DNA of 64,000 nt from contig JAKMXF010000188.1 of the NCBI GenBank assembly GCA_024704765.1, positions 553,015-617,014 on the forward strand, in the 5' to 3' direction. Each line of letters starts with the position of its first letter. Positions within the stretch are counted from its first letter, which is position 1. The notes under the pieces are model-generated. The model was not told the origin of the DNA, did no database searches, and was given only the letters and a program-made list of their open reading frames with translations. The stretch is from Oopsacas minuta. Lineage: Eukaryota > Animalia > Porifera. Position numbers and translations under genes: made by a program. Of the stretch, positions 1 to 64,000 are shown piece after piece.

Positions 1-496
1 ATATCTATAGCTGGTTACATCATGGGTTTGGGAGATCGACATCCCGAGAATATGCTCATTTCTACACAACCTGGAAACGTAATGCATGTGGATTTCGAGT
101 TGCTTTATGGGAACAACAATTACCTGCATGTGAGTGACTTGAAAGTGCGAAATTTTAAATCAGCGTACTTGATTAGCCTCGTAAGACCGTTGAAACCAAT
201 TCTTTTGAGATTTGTTTACTTTCTGGGACTATTTAGATATTATTTCACGATAAATTCATTAATACAACAATAAATTTACATATGAGAAACTTGAATATAC
301 GAAATTCGGATTCAAAGTACTTTGTTACCCCATTATAGCCTATAAGAGCAGGTCTCTACGCATATTTAATTATATTAATTATTACAATGCCAGTTTACTT
401 GGTTTAACAGGGTTAGATGTGATTTTCTTACAGCTTTGTACTAGAATATACAGAAAAACAATTAAGACAAGAGTTATTTTAGGTATGAACTTTTAA
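1..496 (+). pseudogene. Decayed PIKK-family (ATR/ATM/mTOR-like) kinase catalytic-domain fragment, interrupted by a repeat
   Basis: Frame 1 from base 1 reads ISIAGYIMGLGDRHPENMLISTQPGNVMHVDFELLYG, the PIKK catalytic loop GLGDRHxxN plus the HVDF motif. At about 126 it runs into the window's common repeat. At 386-496, LGLTGLDVIFLQLC resembles PIKK MGxTGxEGxF..C and then stops. The PFRLT motif is missing and no intact downstream exons were found. Confidence 0.7.
126..365. mobile_element. Fragment of the abundant Helitron-like non-autonomous repeat
   Basis: Two subrepeats of the core CATATGAGAAACTTGAAAATGCGAAATTCGGATTCAGCGTACTT, which recurs at about 5500, 6240, 9830, 19310, 48110 and 50910. Confidence 0.7.
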
Positions 497-2435
497 ATGT
501 TTTCGGGGATTTAGATTGCTTTATATGAGATTACAAATTGTTGTATAATTTGGCAGAAGAATAAGTGAAACTGTTTTATATAAAGAAATATTCGCTTTTG
601 GAAGGTATAGTGAATATGGGCTAGTCCTCGTATTCATAGATTGAGATTTCACATTTCGAATATTGTTAAACATCTATCCAATATACAAAGACACATTTCC
701 TATGATGCCCTTATACACCTTCTATAGTTAATTATCTTCCAAATTTGTAAAACATATTAATTCTGAAAATAAAGTCGCAGTAGAAATGTGAGATAAATTA
801 TAAATATTCCAGCGATACATCTAGCAGACCTTCTCTGTAAGTCAATTTGAATGTCAGTGTAAGAAACCTTTTAGTCTAAGGTTTTTCTTTTTAACTAATG
901 CGTCTGTATGTCTAGAGAAAGATATTATGATCAATAGCAATGATTAGGAATTTATGATTTGGTAACTGGAAACGTTTGTCCTGTACATCAGTATAGAACA
1001 AGACTTCATATTGTTAATCCAGTAGACTCTAAGTTATTATCTTCAAGATCAGGACTACTTTAAGGGTTAGGATACCCAGATCATATCTAGAGTAAGTCAC
1101 CTTTTTTAGATGCAGTCCTATGTTTACGGGTTATATTATAGCCTGAGATGTGAACTTTGGAGTCTTAAAATAATCTTCTCATCAAATTTCTGAAATTCCA
1201 AAAATATCAACTTTGTTATTGTTTTGGGGATTATCAACATCGATTCAGGTCATTCAATTTAGCTTGTCAATGTGTAGAATGTCACTGTAGCATTGGCGCA
1301 ACCAAGCTCATGAGTCAGGGTGGGTAAAATGACGTCATGCCCACCCTTCCTATACTTTTTGTATTACGGTAGACCGTATAATACTAAACAAGGATTCCTT
1401 AGAAAACTGGGTTATAGCGGATCGTACCAGACCGGGTCACCGGGTGTGAGCTCACTGGACCAATCGGTTACTGCGTCATGAAATCTTGACCGGTTCTAAG
1501 CGTGTCCAGTACTGTATCGTCTGTATGAACGGATATGTTGGAGCACAAGAAAATAAGGAACCGGTAGGGATTTGGGGCTGAAATTGAGAATACAAATACG
1601 GAGCTTCAGCCTGAAGTTTGAGTTCTTTATCGATCAGGCGTAGCCCACGCTTTTACTCTGCTGGCCGCACTTAAGTATCTGAAGAGCTCGTTGCACCTCA
1701 AGTACTCAAGTGTTCCCCCAAATATATTCTAAAAACTAAAATATGTTTATGAAAAAATGTAATCTCTAGCATAATTTGAAATTATTATATACGAAATGGT
1801 GTGAAAAATATGATTAATCAAATGAACAAATCATGGAGATAGTGATTGAAATGTAAAATTAGGATAGACATACTCAATTACTCCTAGCTAACCGTCAAAA
1901 AGAAATTTTCAAGCATCACTTTGAAAATATGAAAAAGGTGTGAAAATAATGTATGATTCGCTATGGCTGTCAATTTGTAACTTTCTGGCCTTGAATTACA
2001 TCCATCTTTATTATTATGATTAATTATCATTTTGAAGCTCTGCGAGCCGCATTGAAGAATATTATGGACCGAAAGTTGGCCACCCCTGATTAACAATTCA
2101 CTAGACCTTTAATATGTTACCAATTATTGATTATAATAAATGGTAACTTAGTATAAGTTAAATGTTTGGATATCAAATGATCATTTAGTTATGCAATATT
2201 ACCATGAAAATATTTCAATGGATTCCCCAGGTTAGTGTGCATCCTGATTCGTTGAACTGAATTGTAATCTGACAATTAGACGAGCTTGTTCAGGACTGAT
2301 GAATTCCTCATATAATATAAGAAATATATTAAAGTAATTTGATATCCAACTAGCATGATCCAATGATCCTTATTGTAACAGGCCAAAACAAATACTAGCT
2401 TGTTTAACAAGTTACAATAGAATCAGGCTAGTTGC

Positions 2436-2540
2436 ATACAGGATATTTGTATACAGGATATTTGTATACAGGATATTTGTATACAGGATATTTGTATACA
2501 GGATATTTGTATACAGGATATTTGTATACAGGATATTTGT
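2436..2540. repeat. 15-bp minisatellite, 7 perfect copies (ATACAGGATATTTGT)
   Basis: Direct inspection; it produces the spurious TGYLY-repeat ORF. Confidence 0.97.
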
Positions 2541-3653
2541 ATCGAACATTTAGGATGATTATAACCAAATTAGCTCAGATTTCGAATACTTACTTATTAA
2601 TATGCTATGCATGAAATCTAGTAAAGTTAACACGTACAGGGCTTAAGGCGTACACTCGGTTTGTAGATTTTCTCCAAACCTTGCACTCATTGTATAGGAA
2701 GAATTTTATGATAAGAAGTACTGTTAGTATTGTACTATCATAAAGACAAAGAAATTTTACATAATAAAATGTTTGGAAATCGGATTCAGAATATTCGATT
2801 TAATTTTTAAAGCTATTTCTTTTTAGATAAACATTGTGAAATACATAGTTATACAAATATCTTTGAATTGTAAAATTTAATTCCAAATAATAACAATAAA
2901 TGTTATAAATACATTACACTGACAAACAGCAAGGTTGCCGTGGGAATGGGGAATGGTTTCGTTACAATGAGAATTCCAATCAGAGCTGCAAATGGGTCAG
3001 TGGATAGTGTAGGGGTGGATCCAGGGTGGCCAGGGAGGGCTAGACCCCTTAGCTTAGGAAAAATATAATTTGAATTTAAAAGAATAGATTATTAAGAGGC
3101 AATTGCAAACTAAGTGAGGGAACATGGAGAGGTCCCCCGTTTGTTCCAGTAATTCTTTACTATAATTATGCTTTTGTAAATTATGTACATAGATACCTAA
3201 TCCTTAGATGTAATTATTTATAGACTATTATAATAATATATACTTTATTAGCGAAGAATAATTTTCATATATATGGACCAGATCAGCTGTATACTATAAC
3301 AGATTAATTAATACATTAATAAATAATTCAAATATTGACTTTATTGCTTGATACAGTTAACTCACCCTTACTTCCAACTCGGATATAACGAAACAACCGC
3401 ATATATAGAAGTTAATTTTTCAACTAGAACCTTCTACACAAAAACAGACTTTATTTCTAATACATTCGGCTATATCGAATGAGAATCAGCTCCTTTCGAC
3501 TCCCGAGGAGGTAACGAAGAAGTTTTCCTGCCGCAACCGAAACGATTCCTCTTAGATTAGTCATATCAGACTTTTATACTGTGCCAACTAAACTATTGTA
3601 TAGTGGGACAGTTCTAAAATGATTGAGTTTTTTTAGTGAGTCGATGTAAATGT

Positions 3654-3656
<3 letters not shown>

Positions 3657-3708
<52 letters not shown>
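3657..3708. repeat. (TA)n followed by (TG)n microsatellite, probably the 5' end of a Helitron-like element
   Basis: About 21 TA units followed by 5 TG units. Confidence 0.9.
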
Positions 3709-3709
<1 letters not shown>

Positions 3710-4751
3710 TCGCTCTCCTGTTCACGCCTTTAGAGATTAAGACTCGAAGTTTGGCATGTAAACTCGTAGTGACATCTAGTTGTGTACCGAAGATGTCCTT
3801 GGAGTAGTAATACAGGCTGTTAAAACTGACATGTTCTTATAACCTGCATAAAATATGTGGGAATACATGAGAACCGTTTCCCAGAGGACTGTGCACACAT
3901 CCAATCTGACCTTATATCGATTGTTTTTATACTCCAAAGCAGAGTGGACTATTGGTCAACATTGCTAACCCATCACCCAGCTGACCCTTCGTATGTGTGA
4001 CCCATTAGTAGGTAGCTTGGAGTTTGCATTTCCATTCAATACAAGTATAACTGTGCTAAAACTATCACTGTACTTAATTAGCTTAAATTCATCAGTTACT
4101 AGAAATTAACAGAGCTGATAATTGCACATTGCCATTAACAGCAAGCAGAAAGTATAACTGTTTAATACGAATTGAATATTTTCTCAATATCTAGTTTCAG
4201 TGTTTCTCAAATCGCGTTAAGCGGGTCATTTAACGCGCTTTCCCCGCTAAATGCCGCGGTTAAAATATATAGCTGCATTAAAATGAAGACACTATGCGTA
4301 AGGCTTAATACCTGTACAAGCGACAAGGGCCATTCAATCTCAAAAGAGACCGCTTTCCAAAATCCTATGGGAAACACTGTGTAGTTGGATTATATATTTG
4401 TCTTAAAAGTAATACATTGATGCTCGTTTTAAAACGGGAATTTCCGTGAACTATACTATTCTAATAGTCAGTCGAACCATTAGTTATAATTCGTACGCAG
4501 TCCCAATTAATAGAGATATGTATTTTGAATATCCAATTCATATTCATTATACTAAATCAAATGTGGTTCTGGTGCTAGTCTTATAGGCTAGTAAGAGTGT
4601 GAAGATAATATTAATATTAACATTCTTACTAGCCTATCACACTCTTACTGACTTCATAAGTGTTAGTTGTTAATTATTTTATGCCTCAGGTATATAAACT
4701 ACTTTATGAATTAGTTACACTTATCTTTCTCTAAATTATTTCCCTGAACAA

Positions 4752-7700
4752 ATGTATTTTTTATTGGGTTTGATACTTTTGACACACCCTCTAGTTAACT
4801 CACAAGGTATGTTTTACTGATTCATCTTTCAAAATAATTAAATTTGGAAATTTTTGTCATATACAGTTAATTAGTATTGTCCACTTGATTACACTGTTAA
4901 AGCTACAAAAACATACGATTGAGACTGTGCTTATAATAAAAGTAATTTAATGGGTATCATTAAATTTTGTTTTAATGATATTAAAATTTTTAATGGTGCC
5001 TGTGCTTAGTTAGAGGACAATATAGGATAGACAGTGGTGTAGCTAGGCTACCAGCTCAGGTGGAGCTTTTTTCTATTAGTAATGAGTCAAGTGGTTTCAA
5101 ATCATGTAATTAATATTTAAACATTACTACCAATTAAGGTATAGACAAAATTTGTATTATCTCTTGGTTCCATCTTCTATCTCATTATAAATTTTGAATT
5201 CTCTACAAAAATTTCGCAAAATATTCGCATATTTTCCATCCTGTGTAATTCAATTCATAAAACGAGCCATTGGCTCGACGAACTCGGCTTGAGCTTCGAG
5301 GATACTTATAGCTGAATATACGGCACCTTTAGTTCCATAATTCATATTTACACATGTCAATTTAACGATGATATCAATAATGTATTTACATTTGTGGAAA
5401 TTACAACTTCGGACTCAGTTTCTCTTGTTACACAATGTAGCCGTAGAGATCAAGTTTCAACCAATATTTTTGTTTACTATATATTCATAAAGCAACAATA
5501 AATTACATATGAGAAACTTGAAAATGCGAAATTCGGATTCAGCGCGATTATTCATTGTACAACCTTTATGGGAGCTACCATGGCCATGGCACCTGACTGG
5601 ATCAGAGAAGCCTGGGGCCATTTTGATATCCTCCCTAAAACGAGAACATATAATTATTACCCAAATATTGTGACCATTATTCGATGAATATAGATTTTAG
5701 AGACCCCTGAGCATGAGAGCCAGGCCGAATGGCCCTCCTGTCCCTCCTATTATAGTGCTGGGAGCTACCATTCTAGAATGTAGCCATGAACTGGCGTTGT
5801 CACGCTATATCTAGTCTGCCCTCTTTATTATATAAATTGCTCGTCACGAAGTTTAATACAGGCTTTGTGGGGGGTAATTACCAAGGCCAAATTGGTCACT
5901 GTACTAAATTCACGCAGTTATCCGGTCACTAGATCAGGTATTTTGACCCAAGCTCCGAATTACAAATCTATAATTTTAACTTGCAATTGTTTTCTGTTTG
6001 TCCATTGTCAAGGAGAGGATTTATGGAATGTTTATTGAATAAATAGGAAAGTAAAAGAATTCCATAAAACTTGAGTAAATATATTGCATATGTAGAATCT
6101 TATTTTCACACTTTTTGAATTAATCATATATATATTTATTGTTGTTCTTATCAATATAAAGTAAACATTAAGATGAAATCTTAAAATATTCGTAGAGACT
6201 TGCTCTTAACAGCTACTATAGGGTAACAAAGTACGATGAATCTGAGCTGAATTTCGCATTTTCAAGTTTCTCATATATAGATTTTTGGTTGTTTTTATGA
6301 ATAATTAAGTAAACAAATAGTTGACATATATATTAATTAATCCATTATTCAATTTTATACTTTGCTAAATTCGAGGCACGAAGTGCAGAGTCCCATGAGA
6401 ACACAAAGTGTTCGCGAGCCGCGAAGCTGCTCGTACGTATGTAATTCATAAAAGATATATACAGTAATCCCTGGAAATATCTCTCAGCAACAGTACAAAT
6501 AGATAGGTAGATCCACAAATACTACAATTAGTAGATGGAATAGTAACTCATTCGAAATATATCCCATACTTAGTAACCAGGGCAAGCTACACTTTAGAAA
6601 ATATGTTCCTTACTTCTCCATTATTAGAATTATCAGGCGGACATTATGCTACAGATAAGTTCCGGCCGGACCTAATGTTGGGGGATCAAATATTATGGGT
6701 ATCATTATAGTTTGTTTTATTAATGAAACAATATATATTGGTGCCTGTACGAATTGCATGTATAGCTATAGTTGTATACTGATCTTTGATACAAGATGCA
6801 AATTCTTAATCAATTTGTATATTTAGTTCCTCTAACTGGTTGTGATGCAATAACAAATGAAGGCATATGTTTCAGCTATTTCACAAGCTCTGGCATTAAC
6901 TGGACTCAAGCTAGAGATGAGTGCCTGACATGGGGAGGAGATCTAGCTACAGTGAGATCTGAAGAAGAGAACATGTTGCTGGTCAGTACTCATGCAGAAT
7001 CTAATGATTGTTGGATTGGAATTAACGACATAGGCAATGAAGGCACATTCGTTTGGGCGGATGGTAGTAATGGTACATTTAGATTCTGGAATCCTGGTCA
7101 ACCGGATAATGGTGGAAATGAAGATTGTGGACACATACCTGGCCTAACGAGGTGGAATGACCTCCAATGTTTTCATACTCGGAGTTGTCACTACTGCAAT
7201 ACTATGGGTGAGTAATTTGCATGAAATGTCTGATCATAGTCTCTGTAGATTACTAAATTTGTGGCTGATCGTCAATTTATTAGTATAGATTATAAGATTT
7301 CAAATATCTTTTTTAACAAGTGGCGGATTCCATTCTCCTTTAGAACTATGCATTTTCGTCTGTAAAACCGAGTGGTTGCACCCACCATTCAAATTGTCAT
7401 GGTACGCCACTGCATGGGAACAACAACAATAAGTTTATATATAACAAACAGGTTTGAGGCTGATTATGATTACAGATGCAGTTAACATATCGTAACTCGA
7501 AACCTGAGCGGAAATCAAAATATGTTCGAGATAGTTTATGTTCAAGTTAACAGATGAGATAAGTACTAAAAGTACAACGAAAGGAAGTGAATATTCGTTC
7601 GAGATAATGGGCATTCGAGTTACCGGATGTTGACTGCATATAGATAAATTATAGATTGAGGTATTTGAGCCAGTTATTCAACATCTGTTGATCAAAATAT

Positions 7701-10700
7701 TAGCAATTTCAATAGTCGAGTAACTCCCAAGTACCACCGTATCGATTACCCCACAAGTACTAATTACTTATCCCAGTTGAAGTTGAGAACTGACTGTCTT
7801 ACTGATCTCAAATTACCAGCTAAATATTATAAGTAATTCTTGTAGTAAACGTCTTTGGACAAGTCAATTCATCAGTATACTCTCCATTAGAAGAGAATAC
7901 TATTCTCACGACAGACACAACTCTCTACTGTGTCACAGAAAATTTTAACACACCCCAAGTACTTTGGAGCTATCTAGATCTGGCTAGTATCAGAAATGAT
8001 CTTACGAGTATGTCTGCAATAGATGTGACTACAGGAGTTAGTACTCTTTATGTAAGGAGTGATCAGCCAGGATATTATAGTTGTGAAGTCTCTCAGGATG
8101 GAGGGATGAGCAGAACTTATACAGTTGAGATGGTCAATACTGATTTATATCCAGGTACTGTCCACATAATTATTATCCTACTACTACTGTATCATGTGCG
8201 AGCTTTTAGTGCTTATGTATAAATACTTTGTTATCGAAAACATAAACAAAAGAAATTCCTCAATGTCAGCTAGTAGTTGTTTGGCCCTGAAAACTGTTCA
8301 ATCAAAATGAAAGGGCAACATCCAAATAGTGTATGCATTTTAGAGTGTTATGGTAAGTTAAGAATATTAGAAGCCATGGCCTACTTAATATACGGCTAGG
8401 TATGTCACTGAGAAGTCCAGAAAAGAATAAGGCCAGTTTTATTATTTTCATTTTGAAAAACGAAGCCCCTTATTAATTGCAAATTGAACTGTCCTCTTCC
8501 TTTCTGGACTTCTCGGGGACATATCTAGCCGTATATTAAGTAGGCCATGTGTAAGATTTCGTTTGGCGAGCATGGACCTATGAAGGGGTTTGTATAGGAT
8601 GTCACTAACGCAGGGGGCTTTACACATTCTCATTATAGTTCCTCCAACTGGTTGTGATGCAATAACAAATGAAGGAATATGTTTCAGTTATTTCACAAGC
8701 TCTGGCTTCAACTGGGCTCAAACTAGAGATTTGTGTCTGGAATGGGGAGGAGATCTAGCAACTGTGAGGTCAGAACAAGAGAGTATATTGTTAGAAAGTA
8801 TAGGATCTGTAGATTGTTGGATTGGAATAAATGATATAGATAATGAAGGATCATTCGTTTGGGCAGATGGTAGTACTAGTAGTTACAGAAACTGGGTTCC
8901 TGGTCAACCTAATAATGCTCGTGGTAATGAGGATTGTGGACATATAGTAGGTCAAAGGGAGTGGAATGACCTCGCATGTACTGAACCTCGTTCACGCTAC
9001 TACTGCAATGCTATGGGTGAGGAATATTCCAACCATAATTGCATAATACTGATATCCAATTCTCCAGGCTATTTGTAGAAGTACAAATATTCTGAGAATT
9101 TCATTAACAAGTTAATCTTCAATATTTATATTCAAACATGTTTTGATTACAGTGTGCAAAGTCTTTTAAGTCAACAAAATTAATCTATATTTAATCTCAA
9201 TTTGCGTCTGTGTGTGTGTGTGTCTGTCATGCTCCCATATAGAAAACATACAGGTTCAGTTCATAAAGTCCAGTATCAAATATTACGCAATATAACAACA
9301 ACAAAACAACAAAGTACTGGGGTAATCGATTATCTTGAGTCCAAATATGATATTGTAAACAACATTTCATAAATATTTGTTTACTTTTGGGGACATAAAG
9401 TAAGCATATTTTAAAGATTATGGTAGTATCATGTTTGCTACGGTTAAGATTATGAATTTATGTACTCAAGGAGAAACCCAGATAAATTAATTCATCATAG
9501 CGAAAAATACTTGGTTTTTCCAAATTTATCACAAAAATTGAATATTCAGAAATTCATCGTAGAATTCCCCACTTATAGAGGTAAATTCCAATGCTGTGAG
9601 GCATAATTATCTCTTAATTATGCCCCATTCCCCACTCTCCTGTTTTATAGGTTATTTTCTATGGAAATGAATGAAAGTGAACCAAAATTGCCCCACTTAT
9701 AGAGGTTTGCACTGCATTTGTAGTTTTTACGAATATATAGTAATCAAATTCGCCAAATCTCAAAATATTGGTAGAGACTTGCTCTCAACTGCTACAATGG
9801 GGAACAAAGTATGCTGCTGAATCCGAATTTCACCTATTCACGTTTCTCATATGTAAATTTATTGCTGTTTATGAATATACAGTAAAATTCTAAACAGTTC
9901 CAGGAATTTGGTTTCCACTGTTATTCAAGGGTAATGGAGTACACTTATCCCAAATATGATAATGTCAACAAAGTATTGTGGATATTTAAGAGAAATTTCT
10001 AGAAAGTCTTAGAAACTTGGTTTCAATGGTTATACCGTTGTAATCGAGTCTGCTGATTCCGATTTTCGCATTTTATAGGTACTCATGTGTTAATTATATT
10101 TGTTCTCATGAAAGATTTGTGCACGAAGTGTAGAGTTACATGGGAACACAGAGTGTTTGCAACGCGAGCAAGCGAAGCGTCTCGTTCTTACTTGATTTGG
10201 ATTGAAGTTTTGTATTAATCTAAGATTATTAACATATCTATAGTATACCCATTTGGACAACTGAATTCCTCAGGATACTCTACAATTGAAGAGAATACTA
10301 TTCTAACCACAGACACTACTCTCTACTGTGTTACCGAGAGTTTTAACTCACCACAAGTAAGGTGGAGCTATCTAGATCTTGCTGGGCGTAGAACTAATCT
10401 CATTGCTTCAACGGAATCTGTCACAGGAGTTAGTACTCTATTTGTAAGTAGCATTCAGCCAGGCTACTATAGCTGTGAAGTTACTCGGGATGGAGGGATG
10501 AGTAGAACTTATACAGTTGAGATGTTCAACAAAGATTTGAATCCAGGTACAATCCCGTATTATTAAATATTTAGTATTGTTAATCTATTCTATACTGAAC
10601 ATTTGGATTCGAAATTCCAGTTGACTGCCACCATTCTTAGCTGCAATCGAGTAATTATTCAGAACTCAGTACTATTTCTATTAATATTTCTTATGTAGTT

Positions 10701-13700
10701 CCTCCTACTGGTTGTGATGCAATAACAAATGAAGGAACATGTTTCAAATATTTCACAAGCTCTGGATTGAACTGGGCTCAAACTAGAGATTTGTGTCTGG
10801 AATGGGGAGGAGATCTAGCAACTGTGAGGTCAGAACAAGAGGGTATATTGTTGGAAAGTATAGGATCTGTAGATTGTTGGATTGGAATAAATGATATAGA
10901 TAATGAAGGATCATTCGTTTGGGTGGATGGTAGTACTAGTAGTTACAGAAACTGGGTTCCTGGTCAACCTAATAATGCTCGTGGTAATGAGGATTGTGGA
11001 CATATAGTAGGCCAAAGGGAGTGGAATGACCTCCCATGTACTGAGCTCCGTTCATGCTACTACTGCAATGTTATGGGTGAGGAATATTTACGATAAATTT
11101 CTAGAACTTCTTGTAGAATTTGATTTAGATAAATGCTTTAGAATATCCAAGAAGTATGATATCTTCCAAAGATATTTGTGGGAATATTTATTATTATTTT
11201 TCTAAATTTATGCTATTTAGCTTGATAAATAGGACATTAGTCAATCGTCAATTATGGTCGCGATCACGATCATGTTTCCGATCATTTTTCTGAATTTGCA
11301 TTTCCTATAGGGAGATGCTCTATTACGTGCGTGCGGCCATGTCAAATTTTCCCCTTCCGATCGTCATGAAATTCCTACATACATTTTGATATACATTTTG
11401 GGGTCTAGATTAGCAAATTTAAACATTATCTGTCTGAAATATCGAAAATATGAAAGAAAATTCGGCCAATTGATAAAGTCCCCAATTATTGAAATTTACA
11501 AGATATCTTTGGATTTGCTGATTGGCTTGTTAGAGCCTACTGGCGGATATATAGGACTACGGATATATAGGAATATGGATATATAGGAATATGGATATAT
11601 AGGAATATGGATATATAGGAATACGGATATATAGGAATCACATAAAATTAGTAACATTTGTCAAAAAGATCTACGTATGCACTGAATATTATATATGTTT
11701 GATTTTCTATAGTCAGTCCATTCGGATTTGTCAATTCAACAGTATCCTCTGCATTATCAGAGAATACTATTCTATCAACAGACACTACTCTCTACTGTGT
11801 TACAGAAACTGAAAACACGCCACAAGTAACATGGAGCTATGACAATTATATCGGTAGTAGAAGTGAACTCCCTGCAACAACCAATGCTATTACAGGAGTT
11901 AGTACTCTATCCGTAAGCAGCGCTGAGCAAGGTAATTACAGCTGTGAAGTTACTGAAAACGGAGGGATGAGTAGAACTTATACAGTTGAGATGAAAAATT
12001 CATATCCAGGTAATATTCAAATATGTTCTATACATTTTCTTTAACTAAATATGGCCAGGAAAATGTGCGAGGTGGCACATAAACAATGGTTGACACAAGT
12101 GTCAGGCATTTTACTAGCAGTTGAAATGAATTCTTTTGCATTCTCTTGAATTTATGTAAAAGTCTGAAAATATTACACATTAAATAACTCCATACCTCAA
12201 GTGAAATATCTGACACAAATGTACTTATATACGTATGTCAAAGACGGATATCGTAAATAGGGGGTTGCAGTCCTCCTTGTCAAACTACCAATTACAAATA
12301 TACTCAATATAGTATATTTGTTTATCAGTGCTCGAGAAATTAGGTGGTTTGGTGGCGTTAGTCACCAAAATATTTATATTCTATATAGAGATTATATAAT
12401 GAGTCTCGAAAAACGAGTAAAATTGTGTCTAATTTCCATCAAATATAAATTTTTGGTGGCTTAAGTTTGCCACCAAGAAATGTATATTTTGTCGAGCACT
12501 GTTCATAATATAATCCGGTTATTTGAAATCCCAAAGAATTAAGTTTATGAACAAGCCTAATGCAAAGCAATATTTTTCAGTTCTTCTCTTTCACTTTATT
12601 GTAAATTCGATATTGTAGTTCCTCCAACTGGTTGTGATGCAATAACAAATGAAGGAACATGTTTCAGTTATTTCAGAAACTTTTACTGGAACTGGGCTCA
12701 AGCCAGAGATTTGTGTGTGAAATGGGGAGGAGATCTAGCAACTGTGAGGTCAGAACAAGAGAGTATATTGTTGGAAAGTATAGGATATGTAGATTGTTGG
12801 ATTGGACTAAATGATATAGATAATGAAGGATCATTCGTTTGGGCGGATGGTAGTACTAGTAGTTACAGAAACTGGGATATTGATGAACCAAATGATCGTG
12901 GTGGTAATGAGGATTGTGTACATATAATAACCCAAGCGTGGAATGACTTCCCATGTACAGCTGGCCTTCAGTGCTACTACTGCAATGTTATGGGTGAGGA
13001 ATATTCCAATTTTTCTTGAGGATATTATATTTACGATAATTGTTTCGAACTGGAAATATTTGTATATGTAGATTCTATACATTAATAGGATGTTTATTTA
13101 ACTCAATTTATACTATTTTAACATCTTCAAAACAACAAATTTACATAGTCTATCCGGAAAATACATTGTCATGCATAATTGCTTTGATATAGGTTAGATG
13201 CTATTATTGCTATTCTAGTAATTCATTCTGTTTTGTGTGTTAGTGGGGGCAAGAACTTTTGGCTACGCTGCACCTTCGCTAGCTGCTAGCCTAGTCAATA
13301 TTTTGACCTGAAATAACTGGACAGTTGGCTTTTTTACATTTTCTGCAGTTATTTGAATTTTACAATAGTTATTTACTAAAATCAATTTTTTCTTTAGTGA
13401 ACCCCTTTGGACAATTCAATTCATCAGTATACTCTCCATTAGAAGAGAATACTATTCTCACAACAGACACAACTCTCTACTGTGTCACAGAAATTTTTAA
13501 CACACCTCAAGTACTTTGGAGCTATTTAGATCTAGCTGGTATCAGAAATGATCTTACGAGTATGTCTGCAATAGATGTGACTACAGGAGTTAGTACTCTC
13601 TATGTAAGGATTGATCAGCCAGGATATTATAGTTGTGAAGTCTCTCAGGATGGAGGGATGAACAGAACTTATACAGTTGAGATATTCGGTTCTGACTATT

Positions 13701-16467
13701 TCAAAGGTATATTCAGTTTACATTATCAATTCTAAGTGGTTGAGGTGCGGTGACATCCATTTCATTAGTCACCGCCTTTCTCTAGAGTATTCATCATGAT
13801 CCTTTCCTAGATTGTTGAAGGAAATATTAATGCAAACTAATCACAATATAACCTATAGCAATCCTACTACGACAAATGTTTTGGTAGGACAGATTTGTTG
13901 TAATTACTTATTCCCTTATCTTCTATTATAGTTCCTGGAAGTCCTGTACTAGTTAGCTCACTTGCCCAGAGCGCTAGCAGTATTCTTGTGGTTTGGAGAC
14001 CTCCCCTTGAGCATGAACAATATGGGGTTATACTATCTTACAACATTACATTCTCCTCAATAGCTCTTATGAAGGGTAGTTTATCCTTTGTCTTTGAAAC
14101 AGCTGCTCCCTTTCCAATTCCATCAAGCACTAAGTATACAATGCTTTTTGATCGCATTGAAGAAGGGATTACCTATGTGATCACAGTAAGAGCTGTTAAC
14201 ATAGCTGGGATTGGATTGGCGAGCTCCCCGATTACAGAATCGACACCAGCAGTCAGTAAGTATATTATCTTGTGACCGAGGATGGGGTCTAATTTTCGGG
14301 AATTTTGCGACACGTATAGTTTGAATGACCCCTTCGCTCATTGTATTTTCAAACATGGTGCAAATATCACGGCCCTCAGGCCAGGGTATATTCATATAAT
14401 TATTGATGGGCCATGACCCATTTGCAGCTCTGCTCCATGTAGTGTACTCTTTAACTCCCTAGCAAAAATCTGACAACCTGAAAAGAGGTTGCTTGTCAGA
14501 ATTTTGCTAAGATCACTCCTAATCAATACATTGTTTCAAACCATGTATTATATTGAAGTTGCATTTGTTTCCCATCACCCGTCCGCCTGTATTTTGGGCC
14601 GCATCGATTTCTTCATTATTGTATATTTATTTGACAATTTTTTCTAAAACTTTCCATTCGAAACAATTCCCTACTACGATAAAACTAGGAAATAAAGCAA
14701 TTCAGGAATCTATTTATATTTTACCCAGATCGCATTATGTATACAATACTGCATTGATTCCTTCATTGTGTATTTAATATTTCATTCATTACTTTTATCC
14801 AAAAGTATCCCATATTCGAATGAACAATAATGAATAATGAAGTCCGCCCGAATTATCTTTGGATTCCTCTGTAATGAGAAACTATCTATTAAATATGAGT
14901 GACCTAACTACTCTACCAGTATTCCAGTTAACTTCCTGGTTTTTTGACATATATTAATGTAATCAAGCTGAAATATTACGATTAATTCTCATTCTAATAA
15001 TATCTTTACAGGTCCACCAAATGTCCCACCATTTCAAGTAAATATGACAAACGTCACTGCTACTCCAACCAGCCTAACTATTGTGGTGCCTGATGTATTT
15101 TCAGACTTTCTCGGGGCAGAATTGATCGGATTTACTTTCTCATATCAGGGATTTATTACATTCGTAAACTTATTTCCTAACCTGAATAAGAAGAGAGCTG
15201 TAGATACTATCTTCATGACAGAGGTAACTACAGTGGTTACAGGTCCAGGAAATGAATTTGAACTCATGGATCTCCTGCCGAATTATAACTACATGCTAAA
15301 TGTATCTGCTAATAGCCCTCTTGGCTCTACAGCTCCATTACAATTCCCTGTTATTTCACTAAGTAGCAACTGTAAGTCCTTACTAGTAGTTGATATTTGT
15401 GAAATACGTATAAATGATATTATATTAATAATTTTTAGTACCTAGCAGCCCGCCAATCAACATACAAGCTGTTCCTACAGCTTCTTCCCAAATCACTTAC
15501 ACCTGGGACAACAACCTGACTACTATCAATGGAATTCTAATCTCTTACAATCTATACATTGCAGAGATGGAACAATATCCTATTCTCATTTCTTTTCCTG
15601 TTAGCACAATAGGACCATACGTTTACGTATTTACTAATCTAACTCAAAATACTCAGTATTCTATCTCTATTGCTGTTGTGAATGCGGTTGGAGAGGGACC
15701 TAACTCTACTGTCGTATATGCAACCACTCATCCAATTGGTTAGTTTAATTGAGATTTACAGAACTACGAATAGACAAATCGATGCGAAAATATTTATTGT
15801 CGTAGATGGTAGTAGTAAGTCATAGACTATGATTATTGGGGGGTTTTTCAATTGTTCAACCCACATTATATACTCTGCCAAGTGCTTATTCACATTTAAT
15901 GATCCGTTAACAATAAAGGTGCCATAGTGGTTCATTAAAATGAGGGACTGAATTACTTCTCACAAATTTACAGCCCCAAATCCAACGGGAATGAAATATA
16001 ATCACTAAAGCATTTATTTAAAGTGTCTATTTGTAACATTGGTACGTAACTAACATTTAGTTTTACATCTAATTACATAATTTATACGTATTTCCTCTCC
16101 AATATAATTTGAAAATGATTATTGAATTAGGTAATTGAAAACAGTAATATTCTTTACAATTTGATAATAGTGAATAATTATCCTTTATCATTTCATACTA
16201 GTTTACCATATGCTTTCCTTTTGTTTAGCTTCAACTAATCAAGTATGTGTGAGGTGCTTCGTGTATCCAGTTCTAGTTATCCTGATTCTACTTGCTATCA
16301 TGGTCATAATTGCCTGTATTATTGCCTATGTATATTTGTATAAGCACCATAAAGCAATGCGAGTTTCAATACCTACTAGATGTCCTGAAGTAATAGTAAT
16401 AACAAACATGAAGGCTGGACCAGAGAATGTTGATACTAATCCAAAAGTAATCTTAGCCAACCCATAG
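4752..16467 (+). CDS. Type-I membrane receptor: signal peptide, 4x(C-type lectin + Ig-like), 3x FN3, TM, short tail; 13 exons, about 1335 aa
   Basis: Exons: 4752-4806 (MYFLLGLILLTHPLVNSQ signal peptide), CTL 6827-7207, Ig 7846-8154, CTL 8639-9016, Ig 10244-10546, CTL 10699-11076, Ig 11713-12009, CTL 12619-12993, Ig 13398-13706, FN3 13932-14255, FN3 15012-15371, FN3 15439-15738, TM/tail 16229-16467. All introns are GT-AG and phase 1; total 4008 nt in frame. Motifs: CTLD WIGxND/EDC/WND, Ig C..W..YSC, FN3 WxP..Y..V.A.N, TM VLVILILLAIMVIIACIIAYVYLY. Confidence 0.88.
6085..6440 (+). mobile_element. Helitron-like non-autonomous repeat (internal and 3' part)
   Basis: Shares the core CGTAGAGACTTGCTCTTAACAGCTAC...AACAAAGTACG...GAATTTCGCATTTTCAAGTTTCTCATAT and the GC-rich end GCGAGCCGCGAAGCTGCTCG with the copy at about 9740-10190. 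Confidence 0.65.
7479..7636. mobile_element. MITE with CAGT(C/T)AACAT..GTAACTCGAA terminal inverted repeats
   Basis: Left CAGTTAACATATCGTAACTCGAA pairs with right TTCGAGTTACCGGATGTTGACTG; a second copy lies at 31844-31980. Confidence 0.7.
9184..10190 (+). mobile_element. Composite Helitron-like repeat in an intron of the lectin/Ig gene
   Basis: Starts ATCTATATTTAATCTCAATTTG plus a (TG)n/TCTG tract, carries the family core at about 9740-9890 and ends GCGAGCAAGCGAAGCGTCTCG. Boundaries approximate. Confidence 0.55.
11545..11640. repeat. 16-bp minisatellite, 6 copies (GGATATATAGGAATAT)
   Basis: Direct inspection. Confidence 0.95.
12326..12501. mobile_element. hAT-type MITE (CAGTGCTCGA...TCGAGCACTG)
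   Basis: TIR matches 13/15; the 8-bp flanks (TTGTTTAT / TTCATAAT) match only partly. Confidence 0.6.
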
Positions 16468-16829
16468 AGAAACGCTAGTGTGAAGATTATCATTTCTGAT
16501 TATTAGTGAAACCTGGCTGTGTAATATTTTGTTATATATGTTATCCCTGATTTGCATGTATATAATTACTCTGTATGATCTGTGAGTATTGTGAGTAGAT
16601 AATTATGTCAATCATGTTTACAATGGGTGTAGTTCTAGTTACCTAGGTCAAAAATGCAATTATTTAATAGTATACAACATACAGGGTAACACAAAATTAT
16701 TAGTTGAAAGTTTCACAATATATAACAAGAATCCTCAAGTTGCTTGTAATATAACATATACGTAATATACATGGAATTATAAGAGTCCATCTTAGCAATA
16801 ATTATATAACTATGTAACAAGCTGACAAA

Positions 16830-19800
16830 TCAGAAAAGCGTTTCTTGACTTTCATCTATCAAAATAGACGTGATAACTAATGCATCATTGGTTGAACACT
16901 CGCGAACCTCCACTAATTGTACATTTGCATCGTTTGAAATAATTAGAGCATCCTTTCTTCGACTATAAATGAAATCATATCAAATACTTGAGGGCAAGTA
17001 GGTATGCACCGGATCCGGATCCAGAATCCGGTGTATGCCTAATTGCCTATATTTATATCTGAATGAATGGCAAATAATTCTGGTCCACCAAACAATTGAA
17101 TATGCTTCTAGCTTTGATAAATAATTAGTATTGTTAAAGTGTATTACTGAGAATTGCTAGATTAAAGTAGATATATATGTATTAACAAATTACTCAATTA
17201 TAATTACGCTATCAGTGATTATATAAGAGATTTGGATACTCAAGTCAGGTAATTGGTGCACCGGATCAAGAATTTATGAATCCGGCCGACTCTGGTGTAT
17301 GCCTAGGGTAACATCTATATAGCTATATAGTGCTTTGTAAATTCAAACATTACAGGATCTGAGCCCTAGTCCTCTCCACAAAAACATTAAACATTAGGAA
17401 CCCTAGGCCCCACCGACTATCCTGGATAGGGGAGCCAGGGTACCACCAGCCCTTCTGGGTTCGGTGCTGAACCCGACTCGAACCCCGAAAATGAATGTAT
17501 GTATGTATGTATGTATGTATATACGCCAAACCTCTGTATAACGGTCACCTGCACATAGCGCCCACCTGCTCAACGCGGCCAGCGGCCACATTATATAGTG
17601 GTCGCCTCCCATAAGGTCTTCTTTTGACAAGTCCCTGGGTGGCTATCATTAACTATTTCCGCTATATTATCTTAAATATCGGTTACTTGTCTTTAAGGCC
17701 AACTCCTCTATATCACCACCATTAACATAAAGTTACTACAATAATAGCGTATAACGGTCAACTTCCCTTTAACGGCCACTTTTGGTCAGTCCCTTCGGTG
17801 GCAGTTATAGACAAGTTTGACTGTATATATGTTTGTATGTCCAGAATTGATTGAAGAACCTGGTTTTTTGGCATGGTTCGGAGAATTTCGAGTCTTGGGC
17901 GAAAATTCACACCTATGACGAAATTATGGCGTCATTGTCACCTTTTTCGATTTTCGAATAATCACATTATTCACCACTGCCCAGCCAATATAAATGATAT
18001 AAAATTTGAAATTTGATTCACAAGTACCCATTTGGATGGACAATGAATAATAAAAAGTAAAAATTTCCGCAAAAATTTCCTCAACGCACTTAGTATCAAG
18101 TGTGATACCCGGTCACGTAGCAACCCAAACCATCAAGAAATTTAGCTATTAAATACTTACGCTATCCCGAGGCATTAAGCTGTCACGCAGCGACCTAACA
18201 AGCGAAGCGCGCTAGTAAGAGATAAATTACAAGGTAATTGCTGTAAGAAAGAACTTACGCAATCCCGATATTGTACACTCCCTTCCTTTTCTGCATAAGA
18301 TAGACGCACACTATAAGACTCACAACTGCTATAATTAGCAGAATAATCACAATTGATAATACGACAGCAGATATTTCTCCTGGAGTTAAGATCTGAGAAC
18401 AACGCCATCCAGGTTCACATAAACACTCATAATCTCCATTCTCTTTAATCTGACAGGTGGCGTTATAGTGACAGGGCTGAGAGAGACAGAGATTGGGTTT
18501 ATCACATCTCCTCAGTGCCCATTCTTCCGTACACTCACATGAATACTCACTGGAGAAGTCTTCGATTTCAATAATTTTGCTACAATCAGGATCATTATTT
18601 GGGCCCTAAATGAAAAGAAAATTTTATGAAGATACAACATGATTTTCTAATTTCTCATTTCACAGTTCTTTACACTCAGCAAATATTCAAATACTACAAT
18701 TCGATGCCTCCCTCACATACCTTACAAGTTGCGTCATTAAGACAGGGTTTAAATCTTATAGAGATTACTATAATGTAAGCTAGAGAGAATGCACCAAATC
18801 TGTCCAATGATACAATTCCAAATTGGTCTGTCCCATAGTAGTACGCTAGAGCTGTGTAGTTAAGAGAGAAATTTCTACTTGAAGCTGTGTATTGAGCAGA
18901 TATGTTTGGGTTGGAAGAGGGAGAAATCTCGCTCACTACTAGTTCACAGTATGAACAGTTTAGATACCTGAGGAAGTATTAAATGACAATACTCATTCTG
19001 GTATGCAATATTAATTTATTTCATATTTCAAATGCTGAATTATCTTACCTGAAATACACATAATCTCCATCATCCACATCATAACTATATCCCGTGAGTT
19101 GTAGGGTAACTACTGAGGTATTATCTGTCCTGTATAGAGTAATGAGGGAATTGACATTTTCCTGGTCTATCATTAGTTTAGGATTTTCATTAACTGATAG
19201 TATCTCGATGAGGAATTCATTATCTGCATACAATGGAGTGCCAAGTAATGAAGGAGTACCTGATGGGAATATATGTATATAGAGTCAAAGAATTTCCTAG
19301 ATCACAAATATGAAAACTTGAAAATGCGAAATCCGGGTTCAGCGTACTTTGTTACGCCATTGTAGCAGTTAAGAGCGAGTCTCTACTATTATTGTGGCAT
19401 CTCAAGATTTGTTTTCTTTATATTAATAAATTTACATATGATTAATTCAAAAGTGTGAAAATCAGATTCAGCACATTCGGTATATTTAAGTTATATTGAA
19501 TTCTGTTTACTTTTGATATAAACGATAAATACAGTTATGCGACATCTCAGATTGAGAAATTCGAATTCGATACAACATTCCATAAATCCTTCCCTTGACA
19601 ACGGACAAATAGACAAACAAACAAACAGACAGGCAAAAAATGGCAATTTGATAATATACAGTAAACTCCCGTTATAACCAAGTCGGATATAATGAAACTC
19701 CCCTTATCACGAAGTGGTCCAATGGTCCGTAAATCCTTCCATCTAATTACATTATATAAACTTTGTTTATAACAAATACATGGAAGGATACAATGAAATT

Positions 19801-22800
19801 CTTCTTATAACCAAGTTATTTGTTATCCCCTTTAAGTCAAAAGCTATTGAATTTCATCCCGTTATAACGAAGTACGCTGATAACAACCCCAGTTGTGAAC
19901 TAATTCCGCTCAAATTGATATTTTATTACACAAAACTCTGTATTTAACGAACTTGGATTAAAGATTGCTGCTATTATTGACATTATTTTACAAACAAACG
20001 TGCATTTAATGTACTCAAGTTGCAACAAACTCCGCTTATAACGGATTAAAACTGAGGTCTCGAGTACTTCGTTATAACGAGAGTTTACTGTAGATTGGCC
20101 TAAACAATTGACAAAATAAGGATGTGTAAACCCCACCCAAAAGAATATCAGGGTGGGTCAAATCCCACCCTCCAGCCCAAGTTTTGGCGCCTCTGTAAAA
20201 TTGAACAAATATACTGTGGAGGATATATATTGGCTAATATGTATAATTTACAGTGGAACTGCTTTGTCAATCACGATGCGATGCTGGATAAAATAAGCAA
20301 ATCAGGGTCGTTCGATTTAGATCATGACTAAAATCACCCTAGAAAGATCCAAAAAATATCTTTTCGTGATTTTTGAAAATAAATAAATACTTATTACGTT
20401 TTATCACCATTAGATCTGTGATTTGTAAGTTTCCCATTGAATTATAATATTAGTACTATTATATCAACTGCTGGGGTAGAGAGAATTCTCTCAACATACG
20501 GGTTTGTTCATTCCAAAGTAAGGAATAGGCTTGGAACGACTAAAGCAGCGGCTAAATACTCATTGATAGCTACCCCATTCATTTTAGAGTGGCGAATACG
20601 TATTTAAGCTGTCTTCACTTGAAGGCGAGATTGGCTAAATGTGGTGTTATTTAATCTATTACATTCATTATATTATTAAAAAATAAAATATTTGATTTAA
20701 TTAAAAATCTGATTTTTTGATTTTTTCCAACTCTGAAATATATTTAATTTAGCTAATAGACAAAAGTGATACAGATCGTTCGAGGTATATATTCCTGTAC
20801 AAGCAACATATACATTGGATTACCTGTCTCTGTTAGTGAGTACTGCACGGATAGGTTGCCATAACAACCACTGCAAGGAGTGAAGTAAAATATGTTTCCA
20901 TTTATTTCAGCATTCAATAAACTTGCCCCATCTTCAGCAAGAGAGTACTCAGAAGAAGCTCGTGTGAATGTGACAGATGTCAGACTGATATTCACAGTGT
21001 CATGTTCTATGTCTGTGTAGGTGATGAGATGCTGAATGGTTACCGAACCTTCTCCAATGCTGATACACGGGACTTGATCTGGTATGGGAGGAGTATCATC
21101 AAATGTAGCACTCCCCACTACTAATATAAACTGCCAGGGCTTGTTACAACGCTATAGAATATTGGATACATATTACATACAATTGCAATCACCTAATAGC
21201 AATCGAATTTTGCAAGAATTTTCCAACTAATACCCGAATTTAGCTATTATACATACTAATTACGATACAAAACTGGACTCTTTGTCCATGAAAAATTTGT
21301 TAATAGGCGGATTTTGCTATTAGACGAATTTCTAATAGGGGTTTCCGCTGTACAAGTATTAATGCGTATAGCATAATACGTATATGCAAAGTATAAATAC
21401 TTTTATGAAATTTGAATTGACTAACATTAGCGAACGACAAAATTGATTAGACCGAATCTCGGTATAGGTGACGCAACCGGAATCATGCTAATATTGTAAT
21501 ACTTCTGAGTAAGAGTCCATAAAAACAACAATAAATGAATAATAGATATTGCATTGACCACTTTTGCCTTGTCCTACTCAATTCTATGGTACGGGCCTGA
21601 CCGCCACCTAACACCTTCCGCTGCCCTTGTCACATCTCTACCCATTCAAAATATTTGTCGTAAAGTGGTAAAATATGGCTAATGGTACGATAAATCATGT
21701 AGATTGAGGTTTGAAAAACGTTCAAATTGGAATTTCCATACTAGAACTCCTAACTACCCGTTCAAACCAATTTCTATAATCATTTTCAGTAAAATACTAA
21801 AAGTATGAACATGAAAATGTCATAATTGAAACTGCATGCTCTATTACAGTAGACCCTCATTAATCCGAACAGATCCGAAGGGTTATACAGTAAAACCTCC
21901 AAAAGGTGAACACCCTGCGGACCAGCAAAATGTTCACTTTTGAGAGGTGTTCACTTTTCATGACCGGAACAATTCAACTGACAATGACCACCGATTTTTG
22001 AAAATGTTATTTATAGGACCTCTATGTTTACACAAAATGTGTGAAAGCATTGTCCAGGCAAATATGTTGTCTCTTCTGCCCATTGTATGACGAAGCCTCT
22101 CGTACATTGTCAAACCACATCATCAAACATCCCTGCTTTCACAACTAGTGTGTTTACAAAGCTGACAGTCTAGTTAAAAATCTGGTAGAAATCCGGTGTT
22201 CACTTTTAGGAGGTCATATCCTATGTAATTTAGACATTTGGGACCAAATTAAGTGTTCACATTTCACTTTTCAGAGGTGTTCACATTCTAAAGGGGTGAC
22301 CACTATGTAAAACAATGGGATAAATTTGGGACCGGGAAAAAGTGTTCACTTTTGGAGGTTTTACTGTACAACTTTTGGAGGTTTTACTGTACAACTTTTG
22401 GAAAATGTTTAAAATGTTCAAAATAACTAATTGTATCCTATTGTAGTGTAGACTAATACATATTGTTATATATTACACATGTTTGCAGCCTTCATTGTTT
22501 GTATAACTTCCGAAAAAATGTCCCCTATCCTAGCTATAGTATCGTTTCAATGCATTTCGCTAATCCGAACGAATTATTTAGCAATAGGAACAGTGCTGTC
22601 TGGATTAGCGAGGATGTTTTGTCCACCTAACTGGAAGTTGAAACGAAAATCTAGCATCGTTTGGAAATACAGTAGAGTCTTGTTATTACTTTCACCAGGG
22701 ACTGATAAAATTCGTACTCATTAACCAGAGTTAAATCTAATCCAGGCTAGCATAACATAAACCCTGTCCTTGACAACGGACAAACAAACAAACAGTTATA

Positions 22801-25800
22801 TTTATTAGAAAAACAAACCTCATTAGATAGCAGACAAGGACAGAAATACGTTGTCAGTGTATCACCAGTTATAGTATCCTCTTTATCGAAGTTACAACTG
22901 CTACGAGAAGATACCCATTGCTGTTGCTCAGGGTTCCAACCAACAAGAAATGGTTGATTTGTTTCAACAATTCGAGATGCATTAAATTTTATTTCAATCT
23001 TCAACCAAGAAGGGAAGTTAACTCCGCCTATAGGACTTATGTAGAAAGAGGGACCGTGGAACTCTTGTATACGGGTGAAGAGAAATCTGTCCACTTGGGT
23101 GAGGGTGGAGCCAGGATCCACAATGTAACGCGTATACGGAGAGCTGAAAGGGACAGAGAGGATGTCATAATTAACCTTCATATCACTGAGTGAGAGGGGT
23201 CCAATGACAAATCCAGATAAATCTTGCAGGTCTTCAGAGAAGTAAACTTTACAGTTGGTTGGATAGATTAGTTGAGGGATGAATTGGCCAGAAAATCTAG
23301 AAGAATATTCAGCAAAGCCTTCCTCAATAGAAAGGTAATATTCACTATTACGTTGGTACACAGCATATGTATCAGTAGTATCTCTATAATAAGTAACTGA
23401 TGGTGTACCAGCATCTTTGCATTTAGGTTGAATAGCACAGAGTACGAGAGTTTGATACAAAATCATTCCAGGTTCTGCTTGTAAGATATTCTCACTCCCG
23501 GTATAAATACCTGCTGATTTATTCGCCAACATTATTATATCAGGAGTATTTGCAATAACTTGATCGTTTGAGTTACCATTACCAATTAATTGAGATCCTT
23601 CAATACGAATGGAGGAAGCATTGCCGAATGTTATCTCGAAAATGGGCATGATGTCATCCTTGTAAGGTTCTGTGCCTACTTTCCAGAAAATAGTTTGATT
23701 CTTTACAAGGTAATTATCTTCATAATGAGTAGGATAGAAACCAGTCCAATGCAAACCGAGAGAAGTAAGTTGTGTAGATAGGAAAGTATTTGGAATTATT
23801 GTATCGATCTTTGTTGAATACAAAGGTTCTATGACAGATTTAGAAATGTCAGGCTCCTGGTTCATAATCCTCACTCCCTGACTTACCAGTATTGTACTCA
23901 AACCAGCACCATTGATGGCTCTAACAATCACATAGTACTTGAGTTGTGGTATCAGCTCGAGATTGGTTATATTCACGGTTTTGATTGTGCCCACTGAAGT
24001 GAATTGGAGAGAATCAATATCAGTTACATTATCCGAGTAAGCTATTTCATAGTCATATATGTCACTTTTGGTGTCTTCACACTGATATTCCACAGCCAGT
24101 GAATTGTCACTATCCTGAGCACTCGTCTGTATTAACTGATCACTTCTCAGATCTCTTTGTACATGTTGTATAAGTGTACAGTTAGGAGGTGTTGTATCTA
24201 GCTGAATACCATCTGAGTAGCCGTAAGCTATCTCTCCTGTAGCCGTGTATCCTCTCACCTTCATATAGTACACATATGGTACAAATGTGATATTGTATTG
24301 GTATAGTTGATCCTCTGGAATACCTGTGTCAGTATAGTTGTAGGGAGTACATGTCACGTTAGTAAGGTTAAACGGATGAGTACAACCTGATTGCAAACTG
24401 AGCCCACTGGCTACAAACTGTATATAGTAGACGTTGGAATTGCATGTAGAGTTACACAGATTGGGTAGTGAGTTGTTGCAGCCTTCAACACAAGGAATAC
24501 ATGGTGAGGGTATAGACTGATATTCTCGACCCGCTGCAAGAGATACCTCAGTAGAACCATACTCTCGTCCTACTCCAACCTCAAACTTCACAAATGGTGC
24601 CTTTGGGCTATAGAATGGTGCTCCAAATTTGCAAACCCGACTGCTATCAGCTGGAAGATTGACATCAGTGAAATAGGCCGAGGTAGTAGGAGGAAAGAAG
24701 GGACTGGAGAACGACTCTACTCCTCCGTTAAAGTTCCTGACATGTAATACAAGGTAGATACTAGATCTCAGTTGAGGCAGATCAACAAGATTGCCTAAGA
24801 ACTGGCCGTCTACCACTAAATCCACAGTCCAGGTGCCAAGTGTAGCTGTACTAGGAGTAGTTGAACTGGTTCTGTAGAGTTTAAAGTCATACGTGTAGAA
24901 GGCAGCACTAGGATCATAGTCTAGATCTATCCATGTGTACCCAGTGTCTTCAGGAGTCTGACCTCTGTACCAGAATAAAGCTCTCGCAGGGCTGGAATTG
25001 TAAGAGGGGTGTAGTTGGAGACCAAACGCTTTGTAGGGTACTGGGTTGGGGTTGGGAGGAGGCATGTATTGACATGTACTGGGTGTTTGTGTTGGTAGAT
25101 TTTGGCCGAAGTTAGTTTGTGTGACGTTTTCCAGTTCATAAAGCATCTCATATTCCTGAACCATTGAAGCAGGTCCGTCCCAGAATAACACAGAAGTGAC
25201 GGCCTGGAATTCAGGGGCAGCCTTGATGCTAACACTCATTTCATTCAGGTCTACTACTGACATCTGTGTGACAGCAGCACCAGAGAGCATTCTCTCACGT
25301 TGGATGTCTCGCGTCATGCTGACCTTTAAAAATGCACTGTCAGTAGTGAATTCTATCTGTTGAGGGTGATACATTAGAGTTCTGCCTGTTGGATTGCTAG
25401 GTCCTACTGGGATTGTAGAAGTGATTGACTGAGTGATTGTGTCCCAATCTTCTGTCGTGGAACTTTGATTATACATACGTTCCATACACACAGCATCATG
25501 CTTTGTCCTCACAAGAGCTAGAACACCTTCAACCCTAGAGGTACTCCCTTGGTAAGGAGGAGAAAATTTCCAGATTGTTCCGTACTTAACTACTGCTGGA
25601 TTGAGAGAGTATTTTACCAGTTTGATAGGCTGTGACACGCTACATGATGTGAGTGCTGCTTGGTTGATAGAACGTAAAGCCACAAAGTAGAATTTACTTG
25701 TCACAAGTTGGATGACATAGAATGTATAATTGTTCACATTGTTAATCGTAGTAAATTCTGTCAAATTACTTATCTCATCACAATTGTGAATATTGCAGTT

Positions 25801-28800
25801 ATCTTGTTCAATGATTGCGATCTGGTAGTTGGATATATAACTCTCTGGATCGAAGAAACCTTCCCAATGAACAGCTAGAGTATCATTTCCGGTTATATAA
25901 TAGATCTGAGTTTCAGTTAATTCAGGTCGTACACTAGTAACATTGAATCCTATATTGAATTTGCCCTGAATAGGCGGTGTAGTGTCTATAACTATTGGAT
26001 GGGAGACAGCAGCTGTACACTGGAATGAATTATCAATTGCACGCACATAAGCGTAGTATTTGGTAGCTCCTACTAGATGTAAATTATCCGCAACCACTGA
26101 AGCTTGTAATACAGCTCTAGTGTACTGTCTAACATTGAAGTACTCGTTGAGAGGGTCAGCAGCGTTCTCCACAGTCTCACAAGAAAACTCGGCGAGATTT
26201 CCATCAGTACTGATTGCGTATTCATAGAATGCAATAGGAAGTAATGAGGTGAAATCTTTCCAAGTGATGTCAAGCAGTGTTGTGGCAGATTGGAATGAAG
26301 GGATCTCTACAGAACCTGGTTCAGCAATATTATTGAACTCTATCGGTTGTATTCCATTAGAAGTTGCCTCTGCCTGTTGGAAGGTGCCACTTGTACCTCT
26401 AATTGTGACGTAATAAGAGGTATTTCTTTGCAGTTCAAGTCCTCTTAGCGTTGCAGAAGTGTTCAGATACATATTCTCATACTCCACAACGTTGAATCTG
26501 TCCTCACCTCTCCGCCCCGTCCCTACTGCTATTTCATATTGAATAACCATTTCTGAGAGTCTCTCTGGATCAGTACCTCCAAATGAATTCCAATTGGCAA
26601 TTATGGAAGTCAAGGATGCTTGACTGTCAAAATCATACCCAGGGACAGGACCATCATACACTACTCCTGGAATAAGAGGATCAACTTGAATAGTGATACC
26701 ATTAGACCGAGAAGATCTCACATAACCAATAGAACTGTAAACTGTTACGCTGATATAAACCTTGGTATCTTGTTGCATTGCAAGGTTATCGTTCGAAGAG
26801 TGGCTAGTTTCAACACGTGTAAAGTTCTGAATGGTTGTTTGATTCATATAGAATATTGCCCAGTCATAGTGCACTGCAGGGCAAGGGTCATTGAAATTCC
26901 AATAACCTTCTAGAAAGGTGATACCAGCCTGAGCCTCTAAATCTTGGAATTCAGAGCCGTCATACACGTATCCAGGATCGGGGTATCGTAACGACAGATA
27001 GGTAGGATTGGAATTCGCCGCTTGGATCAGGCCGACTCGATTTGTTCCTCGAATAATTACATATATGACTTTATAACGCGTCAGGTCTAACCCTTCAATA
27101 AAGTACTCGTTCACTAAACCCACGTTGAAGAAGCTCACAATGTTCATTTGTCCTCGCTTTTCCCCAATACCAATCTCATAAAAATCCATAGGAGTCTCGT
27201 GATCAACGAAATCCTCCCATCTAATATGAATATCTGTGACGATAATCTTACACTGAACTCCAGATGATGTTGCATTCTCGTAATTGAATGTAGAGTTAAC
27301 TTCACCAGTAGGAAAGAAGGCAACTTGTGTTTGATCAGTCAATACGAATACAGACTGAGGAATGGGGGGAGAATCATCAATTGTTAAAGGAGCAAACGCA
27401 TGATTACTCAGTCGTACACTGTTAATAACATTCAGTGTGTACACCTGATCACCTACTTCTAGTGGTTTGGTGAAATTCCTGATGGTCACCGTAATGGCAT
27501 TTCTATCCAAGTATTCGTAATAGAAGGTTGTATCTATTTCCTCCTCTCCCAACATTATTTCGTAGCCATTGACCTCACTGTATTCATCAAATGCTCCATA
27601 CCAATTACATACCAATGAACTAGTGGTGGTGACAGCGTACTGGGTGCATGTGAATCGTAATTGGTCAGTATTGGGGATAAGTGTATCTATGGTGATACCA
27701 GGGGCGATAAGGAATGTAGATACACCTGCCTTGTTGAATGCTATGAGATGGAGTATGTTCGGCTCTCCTGTGTTTTCTGGTTCCACATCATTTGAGGCTA
27801 GACTAGTTCCACGAGTAAGTTTTGGCAGCTGTATATTAGCAGTATAGGGATAAGTGCCCACGTGATATTGTATGTTGTTAATACCACTTTGAGGATCTGT
27901 AGCACTCCATCTAGCTACAAGTGTAGATGGGTCGTATTGATATATCTTGTCATCAGATTGAGGATACTTATAAGTTACTCCATCAATTTGCTGTCCTAAC
28001 TCTGTTAGTATCAGATTAGGTTTAGTCCAGTCCACCAGTATTGCTAGAAACAATTACAAGTAATATAATATAATGCAACCTGTCAATAATTGTCCATTCA
28101 ATCGGAGACCACAACTCCTTGGATTATCCCATAAATAGACTACTACATAACACAGATAGGAAAGTAACCGAGCAACGAATATAAAAGAGAGGCTATTCTT
28201 ATAAATCTCATAAAAGTTCAATCAAGCCTCCAAAGTTTGTGACTTGAAAATGTAAAGAATCAGTTAAGACTTCTCAAAAGGTTCTAACGGCCATCCTTCA
28301 TCCTCGTTAAGGCGCATTCAAATCATGACATCATCAACATTCACATAAATGCTCATCAAAAATTGAATTTTTTACTTTTGAAATTCTTGTATATCGATTA
28401 ATTAATGTCTTTTTAGTAGTCTTAACTGATTCCTTACATCTTTCTACCTTGAAAAGTTCAGTTCACAAACTTTGAAGGCTTAATTTAGTTTTTATGAGAT
28501 TTATTCACATGACCATTCTATTTATTCGTTACTTGTCTACTTTCCTATCTGTATGATATAGTATTCTATGTCCTGTAATATCCAAATTTTACTGTACTTG
28601 TATCTACTCGCTAACAGCAATGTACATTTAATTAAGATATTATTGTAACAAAAAATAGATCTCTTAATATATTTTCATTGCTATACTAAATCGTAAAATA
28701 GTGCGAATAGAGCGTTTCATAAATTATGTATATTTGTAGCTCGAGTCTAATGCAATTACAAATTAGCACATTCTAACTCTAATACCAAACATATATGATG

Positions 28801-31800
28801 CAATAAAGCTGTGCAATATGTATTATTGAATTTATTTCAATCCTGTATACTTTTACCGTGGAATTTGTCTAATACCATTCAATAATGTTGAATCGTGTAT
28901 GCTCGCAAAATATCAAGATTCAAGAGAGTATTATTTGTAACTGTAATAGATCTAACCTTGTCCAAAACTATTGATAGTTGCTTGTCCATCTCCAGAGGAA
29001 CATGCTGTTATTGCTCTCACTTCAGTATACGTTAATCTCCCTAAATGCAATGGTACAAGTGCCTGTGACACTCCTGACCCATCTTCTCCCATTACAAGTC
29101 CAGCAGTGGTAAATTCCTGAATTTGATCGCCAGCGAAACTTGTCCCTATAGACCACTCAAAATATTGTATGCCACACAATTCACTAGAAAAACCATCAAA
29201 TTTCAGAGTTATTGTGTCACTTTCTGCTTGGAATCCTCCATCTATTCCGATACCAGAGTGTCCTACAGTCACTACCCCAGCTACATTTGCTCGTAGAACC
29301 TTAATTTTACTGGATACTGTTGGTTCGGAGAGAAGCCCTGCTCCGTTCTTAGCTCGCACTGTCACATAGTAGTAGTTTCCAGTAACTTCGAACAATTGTA
29401 GCTGTACAGGTATACCAACATTGATTGAAGCAGAGTATTCTGTGTAGTCTGATGTGTCAATTCCTTCAGGACTGGTTCCTATTGCTGCTACAAATCCAAT
29501 AATCCCGCTTTGAGAATCGCTTGCTGACCACTGTACTGGAATTTTACCAGAGTTACCAATCTCAACCTAGAAGTACGTAATATTAAAGTTATGCCAGTTA
29601 ACCCGATCTTTACTACAGTTCGGACGGTCAGTTTGCTGCCAGAGACAAATCTCGTAATATGTAGTACTTTTCTTACTTACCGCATTTTCTTGAGGAGTTA
29701 TTTCTTCAGACTCATCACCATATGTACCAATGTGTACAAAATCAATTACAGGTGGTGTATTGTCTGGAATTATCCCGTTTGACGTGTAGATAGTAGAGAG
29801 TTTGGCTCGGTTCACTGGGACAATTCTCACAGTATAGAGTGTACCAATGCTCAACGGAATGTCTCTACCAGTCCAGCAGTTAAGAATACCTGATTCTCCA
29901 ATTTCTTGTGGCTGCAAAGTAATGTAGGGAGCATCCTCTGGATAGAATTTAGAGGTTGAGCCTTGACTCCTGGCATATATTGATAGTTGATATTCTGAAA
30001 TTCCAGATTCCTTGTCCACCATTATCCAAGATGCATGTAGTACTGTAATGGATGTTTGGTATGACTCGTCTATCCCGAAATTAGCACCATCGTAGAGCTG
30101 GACTATCTTAGGTGGTGTTAAGTCGACTAAAACACCTAAAAGCCATAATTCATTAGTTAAATACTAGTACGAATCATATAAACACTGCATCCTCTGAAAA
30201 ATATTAGAAATCCAAAATTTTTTAAAAATCCAGGGAAACAGTTACAAGCGGTTGGTTCGTATTACATAGGGATGATGATAAAGACATTACGTGTATAGAA
30301 AGATCATAACTTCCCTCATAAGAGGGTTGAAATTACTAATCGACCAGGCTACTATTCAAGGAAATATGGTAATATAATATACCTTGACTAGTGACTTCAG
30401 TTAATCTTGTGGCACCATCCTGTCCTGTAACTCTTGTCCTTATGTATTCACCGTGAGAGAAATGAAAGTGTTTGTAGTGGATTTGATGTTCTAAGCCAAC
30501 AGACAATGATTCTTGTGCTATCCTAAACTCAACCTAAATATGTATTGAAATGTTTAAGTCTGTGGAAACATTAGCGCAACTAAGCTCCCGAGTCAGAGTG
30601 GGCAGCCGCCCACCCAAAATGGCTCTATCAAGCCTATGTGTGGAGACATTAGATAAAATCGAGCAGAAATTTCTTTACGGACGAGATTGGTGGTATTTAA
30701 TCCAATTTATATCCTTCTGAAGATAAAAACACGAAAACACAAGTATTCTACGATTCATTTCAGTATACTGATAGTTAACCCTTAGTCGTAAACGACCCGG
30801 GCACCCGAAAATGTTCGGGCGGCCCAGAGGGCTACTCGGAATTAAAATTGAAATTTTTGCTGTATTATATCTAACATTCAACATTGAACAGATTCCAACT
30901 CTTAAACTCAAAATAATGTCTTTTGGTGTCAAATCGCGGCCCGATTTGCTCCGTTTACGCCCATGAGTTAACCCACTAAGATTATAACCTAACATCAAGA
31001 CCGTCGCATGAATCAAAGTGTCATCAATGCGCATCGATAGCTCGAACAGAGGCGCCTACAACATGTTTGCACCCTTACGAAGCGGCATCCAAGTATATAC
31101 CCTGACACACACCCCCAACCACCCCACGACGGCCCTGTTTACAGCATAATAGATACTACTTACATCACTGGGGGGTATAAAATGCTGTCTTGTAGGAACT
31201 ATTGTGTTGGTAGATGTAATCTGACATTCTTGATTTGGTTCAAGATTGGTAGCTGGCAAAAACAGTAATACATTGGCAACGTAAATAGTAACGTTATACT
31301 GAGAAATACCAGACTCCGGATCTGAGAAGTTTCCCCACACTGCTTGCACTAAGGTAGGATTGGAAGTGTAGTGTATAGTGTTGGTAATTTCTAGACCATC
31401 AAGAACATAGCCACCAATTGGATTAGTTAGATCTACAAGGACACCATTGGAAGAAGCAGATGAGTTTTTAGGCTGATGAGTATCAGCATTGAATGCTATT
31501 ATAGTTGAGTAGTACGTGGTGTTATGTTGGAGTGTCAAACCATCTCTACAGATATCATTCTGGTCAGAGGGAAGATCTTCTGTAAAAGCTACAATGTTTG
31601 ACATCCCAGGAGCAGTGCCTACTCCCCAACGATAAGCAGAGACTCCTGATTGAGGATCAAAGAAGTTTTTCCATTTTGCACAAATCTTTGAGGCAGAAGA
31701 TTGGTATTTGAAGTCTGATAATCCGAACCCATCTCCGTCAAGCACGACTCCTGGAATGGGAGGGCTACGATCAACAATGATCGGTTCTGGAGCGTAGGAG

Positions 31801-34800
31801 GCACTTTCGAGATCAACTAAATGTAGAATATAATTACTGTATGCAGTCAACATTCGGTAACTCGAACCTCAGGGGAAGTCAAAATCCATTCGAGTTAACG
31901 GTGCGATAAGTATTAAATATACAACAATGGGGAGTGAATATTCGTTCGAGTTAACGAGCATTCGAGTAACCGGATGTTGATTTAATTAGTACTATACCAT
32001 TATTACCATTATTAGTTGCTTTAATACGAATGAAGGCCCTCTGTCCATCTGCTACATCAATACGATAAGTGATTGTAGCTGTCTGATTGACGAATATTGG
32101 AGTCCAAAGGAGTATAGAAATGTCATTAGGTGTAAGACCTGCTCCCAACTCAATAGCCTTCAAACCTGACTCAACATCCCTCAAGGAGAAGTAAGGTATA
32201 AAATCATGAACATATACTTAGTGTAAATAGAAACGACGAAATAATTTGAACAAATTTAAGGACATTTCACCTCTAGTTGTATGTCACAACTCTTGGCGGT
32301 ATACATGAAATTTTGTAAAAAATAGATACAAATTTGACACTCTACTATGAATCTAATTTTCATTGCCATACAAAATATTGGACAAGTAATCCGAAATAAT
32401 ATTCTTGGTATTCCAATACCTCAAGAGGACAAACAATGATACTCAGCAATCTGCAAGTCCAAGGCTGGAGGATTCAGTTCGGTCCGTCCGGCTATTGCAG
32501 GATCAATTGTCGACACAATAGTTTTTGCTTGACCCGTTGGTAAAGCCAGATAGTTAAGCCTCAATAATATTACACTATTATACTTACCAAGCTTGATACA
32601 CGAAGATAGATAGATTTGTGTTAGAATTGTATGAAATGAGAATGACTCTGCTAATGACTGGCGGAGATGTATCAATAGTATAAGGTGTAGAATGACAGAC
32701 AGTGAGAACACCAGATCCACCAAGTATCACTTTGTTCAGTGCCTGAACTGTCACGTAATATGTCCCGTCATCAAAGTGTTGAAATATTCTACCCTGATTT
32801 ATATCAGAGAGAGGTGTCGTGGAGTGTTCATTGGGATCTCTAGGCGTAATCACATTATCCTCACAAATCTCATAATCCATATACCATGTGTAGGCGTAGA
32901 TACCTATTTAAATACTCGAACTCTTGAAATAAACATTGTACCATACTAGTACAACTTTTATTACATTATTCAACAATTTAAAATTGTCCTGAATTGTTAA
33001 TAACTTTAATGATGGAATGGGTAGCTGGAGTACATTGCGAAAAAAGTTTGATATTTACAAAGTGCTAACTTTTTATAGAAACAGATCCTTGATATATGTA
33101 CAGTCAATGGACAAAAGTATTCGACCACACAAATATATTGTCACAAATTGTATACTCTTTCCCGCTCCTATATATTGTGTAGTCTATATTCGTAGCTGCA
33201 ATCTAGTAATTTGCATAGAATAACATATGTTTTTTTGAGAATTTCAAAAAATATTTTCGATTTACACTTTTTGAAGGTGTTAATTATTAATAATTATTAG
33301 ATAATTATTGATAATCAAAATATATGGTAATTCAAAACCTATTAAGAATCTGTATTTTCTGACTTGATATTTGAATTCTACATAGGCGAGTTACCCTAGA
33401 TTTAAATTTCCAATGGGATTGAACAATTTTTACCAAAGTTATAGAAGAATTTCAATTTGTGCCACCTTTTGCCCAAGGTGGCACAAGTGGTCGTTACCAA
33501 GAGGTTATTTTGTAATTCAAGGGTTAGCATAGTCATATCATTCGAAAATATTACTTTGACTTATTCCTCCTAACCCTAGTTGATTTCCTTATAGTGGCGC
33601 TTTTTCCTGCCGCCTGTGTCACTTTTTTTCAAAAAGTGGCTCAAGTGGCACAAATTGAAATTCTTCTATAACTTTGGTAAAAATTGTTCAATCCCATTGG
33701 AAATTTAAATCTAGGGTAACTCGCCTACGTAGAATTCAAATATCAAGTCAGAAATTACAGATTCTTAATATGGTTGAATTACCACATATTTTGATAATCA
33801 ATAATTATCTAATAATTATTAATAATTAACACCTTCAAAAAGTGTAAATCGAAAATATTTTTTTGAAATTCTCAAAAAAACATATGTTATTCTATGCAAA
33901 TTACTAGATTGCAGCTACGAATATAGACTACACAATATATAGGAGCGGGAAAGAGTATACAATTTATGACAATATATTTGTGTAGTCGAATACTTTTGTC
34001 CATTGACTGTAAGCTGAGAATTTGTAGTAACAATTTTTGACATGTATTTGGCTCACTCTGGGAAATTATCTAAGCATGGACTTTGACAATATTTTGGTAT
34101 ATCTCCGTTAAAATTAACCTGTAATTCTATAACCTTGGTGTATATCTGTAGGGGTTAATTTGGGGGTGCCCCCCCCACCAAATTTTATATGGTGATCAAT
34201 AATCCTGAGCCTCTCAAGTTTGGGGGTGCCCTCCCCCAAATTTTGTAACTTATCATATATTTTGGATCGCCCTCGATATTTGGGGTGCCCCTCCCCAAAT
34301 TAAATATTGTCATTTATTGTTCAGTTTGGTGTTTTTACCATTCTTTTCAATATGGAGAGTTTTCCTTCTATACTATGTATGTGCAACCCACTTTCTTGTT
34401 ATCAATTTGTTATCTTTACTACCAACTCATAAATATGATTTCAAGTGCTAAAAAATTATTGATTTAGAATGCACCATTGTTAAATATTATCACAACAAGA
34501 TCTTTATTAACCACACAACCTTAGAAGTCACATAAATTTACCAGTTAGTTGGAATTCTTATGACAAGAAAGTCTAACTACAGTACACTCTAGTCCAGGGA
34601 CGATGAACATACAAATGTCTCACTTAGTGAATGTGTTCAAAATAATCAAGTACATAAATTCTGTGGAGATTCAATAACACGAATGTATGTGATAACCCAC
34701 TAAGGGTATTTTGTGGATTGATCACCTTTATTGATCACCTTTATACAGATAAAACACTAAACTGAACAATATATCACAATATTTAATTTGGGGAGGGGGC

Positions 34801-37800
34801 CCCCCAAATATCGAGGGTGATCCAAAATATATGATAAGTTACAAAATTTGGGGGAGGGCACCCCAAACTTGAGAGGCCTCAGGATTATAGATCACCATAT
34901 AAAATTTGGTGGGGTGCACCCCCAAATAGAGAGGACCCCTCCAAAATTAAAGATAAAAATTTCCATTTTGGGGGAGGGGGGTACCCCCAAATGAACCCCT
35001 ACATATATCAACTTCTCAAAGACTGATCATACAAGAATATTTTGATATGATTTCTCTGACTCAGACTTGTGAATTTGTAAATTCATTTTCAAATAATTTT
35101 ATTGTCTTATATTTTATTTGACCAAGATTTGATAAAAATTATTCCATTTGAAAAAAATTACATCAAATCCACTACTCTGCTCTAAGTCGATCATAGTGTA
35201 ACATTGATCATTTAGGAGGTATGACATTCGTGTACAGATATATTTGTGCACAAAACGTCGTACTAAGGGGGTACGACATTCGTGAGATAGTGGGCTAAAA
35301 TCCACATAATCAACTATTAATTATAAGCAACATTTTTAACTAATCAGATCAAAATCCCATTCAAGAAATTCATATCACCCGAAATCCCCAATTCTACAAT
35401 CAGGAGGTATTCAGACATCCAAACAACATCTAGAAACAATATTGGCACTAATTCAAGGTAAATAGCTGGTGCAACGTTTATACAGATATATTTGTACACA
35501 AACGTCGCACTAGTTTTGTACACAAATGTCTCTGTATAGAAACGTACCCTCCGAATCCTTGATTACCATATCAAAATATATTATTGGGTGCACGATAAAG
35601 TGGGTACATTCAGGTCTGCGTAATCCGGATTATTTATCATGTCCCGTTTCATATGCTATGTTGTTTATGTTTCGGGGCCAAGTGCGTGTAATCTGGAGTG
35701 CGGCAAATTCGGATAAATTTCCGAGGTCGCAGTAAATCAGGATTACGTGCACTTGACTGTATATATACATGGCATATTGATGAGCGAATTAACTGTTAAG
35801 GGTGTAATTTGTGGAGTTCCAATGCTAATTATCAAAGATAAATAAAATATGGTCACTATTGTAACTCATAAATGTCGAAAGTCCCAAAAATATCATGAAT
35901 TGTTTGTTATTTTATACAAAACATCCTTAGATCTGTAACGAAATATTGGTTCAGCCGGATCGAAAACAACATTTTGTGACAGATCACTTGGCATGATTTT
36001 TGGAATCATTAAGATACAGTAGTAGAAGTTTTGCTGGTGATAATTTGGAAAGCTCAGCACGTATGGTTATAATTGTTTCGAGAGAGGAATTTTGGTGCCC
36101 TTCAAACGGCATTTTAAAACATTATGCTATACGTACCACGAAATTTCTCGTTAACATAAAAGGCAAACTCACCACTTTCTAAATCATGAAATCCATGGAA
36201 TACTATACTCAAGAAAGAATTCTGTCTGGTATACATCTTATCAGTACCTATTACAGGACCATTATACACACATTCAGATCCAGCGCCATCTTGTAAAACA
36301 TGATGATACTTCAGTGGAGTTACATACTGAGGGGGTTCACATCTCTGATTAAATGCAGCTGAACAACCATCATGTCTTGTCTCGTTCATGCTAGCATTCA
36401 CAATCATTCCAGGTTCAGGTGGAGTAAAGTCGATGAGAATTCCTGGTGAGTGGAGGTACCTCTCATACAAGAGCTCATTCATGAGATATATATTTAGAAA
36501 GTACAGTGTGTTGTGTACTAATGGGAGGTTATCATGCTTCAAACTTGCACGATACCCTACTCCCCTCTTCTCATAGTAACTGTATTGAAGATCGTATGCG
36601 AATTCCAGACTAGAATCTCCGCCAATATCATTGAGTAGCTCGCATATATGAGAAACTGGTGCATAGTTGAAGGAGAAGCATTTAGTAGGGAATTGCAGAC
36701 AGTCTGTTGCACATTCCTCGAGCTCTTTACCACTGGAAACTTTGAATGGTATTACACCTAACCGTTTGTTTAACACTGCGATAAAATTCTCAATCGTGCC
36801 ACTCACACTGATGGGAGTATTAGGTTCGAAGTCAAATGAAATGAATCCAACTGTCTGGTCACCAAAAGGACCAAGTCCATAACCAATAGCTTGTAAGTGT
36901 CTCTTTAAGTTTGTATCGTCGATAATAGTAGTCTCTCCAATGAGTATTGACGGGTGACTGGAATATATGTACTCCATGAAATCTACTCGACCAATTGGAA
37001 GAGTAGTATCATAAGTTGGGAGACTACATTCACTGGCGGCAGACACTCCCTGAGAGTTGGAGGCCTTTGCTGTCCAATAGAGAGGAATACTGGATAGTAA
37101 TTGCCTAGCAATTAATACAGTATTGCCATTCATTCTATCATCTCTAACTACGTCATTTCCTCCTGGATATGTACCCACAGAGTAAGTGAGTTCTACTTGA
37201 CTCTTGTCATCTGCTACGTTTATCTGAAGAAAAAATGCTGGGTCTGTGTAGTCTCTTCCTACAATCTGACTCACATCACAAGGTGTCGCTAGGGAGCGCC
37301 GTGATCTCGTCGAGTCGGCAATTGGTGAAAATAGGGGAGGAGAATCATCTTGTTCAGCATTAGTAACATCTAAGAGGTTGATTATGATGGCAGGTGAGCT
37401 CCAACGGAAAACTTCTTTATTAATAAGAGTCTTTGTAATGCTGGAAAATAATATTTTTATTTTAATCCTTAAGAAGAAGCGTATGGAAATGCTTAATGGT
37501 ATGATATTCAAGTCAACACGAATTCTTATTGCTAGAGGAAACTTTTTGAACCCAATTGATGGCTGTATCGGTAGACTCGTATCCAAGATTGTTCCAATTA
37601 GCTTAACACCAGCTTTAGCTACACGAAATGTTACTGAGGCGGTACCAGTCAATACTAAACCTGCTGCTGGCACTGCTTTAGCAGAAGAAACCATGGAAAT
37701 AAAACACAATCTAACGGTTAAATCAACGCCGTAATATCCATCCAGGCTAACCTGAAAACGAAGTGGGACAAATCCGATAAAAATATGCTTATCACGGGAG

Positions 37801-40800
37801 AAGAAATTTTTTGAATTTTGTATTCCAAAAGATCCCATTACACAAACGTCGAAAGTAGTCGGGAAATCAGTCTCTTCACCTGAAATTGTACTCTCACCAC
37901 TAATTATTGAATCCAACAAATCAGTCAGAAACACATTCCTCAGGTCTTGCATAAGTTGGTTGATGTTAGTAGTTGAGGCACCAGCTGATCCTATATCCCC
38001 AAGATCTTTAATGTAGGTAACAAACTCAGAAAGGGTCATATTCCTAAAATCTGGGATATGTATGCCACATGAAGTCACATCACTTGTTTCAATCTCTCTA
38101 GTCTCTCTTTTTCTCTCATTCGAGTTACAATTGAACGGGCTAGGAATCTTGAATACAGCTCTAGCTAGAAGTTCAATATCAAAGAAGCAATGTGAATAAT
38201 CTTCAAAAGTCGTATCTGGAGCACAGAGATAAGCTTTGAAGTTTAGAAAGATACTTAAGTCATCTCGTACTATTTTCACACCCAAATTAAGAGTAGCAAT
38301 GTCTAATAAATCAACTGACTCAATTGGTATGTTCAGCTCTAAACCACCAGAAATTGCAGGAAGATCAATAACTCTCTCAAAGTCTTGAAATTTCAGCATG
38401 ATGGAGGAAGTACATGGATCTAATGTAATTTGGAATGTTACAGAATAGGACAGGAAGTCTAATTTGAGAGCTGCAGCACACTTCAATGTCAAGCAATCGT
38501 CGCTTATTGAGCACCAACGATTCCTTGGGATTGCAGCTTGAATATCAGGACAGAGATCTGTAGGTAACTCTATTAGTCGTGCCAAAAGTTGTTCCTTGTC
38601 TCCCTCAACGGATAACCCTCTAACTTTAAGGGAGTTCTTAATAGAAGTGAGATCGAGTAGGGAAGGATCAATTAGCTGGTCGTTCGAACACTCAAGTGCT
38701 TCCCGAATGTAATCAATTGTATTTTCCAAAGTTGTTATTACCTGATTTATTTCTGGGGAGCCTAAATTCAAAAGAATATCGATGACTGTCCCAACTTTGA
38801 TTGAGTTGACAGAGAAGTCAAATTCATTCCCTCCTCCAGTGACAACCAAACTAAAATCTCCTCCATTCTCAGCTTCATTGGAATACTTTTCACTTTGCTC
38901 TATCGTCAAGAAATCGGCAAGATCGGAATCTATTGGGCGGTTGGATGGTGCTTTCGGTCCATTCGATGATGCTTTTGGTAATAACTTGTTTTTGTCTTCA
39001 GAATTCTGAGAGATTGATTCTTGGTACTTTGGTTTATAAGAGGATTCCTTTCTGGAAGGACGCATTCCATTTGGGATATTCGCTTCAGTGCAAAATGCTC
39101 CGCCCGTACAACTACCGCGTGCTTTCTTTGGCATCATATCAGGTTTTTCAGTCACAACTCCTTGCCGAATAACTGCATCTAGTACAATTAACTTGTATTC
39201 ATTGCATTCTTCCATCCATTTAGGAATTTCTAAGAAGCGTGGTTGCAAAAAAGTAGATGGGTTTGTAGTTTTACCAGATTTCGTCATTACAGTGAAATGG
39301 ATAAAGTTAGGCTGACATTCTGATTCAGTAACAGTACCTATCTTATCCCCACTCTGTACATTGATTCCGGCATAAGTGATAGTTTTCACCAATTCTACAT
39401 TATGTATCATTATAACGTATTTGCTGAAAGAGCCAGATGGGTAAATCAGTACTTGGTTTTCTGGTAATCGCAAGTAAAATCCGCTGGTTGGTGCGACCAA
39501 GCTATTTCCAATTGAAGTTTCAAGTTGTAGGCCGTCCTTATATATATGTACGTTTCCAGAGGTTGTTGGGTAAAACCCACACTCACAATTTGAATCTTCA
39601 CATCCATCATCTCCGCGCACTTTCCGTGGGAAATTTCGATGAAATTTCGGCCCAAAAATCCGTTCAATTAGATCTCTAGCCTTCTCATATGCATCTCTCA
39701 GTGTCTCGTAAGCACTTATTGTAGTCTTGATTAAATTAACGGTAGTTGCATAGGCTCTAACAAAAGGTTCTATAATAGTTAGAAGAGGAGTGAGTGGTTG
39801 TATGAATTCATCAAGGGCGACCCTCAGATCTTCATAGGCTTTCATTCGTAAAATTGTTAGATTGAGTCCTGTGGCTTGTTCAAAGGTCGATGCATTTGTA
39901 ATCTCAGAAAATAATTTTGCTTGCATTACAATTAGCTCTTTAGCCTCAATTGTTGAATTATATATTTCATCCAAGCGGTTCACTAACTCCATCCAACCTC
40001 GTATGTGAGCTCCCTCAAATTTAGCCGATTTTATTAAAACATCTTTACAGTCAATAACAGCATCAATTGCAGTTCTTAACTGAAATACAGATACAATCAC
40101 ATCACGTATTGCAGTGAGTGGATTTCTAAAGAACTCTTTTATCGATTTGCCAATAGTTTCGATCGATTTTTTTACTGTTTCCCCGACCCAAGGCAATGTA
40201 ACCGTTACACAATCAGAAATCTCTTGGTAAAACATCAAAACATCGCTCCTTACATCCTCATACAATGAGTTGACATCATCTATTAATATGAGACCTTTCT
40301 GGATAAACGGTAGTTGTTGTAACTGCTGGAGGATTCTACGTAATGTTGGAGAAACCACGAGATTATCAATGATAAATGGTAATTCAGAAACAGCATCCAC
40401 AAGTGTATCAAATATGTAACTTATATCTACGCCGCCATAAGCGCCTCGAAAACTTTCCACTGCTTGTTTAATTTGTGTTACCACAGCGCCTATTGTTCTA
40501 TCGTAGATGTTCGCTAGATCATTAAATGAGTTAATGCCCAATTCTTGCAGAATATTAAGATTATATGCGATGTACCCCTTAAAGCAAACCCTGGCACGAA
40601 AGATGTCCACTTTAAATCCGATATAGTTAATATTTCCAATGAAGTAAGCTTCATCATGAATATCAACCTCAAATCTTCCAGACAATGGCTTGATATCAAG
40701 CTCCATTACATTACGTATAATGAGTCCCATTGAAACCCCAAAGTCACTACTCCCTAGTTGTTTCCTCCAATTAAAACTTGGAGATTGTAGACGGAACGAT

Positions 40801-43800
40801 AGAGCATCGAATATGTTAAACCTTCTGATTCTACGATTTGTTGCTCCGGCTGGAGAATGCTGGACCTTTGTGTAGTTATAATAGTCAGATAGGATATCTG
40901 ACATTTCATCGGCTTTGGGATGTCTAATGTATTGCAATGTTGCCTCATAGCGAACTATCTCTTCTCTGTCTATCAGTGCAGAGGATAATATGACATCTGC
41001 TGCCTGTAGAATTAAGCAAGAAATACCTTTTAAAACATCATACTATAAGTATATTTGGTGTAAGCCAATTTTCCTGTATTTTACACATTCTACATGGTGG
41101 AAATAAAATTATAATCATACAGTAGAACTCGGATTTAACGTACTTAATTTTCAGAACTAAAATTTTCAGATTACATAGGATTCTATGTAAATACAACTCG
41201 GTTATAATGTACCCTTTATATCCGAGTTCTACTGTAATTCAAATTTATGAAAATTCAATATTAAAAGGTAAATGAATGAGTCAAAAATGTAAAATTCACG
41301 GCTATCAGTGGCGGCCATAGGACATTGGGGCCCTTGTGCAATATTCCTCATGAGGGTTCTTCCTAAATAATGGAAGATTAGTGCAACTTTATATACACAC
41401 CATAACAAGGGCGGCGGATGTGCTAAATAGCGGACAGGCCATAGCCTGACTGACCTGACCGTTTGCGCCGCCCTTGTAGTATATGTTTTGCCTGCATTAG
41501 ATAGCTGCTTTTGGTGATAACTTTTATATAAAGTATTGGATAATTGCATATCAAAAGAAGTGTACATGTATTATAAAGATCCGAGATATAATGGAGTTCG
41601 CTCATTTGCAACTCGGTTTTCTAAAACGTTAGCTAATAACATAATTGAGTCTGATTCCATTTCTTGAAATTTAGACTTGTCAAGGCATTTGCTGTTAAAT
41701 TTTAGGAACAAGTATTTTGGATAACTCACACCTGCTGAATCCAAAATCACTGTTCCCTAGCTGAGATATTACTTTAAAATAGCGGCTGTCGGCGAATTCG
41801 CAATAGATGCTCTAGGCGATAAGCTTTTAAAATCTCATCAAATCACTAGAATTGTACTCAGCATCAAATTACCAGCAATTTAATGGGTCAATTTACCATA
41901 TTGCGACCTCTTTTGAGAATGGAATGTAGCACATTCCTGCGTTGTCAAGGAAAACATATTTCTCCAAACATGGCGACCTCTATAATGATATAAACAATTT
42001 CCTTGACAATGTAGGAATGTGCTACATTCTATTCTCAAAAGTGACCGGAGTATGGTCACGTGACCCATCAAATTACTGGAAATTTAATGCTGAGTACGAG
42101 TCTAGTGGTTAAAAGTTGATTTAGAAGTTGAACTTTTACAAGGAAGGTAAACATTATCATGTAAATTAACCAGCATCTTGATTATGTTCCGTCCATTTAA
42201 TGCTTTAGCAATCCACCCTGTCCCAATTAACCAGGACTTGAGACTGAGGTCTATAACGATTTTCGGCGAGAAATTGTAGCTTTAAGAGATGTATATACAT
42301 CTGAAATCGGGTTATTTTGTCTTATCGGATTTTTGTCTATCTGAGGATGTAAACAATTGAAAATCTGTTCGACTTATTTTGTCCTATAGTATATTTCTAG
42401 TGATTTTCAAAATACTCGATTAGTATATGCTCTAATTACTAGTAAAATATTTGCAGCTTTCGTGTTTATTATCAATTGGTGTATATTAGCTATCAAAAAT
42501 CGTCTTGTATATCAATATAATTATTTAGCAATATGGGTTATTTTGTCGTTTTAGCAGTGCAATCAAATGGACAAAATAACCTGAGTTCAATTGTCTCAAT
42601 TTAAGAGTTGCATGGTGGTCGAGATATAAAATTAGAACAGACTAGGTAATAAAGAAGTCCATGCATACTTGTTGATTATATCATAACACTGTTACACACT
42701 ACATGTACTTATATTTGATACCGACCTCATCAGTGTCGTATTGCCTCATTGAGTGAATAGCAGATCTCCGGAGAAGAGATGGAGCATGTTCTGACTCTAT
42801 ATAACTCTTCAGCAAGTTGAAACTCTTTTCATTAGCTGCGTTACCCAATGAGTCTATCAAGCTTGATTGTCTACTAAGACCAATACTCGCATTCGAAAGC
42901 TTGATTGCAGAGTCGACAGAATTCTCTCTTCTGTACCTGGAATACAATTGACACATGTAAGGATTCTGTTAGCAGGGCAATCAAGAGCCTTATGGGGCTC
43001 CTTGTCAATTTTTTAATACGGTCCCTTGATATAAATTGCAAAAATTAAGTCATGACAAGTGGATAAAGTTACCAAAGTTAAAAGGAACTAATGTGAGGCT
43101 TTCGTCGAGGATTCCGATCTGATCTTTGGTTATGTTTTGACGGTCATTTAATAATTATATTCCATGGCCGGCGGACCCGGGCCTGTATTTGAGTGTACTT
43201 TAATGAAGTTATTCTAAGGCTGATACCTATCTATGTATACTTGTATGCAGTAGTATTCTTATTACCTGTTGATTGTAATTATGATAATGTGATATAACTT
43301 ACTAGTTACTACATCATGTAGATGACTTTTTTGTCCATTAATTAATACACATGTAAAACTGCAATCAAATGTCTTTTGGGTAATTTGATAATACTAAGGA
43401 ACTGTCTCCGAGAAGCGGACATTTCTCAAATACGACAAAAGCCATGTCCCCAATGTGCCAGTTATTCGGAGACTCTACTGTATTGACACCGACCTGTGCT
43501 AGATTTCTCGCATTTGTGACAAGCACGTAGGGAGGTGTTGTCCACAGTCTGTGCTACCCCTAGATTATGGAATTGGGTATTTTGAAACGAGCTACATTTG
43601 TTACTCATTGCCACCCGGCTGGTGTCAATATACAATATGTGGCTCTTAATACCATCAACCAGTCGCTGCCAATAGCCTCACCCAGAGATGGAACCGGTTA
43701 GCTTTTTCATGACCCGACCCGACCGGACCGGCCGGTCGACCGGTCGACTGGTAACTTTGACTATATACTGCCTGGCCGAAAGTATTGGAACACCCTGCCA

Positions 43801-46800
43801 CTTGTGACACAAGTGGCACACGGCGAGAATATGTTCAATATTCTGTGGATATAGCAGAAAGTAGAAAATCTCTCAAGGTTGATGAATTAATATTTATTCA
43901 AAAATGTATGAAATAATTTTCAGTTATGGTCTAGTTTAATCGAACTGCTAAGTTGAAGTTCTTGGTCAATAAGATTACAGTATCAAATTCAGATTTACCG
44001 TATTCAGAAATTCTGACCGGCCAGTCGAAATCTTCGACCGGTACCCGACCCGACCGGTTCCATCTCTGGCCTCACCCATATTTAATGTATTAACTACTTA
44101 TCTAGTAGGGACGGAATTGGGCCAAATCTAGGTTTTGTATGCAAATCTTGTTACAAGTATGGCTAGTGATTTTTGATAATATGGCTCTTATTGACGTATT
44201 AACGAAATTTAATCATTAGCCATTCATTAATGTACACAAATAGAAATAGTAACCTCTAACCTGTCATGGTCATGTGGTAGTGTCATTCTGTGTAACTTAT
44301 TTATTATCTTATTAGAGAGCAGAGGATCAGATTCTTTCAGAGTAGCACTCATTGAGCCTAGAGCTAGAACAGCCATGTTAGAGAGTGTGTGGTTATGTAG
44401 TTGTATTGGAAAATGGGTGGGATGGAATGCTAACTGGTCCAGAATATCAATAGCAAATAGAGATGGTAATTTAAAAGTAGCGAGGTGTGGTAGTATACTG
44501 ATTGCCATTTCTCTCTCGATACAGCTGGTATTAAGGAATGTAACAAGCGCGACATGACAGGAGGCCCTGCTACACATACCGAATGCATCAATTATAGCAA
44601 ACACATACTCCAGTCTGCTCGTTAGAGGACAAGACAGAAACCTAGTTGCTAACTGCTCAATATCTTCATCTCTCATCAACTCTATTATGTTAACAATCTC
44701 TCTAATTGTCTTAACACAATCTGTATCTTTGATATTAGGGTAGCAGTTCTCTGTCAGAGAGAGCTTTGAATAAACCTGAATGAAAATAGAAATATGTCAA
44801 ATTTGTTGATATTTTAACAAACATTGACGAATTTGTTGGTTTCGAATAATGATGTGCAAATGTGTACTGTGCGTTTCATAGCAAATTGTGTTGTGGTGAA
44901 TTAGGAACTCTTAGTATGGCACTTGGAGAGTAAATTTGTTTATAACATAGACGATAATATACTACATCATTGTATTAAGTCATACCTTTGAACTAGCTTT
45001 GCTGTAAGATAAAGGATCCTTGATCACTCTCTGAGCTATGATACTGTCTAGAATTAGACCAGATGGCTCAGTGATAGAAGCAGGGTCGAAGCTAGTTTTA
45101 GTTATCAGATTAATGTGTGCGATTCCAGAAGCTTTTATAGGAGGAGGATCTTCTTTAGAGCGATATTTCTGAGTTGAACTCGTTATATCAGCGCTATCCA
45201 ACACTTTAATTGAATTGATGTGACCTGGTGCAAAGACCCAATATAATATATTATTGTTATGATGGAAAATACAGTCCTGCTATCGAACATAACATGACAT
45301 AGGAATATAGGATACTTTCCATAGGCCTAGGTAGCAGGGGCGTCGATTCCAAATATTTATTAGTGGAGGACAAGTTATTTTTATGTCCACTTTTCTGAAA
45401 TGCTGGTAGAAGTAAAGATTTCGCCTCCTCCCCTAATAATCTAAATTTGGGGGCGAGTCGAATATTTTCTCCGTAATTTTAGTCATTGAAATCAAATTCA
45501 AGCCCCCATTGACGTAGCACCTCGTCCGTCTGTTCCTGGCTTCCTGATATAACAGGATCATTCTATAGATGCTGTAACATATACCCTATGGGAGACCTCA
45601 CTTTTGGCCGACCACATTTTCATCCGTGCAATGTCACAGAATCAAGGGTGGATCCAGGGGTCCTAAATGAGGCTTAGTCCACCAAATTAAGCAATTTACC
45701 CCCGAATTAGTGTAAATTATTAGTGAAATTCAAAATCACGGAAATAAGTATCAGTTTCTATAGACGATTACCGTACTCTACCTTCAGTACTACAATATAC
45801 AGTTTGGTCCGATGCGACCAATTTTAATTGTTCATAACCATAAATGTAAAATCTGTGTTTTGAAAACTAGTTCAGCCTCTACCGCCCTAAAACATTTAGT
45901 TAATTTTCATATTCTTACACGAAGAATATATGGACAGGGTGGTTGACCCTTAATCAACTATTACAAAAATATTATTTCATTGTGACTTGATTTCTAACTG
46001 TAGGAAATTAACATAGAATTCTGAGGCTGTAGGTAAATCGAAGCGATGAACCTAGTGAAAAAAATTTCCTTAGCAGGGCTACTCGGGGCTAGACAAAATA
46101 TTGGGGGGGGGCGCGCGAAATGATACTCTCGCCCCCTTGCCCCCTCAGGATCGACGCCCTTATCTGGTAAGCCATAGCCTATTAAAGATACAGCTTGATT
46201 GGCTAATGAGAAAATTGTAGGGAGGCTCGGAGGTGTATCCTCATTTTGGAAGAACTAATCATTTTATGGTTTCCAGATATGAAGAATCAATTGTAAGGTT
46301 TCCCGGACATATTTTACAATCCCTGACTAGCAAAAAGGTGGTATAATGTGTGTAGTTATTCGAACATACTGTACTGATTAAATAATAAGAAACTTGTCGT
46401 GAATCAAAATTGTATAATATCACATATAAAACAAGTTTGAAACTGAATAGTTCGATATTAGAGTGTCAATCGATAGGATGAATTTTCAAAAACTGTGAAC
46501 AATACCGGCGTTCCGCTGGTATTTTTCCCAGTTTTGACATTAGAATACTGTCTGTATTTAATTTGAATTTCATTCATCAAATCTTGACACCTAACTAGGA
46601 TATTTACTTCAAAATAAAAATTGCTATGAATTTTGTTTCTAAATTGCAAAATGTGTGATATTTAAAACCTTGCTAGTGAGCCAAAAGGCGTCAAAACATG
46701 ATTACTTTCATATGAGTAATCATGCATTGACGCCTTTTGGCTTTATCTCAAAATAAATAAAGCCAAAAGGCATCAAAACATCCAATCATATCTATATAAC

Positions 46801-49800
46801 TATAAATGAATATAGTTTGATAGATATGATTGGAGGAGACCCCTAAAATTGGAGGGACCTCCCCAAATGCAGATTCAAAAATATAAATGGGGGTCTCCCC
46901 CAAATGAAACCCTACATGTAATATACAACTTTCGAAAAAGCACTGTCAGATCCTATAGTATTGTTTCAATGCACCCAAACAAAATTAACAAATCATTTTA
47001 CAATTGGAACAGTGTTGTTTGGGTAAGCTAGGATGTACTGTATGTATTTGTTCATGTTTATGTGTGTGTATAATAAACACATTTCTAAATAGTCAATCCG
47101 GACAGCTGATTACGAAAAAACCTAAAAACGCTAAGTGTTCACCCAGCTGCGGCGCGCCGCGCGATCAAACTAAGCGCGTTAATGAACTATAAAACGTTTA
47201 CTTTTGTTTCATGTAATAATCAATTGTGACTTATAATTATTTACCTGTTTCTTTAATAATATGTATGTCCTTTTTGCGAGTGTGATCGTTCTCAAAATCG
47301 TTATGTATCTTGCTGTAGGTAACTGTATTGCTGTCTTCTTTAACCGAATATCTAATGTGGAAAAGAACATTCTATAAATTTACTCGAATTAGTACATTTT
47401 TCTGTTGAGTAACCTTTATTGGCAAAACAATTATGATTTTACAGTAGAGCTCCTGAGAACAGTCTGCCGACTGTTGCAGGAATGTGACAAACAGTTTGTC
47501 AGAGCAATCAGGATATCATATAGTAATTCAGTATAGCAATTCATAAGCGCTCATACTAAAAAACTGGCTAAATAAAATCATATACTATAAGTACTTGTAG
47601 TTTAATTGTAACACTACTTCAATACATACAGTAGAACCTCGTTAGTACAACAAGGTTACGAATTTCCGGATAATACAAACAAATATTTAAACAAAATTAG
47701 GACAGCCTCATTCTGTCTTTAATATATGGATAGAACATTTGTCACCTTTTCTAAGAGTTATGTCAATATTTCTCTTCTCTGATATTTGAACTTTATCAAA
47801 GTTCAACCACTTAAAGCAGGCATAACAAATTTCCGTTTATATCTTCCTGGGCAAACAAAATAAAATAATTGAATATAAATATACTACGAGCCTTGGGCTC
47901 GTCACTTCGCGATGACCTCAGCGCATTGCGCCTCGAGGTATTCAAAGGACAAACAAACAGACAAAACAATTGAAGTTTAATAATATTGATGTTGTTTACA
48001 ATATTCAGACTCAGCATACTCGATTACCTCAGTATTGTCGTTGAAAGTATGATTCTACCTCATTTTTGAAATTTGTTTACTTTATATTCATGAAAACAAC
48101 AATAAATTTACATATGATTAATCCAAAAGTGTGAAATTCGGATTCAGCATGTTCGATATATTTAGTGCAGTTTATTGAATTCTATTTACTTCCTTGATAA
48201 ACACGATAAATACATAGTTTGTGACAATTTCAAAATTTCATACCGTAAATCCTTTCCTTGACAACGGACAAACAACAAACAAGCAAACAGACAACAATTG
48301 TGATTTAATAATATAGATTTAGAATTTTGAAATTTACGAATTTATATTCATCACAGATTACAGAAATCGGCGATGATTATAAATTTGTTTACATTATATT
48401 TTTCAAACCATTAGAACCTCGTTGATACGTACACGAGGGTGCTTTCAAAATTTGTACTTATCTGGAATACGTATTGACCGGAGCAATATTAATTGAAAAC
48501 CAGTGTAGAGTGCGGTTGGTCAGGTTTCATCCGAACCAACTCTAAATTGGCTCGGTTCAAACCTGACCAACTCTAGGTTAGAGCAGTGAGTATAGAATTA
48601 CAGAATAAACTTTAGCTTTTGCACTGACAGCTGATATTGTATTGGCGTAATTGAATGTAGATCATGGTGAAAGAGGATGAACTTGTAAATTGCATAAAAA
48701 TGTTGAAATGTGAAAATTTATAAATTTATAACCGAAATCGTGAATCACCTCACAGATAAGGTGACGAAGTATTCTACTAAGTGCAAATTAATGGTATACA
48801 GTACAGTGGAAGCCGCTTAATCGGGATAGCCGCTTAAACGGGATAATGGTTTGGGAACAGATTTTTTACATAGAAAAATCGTCGGATAATTGGGACATCG
48901 AATCGGTTAATCGGGATTTTTTATCCCGATTACCCGAATATTTGTAAGTTCATAATCGGTTATTCGAGATTTCTTATCCCGATTAACCGGATATTAATTG
49001 TATTCGCTTAATTGGGATTTCTATCCCAATTTAATGATTGTATATTTATTCAGAATCATTGTAAAATGGTTTGTTGTAAAACTAGGAATTTTGAATATTC
49101 TCTACAACTATAACAATATAACACCGATGCGATTACCATTTACTATACTAAGATTGTAAACATTGCTCACTCGCCTCAGGTTCCATTGGCTATTCCACCG
49201 TGTATAATTCCCTCAATAATGACCACACTGTTGGATATCCAAACGTTTTGCTTGGGTTGCGGTAATACGTACATGCACAATTATTTAAACTATATTTTCT
49301 TACTTTTTAAGTATATATCGTAAAGCATTCTATGACCTCTTGAAGCGGGACTATACCCATACTACAACCAAATGTCTACTAGACCTAGATAAATCAGGAT
49401 TAGTAGTATAGAAATAAGATATATCTGGTCATGTGACAATGAAAAACTAGTTTTGAATACCTAAATAATCATAATCAGTTAATCGGGACAAAACATTGAC
49501 TCCCGAGCTGTCCCGATTAAGCGGCTTCCACTGTACTACAAGAGTAAATTCAAAATTCAAAATTGGTAAGAGAACGAAATGTAAATTTGGTTGGGTGTAT
49601 ATATAAGAGTAGACCGAAAACAGCTTTGGAGAACAGGAAATATTTCGCCAGCCAGGTAGTGTTTGTAATAAATAGGATTCATCTAACACTGAATTTCGCA
49701 TTACAAATACAGTCAAACCTGCTTGCCGCCACCTGGGAACAATCCCTCCTATTTCCCATTATTAATTTATAATGACCTCTGTATAGCGGCTACCTGATCA

Positions 49801-51671
49801 ATGCGGACAGCGACCACCATTTTTGGCCCCTTATGGTGCTAAACCTGTCTATAACGACCACCATCTCTATATAACGGACACTTCCTTTATCTAACGGCCA
49901 CATTATATTCTAGGTCAACTCCCATAAAGTCCACCTATGACAATTTTCTTGGGTAGCCATCGTTAATCGTGTTCGGGTAACGTAGAATAACTAACCTGGC
50001 AGAGTGAGTCCCTGAGTGATCCAAGTCAGGTACACGGTATGCCCATCCTCCATATTTGTCAGTTCCCTTTTTCCTAACATATTCATGCAATCTGAGAGAG
50101 AAAGAGCTTGTCACTGCTTTCTTAAGCTGCAATACTGCTCTCTCTTCTTCTTCTGGATAGCGTACCTTGCTATAGAAACTCAATTTAGAACTAACTATTC
50201 TAATTTATGTAATTATAATGTCAGTTAATATTACAAACCTGATAAGTCCATCTTGTCTCTGATAAAAAGAAAACCATTGAGTTAAGTTCATTTGATGTTC
50301 AATTATATCATGACCATGTTGTTTAGCCTCTACACTAACTAATTTAGCATCAGTTAGTATAACTTGTACAGCTGTGCAGTTAAGAACTCCAAATAGATCT
50401 ACTCTCATCAGAACTCCTTCTGTCTCTTCACACTGACTCATTCCATATGCGAAGAGGAAAGCTTTTGCATTGAAGTTGAATTTATCCACTTGATTCAACG
50501 TTATCTGTGAATTATCGTCATTCAATTACAGTAGAACCCGTTAATACGTACACCAAGGAACCGTCGAGATTTGTACTCCTTATTCGGAGTACGTATTAAC
50601 CGGAGTAAAACCAATTGCATATTCATTGACAGACTAAAATTGTGGTCTTTAATCAGCAACCTAGTGTACTAGTACCGCCTATATGAACAAACTACCTAAG
50701 CAACCAGGGTTCGTGAACAATTTGAGTTGTTGTTAAGCGTCGTTTTGAAATGTATATTATTAAATCTCAATTGTTGTTTGTCTGTTTGTTTGTTTGTTGT
50801 CAAGGAAAGGAATTATGATATGCAATTTTGAAATTGTCGCATAACTATGTATTTATCGTGTTTATCAATGGAGTAAATAAAATTTAATAAAATTTCACAC
50901 AATATATCGAACATGCTGAATCTGAATTTCCCACTTTTGGATTAATCATATGTAAATTTATTGTTGTTTTTATGAATATAAAGTAAACAAATTTTCTAAA
51001 TCTCAAAATTTACGTAGATACTTGCTCTCAACAGCTACAAAGGGGGTTGATCTTACAAAATAATTCAATAATATATATGCCCATATACTTATGTTTGTGA
51101 ATTGTTCTAAATATATCTATATTATAATACTCTAAATGTATTATAACCAAATGATCGCAAAATAGGGTTGGAATCATCAATGAGATTTAATTTCAACAAA
51201 ATACCTATAAATTTTCTCATTCAAATTGTGATTCAAGTTAGAACATAATTTGGGTTAAATTCAACCAATTTGGGGCCTGAATTGAGGACTAAAGCCCCAA
51301 AAGCCCCCCTTGGCCACGCCCCTGGTCGATGGTCCACCATAAATCATTGACGGTTAAACTTCGTTTATGTGAACACCAAGTTACCCCTGTGTAGTTATTT
51401 AGAGCAAGTCTGTATGTATATTTGCTAAATTCGAATCTAAATAGTACACCATAAATCCTTTCTTTGACAACGGACAAACAGACAGACAGCCAATCAGAAA
51501 ACAACAGTTTAGATCTGATAATAATAGATTCTATAGTCTGTTTATGCTTACCTCAGAAGAATATGAGTATTCATACTGCGAACCTGCACAGAATGGAGTA
51601 GCAATATCTGTGATAACTGTTGAAGTCAAGTTGAGTATCAGAAGCAGAATTAGAATCTGCTGTAGGATCAT
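16830..51671 (-). CDS. Giant type-I membrane protein, about 5103 aa, 20 exons: signal peptide, vitellogenin/LLT-like N-terminus, M23-like, PAN/apple, FN3-like repeats, ConA/GH16-like, cadherin-like, 2 EGF, TM, PDZ-type C-terminus
   Basis: Exons in transcript order: 51552-51671, 50239-50504, 49996-50169, 47245-47351, 44986-45224, 44261-44775, 42726-42936, 36173-41003, 32588-32903, 32007-32179, 31164-31816, 30383-30533, 29681-30135, 28957-29566, 22819-28043, 20824-21151, 19049-19259, 18721-18967, 18259-18605, 16830-16962. All introns are GT-AG with matching phases; the sum is 15312 nt = 5104 codons. Starts MILQQILILLLILNLTSTVIT and ends ...DESQETLF. The donors of exons 11 and 15 have possible alternatives. 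Confidence 0.85.
17524..17823. mobile_element. Tc1/pogo-type MITE (CAGTCAAAC.. TIR, TA flanks)
   Basis: Right end GGTGGCAGTTATAGACAAGTTTGACTG|TA; degenerate left end. The internal AACGGCCAC repeats and core are shared with a truncated copy at 49710-49975. Confidence 0.7.
17825..18215 (+). mobile_element. Helitron-like non-autonomous element in the last intron of the giant gene
   Basis: Starts TATATATGTTTGTATGTCC and ends AGCGAAGCGCGCTAG|T (CTAG followed by T, GC-rich subterminal tract). Confidence 0.65.
18297..18760 (-). other. Two EGF-like domains and the transmembrane helix of the giant protein
   Basis: PCLNDATCK|GPNNDPDC...YSCECTEEW...C and NLCLSQPCHYNATCQIKENGDYECLCEPGWRC, then ISAVVLSIVIILLIIAVVSLIVCVYL (18297-18374) and a basic stop-transfer QKRK. 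Not shown in the ORF track. Confidence 0.85.
19300..19655 (-). mobile_element. Helitron-like repeat, 5' portion with (GTTT)n tract
   Basis: Family core plus CCTTGACAACGGACAAATAGACAAACAAACAAACAGAC, also seen at about 22765, 48255, 50780 and 51460. Confidence 0.65.
19659..20090. mobile_element. pogo/Tigger-type MITE, 432 bp
   Basis: TA|CAGTAAACTCCCGTTATAAC ... GTTATAACGAGAGTTTACTG|TA; 19/20 TIR match and TA target duplication. Confidence 0.9.
21888..22366. mobile_element. pogo/Tigger-type MITE, 479 bp, with duplicated right end
   Basis: TA|CAGTAAAACCTCCAAAAGGTGAACAC ... GTGTTCACTTTTGGAGGTTTTACTG|TA; internal GTGTTCACTTTT repeats; 23-bp tandem duplication at 22348-22401. Confidence 0.88.
33101..34009. 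mobile_element. Tc1-like foldback element, 909 bp, with 365-bp inverted arms
   Basis: TA|CAGTCAATGGACAAAAGTATTCGAC ... GTCGAATACTTTTGTCCATTGACTG|TA. Arms 33101-33465 and 33645-34009 differ at only about ten positions by eye; 179-bp non-coding spacer. Confidence 0.93.
34147..35003. mobile_element. Foldback/TIR element with TGTAGGGG...CCCCTACA ends and G/C-run subrepeats
   Basis: About 190-250-bp inverted arms containing repeated AAATTTGGGGG(N)GCCCCCC motifs; a related end fragment lies at about 46835-46920. Confidence 0.8.
36570..36790 (-). other. PAN/apple domain within the giant protein
   Basis: ELEECATDCLQFPTKCFSFNYAPVSHICELL...YSYYEK fits the C-x3-C-x5-C-x-SF-x-Y...C-x-L...YYEK pattern. 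Confidence 0.8.
41120..41234. mobile_element. 115-bp MITE (CAGTAGAACTCGGA TIR, TA TSD)
   Basis: TA|CAGTAGAACTCGGAT ... ATCCGAGTTCTACTG|TA. Confidence 0.85.
41844..42107. mobile_element. 264-bp palindromic foldback element (CACTAGA...TCTAGTG)
   Basis: Arms CACTAGAATTGTACTCAGCATCAAATTACCAG...TTTTGAGAATGGAATGTAGCACATTCCT..TTGTCAAGGAAA mirror on both sides of a short centre; no clean TSD. Confidence 0.75.
43683..44068. mobile_element. hAT-superfamily MITE, 386 bp
   Basis: Perfect 15-bp TIR CAGAGATGGAACCGG/CCGGTTCCATCTCTG, perfect 8-bp TSD GCCTCACC on both sides, and subterminal ACCCG/GACCG repeats. Confidence 0.95.
48804..49533. mobile_element. pogo/Tigger-type MITE, 730 bp
   Basis: Perfect 23-bp TIR CAGTGGAAGCCGCTTAATCGGGA, TA TSD, and many internal AATCGGGA/TCCCGATT repeats. 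Confidence 0.93.
50751..51045 (+). mobile_element. Helitron-like repeat, 5' portion
   Basis: ATGTATATTATTAAATCTCAATTGTTGTTTGTCTGTTTGTTTGTTTGTTGTCAAGGAAAGG plus the family core; reverse-complement copy at about 48035-48318. Confidence 0.7.
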
Positions 51672-51996
51672 TGATTTAAAGCGGATATTCTAAATATTTA
51701 GTAGTTTTTAAAGTCTACTCAGCATAATTGGGTCAAATTGTAATCTTTAGAATTAGCCTAAACCAGAATATACTGAGCGACATGTCTGGTTTAAATAACA
51801 TTATTAATGGGGAGCCCTCCGATATGAGTTAGGGAGGTGAAAGTGGTACACTGATCAATTATTGGAGGAATACACACGCTGGAGGTCGCACTTATTAGGT
51901 TAAAAATATATGTTACTCTATTCTGAAAATTCTACACTTATGAGGGGGAAATATGTTCGTTGGGTCACTCCATAATATTATTAAAAATTAGTTCAC

Positions 51997-52735
51997 ATTG
52001 GTTTGACTTTACCATTGCCATTTTCCCTAATGTGCCTCAAATTAATAATTAATGCAGTTATGTATTGATTTATTATCTATTGTTCAAATTTACGAGAAAG
52101 CGGGTGAGGGTGTACGCTCCATTTGAAAAATTTAGACAAAAAGCTGGCGCGCGCTCTGTTTTGAGGCATGAAATGTAGAACGAAAGCCCCCTCCAAGAAT
52201 TGAGGAGCGTAACCTAACCAGCCATAATTCCATGCCCCTCACCCTAATATTGTGTTTACTAAATAGGTATATTTCTCAATCTAAAGTGACAATATACTAC
52301 CCGAGTGGCAAAAGCCTCTACAATATTGTGATTTCGGATATGCAATAACATTTCGGCTGTTTACTATTTACAAAAGTTAGAATTTGTCTGATGAATGTAA
52401 CAATTATATAATTCGTTAGATAACTATTTATATAGTTTATTAATCAACATAATACATTGAGCACATGTATAGTTGTAGCCACTTTTCTTATATTGAAAGA
52501 ATAAAAAAAGCTTATAGCCCAATTTATGGTAAGGTGTAGCTACTACGTATTTTAGTAAAATCACTACTAGGCAAATTTGCTCAAATTATTATGCAAGGTC
52601 GTCTATGATACTGTTATGTCATTGAACATGAGCAATGGATAATAAATATTCACAAAGGCGGGGCCTGTTATATTTATATTAGTCTCAGAATATCACCGAA
52701 TATTTCCGAATCGCTGGATTTTATCTTACCAAAGC
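51997..52735. repeat. ~739-bp dispersed direct repeat, copy 1
   Basis: Colinear with 61895-62625 from ATTGGTTTGACTTTACC to TTATCTTACCAAAGC; roughly 90% identical by eye. Confidence 0.92.
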
Positions 52736-54469
52736 CCTGTAATTTATATTTGTTACAGAATTTGTCCTAAAGTAAAATTAAGTTATGGTTTATACTATTT
52801 ATCCTACATGTAATCTCTCTATTTTGAAAACTTATATTTTATCTCCGCGAATAAGATAGTAAAACAATCTAACGAACTGATCCTTATCAGATAGATAATT
52901 AAGGTAATTGTTAATTATTTGTGCTTGTTTTGGTATTGTCACGCCAGCCAAAAGTTATATGGTCCCCTCTGACCTCATTTAGCTGGCCAAATTTGGTCGC
53001 CAAAAATGTTCTCTATAGTTCAGATTAGGTCCCTCGGGCCAGTTTTAGCCAAACATAACTAGTCTGGGGACACTTTTGGTCGACTAAAGTTGGTCCAGGG
53101 TCAAAATTTTTGAAATATCTCACCGACTTTCAAATTCGTTTACGGTAAAATTTAGAGTACCCCGAAAACAGAACAATATTGTGTACTTATTGATGTCCCG
53201 TAATTCGCTAATAATAGACACAATTCACACAAAAGATGTTGCAGTTTAGGGACGTGCTTGGTGTGCGCGCGTGCACACCAGTGTAATCGCGTGTATACCA
53301 ACATGGTAGACCAACATGTTGGTGTACACGTGTGCACACTGGTGTATGGCCATGCAATAATAAAATGTTCTCTTCTGGTTCTTTATTAAATAATATAATT
53401 AGCGATACATAGTTCTAATTATAGAGATACAAATATATTTAATTATAGTATATATATCTTAACTTTCCATAACAATTCAGTAATATGCAGAAATAGATTT
53501 TCAGTAATATGCAGAAATAGATTTCTATTCAGCTCGGAACCTCAATCTATCACTGGGGAAAAGTACGTAATTATCTTTGTATTTTGACTTGTTTGTTCAG
53601 TTTATAGCGATAGCAGACACAGAGTTTAAGGTTTGTTTGATTTGTGTCTATTTAGTAATAAATGTCTTTGGTTAATTGTTCCATAATTGTTCAGTTCGTA
53701 AATGGTCAACATTCTATTATAGTAATCTGGGATTTCTTCTCACAGAAATTTACCATAATTCTTCGACTGAAACACTTCGAAACCATTGTTATGCATGTAC
53801 TTGTGTCCACATTTATTACTAATCTACAAGGTTGAAACCAATTGAACCGAATATCAGTATTATGAATAGCAACCCAACCGGTTACTGATTTCGGTTTGCA
53901 ACCGAATATTGAACTATTCTCCAAACACAGTATTATTCGGTTGCAAACTTGCTAATTAATTTGTGTCTAGAATTTGTTCCCATCCATTCTAATCCAATCC
54001 ATGTTTGGATAAGACGCACACTCGGATAGTACTGAAAATATTGTTCCCCTCGGTGTACTGTTTTCCCCGAGTTCCACTTTTCGTAATTACCTTTAGCAAA
54101 TTGTTTTGAACAAACAATTAAGATTACTTACTACACTACTACATGGATGGCCTAGTAACTAGAACATCTTAATATGAACTAGATATGAACTAGACTCTAG
54201 TTCATATCTAATTACGTTACAACGGTTAACTCCGTACTGTTACCACATAATAATTCCAAATTGTCCAATACAAATTATTTATAATCTGCTTGACTACTCG
54301 TGTAGCGAAGTGTCTGTATTATCCAATTTAAAATAATTTTTGAGACTGAGCAATAAATCTTTATTTTATTCTAATTATAAACTAATGATTTGACAACTTA
54401 AAAGTCCTAAAAAATATTAAGTGATGACTTGTGTTATACGTAATGACTATTCTCTCTGCTAGTAGTATG

Positions 54470-56513
54470 TTATGTGAACTTGTTAAAACAAGTGTGACCC
54501 TTATGGCATTTAGTGTTGCAACTTCTACCTTATTTCTTGCAAGGGCACCTTAGTGTTTTACAGTGCTTACATCTACATGCTGAACCACTGAGCTCCAGAG
54601 AAGCACTTTGCATTGCTCCCGTTTGACTGACTATAGAAGTATGGCAAGACTCATTTGCACTGATTCTGAATGGACAAACATCACTGATTCCTTGCATAGC
54701 CAGAGGAAATAGTGCCATGTGATGTAGCTACAGTATAAATAGGATCCTGTGCGTCGATGATATGACCCATAAGATTGCGTGGTCCAATCGAACTCATCTT
54801 ATCAGGTTGGGAAATGGGTATAAGCACAGTATCACCGATTTCAGCTGGTTTGAATTTTTTCCCACTTGACTTTAGCATACGATCATGTAGTGTTTCCTGA
54901 TTTCTTTTTATTCCTTTTCGTAAATGATGGGTATTTGTACTCTTTTCTTTGGGAAAACAACCTTGATACCACACTGAGCTCCCAAATCCCTCTTCCCCTT
55001 GTTGAATTCCGCAAGGTATGTGGACAAAACGACAACACTCAGGGCAAGAGTATACTCCACTTGTTTCATTCTCACATACAGCACAAAGTTAGTTGAATTG
55101 GTTGGATTTATATTTGAAACTATTGATGAACTACTAGATAGACGTCTGATGGGAAACTGTTTCTCAGTAATTAAATTATCTGATTCAAGAGCTCTAATTT
55201 GATTCTCCAGAATTACTGGAATACTTGATGTTGGGGTTTCAAAATTACTGTTATATTCTATACCATCGACAATTGTGCCAGGTGGAACTGTATCTAATAT
55301 TGAGAATTCATAATCGTCGGAAATAGGCGGGAACTTAGATAAATATGGAGACTGGTTCATTAGGATACTCTTCTGTATATGTAGGCACTTCGTTATCAGA
55401 CAAGTTAGATGATTCAGATGATTCATGAACAGATGCTGAGATTGGATCAGCAACAGATGTTTGTTAAAAGTTATTCAAATCGTCTTCGTTATTAATCACA
55501 CCTCAATGTTCTTTAGGAACATTAAGAGTGGCGAGTCCGAAGAATGGAGGTCTGCCATATACAGCTTCAAATGGCGTCATTCGAATAGTTGTATGGTAAC
55601 TTGTGTTGTAGTTAAATTTTACCCACTTTAAATACTGTACCCAGCATTGATTATTATTATTATCATGCATCATGGCAAATAATCCGTCTTTAACTTCTCT
55701 ATTCACACATTCTGCTGCCCCCTGACACTCAGGATGCCTGGGTTTGCCATGCACAATTTTCGTAGAGGGCCAAGTATCTCGCAAAGTTTCGAATAGAAGG
55801 CGATTTGAGAATTCTCCTCCATTATCAGAATGCAATATTAGAGGTGGGCCTTGATCGCAGAATATTTCAATTAAAATATCACGAACATTTTCTGCTGTTT
55901 TTCTAACTACGTAGTGGGACCAAGTTTATTTTTTTGGTAAAATGGTCAATGTAGACAAAAAGGTATTTATAGGGTGTGACTCCATCTGGTGACATGTTTT
56001 CAGCCAGATTCATATCTCTGAAATCTATGAGATCAATTTGACCTCTGCTCAGGTAATTTCTTGATACGATTGGCTTGGTAACTACAGACTTTATGGATTT
56101 CTTTCCCCTTTTTAGATGGCAAGTTGGACACATTTTGACATAAATACCACACAGTTCTTCAGTAACTCCAAGTAATATTGACTAACTCTCTTACACAATT
56201 TTGTCCTTCCTGAATGTTCGTGATTTTTGCGTGAAATTCTTCTAGGACATCGTAGATTTCATTACTTACCAATACTCTATTGGCATTGTGTCTGTTTGCT
56301 TCACGAAGGTATAGGGTTCCAACACTTTGATATGAAAGAAGTTTAAATCTATTCTGAACCCTTTGTCACTTTTGTCTTGCATTTTTTCTGTAGGTTTCTG
56401 TGATTTCAGGATGCAGATTTTTGCTCTATTTCTTCAGGTGAGAATATATTAATGGGTGAATCAGCCAGTTTCTTCTCGTCAAGAATTTTTATGAACTCTT
56501 CTCTTCCGGTAGG
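54470..56513 (-). pseudogene. KRBA2/SCAND3-like (Ginger2) integrase/transposase, frameshifted
   Basis: HHCC finger (H..HEHSGR...CPTC), then RGQIDLIDF, YIDHFTK, LHSDNGGEF, GKPRHPECQGAAECVNREVK (DDE core), then a Cys/His finger (CPECCRFVHIPC), IGDTVLIP..RN and a C-terminal CRCKHCKTLRCPCKK..CNTKCH..CFNK. Several frameshifts and stops, e.g. at about 56410, 56350, 56230, 55903 and 55503. Confidence 0.88.
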
Positions 56514-56552
56514 ACCAGGGTTCAATTCAATATCTCCCGATAAAAGGAGAAG
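56511..56552 (-). other. 2A-like StopGo (ribosome-skipping) motif LLLLSGDIELNPG/P
   Basis: CTT CTC CTT TTA TCG GGA GAT ATT GAA TTG AAC CCT GGT CCT matches D(V/I)ExNPGP exactly. It lies in an ATG-less open frame (56406-56642) that continues into TGREEFIKILDEKK, the transposase N-terminal region. Confidence 0.85.
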
Positions 56553-57123
56553 AATAGATAGATTTGGATATTTCCTTAATGATAACCATCGTGAGAAAGG
56601 AAATAGATGTTGTCGTTTGGTTTGAGATGAAGGGGAACGATATTAAGAAACAATTTGGTAAGGCGCTGATGGTGATTATAAAATGCAACAAATATCTACG
56701 AGTTATCTGATTTTATCAAGTTAACCGGGATACACTTAGAGCTCGGATGGATATGTAGAGTACTTTTATAGAATTGAAGATCATCATTTGTCACCAATGG
56801 AATTAAGGATATAGTCCGTGCTTCGAGCTCGAGACCCACAATGTTTCCATGTAGAATGTACATAAAATACATTATTAGTAATATAATGACGAACTTTGGA
56901 ATGAAAATCATTGTATAATACAAGCAGTATTCAAGAAGATAAATATATCTTTCCTTGTGCTTGAGTATATATGTATTTAATATTTCCTCCAGCATACATT
57001 GTAATGTTGTCACAAATTATGTCATATTATTTTATATTAATTATTGATATTCCCTTTCATTTCTAGGTGCTAGCAACTCAAATACTTTTTCAAAGGATCG
57101 TGAAACATTACGATGTTGATAAC

Positions 57124-57185
57124 AATGATATAATAATGATATAATAATGATATAATAATGATATAATAATGATATAATAATGATA
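57124..57185. repeat. 11-bp minisatellite, about 5.6 copies (AATGATATAAT), inside the Ginger element
   Basis: Direct inspection. Confidence 0.92.
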
Positions 57186-58310
57186 ATTAATGCACTGCAA
57201 CATATTTATTATGTTTAATTTCGTATTTAGTAAAGAACCAGAAGAGAACATTTTATTATGGCATGGCCATACATCAGTGTGTACACCAAGCACGTCCATA
57301 AACTGCAACACAAGCACTTAAGTTTTGTCCAATTTTTGAAATCTCAAAATTTGAAAAATTGCTTTGTCATCATCACCTCCACTATGGTGACGTCATGGTT
57401 ATGGTGGCCAATGCGTCCCTCCTAATATCTACTACACTTCATCAAATGTAAGTATTTCTCTAGCTGCATTGTTATAAAGTTCTTTGCGTTTCAAGTTAAA
57501 GTGGTTAATGACGTTTTTTTGACAAAATGGTCCGGGAGGACTATTTTTGTCAAATGTCAATATCCATGGTATTTGACAAAAAATGGTCCCCCCGGACCAT
57601 TTTTGTCAAAACATCTGTACAGAATGAAATTGTAATACCAATTATACTAAGATCCTTGGTAGGCGCAGCAGAAGTTGATAAATTTAGTTTTTATTCTACA
57701 AAATATAATTACTAGCAAAGAAAGATAAAATTGAATTTACGAATATTCATAGTCATTCTAAAAATGTTAAAATCGAATTCAACGTCCCTGTTTACCACTA
57801 TTTAGCAATTGGAAGCTAATCTCTGGGATTATTTTGAACTGTTTACCAAAAGCTGTGAAAATATGATTAATCATATGATAAATCAGTGTATATATATTTA
57901 ATAGAATGTATTGACCAATAGAATTACAGTCTGCATCATTACTAATTAAATTACAAACATTCCACCAAAATTAATTACATGCATTCATGCATAATTGTAA
58001 AAACCTACAATCTGATTGGTTTAAAATACAGCTGTCAAAAGGTATTAAATATACACATTAGAAGTTCCCAAATGTCAGGTGTACAACTAGATGTTACGAC
58101 GAGTATACGTACAAAATTGGTAACTTAATCTCTAAAGGTGTGAACAGCAGGGCGAAATTAGAGGAAGAAAGGTATTCAATTGATTGATCCCATGGTATCA
58201 AATAGTACCTTGAATAACTCAGTGAATGTATAAACACACTAATCACTATAATTGGGAAATAAACAACAAATAATAATAATAATAATAATAATAAATAATG
58301 GGACAAGAGA

Positions 58311-60362
58311 TTAGAGCATCTGTAGACAGTTGTCCTCTTTCATGTCACCAACTGTAACATAGCCAGATCGTTGTATAAATATGCAAGAGGGACGGAATAT
58401 TTGACACAATCCATGTCCTGTTTCACAAACTGTTTCTATGAATTTACCAAACTGGTCAAACACTTTGATGGAATTATCCCAGAAATCGCATATGTATATT
58501 CTCAATTCATCTGTGATAGGATTATAGAACAGGTTGAAGTTGTATGCTCCTACAATCTGATCCTCTGTAAGTATAGACACTATGAATTTTCCTTCTAGAG
58601 AGAACCTTTGTAGAGGAGAGGGAGATCCTGTGAAGAGACATATAACACAATTATCAACAACCTTCATGTCCTGTAGTCATGGATACCTGTTGGGTATCTT
58701 GGTCTGCAGAATAGGATTAAGTGGGTATTCTTGTTCTATACAGAGAGGATCTACCTGTATACGGATGAGACTGGGCTTAAGAGTCCCCACATACAAATGC
58801 GTACTGTTAGAGGAGGTACAACAAGCCTGTGGTATTGAGATGTGGTGTTCACGATTCATGCTAAATATATGCATACTATCTTCCCATGTTAAGCTGAATT
58901 GTGCTAATAAACTTGTATAGCACACGAATAAGGACTGTTTGAAGTATGTCAATGAGACAGGAGTATCAGGCAAACGAGGAGAATGATGCGAAGACTTAGC
59001 TACAAGATCATCAGCTCTGAGGACTGTGATTGTATCACCGTATCTATCCGCTACTATTACGTTATTCATAACCGCAATTATACCAGCTGGTGTATCTAAT
59101 TGGTGACCTCCTTCTCCACCTCTATCAACACCAGATGCCACAGGGATGTTCCTTTCTTCTTTGGGTGGAGCTATCAACATGGGATCGTTATCAGTGTCGA
59201 TAGCAAATGAAGGAATGTTTATTCTGTTGTCGTAATAGCGACGGATTGCTCTTTGTAAAAGATCATATATATCCTTCAAATCCTTATCCTCCTTATTCTT
59301 CCTGACGAGATATTCTAGTGACCTAGCGTCTCTGTACAGGAAAGATAGTTCATTGAATGTGAAAGTCACATTCTCCTCAACAAGTGCATACATATCCTCC
59401 ATCTTTATGCAGTTCTCTTCTATCCTATCTGCATTTCTGGTTTCCAACTCATCTCTAGCTATCGCACACTCCATATTGAGTCTGTTTAGCCTCATGTCAT
59501 ACTCCTGACGTGTGATACCCCCGGGAAGCAGGTCTCTCTTGGATGGATTTACTGGTTTCATATCTCCCTCTATTTCAGGATCTACATAGAAAATGAATTC
59601 TCCATCAATCAAGTGTGTCGCTCTCTCCCTCATTAAATATGAACACCAAGGTTCTGGAATAGGATAAGTCCTCATCTTTAAGATCTCTGCCTTCAGTCTC
59701 AGTCTCAGAGATTCGTATCTCTTTACTATCACACTCTCGATCGGTTTTGGGAGTTTAAGCTCTAGCCAATTCTGAATTCTATGAATCTTTTCCTCAGCTG
59801 TCTCCTTCCACATGATGAGACCGTTTAGGGAGTATAGGGAAGGTTCTGCTAGAGTCATCTCTATGTAGTAGAGGCTGTCTTTGATTTCAATAGGAAGGTA
59901 GTCATCGATGATTAGTAAAGATATTTTATGTAAATGCTTGTCGTATCGCTCCTGGAATGAATCTTTGAGAGGGATAGGAAGTATTTTACTGGAGATTACA
60001 GATTCATAATCTTTGTAGAGAGCTGGTAACTTGATAAGAATTCTACCAATGATTACGTTATATGGTGCTATAATTCCTTCCATTTCATTGAGGATATTTG
60101 GTATCCTAACAATATTCCTGTACTCTTGTATTATTCCGGTATATCGTGCCTTCAAGGATACACGTGTTTCTTTGGACAGTATGGAGGCCTTCTTGCTATT
60201 TAGAGTTTCCATTTCCAACTGGAACCCTCTAGACAATTCGGAAATTTCGTTAACTGTAATTTCTTGTAAGTCAATGGACAGAATTTCCTGTAATCTATCC
60301 TTGTACTTCTTCAACATCTTCTCAGCTTTTGAAGGTGTTACCTGGCTCATGTTTGTTGCCAT
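58311..60362 (-). CDS. Intronless gene: helical/coiled-coil N-terminus plus NHL-like beta-propeller C-terminus, with one in-frame TGA (58677-58679); pseudogene or readthrough gene
   Basis: ORFs 58677-60362 (561 aa) and 58311-58667 are in the same frame, separated only by TGA CTA CAG GAC; combined 684 codons. NHL-like motifs: LDTPAGII..VIVADRYG, IYICDFWDNSIKVFDQFGKFI, GLCQIFRPSCI. Confidence 0.75.
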
Positions 60363-61273
60363 TTCAAATATTATTTGTCTTCAGTTAATATTTATTTATT
60401 ATAATTGTTATATCAGTTCTTTTATAAATTATCTCTTCTTTAGAATTTGTATTAGAATTAAGTATTACTTTCAATGTGAAGTAATGTGTTTCATAATGTG
60501 GCTTAATAATAGGCACAATTAGCGACACAATTACATAATTGCTTTCTATGAAACTGAAATTAAAGTTTAATTCATAGGAAATCTGTGTTTGAAAGCAAAC
60601 AAATTAATTTCAATGATTTGTTTACCAAATAGAGTTAATTAAATTATATTCAGTTTCATAAACAAAGATCAAATTGTCTTTTAAATGGATCCATTTGGTC
60701 TCTCTAGTTTAAAGAGGTAAGAGGATCCCTTGGACAGAAACAGAACCATTCAATGTAGATAGTTCTAGGAAATCAAACTAACACCTATAATCCTATATGA
60801 TGTATTAAAGGAAGTATTCCAAATACCTTTGTATTAGAAGAAGATGTGTTGACTTTCTTCTTTTTCCTTCCAAACTAAGTAAATACACAAATAATATAAA
60901 ACCAACATATAGCAATATGGAACTATGGTATACATAGTATGTAAATTGGGTGTTATAATATGAAACTATAAACATACATCATCATATTCACCATCTGATT
61001 CTCTCTTAATTTACTCTACTGCTTCTCTCTCATTAAAACCTCCTCCAATACCTAGAAATTCTCAGAGATTTTGAGAGATATCTCTTAGATATTGGAAACA
61101 CTTCGTTGATTAATCACATTCCATTCAATAACTGATATGAATTTGTATAACCTTTTATCACCTTTCCCAGATATCTACACACACACACCAAATTTAAGTT
61201 TGTAGCTCTTAACAGTTCCTCATTAAGTTTGAACAAAACAAACAAATCTTATTATTATTTACTTTAGATAATA

Positions 61274-61876
61274 CTAGCCGCAACGCCGCCCTTTGAGCGG
61301 CTTTTTCTGCTAGTTCCTGCGGAATGCTTTTTCTGGCCTTCGGCCCTCACCATTGCTTTTTGGAGTTTGCGAACGCTACGCGCAAGCATGTATTTTCCTA
61401 TGCAATTGTACAAAATTGATGATCTTAACTTTTTTCAGTAAAGGATCATCAATTTTGTATTAATTGTATAGGAAAATATTCTTGTTTGTTTCGTAAAATG
61501 TTCCTTCTTTGGGAGAAGTTGGGTATCACTCTCTCTGCATTACGCCACGGGATCAATAAACTGTGAATTGTAACTATTGTAATTGGTAGAATCTGAATGA
61601 ACCAAATTCCCAGACTTTTTCATATTATACGAAGAAAGGAATCTGATTGGCCAACATTGACCGATCAGATTCCTCCGAAAATGCATTGATATATATAGGC
61701 GAGGTGTGAAAAATTCATATATCTTGTTCAAAAATGGTTCGATTCAAAAATGATTCTTAATTGGAAAGGTTGAGTACTACTTAGTCGACACACAAAATTT
61801 GGTTCGAATTGACCCAGGCATCTCTGAGGAAATGCGCGGACACTCACACACATACTTTGTTTTAAATATATACTAA
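61274..61876 (-). mobile_element. Near-complete Helitron-like non-autonomous element
   Basis: On the minus strand it starts TAGTATATATTTAAAACAAAGTATGTGTGTGAGTGTCCG and ends GCCGC-TCAAAGG-GCGGC (hairpin) GTTGCGGCTAG|T. Confidence 0.7.
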
Positions 61877-61894
61877 TAACAAACATTACTATGT

Positions 61895-62625
61895 ATTGGT
61901 TTGACTTTACCATTGCCATTTTCCCTAATGTGCCTCAAATTAATAATTAATGCAGTTATGTATTGATTTATTATCTATTGTTCAAATTTACGAGAAAGTG
62001 GGTGAGGGTGTACGCTCCATTGGAAAAATTTAGACGAAAAGCTGGCGCGTGCTCTGTTTTGAGACATGAAATGTAGAACGAAAGCCCCCTCCAAGAATTG
62101 AGGAGCGTAACCTAACCAGCCATAATTCCATGCCCCTCACCCTAATATTGTGTTTACTAAATAGGTATATTTCTCAATCTAAAGTGACAATATACTACCC
62201 GAATGGCAAAAAGTGATTTCGTATAAACTATAAAATTTCGGCTGTTTACTATTTACAAAAGTTAGAGTTTGTCTGATGAATGTAACAATTAAATAATTCG
62301 TTAGTTAACTACTTATATAGTTAGTCAATCAACATAATACATTGAGCATATGTATAGCTGTAGTCGCTTTTCTTATATTGGAGGAATAAAAAATGCTTAT
62401 AGCCAAAATTTACAGTAAGCTGTAGCTACTACGTATTTTAGTACGTAACCTCATCACTAGTCAAATTTGCTCAAATCATTATACAAGGCCGTCTATGATC
62501 CTGTTATGTTATTAAACATAAGCAATGGATCATAATATGTTCATAAAGGCCGAACAGTTATATTTATTTTAGTCCCAGAATATCACCGAATATTTCCGAA
62601 TCGCTGGATTTTATCTTACCAAAGC
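61895..62625. repeat. ~731-bp dispersed direct repeat, copy 2
   Basis: Colinear copy of 51997-52735. Confidence 0.92.
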
Positions 62626-62952
62626 AGTTTGCAGAAATCCATCCCCCGTTGCAAAATCGGTCCGGGGGGATCGATTTCTGCAAATAACTCAATGCAGAAA
62701 TCTATCCCCCCTTATATGTATTGTTTGTAAGTTTCAGGAGTGATTATATAATTGTTTTAGATTAATAAGCATGACTATCATTATACACTTAGCTGAAATA
62801 CTTCCTTCCATTAACAACAATATATTTATTATGTAATATATGTTACTACGTAAACAGTCAAATTACGTACTTTCGCAGGCTAATTATAGCCTCAGAGAAA
62901 GTCTAAGAGCAATACTTACAATTTTCGAAAAGTTTTATATTATTTCACATAA

Positions 62953-64000
62953 ATGGATCTAAATGAGTATGTTGTTATTGAAGATTCCTTGAATCTGCGA
63001 AGGTATCCGCTCAATTCAACCAAAAATATCAAAAGAGGATTTTTAATTTTCTACTCTTTGGGGTAATAAAAAGTACAAATTATTCAATAAAAGTTCTACT
63101 CCCAGTGATACAACAACTATTAACTATTTCAAATGCTCCAAACCGTTCTGGAATGCAAATCCTGGATGTGGGAACTGAATCATTTTCGTCATTACAATCA
63201 CTAGAAGATATCTGCGTTGAATGAGGTGGGGAATACAGCGGAGTAAAGCTTGTCAACACTTGTCCCTTTGATAACATCATCACTATCCTAAGTATCCATC
63301 TGAAAACTATCTTGACTTCATTTGAGTTAGACTGCACTTCCGTTTCAGAAGATTTGGAAACGACTATGATTAAGGCTCGAAGTTTCAACCAATTAAGATG
63401 TTGGTTTGCACCTATACTAAATATCAAACTAGTTGATTCTCGTTACGATTTTATTGGGTACTAGAGATGTGTAACAAAACTATTGAAAGATCTACACTTG
63501 TGTTGTAATTTTTACCAAATTGAATTCCAGTGCTGGAGCTGTTCTTGTTGTTTTTCTGAAAGGAAAATTGACATATCTTCAATATACAACTTTACAAAAG
63601 GTTATCAGATGAGTATAGACACTCAAATCTCTTTAGCCTATCACTGCCTGAAATGTAGAGATGTTAGTGCAAACATTGAAGATATTTCTCATGTATTTAT
63701 AAGGATACCAACTGTCTTAATTGTTGAAGTTGGACACCTCAATGCGAAGCAACCTATCCAACCAATTCAAATCGATGATATTTTATCCCTAAAGCACAAA
63801 AACTACCGTCTATAATATAGTGTGATTGGCTACACTATCCATGCTAGACTACACTTTAACATGCGGATAACTTATGATGATATATGGTATAGTTATGATG
63901 GAATGGAACATCCTAAGATAGTTAAAACGAACAAATGTAGCGACATAACTTTAGGACTTATTTACTGTATCTTTTGTGTACTAACATCTATATACCCAAT
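62953..64000 (+). pseudogene. USP/peptidase-C19-like cysteine protease remnant
   Basis: One frame gives (W>*)GGEYSGVKLVNTCPFDN (Cys at 63261-63263), then C..C zinc pairs, PTVLIVEV, YRL*YSVIG, LHF (His at 63852) and WYSYDG (Asp at 63897). In-frame stops at 63222, 63462 and 63813; probable frameshift near 62990. The frame is still open at the window end. Confidence 0.62.

Follow-up and report, generated by a model that had tools for sequence, protein, structure and literature searches.

Large lipid transfer proteins (LLTPs) are usually treated as three soluble animal families, the vitellogenins, the apolipoproteins, and MTP (PMC10799875). Vitellogenin/lipovitellin (1LSH, 9ENR), apoB-100 (9EA7), and MTP (6I7S) share with the sponge protein described here a signal peptide, a beta-barrel, a helical solenoid, and beta-strands. 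These classical LLTPs are tied to the head of the sponge protein by Pfam Vitellogenin_N, by Foldseek (E about 1e-14), and by VIA (Z 17-21 over ~450 residues); phmmer found no sequence-level match to them. The sponge protein differs from them in the helix bundle and LytM domain that come after the LLT module and in an additional ~3,300-residue FN3-type stalk, EGF domain, membrane helix, and cytoplasmic tail. Unlike the classical LLTPs, its family is found outside animals as well.

A second point of comparison is the decapod dLp/HDL-BGBP precursor (4,831 aa), a giant LLTP from which furin cleavage yields a lipoprotein plus a beta-glucan-binding protein (PMC8416765). The two proteins resemble each other in being giant LLTPs of ~5,000 residues, and the decapod precursor, which is furin-processed, joins a lipid-carrying part to a beta-glucan-binding part. 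However, it is a soluble haemolymph lipoprotein for which LytM, PAN, an FN3 array, a GH16-like fold, and an anchor are not reported, and a sequence relationship between the two proteins was not detectable.

The sponge protein, most likely from a hexactinellid, is encoded in the window, by which we mean the whole 64,000-nucleotide stretch of DNA that was analyzed. A first-pass annotation of these letters had proposed a single phase-consistent gene for a protein of ~5100 aa, and its coordinates, strand, and size were right. We consider it very likely that the identity and architecture of the protein are as described below.

A single expressed 20-exon gene for a 5,103-residue type I membrane protein

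The minus-strand gene runs from a start ATG at 51671 to position 16830, with a TGA stop codon at 16832-16830. Its 20 exons (15,309 nt, 5,103 aa) are separated by introns that all have AG/GT borders and consistent phases, and internal stops are absent. The exons are as follows.

51552..51671, minus strand: exon 1, aa 1-40, with the start codon, the signal peptide, and the first LLT beta-barrel strand
42726..50504, minus strand: exons 2-7 (50504-50239, 50169-49996, 47351-47245, 45224-44986, 44775-44261, and 42936-42726), aa 41-544, LLT beta-barrel and helical solenoid
36173..41003, minus strand: exon 8, the first giant exon, 1,610 codons, aa 545-2154
28957..32903, minus strand: exons 9-14 (32903-32588, 32179-32007, 31816-31164, 30533-30383, 30135-29681, and 29566-28957), FN3-like units with D-x-T-P-P linkers
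22819..28043, minus strand: exon 15, the second giant exon, 1,741 codons, aa 2941-4682, with eight FN3-like units, a putative GH16-like domain, and Cys-rich stretches (open frame and repeat HMM)
18721..21151, minus strand: exons 16-18 (21151-20824, 19259-19049, and 18967-18721), a membrane-proximal beta-rich region, possibly cadherin-like
18259..18605, minus strand: exon 19, EGF domain, transmembrane helix, and start of the cytoplasmic tail
16830..16962, minus strand: exon 20, cytoplasmic tail ending in ETLF, and the stop codon

In a public RNA-like sequencing run (X4), depth was 160 to 180 on exons and 0 to 6 on introns. RNA support within the gene covers the introns between exons 8 and 13, and exons 1-7 and 13-20 are modeled without it. 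Spliced contigs with GT..AG ends spanned introns 32904-36172 (a base-exact match), 32180-32587, 31817-32006, and 30534-31163, and a fifth intron was bridged by a loose contig end in which 30381 reads into 30133 and below. The open stretch 31055-30678 was considered as an exon and rejected; intron 30534-31163, which is spliced out, contains it, and nothing in Oopsacas corresponds to it.

The remaining exons were placed by other means. Exon 1 rests on its open reading frame, the hydrophobic N-terminus, a match to the N-terminus of Oopsacas P0010, and a GT donor, and exons 2-7 rest on collinear tblastn matches to Oopsacas P0010, Pfam Vitellogenin_N, splice sites, and phases rather than on RNA. 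Exon 8 is an open frame with 61-74% identity to 14 glass-sponge proteins, and its donor at 36173 is present in a spliced contig. The borders at 29681/29566 and at 28957 are based on phase and homology only. Exon 15 is 53-76% identical to glass-sponge proteins and 25% identical to a Mya arenaria protein that covers 97% of the exon length. Exons 16-18 are collinear with Oopsacas P0022 and partly with Saccoglossus. Exon 20, a phase-compatible acceptor followed by an open frame without RNA or alignment support, is the least certain.

The closest named relative, 59-61% identical, is annotated in the glass sponge Oopsacas minuta as LOD99_10427 and LOD99_10426 (GCA_024704765.1, contig JAKMXF010000035.1), two hypothetical proteins of 2,527 and 2,464 aa whose genes are 81 nt apart. 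This annotation of two adjacent genes is what would favor the view that the window model merges separate genes, and the first-pass annotation had itself named the 32904-36172 intron as a possible split. However, spliced contigs cross that intron and the next four and span both candidate break points. The Oopsacas locus is also collinear with the window gene exon for exon, has an equal domain set, and encodes a tail that ends in ETVF, and the annotated Oopsacas "start" methionine falls inside an FN3-like unit, with 41 codons upstream of it conserved with the window. Single models of ~5,000 residues are present in four other phyla, and RefSeq models of Haliotis, Saccoglossus, Ylistrum, and Branchiostoma are collinear with the window between 41006 and about 22900. 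A nonfunctional relic is likewise at odds with exons that are stop-free in 20 of 20 cases. Merged genes or a relic are therefore highly improbable explanations, which we regard as largely refuted; the Oopsacas locus is one gene, and its split annotation, contradicted by splicing at the window gene, is wrong. The reference annotation is corrected accordingly.

The lipid-transfer-like head and its LytM domain

The signal peptide claimed at first is borne out by a hydrophobic N-terminal stretch, MILQQILILLLILNLTS. Pfam Vitellogenin_N matched 44230-44796 (E 8.5e-5, 21.7 bits, model positions 319-463) and, collinear with this first match, 42702-42968 (E 0.06, 12.3 bits, model positions 483-522). 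The window exons score below the cutoff of 24 bits because each was scanned alone; the relatives exceed it (30.6 bits in Oopsacas P0010, 30.3 in Haliotis, and 44.3 in Spizellomyces). The N-terminal fold was modeled on the 61%-identical Oopsacas protein rather than on the joined exons of the window, and the AF2 model of Oopsacas P0010 residues 1-660 (51 sequences, pLDDT 79.9) places the barrel at residues 35-290, followed by helices at 300-571. In Foldseek, the top 11 matches to this model were all LLTPs (E 4.5e-15 to 2e-9), and the next match had an E value of 6e-5. VIA gave Z scores of 17 to 21 to lipovitellin, apoB, MTP, and bee vitellogenin over 430-459 residues, with the best (Z 20.9, 459 residues) to lipovitellin; HEAT-only matches reached Z 14. 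On the evidence of this model, the N-terminus is predicted to have the LLT fold, a beta-barrel with a helical solenoid, which had been set beforehand as the test of the lipid-transfer reading.

The head continues into exon 8, in which the following elements were recognized.

40566..40802, minus strand: beta-strands, candidate LLT C-sheet, aa 612-690
39654..40526, minus strand: long amphipathic helix bundle, aa 704-994
39240..39647, minus strand: degenerate LytM/M23 (LECT2-like) domain, aa 997-1132
37407..37844, minus strand: sheet of very long (about 22-residue) beta-hairpins, aa 1598-1745

The candidate C-sheet corresponds to strands 68-146 of model mad0e23f1f14d (low pLDDT) and to strands 590-647 of the Oopsacas model, and it matched MTP in Foldseek (E 5.6e-4) with a sheet pLDDT of 40-60. 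Pfam matches to DUF1943 and DUF1081 were not found, and a VWD domain was not matched in any exon at Pfam E values up to 10. Judged by the missing VWD domain and the presence of a membrane helix, both read from the sequence, the protein is not a vitellogenin proper.

The helix bundle, claimed earlier as a long amphipathic region, appears as helices 160-450 of the exon 8 model with pLDDT about 70-80. Its matches to alpha-pore-forming toxins (AhlB, ClyA, and MakA) and to designed bundles (Z about 12) were set aside as a generic helical-bundle likeness. The beta-hairpin sheet (model strands 1054-1199, pLDDT 70-83) gave no informative structural or language-model match; pleurotolysin, MAC, and the RCD-1 pore (probability 0.3-0.6) and its language-model neighbors (score 0.81) were at chance level and were rejected.

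The domain first called M23-like has the fold common to LytM/M23 peptidases and vertebrate LECT2, superposing on Staphylococcus aureus LytM (2b13) with a VIA Z score of 13.1 and an rmsd of 2.2 A over 111 residues, and its family profile matched LytM (E 1.1e-5) and LECT2 (E 3.6e-5). The fold assignment thus stands, with the metal ligands lost. In the HxGxD motif, Lys and Gln replace His and Asp (the window reads K-D-G-L-Q), and in the HxH motif Phe replaces the first His (the window reads F-I-H), leaving the last His alone; in the sponge copies, substitutions affect two of the three zinc ligands as well as the catalytic His. The zinc ligands are likewise replaced in the noncatalytic LytM domain of EnvC. 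LECT2 is small, secreted, and single domain, whereas the sponge domain is part of a giant mosaic protein. Both motifs are intact in some mollusc, echinoderm, and amphioxus relatives, and because several bilaterian members retain them, the domain probably began as an M23 peptidase.

The stalk, the membrane helix, and the tail

Beyond the head, the features below were identified.

36567..36740, minus strand: PAN/apple domain, aa 1966-2023 (Pfam PAN_1, E 3.4e-6; score 27.2 bits, cutoff 21.4)
24532..25584, minus strand: putative GH16-like (ConA-like lectin/glucanase) jelly roll, aa 3760-4110
23896..24117, minus strand: canonical fibronectin type III domain, aa 4249-4322 (Pfam fn3, E 1e-10, 42.1 bits)
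18405-18488, minus strand: EGF domain in exon 19 (Pfam E 9.8e-7)
18297-18368, minus strand: transmembrane helix, aa 5024-5047, 24 hydrophobic residues followed by QKRKG

The PAN domain, the EGF domain, and the transmembrane segment were all read correctly in the first-pass annotation, as was its estimate of at least a dozen FN3-like repeats linked by D-x-[TS]-x-P. There are 12 such linker motifs, and an iterated repeat HMM seeded with one unit gave 15 matches corresponding to 13 to 14 units of one repeat family. The unit that is positive for Pfam fn3 belongs to this family (E 1.4e-22 with a repeat HMM from the other units).

The domain first described as ConA-like is probably a GH16-like jelly roll, as indicated by three weak but concordant lines of sequence evidence. 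Its protein-language-model neighbors are GH16 (score 0.95, 19 of 30 matches); Pfam Glyco_hydro_16 matched 2 of 13 orthologues (best E 0.013) and did not match the window copy itself; and the sole matches of its profile in the PDB were four GH16 lichenases (E about 0.06), including the motif FDxxxD[FY]HTY. The GH16 catalytic motif E-x-D-x-(x)-E is not conserved, with the first Glu alone kept, Leu at the Asp position, and a variable last Glu (HMMER alignment and paralogs). In the GNBP/betaGRP proteins of invertebrates, noncatalytic GH16-like domains serve as glucan sensors. The GNBP/betaGRP/LGBP pattern-recognition proteins have a GH16-like jelly roll without the conserved catalytic motif, as is predicted for the sponge domain, but they are small and soluble, and the likeness of the sponge domain to them is weak (E 0.01-0.06) and comes from sequence rather than from a computed fold.

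A cadherin-like region had also been claimed. In exons 16-18, no Pfam cadherin match was found at E values up to 10, and the domain appears only in distant full-length relatives, with Big_9/Cadherin_4/5 near the C-terminus in Haliotis and Ylistrum. The cytoplasmic tail has 56 residues and a PDZ-ligand-like ETLF end. When both giant exons were compared as whole-exon profiles with PDB sequences, nothing was significant, and domain-sized profiles alone gave PDB matches; Pfam searches with the small exons singly were mostly blank. A SAP match (E 0.006, under cutoff) and BCMA/TNFR-like matches (E about 0.5) were not relied on.

Family members, processing, and possible function

Relatives of ~5,000 residues, all unnamed, were found in amphioxus, an acorn worm, molluscs, echinoderms, Capsaspora, and chytrid fungi, in agreement with the first-pass annotation, which mentioned similar uncharacterized giants in marine invertebrates. 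By sequence comparison, they make up an uncharacterized family of chytrid fungi, Capsaspora, and many nonvertebrate animals, apparently a lineage apart from the three classical LLTP families, and literature searches found no published description of a giant LLT-head family. Since the family reaches chytrid fungi and Capsaspora, the LLT fold appears to be older than animals. A membrane helix is missing from several full-length relatives (Haliotis, Branchiostoma, and chytrids); anchoring is therefore not shared by the whole family, and a receptor role cannot be general.

Two basic sites bear on how the protein might be processed.

40821..40835, minus strand: RRIRR, furin-type site, aa 601-605, in the disordered loop that joins the helical domain to the first beta-sheet
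37296..37307, minus strand: RSRR, second basic site, aa 1777-1780, just N-terminal of the stalk

At the first, 35 of the 45 aligned family members, the one from Capsaspora among them, have R-x-x-R, and the equivalent loop of the Oopsacas model has a pLDDT of <50. The second is nearly invariant in glass-sponge copies and less canonical outside sponges, and its loop occurs in animal members only. Given the conserved R-x-[KR]-R and the second site before the stalk, the head may be processed and perhaps shed. The protein could then be a lipoprotein-type precursor in which the anchor serves biosynthesis only and a convertase frees the LLT head and helices as a soluble carrier or yolk-like store, as in apolipophorin II/I or dLp/HDL-BGBP. 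Family-wide conservation of R-x-[KR]-R, the second sponge site, the members without a membrane helix, and the precedent of furin-processed giant LLTPs (PMC8416765) all favor this possibility. However, the site with the strongest conservation is internal to the LLT module, where a cut alone would leave the head attached; the second site is canonical in glass sponges only; and ~3,300 conserved stalk residues and an ET[LV]F tail are hard to fit to a biosynthetic handle. We consider such a precursor unlikely.

It is also possible that the protein is a structural adhesion or matrix component (cell-cell, cell-spicule, or syncytium cohesion) in which the FN3, cadherin-like, and EGF parts are the working modules and the LLT head serves as a scaffold that binds proteins instead of lipid. 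The 13 to 14 FN3-like units, the EGF domain, and the PDZ-ligand-like tail fit such a role, as do the ends of the relatives, which carry cadherin-like, EGF_CA, fn2, FG-GAP, or C-type-lectin domains. Nothing speaks directly against it, but the head of LLT module, helix bundle, and LytM domain is conserved from chytrids to amphioxus, which points to the head as the functional core, and we find adhesion doubtful as the main function.

Taken as a whole, a surface receptor that holds a lipid-binding head and has lipid or microbial-envelope ligands is the best explanation, and we give it an even chance of being right. The earlier idea of a tethered lipid-binding module on a long stalk therefore holds as far as a membrane-anchored LLT-like giant is concerned and is qualified by the basic sites, the anchorless relatives, and the low-confidence cavity sheets. 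The function itself, as a receptor for lipid or microbial-envelope ligands, is a tentative proposal that could well be wrong. In such a receptor, the lipid-binding head and modules derived from cell wall enzymes would be held far from the membrane and would capture or sense ligands of a lipidic or microbial-envelope kind; food bacteria, symbionts, and lipoprotein-like particles are candidates. Cleavage by furin-type convertases at the conserved basic sites would turn the head into a subunit that is noncovalently attached or can be released, much as happens with processed lipoprotein precursors, and the tail would link the protein to scaffolds of the cell cortex. In the sponge protein, both domains of enzymatic origin are degenerate, and ligand binding by them is assumed.

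A broader and rather improbable scenario makes the family a deep fourth branch of the LLT superfamily, older than animals and perhaps close to an ancestral giant surface or secreted mosaic in which a lipid-binding LLT head, an active M23 peptidoglycan peptidase, and a glucan-binding module caught and broke up microbial prey. The soluble carriers vitellogenin, apoB, and MTP, and vertebrate LECT2, would then be later, reduced derivatives; the sponge receptor would serve bacterial feeding or symbiont sorting; and the Capsaspora homologue, CAOG_009637, could be the sensor that triggers aggregation in response to lipoproteins and lipids. Such aggregation is described in Capsaspora with no receptor named (PMC11399711).

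The distribution of the family would move the origin of the LLT fold to before animals and provides concrete genes with which to ask what its first role was. The occurrence of this fold beside a LytM/M23 domain that some relatives have kept intact and a putative GH16-like domain points toward microbes, and thus to feeding or immunity rather than yolk, and may offer an invertebrate context for the origin of LECT2. In the sponge, an animal that lives on captured bacteria, the protein is a candidate surface receptor.

One expressed gene of 20 exons

The gene lies on the minus strand of the window, where two very long open frames, at 36114-40937 and 22747-28053, are accompanied by numerous smaller ones in the interval from 51671 to 16830. 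Exon borders were set by splice-site and phase arithmetic with homology as a guide, and the resulting model has 20 exons totaling 15,309 nt, or 5,103 codons. All introns are GT..AG, no stops fall inside exons, and the phases are compatible. The first-pass annotation, made from sequence alone, had proposed a protein of about 5,100 amino acids running from 51671 to 16830, and the 20-exon sum agrees with that size and those end points.

Exons of the gene model (window positions)
51671-51552, minus, exon 1
50504-50239, minus, exon 2
50169-49996, minus, exon 3
47351-47245, minus, exon 4
45224-44986, minus, exon 5
44775-44261, minus, exon 6
42936-42726, minus, exon 7
41003-36173, minus, exon 8
32903-32588, minus, exon 9
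32179-32007, minus, exon 10
31816-31164, minus, exon 11
30533-30383, minus, exon 12
30135-29681, minus, exon 13
29566-28957, minus, exon 14
28043-22819, minus, exon 15
21151-20824, minus, exon 16
19259-19049, minus, exon 17
18967-18721, minus, exon 18
18605-18259, minus, exon 19
16962-16833, minus, exon 20, then TGA ending at 16830

Two separate genes, split at the intron 32904-36172, had also been considered. Four public sequencing runs from one sample, all containing the locus, were compared over 30301-36300. Three of these are DNA-like, because introns and exons were covered alike. The fourth, run X4, had a depth of 160 to 180 over exons versus 0 to 6 over introns, and its contigs skip 32904-36172, 32180-32587, 31817-32006, and 30534-31163, each of the four skips being bounded by CT..AC on the plus strand and hence by GT..AG on the gene strand. 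A loose X4 contig end at 30381, reverse-complemented, reads GTTTTAGTCGACTTAACACCACCTAAGATA, which is the window sequence from 30133 downward; therefore, the intron 30136-30382 is also spliced out. Because the library type is not on record, we infer from the exon and intron depths and the skipped introns that X4 is RNA; its junction support consists of separate contigs for separate junctions. The spliced X4 contig contradicts a split at 32904-36172, and the locus is one expressed gene.

Window 33100-34100, inside the same intron, is a very high-copy repeat with many variant contigs and a summed contig depth of 10^4 to 3x10^5 in all four runs (flanks, about 100 to 500). The DNA-like runs also yielded contigs without 64 nt at 31869-31932 and without 60 nt at 34805-34864. 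Splicing was rejected as the cause since the ends are not splice-like, and these gaps are intron indel variants or haplotypes.

Relatives in Oopsacas and beyond animals

With exon 8 as the query, a word-index search gave 14 proteins (50 to 74% identity), mostly ORF-level calls made on ENA and Logan assemblies. The sole named match was Oopsacas minuta LOD99_10427 (P0010; 2,527 aa), which has Vitellogenin_N and PAN, and exon 15 matched LOD99_10426 (P0022; 2,464 aa). These gene models are neighbors on the same strand of JAKMXF010000035.1 (L001), with 81 nt between them; contig and window are collinear at the level of single exons. P0010 spans the counterpart of the 36172/32904 junction. The split between the two models falls where the window's gene is spliced (30383 to 30135), and the annotated start methionine of LOD99_10426 is internal to an FN3-like unit and has 41 conserved codons upstream, so the two models (boundary, L001 32053-32134) are one gene and the split is an annotation artifact. 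In two further assemblies, from different samples, two giant ORFs are likewise separated by small ORFs. A hexactinellid sponge is the most likely source of the window. Short ORFs in the introns of the LOD99 gene (L001 20583-20969, 33228-33523, and 15720-15845) match translations of window stretches 61232-61873 and 3706-3795 at 60 to 80% identity and probably represent one transposon family.

An exhaustive search with P0010 residues 1 to 1200 returned 157 proteins, several of them near full length and all of these unnamed. The family is older than animals.

Relatives and their lengths
Branchiostoma, 5,244 and 5,363 aa
Haliotis, 5,123 aa
Saccoglossus, 4,932 aa
Ylistrum, 4,640 aa
Argopecten, about 3,400 aa
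Anneissia, partial
Capsaspora owczarzaki CAOG_009637 (P0232), 4,741 aa
Spizellomyces punctatus (chytrid) SPPG_08216, 5,053 aa
Geranomyces variabilis (chytrid), 5,052 aa

Pfam matches in Haliotis were Vitellogenin_N, PAN at about residue 1860, fn3, and Big_9/Cadherin_4/5 near the C terminus; those in Spizellomyces were Vitellogenin_N (44 bits), fn3, four EGF_CA, fn2, and FG-GAP. Between 41006 and about 22900 of the window, four animal full-length models are collinear with it, and Saccoglossus additionally aligns with exons 18-19. In a simple hydropathy scan, Oopsacas, Saccoglossus, and Ylistrum scored for a C-terminal membrane helix; Haliotis, Branchiostoma, and the chytrids did not. Our literature search found no paper describing a giant LLT-headed family, and reviews name only three families of large lipid transfer proteins (LLTPs), namely, Vtg, Apo, and MTP (PMC10799875).

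Head, LytM/M23 domain, and candidate processing sites

The N-terminal fold was computed on P0010 residues 1 to 660, not on the window's own joined exons, using an alignment (A2) of 51 family members. The model (pLDDT 79.9) consists of a beta-barrel (35-290), a helix stack (300-571), a disordered loop (575-589), and beta-strands (590-647). Its top 11 Foldseek matches in the PDB were apoB-100, honey-bee vitellogenin, MTP, and lipovitellin (E 4.5e-15 to 2e-9), followed by a nuclear-pore solenoid at E 6e-5. VIA-align superposed it on lipovitellin with Z 20.9 over 459 residues (model 29-567 onto chain 17-620), and other LLTPs gave Z 17-21 versus Z 14 for helix-only HEAT repeats. The window exons are 50 to 66% identical to the LLT region of P0010, and two of them match Vitellogenin_N collinearly. 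Because of this modeled fold, the exon identity, and the Vitellogenin_N matches, the proposal of an LLT-like N terminus stands, and the modeled head has the LLT fold.

Exon 8 residues 1-1200 were folded with 56 sequences (alignment A3; pLDDT 67), and the long amphipathic helical region noted in the first-pass annotation is present.

Features of the A3 model (exon 8 residues, minus strand)
end of solenoid
68-146, beta-strands, low confidence
160-450, long amphipathic helices
453-588, compact beta-domain, pLDDT about 90
619-730, disordered stretch
737-822, helices including a sub-threshold SAP-like motif
830-952, beta-sandwich
1054-1199, sheet of very long hairpins, preceded by helices

The SAP-like helix-extended-helix motif (window 38568-38639) of this extracellular protein falls below the Pfam cutoff (E 0.006), and the same weak Pfam match recurs in the Oopsacas protein. 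Structure and language-model searches gave no informative match for the long hairpin sheet.

The compact domain matched Staphylococcus aureus LytM (Z 13.1, rmsd 2.2 A, 111 residues), with similar values for lysostaphin, EnvC, and others, and its 40-sequence family profile (A6) matched LytM (E 1.1e-5) and LECT2, a small secreted vertebrate protein (E 3.6e-5). The domain has a LytM/M23 fold, and the earlier M23-like call holds for fold and profile but not for the active site: in the domain alignment, sponge copies have K-x-G-L-Q and F-I-H where M23 enzymes have H-x-G-x-D and H-x-H, so that only one of the three zinc ligands is left and a catalytic histidine is also missing. The sponge domain would be a binding module at most. 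Both motifs are kept in several mollusc, echinoderm, and amphioxus relatives (in A6, the molluscs and amphioxus P0139, P0101, P0072, P0110, P0069, P0108, P0070, and P0073), so M23 peptidase activity may survive in part of the family; an enzyme is the probable ancestral state of the domain.

Two basic motifs are candidate processing sites. RRIRR sits where the solenoid gives way to the first beta-strands, within the disordered loop that joins them. Of 45 aligned family members, 35 have R-x-x-R at this position, Capsaspora and molluscs among them; some chytrids lack it. RSRR lies about 30 residues past the hairpin sheet in a loop restricted to animal members; glass-sponge copies hardly vary at this site, which is less canonical in the other members. 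Furin processing of a giant LLTP precursor is documented for decapod dLp/HDL-BGBP (PMC8416765). RRIRR and RSRR may be cleaved by a convertase. We consider it unlikely that the protein is a released lipoprotein-like carrier.

Stalk, membrane anchor, and proposed function

The expected PAN domain scores above the Pfam cutoff. An FN3-like repeat HMM iterated from one exon 11 unit gave 15 matches over exons 8-15, among them the sole Pfam-positive fn3; some are intron-cut halves, and together they represent 13 to 14 units. The D-x-[TS]-x-P motif occupies 12 linker positions, and the earlier count of at least a dozen repeats was correct. For a protein with such a stalk, a structural adhesion role might also be envisaged, and we regard it as improbable, to about the same degree as a released carrier.

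Exon 15 residues 820-1170 contain the motif W-x-x-L-x-F-D-P-[ST]-x-D-Y-H-T-Y. Language-model neighbors were GH16 in 19 of 30 matches (score 0.95), Pfam Glyco_hydro_16 matched weakly in 2 of 13 orthologues (best E 0.013), and a PDB profile search returned, also weakly, only four GH16 lichenases (E ~0.06, two collinear stretches). Because these three individually weak lines agree, a GH16-like (ConA-like) jelly roll is the best reading, and to this extent the proposed ConA-like domain is retained; the catalytic E-x-D-x-E is not conserved. A Cys-rich stretch at window 24440-24540 (exon 15 residues about 1166-1199) has weak TNFR/BCMA-like profile matches (E about 0.5-0.9). Exons 16-18 had no Pfam match, and the cadherin-like region proposed earlier has its basis in distant relatives only. 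Exon 19 encodes both the EGF domain (E 1e-6) and the membrane segment that had been predicted, a 24-residue hydrophobic helix with a basic stop-transfer. The exon 20 tail ends in ETLF, and its Oopsacas counterpart ends in ETVF, which may be class I PDZ ligands.

The protein combines a degenerate LytM module and a probable GH16-like module, also degenerate, with a PAN domain, an FN3 stalk, a membrane anchor, and conserved basic sites. We tentatively suggest that a predicted lipid-binding head and cell-wall-derived binding modules would be presented far from the membrane, that the head would be processed by a convertase, and that the protein would act as a surface receptor capturing or sensing lipidic or microbial ligands. 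This reading is possible rather than probable, and what is left beyond it and the carrier and adhesion roles falls to something else. The family also has a member, CAOG_009637, in Capsaspora, one of the unicellular relatives of animals. LDL and host lipids induce aggregation of Capsaspora, and the paper describing this names no receptor (PMC11399711); a link between CAOG_009637 and this lipid-induced aggregation is a matter for speculation.

What the first reader, a model, noticed from the sequence alone, without database searches (positions are those of the whole stretch)
56406..56642. 2A StopGo peptide directly upstream of a Ginger2 DNA-transposon integrase
Seen: on the minus strand, ...RWLSLRKYPNLSILLLLSGDIELNPG/PTGREEFIKILDEKK..., in a frame the ORF track misses, inside TGT..ACA TIRs and in frame with the start of the transposase region. 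Known: D(V/I)ExNPGP preceded by a Leu-rich helix causes ribosomal skipping; it is described in RNA viruses, in non-LTR retrotransposons ahead of the APE domain, and in some sponge, sea-urchin and amphioxus genes. I know of no description in cut-and-paste Ginger transposons. Inference: this family makes its transposase as the downstream product of a polyprotein, released with an N-terminal Pro, which would be a novel expression or control strategy. The motif is intact although this copy is frameshifted.
Basis: partly seen in the sequence, partly recalled or inferred. Interest (0 to 1): 0.85.

Follow-up and report, generated by a model that had tools for sequence, protein, structure and literature searches.

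The report
StopGo 2A peptide in a DNA transposon
A decayed cut-and-paste (Ginger2-type) transposon of the glass sponge Oopsacas minuta belongs to a clade whose transposase is encoded behind a ~130-residue hydrophobic leader and a canonical ribosome-skipping 2A peptide, a context I found described nowhere for DNA transposons.

Summary
GDIELNPG|P lies on the minus strand at 56537-56511. It is the only match in the window (0 in 100 shuffles) and one of 9 in the 61-Mb genome (0 in the reversed control).

It sits in a 4,074-bp element (53237-57310) with TGTTGCAG termini and an HHCC+DDE transposase of the KRBA2/SCAND3 (Ginger2) kind. This copy is a pseudogene.

- Another Oopsacas copy reads leader, 2A and zinc finger as one open frame.
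- Relatives in six other ENA assemblies have uninterrupted 488-500-codon first exons. Each holds a Met, a hydrophobic leader, the 2A, the HHCC finger and the DDE core.
- All 2A-bearing lineages form one clade (100/96).
- The 2A peptide is kept through many synonymous changes (dN/dS 0.04-0.2).
- These lineages have no Met after the 2A for 52-166 codons (129-166 in four of the five open frames long enough to reach one). 2A-less relatives start with Met one residue after the skipped Pro.

The polyprotein architecture is therefore well supported. Actual ribosome skipping is inferred, not shown. Published screens report that Leu-rich eukaryotic 2A-like peptides sometimes skip and sometimes only lower protein output.

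I found no description of a 2A in a DNA transposon. Verdict: new variant of a known kind, interest about 0.7.

The parts
53237..57310 (-). Whole element: a decayed copy of a Ginger2-type cut-and-paste transposon, 4,074 bp
   Evidence: Inverted termini. About 13 copies or fragments in the genome at 77-100% identity. All copies begin TGTTGCAG.
57224..57310 (-). 5' terminal inverted repeat (element sense), terminus TGTTGCAG
53237..53392 (-). 3' terminal inverted repeat, with about 65 extra bases (a hairpin at 53275-53345) between its two matching blocks
   Evidence: pairs I1, I2, I3.
56514..56911 (-). Leader coding region. It runs from the conserved ATG (56911-56909) to the Gly codon before the skipped bond. 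In this copy it is broken by a stop (56698-56696) and a 1-nt deletion near 56641.
   Evidence: Homologous leaders start with Met plus a hydrophobic stretch in five other lineages. Breaks.
56511..56564 (-). 2A/StopGo peptide NLSILLLLSGDIELNPG|P. The Gly codon is 56516-56514 and the Pro codon is 56513-56511.
   Evidence: The residues reported as critical (L6, L7, G11, D12, E14, N16, P17, G18, P19) are all present.
56409..56642 (-). The open stop-to-stop piece that carries the 2A in this copy (78 codons)
54470..56513 (-). Transposase remnants in several frames: N-terminal region, HHCC finger (about 56240-56110), DDE core (56181-55506), Znf_SCAND3 finger (55088-54684) and Cys-rich C-terminus (to 54470). 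Frame-breaking indels lie near 56423, 56383, 56172, 55906, 55355, 55086 and 54684.
   Evidence: Pfam rve and Znf_SCAND3; frame map; indels against other copies, which agree table 4.

Best explanation
The window holds a dead copy of a Ginger2-superfamily DNA transposon of Oopsacas minuta. In its intact form the gene is one reading frame made of three parts. First comes a leader of about 125-130 residues: a Met, a strongly hydrophobic N-terminal segment, a poorly conserved middle, and a second hydrophobic stretch. Next comes a class-A 2A/StopGo peptide, (L/I)LL(S/A)GD(I/V)E(L/S)NPG|P. Last comes the HHCC-DDE transposase. Ribosomes start at the leader ATG. At the 2A the Gly-Pro bond is skipped, the leader is released ending in ...NPG, and translation goes on to make a transposase that begins with Pro. 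That Pro lies one residue before the position where 2A-less relatives have their initiator Met. In the 2A-bearing clade that Met is gone, so passage through the 2A is the only route to full-length transposase. The 2A therefore sets the ratio of leader to transposase and probably damps transposase output. Shown here: the architecture, the frame, the single origin, purifying selection on the peptide, and the loss of the internal start. Inferred: the skipping itself, its efficiency, and what the leader does.
For: - The motif is not chance: 1 match in the window against 0 in 100 shuffles; 9 matches in the genome against 0 in the control.
- It is in frame with the transposase in natural uninterrupted ORFs. 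The Oopsacas C199 copy gives 223 codons from leader through zinc finger. P0153/P0173 (496 aa), P0168 (498), P0175/P0176 (495), P0186 (488) and P0188 (500) each hold Met, leader, 2A, HHCC, D, D and (all but P0175, which has an E-motif substitution) E. These ORFs end at a canonical GTAAGT...TTTTAG intron of 59-60 nt.
- A transposase tree built without the 2A puts the 11 2A-bearing rows in one clade (100/96). That clade is sister to 2A-less P0132/P0146.
- The 18-residue 2A has dN/dS 0.04-0.2 among the closer lineages (up to about 0.46 against the two most divergent), with dS 0.65-3. Its G, I, L, N, P, G and P codons differ synonymously between lineages. The leader has dN/dS 0.27-0.71.
- 2A-less relatives begin M-S-R-(I/V)-(E/Q)-F aligned with (P)-T-G/R-R-E-E-F.
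- After the 2A the first Met is at +129 to +166, inside or past the zinc finger (+52 in P0015).
- All residues reported as critical for class-A activity are present.
- A near-intact relative (L065) has 98-100% identical 330-bp TIRs, the same TGTTGCAG termini and a 4-bp TSD.
Against: - No experiment or expression data here shows skipping. The public runs found are of unknown kind and gave no sense-strand information.
- In a published high-throughput screen, eukaryotic peptides ending LLLLSGDIELNPGP fell into mixed classes: skipping with reduced protein, non-skipping with reduced protein, or fall-off only.
- All Oopsacas copies seen are broken. Within the genome, 5 intact motifs among the 11 copies that retain the motif is what neutral decay would give.
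- The hosts of the six ENA assemblies are unknown.
- The leader has no recognisable family or confident fold.
Confidence: 0.72

Rival explanations
1. The motif is conserved but works mainly as a translational attenuator, a membrane-targeting segment, or both, rather than as an efficient separating site. Ribosomes fall off or output drops at the Leu-rich 2A. Alternatively, unskipped chains are tethered to the ER by the hydrophobic leader, so only a small fraction becomes free nuclear transposase. This would be self-restraint or dual targeting.
For: - Leu-rich eukaryotic 2A-like peptides with the same core are often classed 'reduced protein levels' or 'fall-off only'.
- N-terminal 2A-like sequences of sea-urchin NLR proteins act both as signal sequences and as recoding sites (PMC4981915).
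- Every leader starts with Met plus 15-22 hydrophobic residues. In P0153 and P0126 a second stretch of about 20 hydrophobic residues precedes GD(I/V)E.
- Odon et al. proposed down-regulation of the downstream product for retrotransposon 2As.
Against: This differs from the best explanation only in degree, because both need the 2A to act on the ribosome. The Oopsacas-type leader has a shorter pre-2A hydrophobic run. Signal-peptide status rests on a hydropathy count alone.
Confidence: 0.2
2. The leader and 2A are a separate upstream reading frame or a passenger relic. The transposase would be started independently, by a non-AUG start, an internal start or a spliced transcript, and the 2A would have no role in its expression.
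For: This window copy has no continuous frame. P0152 and P0170 were called from internal Met codons that lie upstream of the 2A. Introns do exist in the family.
Against: Leader, 2A and transposase share one frame without a stop in many natural copies. There is no AUG for 129-166 codons after the 2A in four of the five open frames long enough to reach one (52 in P0015), while that stretch is homologous to the N-terminus of 2A-less relatives. The 2A peptide is under strong purifying selection. No sense-strand joints were seen.
Confidence: 0.05
3. The motif is a chance match, or a fragment of a 2A-bearing LINE that landed in one transposon copy.
For: 2A-like motifs are best known from non-LTR retrotransposons. 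Four other 2A motifs exist in this genome.
Against: The expected chance count is about 0. All 14 genomic matches to the 341-bp 2A region lie in copies of this same element. The motif is present in all deep branches of a clade found in seven assemblies. No reverse transcriptase or endonuclease lies nearby.
Confidence: 0.01

Closest known systems
2A-like sequences near the N-terminus of ORF2 (and ORF1) of APE-type non-LTR retrotransposons (Odon et al. 2013, PMC3708506; L1Tc/Ingi of trypanosomes)
   Same: A mobile element places a short leader and a Leu-rich GD(V/I)ExNPGP ahead of its enzymatic protein, always at the same N-terminal position. The proposed role is to separate an upstream product and damp the downstream enzyme.
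   Different: Here the element is a cut-and-paste DNA transposon and the downstream protein is an HHCC-DDE transposase, not an endonuclease/reverse transcriptase. The leader is longer (about 125-130 against 40-80 residues) and has its own N-terminal hydrophobic segment.
Ginger2/TDD DNA transposons and their domesticated derivatives KRBA2 and SCAND3 (Bao et al. 2010, PMC2836005; PMC3575427)
   Same: TGTNR termini, TIRs of tens to hundreds of bp, 4-bp TSD, an H2C2 finger plus DDE core, and no GPY/F or YPYY motifs. The nearest named proteins are KRBA2 / SCAND3-like, including one from Trichinella.
   Different: The Ginger2 description that was read (keyword passages only) mentions no leader or 2A. 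2A-less relatives in the same tree start directly with Met.
N-terminal 2A-like signal sequences of sea-urchin NOD-like receptor proteins (Roulston et al. 2016, PMC4981915)
   Same: A hydrophobic 2A-like segment at the front of a cellular protein. It can both target the chain and recode, giving two fates from one ORF.
   Different: Those sit at the very N-terminus of host immune genes. Here the 2A is about 125 residues in, behind a separate hydrophobic N-terminus, in a transposon gene.
Viral class-A 2A peptides (FMDV F2A, T2A, P2A; type C rotavirus NSP3 ...ILISGDIELNPGP)
   Same: The same core octapeptide and upstream Leu cluster. The rotavirus C core SGDIELNPGP is identical to the one here (file 2).
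   Different: These occur in RNA-virus polyproteins. There is no homology outside the peptide.

Membership tests
Class-A 2A / StopGo peptide | Core (G/H)D(V/I)ExNPGP | tested here: met
   GDIELNPGP at 56537-56511. The same core with I/V and L/S variants occurs in all 2A-bearing lineages.
Class-A 2A / StopGo peptide | Hydrophobic Leu cluster 12-14 residues before the skipped bond (L6, L7) and Gly at position 11 | tested here: met
   The sequence is ...SILLLLSG before DIELNPGP, so positions 6-9 are LLLL and position 11 is G. The criteria come from mutagenesis summarised in 10.64898/2026.09.24.754024.
Class-A 2A / StopGo peptide | The reading frame continues from the Pro into a downstream protein | tested here: met
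   Met in L025, P0153, P0176, P0186, P0188 and others. In the window copy the frame stops 35 codons after the Pro, owing to a 1-nt deletion near 56423.
Class-A 2A / StopGo peptide | Two separate products made from one ORF in a eukaryotic translation system | not testable with these tools
   This needs a reporter or in vitro translation assay. A related peptide from the C338 copy is listed in a published library, but its measured class is not in the stored part of the table.
Ginger2/TDD superfamily of DNA transposons | Terminal inverted repeats of about 50-300 bp with TGTNR termini | tested here: met
   TIRs of 87 and 156 bp; the terminus TGTTG is found in all copies. L065 has about 330-bp TIRs with the same TGTTGCAG. 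The criteria come from PMC2836005.
Ginger2/TDD superfamily of DNA transposons | 4-bp target site duplication (metazoan members) | tested here: met
   TAAA in L016, TTAA in L022 and CATG in L065. It is not met for the window copy itself: its flanks are AAGA and CAAG.
Ginger2/TDD superfamily of DNA transposons | [quoted passage not shown] | tested here: met
   Pfam rve above its cut-off and Integrase_H2C2 below its cut-off. Regex finds HHCC, D, D and E, and no GP[YF] or YP.Y.
Ginger2/TDD superfamily of DNA transposons | Groups with reference Ginger2 transposases rather than Ginger1, Gypsy or Polinton integrases | tested here: inconclusive
   No Repbase references were at hand. The nearest named homologues are KRBA2 (Trichinella, insects) and SCAND3-like proteins, which PMC3575427 derives from Ginger2. 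Pfam Znf_SCAND3 also matches.

The most novel reading that the evidence does not exclude
A clade of DNA transposons in glass sponges (host identified only for Oopsacas; the other assemblies are presumed sponge) acquired a secretory or membrane-type leader plus a StopGo site once, then gave up its own start codon. Transposase synthesis is thereby obligatorily coupled to, and throttled by, ribosome skipping on ER-targeted ribosomes. Skipped chains would yield free nuclear transposase. Unskipped chains would be membrane-tethered and inactive. The released leader may itself be a functional small membrane protein of the element. A second, unrelated TIR-flanked repeat in the same genome that carries DVEVNPGP near its 5' end would mean that 2A use by DNA transposons is recurrent in this lineage.
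Probability: 0.3. Interest if true: 0.85.

Novelty: new variant of a known kind. Interest (0 to 1): 0.72.

Why it matters
StopGo is regarded as a device of RNA viruses, with sporadic use in retroelements and a few host genes. A cut-and-paste DNA transposon that depends on it would widen the known range of natural recoding. It would show that a mobile element can replace its own initiator with a polyprotein arrangement. It would also give a clean natural test case, because sister lineages exist with and without the 2A, for asking what a 2A buys a selfish element: stoichiometry, self-restraint or targeting. The family also supplies short natural 2A variants from an early-branching animal, together with near-intact elements (L064, L065) on which transposition assays could be built.

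Tried and rejected
- **Chance occurrence:** rejected.
- **LINE fragment:** rejected. All matches to the 2A region lie in copies of the same element, and no RT or APE domain is present.
- **Leader function:** no Pfam family and no ESM-Atlas look-alike. The AlphaFold2 model on an 8-row alignment has pLDDT 44, with only the two hydrophobic helices modelled, so no fold search was run.
- **Expression:** the four runs found belong to one study and are of unknown kind, held as contigs. They give no sense-strand evidence and no sense-strand introns.
- **Earlier scan notes:** nothing found.
- **Measured activity of the Oopsacas peptide:** LSNLSILLLLSGDIELNPGP (C338 copy, P0040) is listed in the library of bioRxiv 10.64898/2026.06.17.732966. 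The stored classification table is cut before the letter L, so its class could not be read.
- **Selection within the Oopsacas genome:** 5 of the 11 copies that retain the motif have it intact. That is compatible with neutral decay, so only between-lineage comparisons were used.
- **TSD of the window copy:** the flanks do not match.
- **Second 2A-bearing repeat family:** no Pfam hit on its ORF pieces.
- **Host identity of the ENA assemblies:** could not be established. The only pointer is a Vazella pourtalesii transcript in 2A-less clusters.
- **Consensus:** none was built. Broken copies were read with X at breaks, for the tree only.

Full report
**Observation.**
On the minus strand, 56642-56409 translates to ...FSRWLSLRKYPNLSILLLLSGDIELNPGPTGREEFIKILDEKK..., followed by a stop at 56408-56406. 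The core GDIELNPGP occupies 56537-56511, and the skipped bond would lie between the Gly codon 56516-56514 and the Pro codon 56513-56511. A back-translated pattern for D(V/I/M)ExNPGP matches once in the window, and none of 100 dinucleotide-preserving shuffles gave a match. In the whole 61.46-Mb assembly it matches 9 times, against 0 for the reversed-pattern control. The piece has no start codon, which is why the mechanical ORF list misses it.

**Host and element.**
A 402-aa annotated protein of the glass sponge Oopsacas minuta is 100% identical to the integrase ORF of a sister copy. Another copy's 2A piece is Oopsacas LOD99_8591.

The element spans 53237-57310 (4,074 bp) on the minus strand. 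Its inverted termini are 53237-53264 with 57283-57310 and 53330-53392 with 57224-57286. All copies begin TGTTGCAG. The genome holds four near-full-length copies and about nine partial ones, at 77-100% identity. Matching 4-bp target duplications flank two Oopsacas copies (TAAA, TTAA); the window copy's flanks (AAGA / CAAG) do not match.

The coding remnants hit Pfam rve and Znf_SCAND3. Intact relatives have an HHCC finger and D, D, E motifs, and no GPY/F or YPYY motif. Their nearest named homologues are KRBA2 (including Trichinella) and SCAND3-like proteins. These features fit the published definition of Ginger2 (PMC2836005; PMC3575427). I could not place the protein against Repbase references, so that one membership feature stays inconclusive.

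**State of the window copy.**
It is a pseudogene. Compared with the other copies it has:
- a stop in the leader (56698-56696);
- 1-nt deletions near 56641, 56423, 56383 and 56172;
- a 4-nt insertion at 55906;
- deletions near 55355, 55086 and 54684.

These come, and the indel table shows the same indels. The 2A motif itself is intact. The deletion near 56423 ends its frame 35 codons after the Pro.

**Is the 2A in frame with the transposase?**
Yes, in natural unbroken sequence.
- The Oopsacas C199 copy has a 223-codon open frame that runs from the leader through the 2A (mutated there to NLGP) into the zinc finger, and ends at the contig end (L025:2053-2721).
- The C310 copy keeps one frame with a single stop.
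- An exhaustive HMMER search with the C199 ORF found divergent relatives (36-65% identity) with D(I/V)E(L/S)NPGP at the same place.
- Cluster look-ups gave complete first-exon ORFs of 488-500 residues in three deep sublineages: P0153/P0173 (496), P0168 (498), P0175/P0176 (495), P0186 (488) and P0188 (500). Each has Met, a hydrophobic N-terminus, a leader of about 125-130 residues, the 2A, HHCC, D, D and (in all but P0175) the E motif.
- These ORFs stop at a canonical intron, GTAAGT...TTTTAG: 60 nt in L064 (6465-6524) and 59 nt in L065 (6198-6256). After it a second exon encodes the Znf_SCAND3 finger and the Cys-rich C-terminus.
- L065 is nearly intact. It has 330-bp TIRs that are 98-100% complementary, the same TGTTGCAG termini, a CATG duplication, one stop in the leader and an open second exon.

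I examined the two exons separately and did not join them.

**Is it selected?**
The 2A-bearing sequences come from Oopsacas and six ENA assemblies of unknown host. I built a maximum-likelihood tree of the transposase region downstream of the 2A, reading broken copies with X at the breaks. It places all 11 2A-bearing rows in one clade (support 100/96). That clade is sister to 2A-less P0132/P0146, then to further 2A-less sponge-type sequences, with KRBA2/SCAND3-like proteins outside. One gain followed by retention is therefore enough to explain the distribution.

Codon comparisons between lineages gave these values:

| Region | dN/dS | dS |
|---|---|---|
| 18-residue 2A (closer lineage pairs; up to ~0.46 against the two most divergent) | 0.04-0.2 | 0.65-3 |
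| Leader | 0.27-0.71 | – |

The G, I, L, N, P, G and P codons of the motif differ synonymously from lineage to lineage. So the peptide is conserved, not the DNA. Within Oopsacas, 5 of the 11 copies that retain the motif have it intact. That is no more than neutral decay would leave, so I draw nothing from it.

**Loss of the ancestral start.**
2A-less relatives begin M-S-R-(I/V)-(E/Q)-F. Their Met aligns with the residue right after the skipped Pro, where the 2A-bearing sequences read P-T-G/R-R-E-E-F. In 2A-bearing sequences the first Met after the 2A lies 129-166 residues downstream, inside or beyond the zinc finger; it is at +52 in one lineage. The conserved N-terminal region of the transposase can therefore only be translated by ribosomes that started at the leader ATG. 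In the window that ATG is at 56911-56909.

**The leader.**
It is homologous across lineages. It always starts with Met followed by 15-22 strongly hydrophobic residues. In two sublineages a second stretch of about 20 hydrophobic residues runs into GD(I/V)E. It has no Pfam family, no Atlas look-alike and no confident predicted fold. A signal-peptide or membrane-anchor reading is a lead from hydropathy only.

**Will it skip?**
All residues reported as critical for class-A activity are present: L6, L7, G11, D12, E14, N16, P17, G18 and P19. The core SGDIELNPGP is identical to that of type C rotavirus. A published high-throughput screen of eukaryotic 2A-like peptides gives mixed results for peptides ending LLLLSGDIELNPGP: one skips with reduced protein, one does not skip but reduces protein, and one shows fall-off only. 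The 20-mer of the Oopsacas C338 copy is in that library, but its class is not in the stored part of the table. Skipping is thus likely but unproven. A mainly attenuating or targeting role is a live alternative.

**Literature.**
No paper in the library holds both Ginger2 and NPGP. The four recent surveys of 2A diversity list RNA viruses, non-LTR and LTR retroelements, NLR, RapGEF, ankyrin and death-domain proteins. None lists a DNA transposon or a stand-alone integrase. Papers that contain both StopGo and transposase are unrelated.

**Verdict.**
The mechanism is a known one (StopGo) in a new kind of carrier: a cut-and-paste DNA transposon that has made it obligatory for transposase expression.

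Noticed in passing
L060 5349-8622 (G000:C308:317348-320621); L063 about 5017-8421; L062 5471-6637: A second, unrelated repeat family in the Oopsacas genome. It is about 3.3 kb long, has about 180-bp inverted ends, and carries ...LFLIICGDVEVNPGP about 630 bp from its 5' end in three copies. The stop four codons after the Pro coincides with a plausible GTTAGT...ATAG intron of 87 nt (L063 5670-5756). Downstream ORF pieces have no Pfam hit. It may be another DNA transposon that uses a 2A.
   Followed up: partly
G000:C323:194122-194144, minus strand (L050): A further intact motif, DIEINPGP, after a Leu-rich stretch in a 104-codon open frame of unknown context. Mariner-like DDE pieces lie several kb downstream.
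   Followed up: no
window 56050-57066, plus strand: In one run only (X4), contigs skip 56051-56113, 56172-56245 (or -56393), 56436-56510 and 56657-57065. All five gaps end GT..AG on the plus strand, which is antisense to the transposase. This looks like a spliced antisense RNA over the leader/2A region of this or a sister copy. The run's kind is not on record, and likeness was set to 90%.
   Followed up: no
window 53239 joined to 57311: Contigs in runs X1 and X3 join the left flank plus TGT directly to the right flank, skipping 4,071 bases. This suggests an allele without the element (insertion polymorphism or excision footprint) in the sequenced material. The window copy also lacks a matching TSD and is 99-100% identical to the C295 copy around the 2A but 94% overall.
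   Followed up: no
L059 3001-5214 (ENA ERZ25069837): An intact 737-codon 2A-less sister transposase lies in the same assembly as the 2A-bearing P0153. The 27 residues before its MSRVQF include NDLREINITF, which the aligner places opposite GDIELNPGP. This may be a degenerate relic of a 2A, which would mean loss rather than gain in that lineage.
   Followed up: partly
window 58677-60362, minus strand: A 561-codon ORF right beside the element, with an N-terminal coiled-coil-like part and a C-terminal repeat region. It continues into the ORF at 58311-58667. It is probably a host gene and was not examined.
   Followed up: no
L060 587-3368: Three long ORFs, starting with a Cys-rich THAP-like N-terminus, lie upstream of the second 2A repeat. 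They look like a P-element/THAP9-type transposase. This was not checked against Pfam.
   Followed up: no
window 53830-53975 and 57111-57200: A segment of the element's 3' non-coding part has several-fold higher contig depth than its surroundings, suggesting another repeat nested or shared there. A short tandem duplication lies in the 5' subterminal region; the reads tool skipped 57163-57187 as repeat.
   Followed up: no
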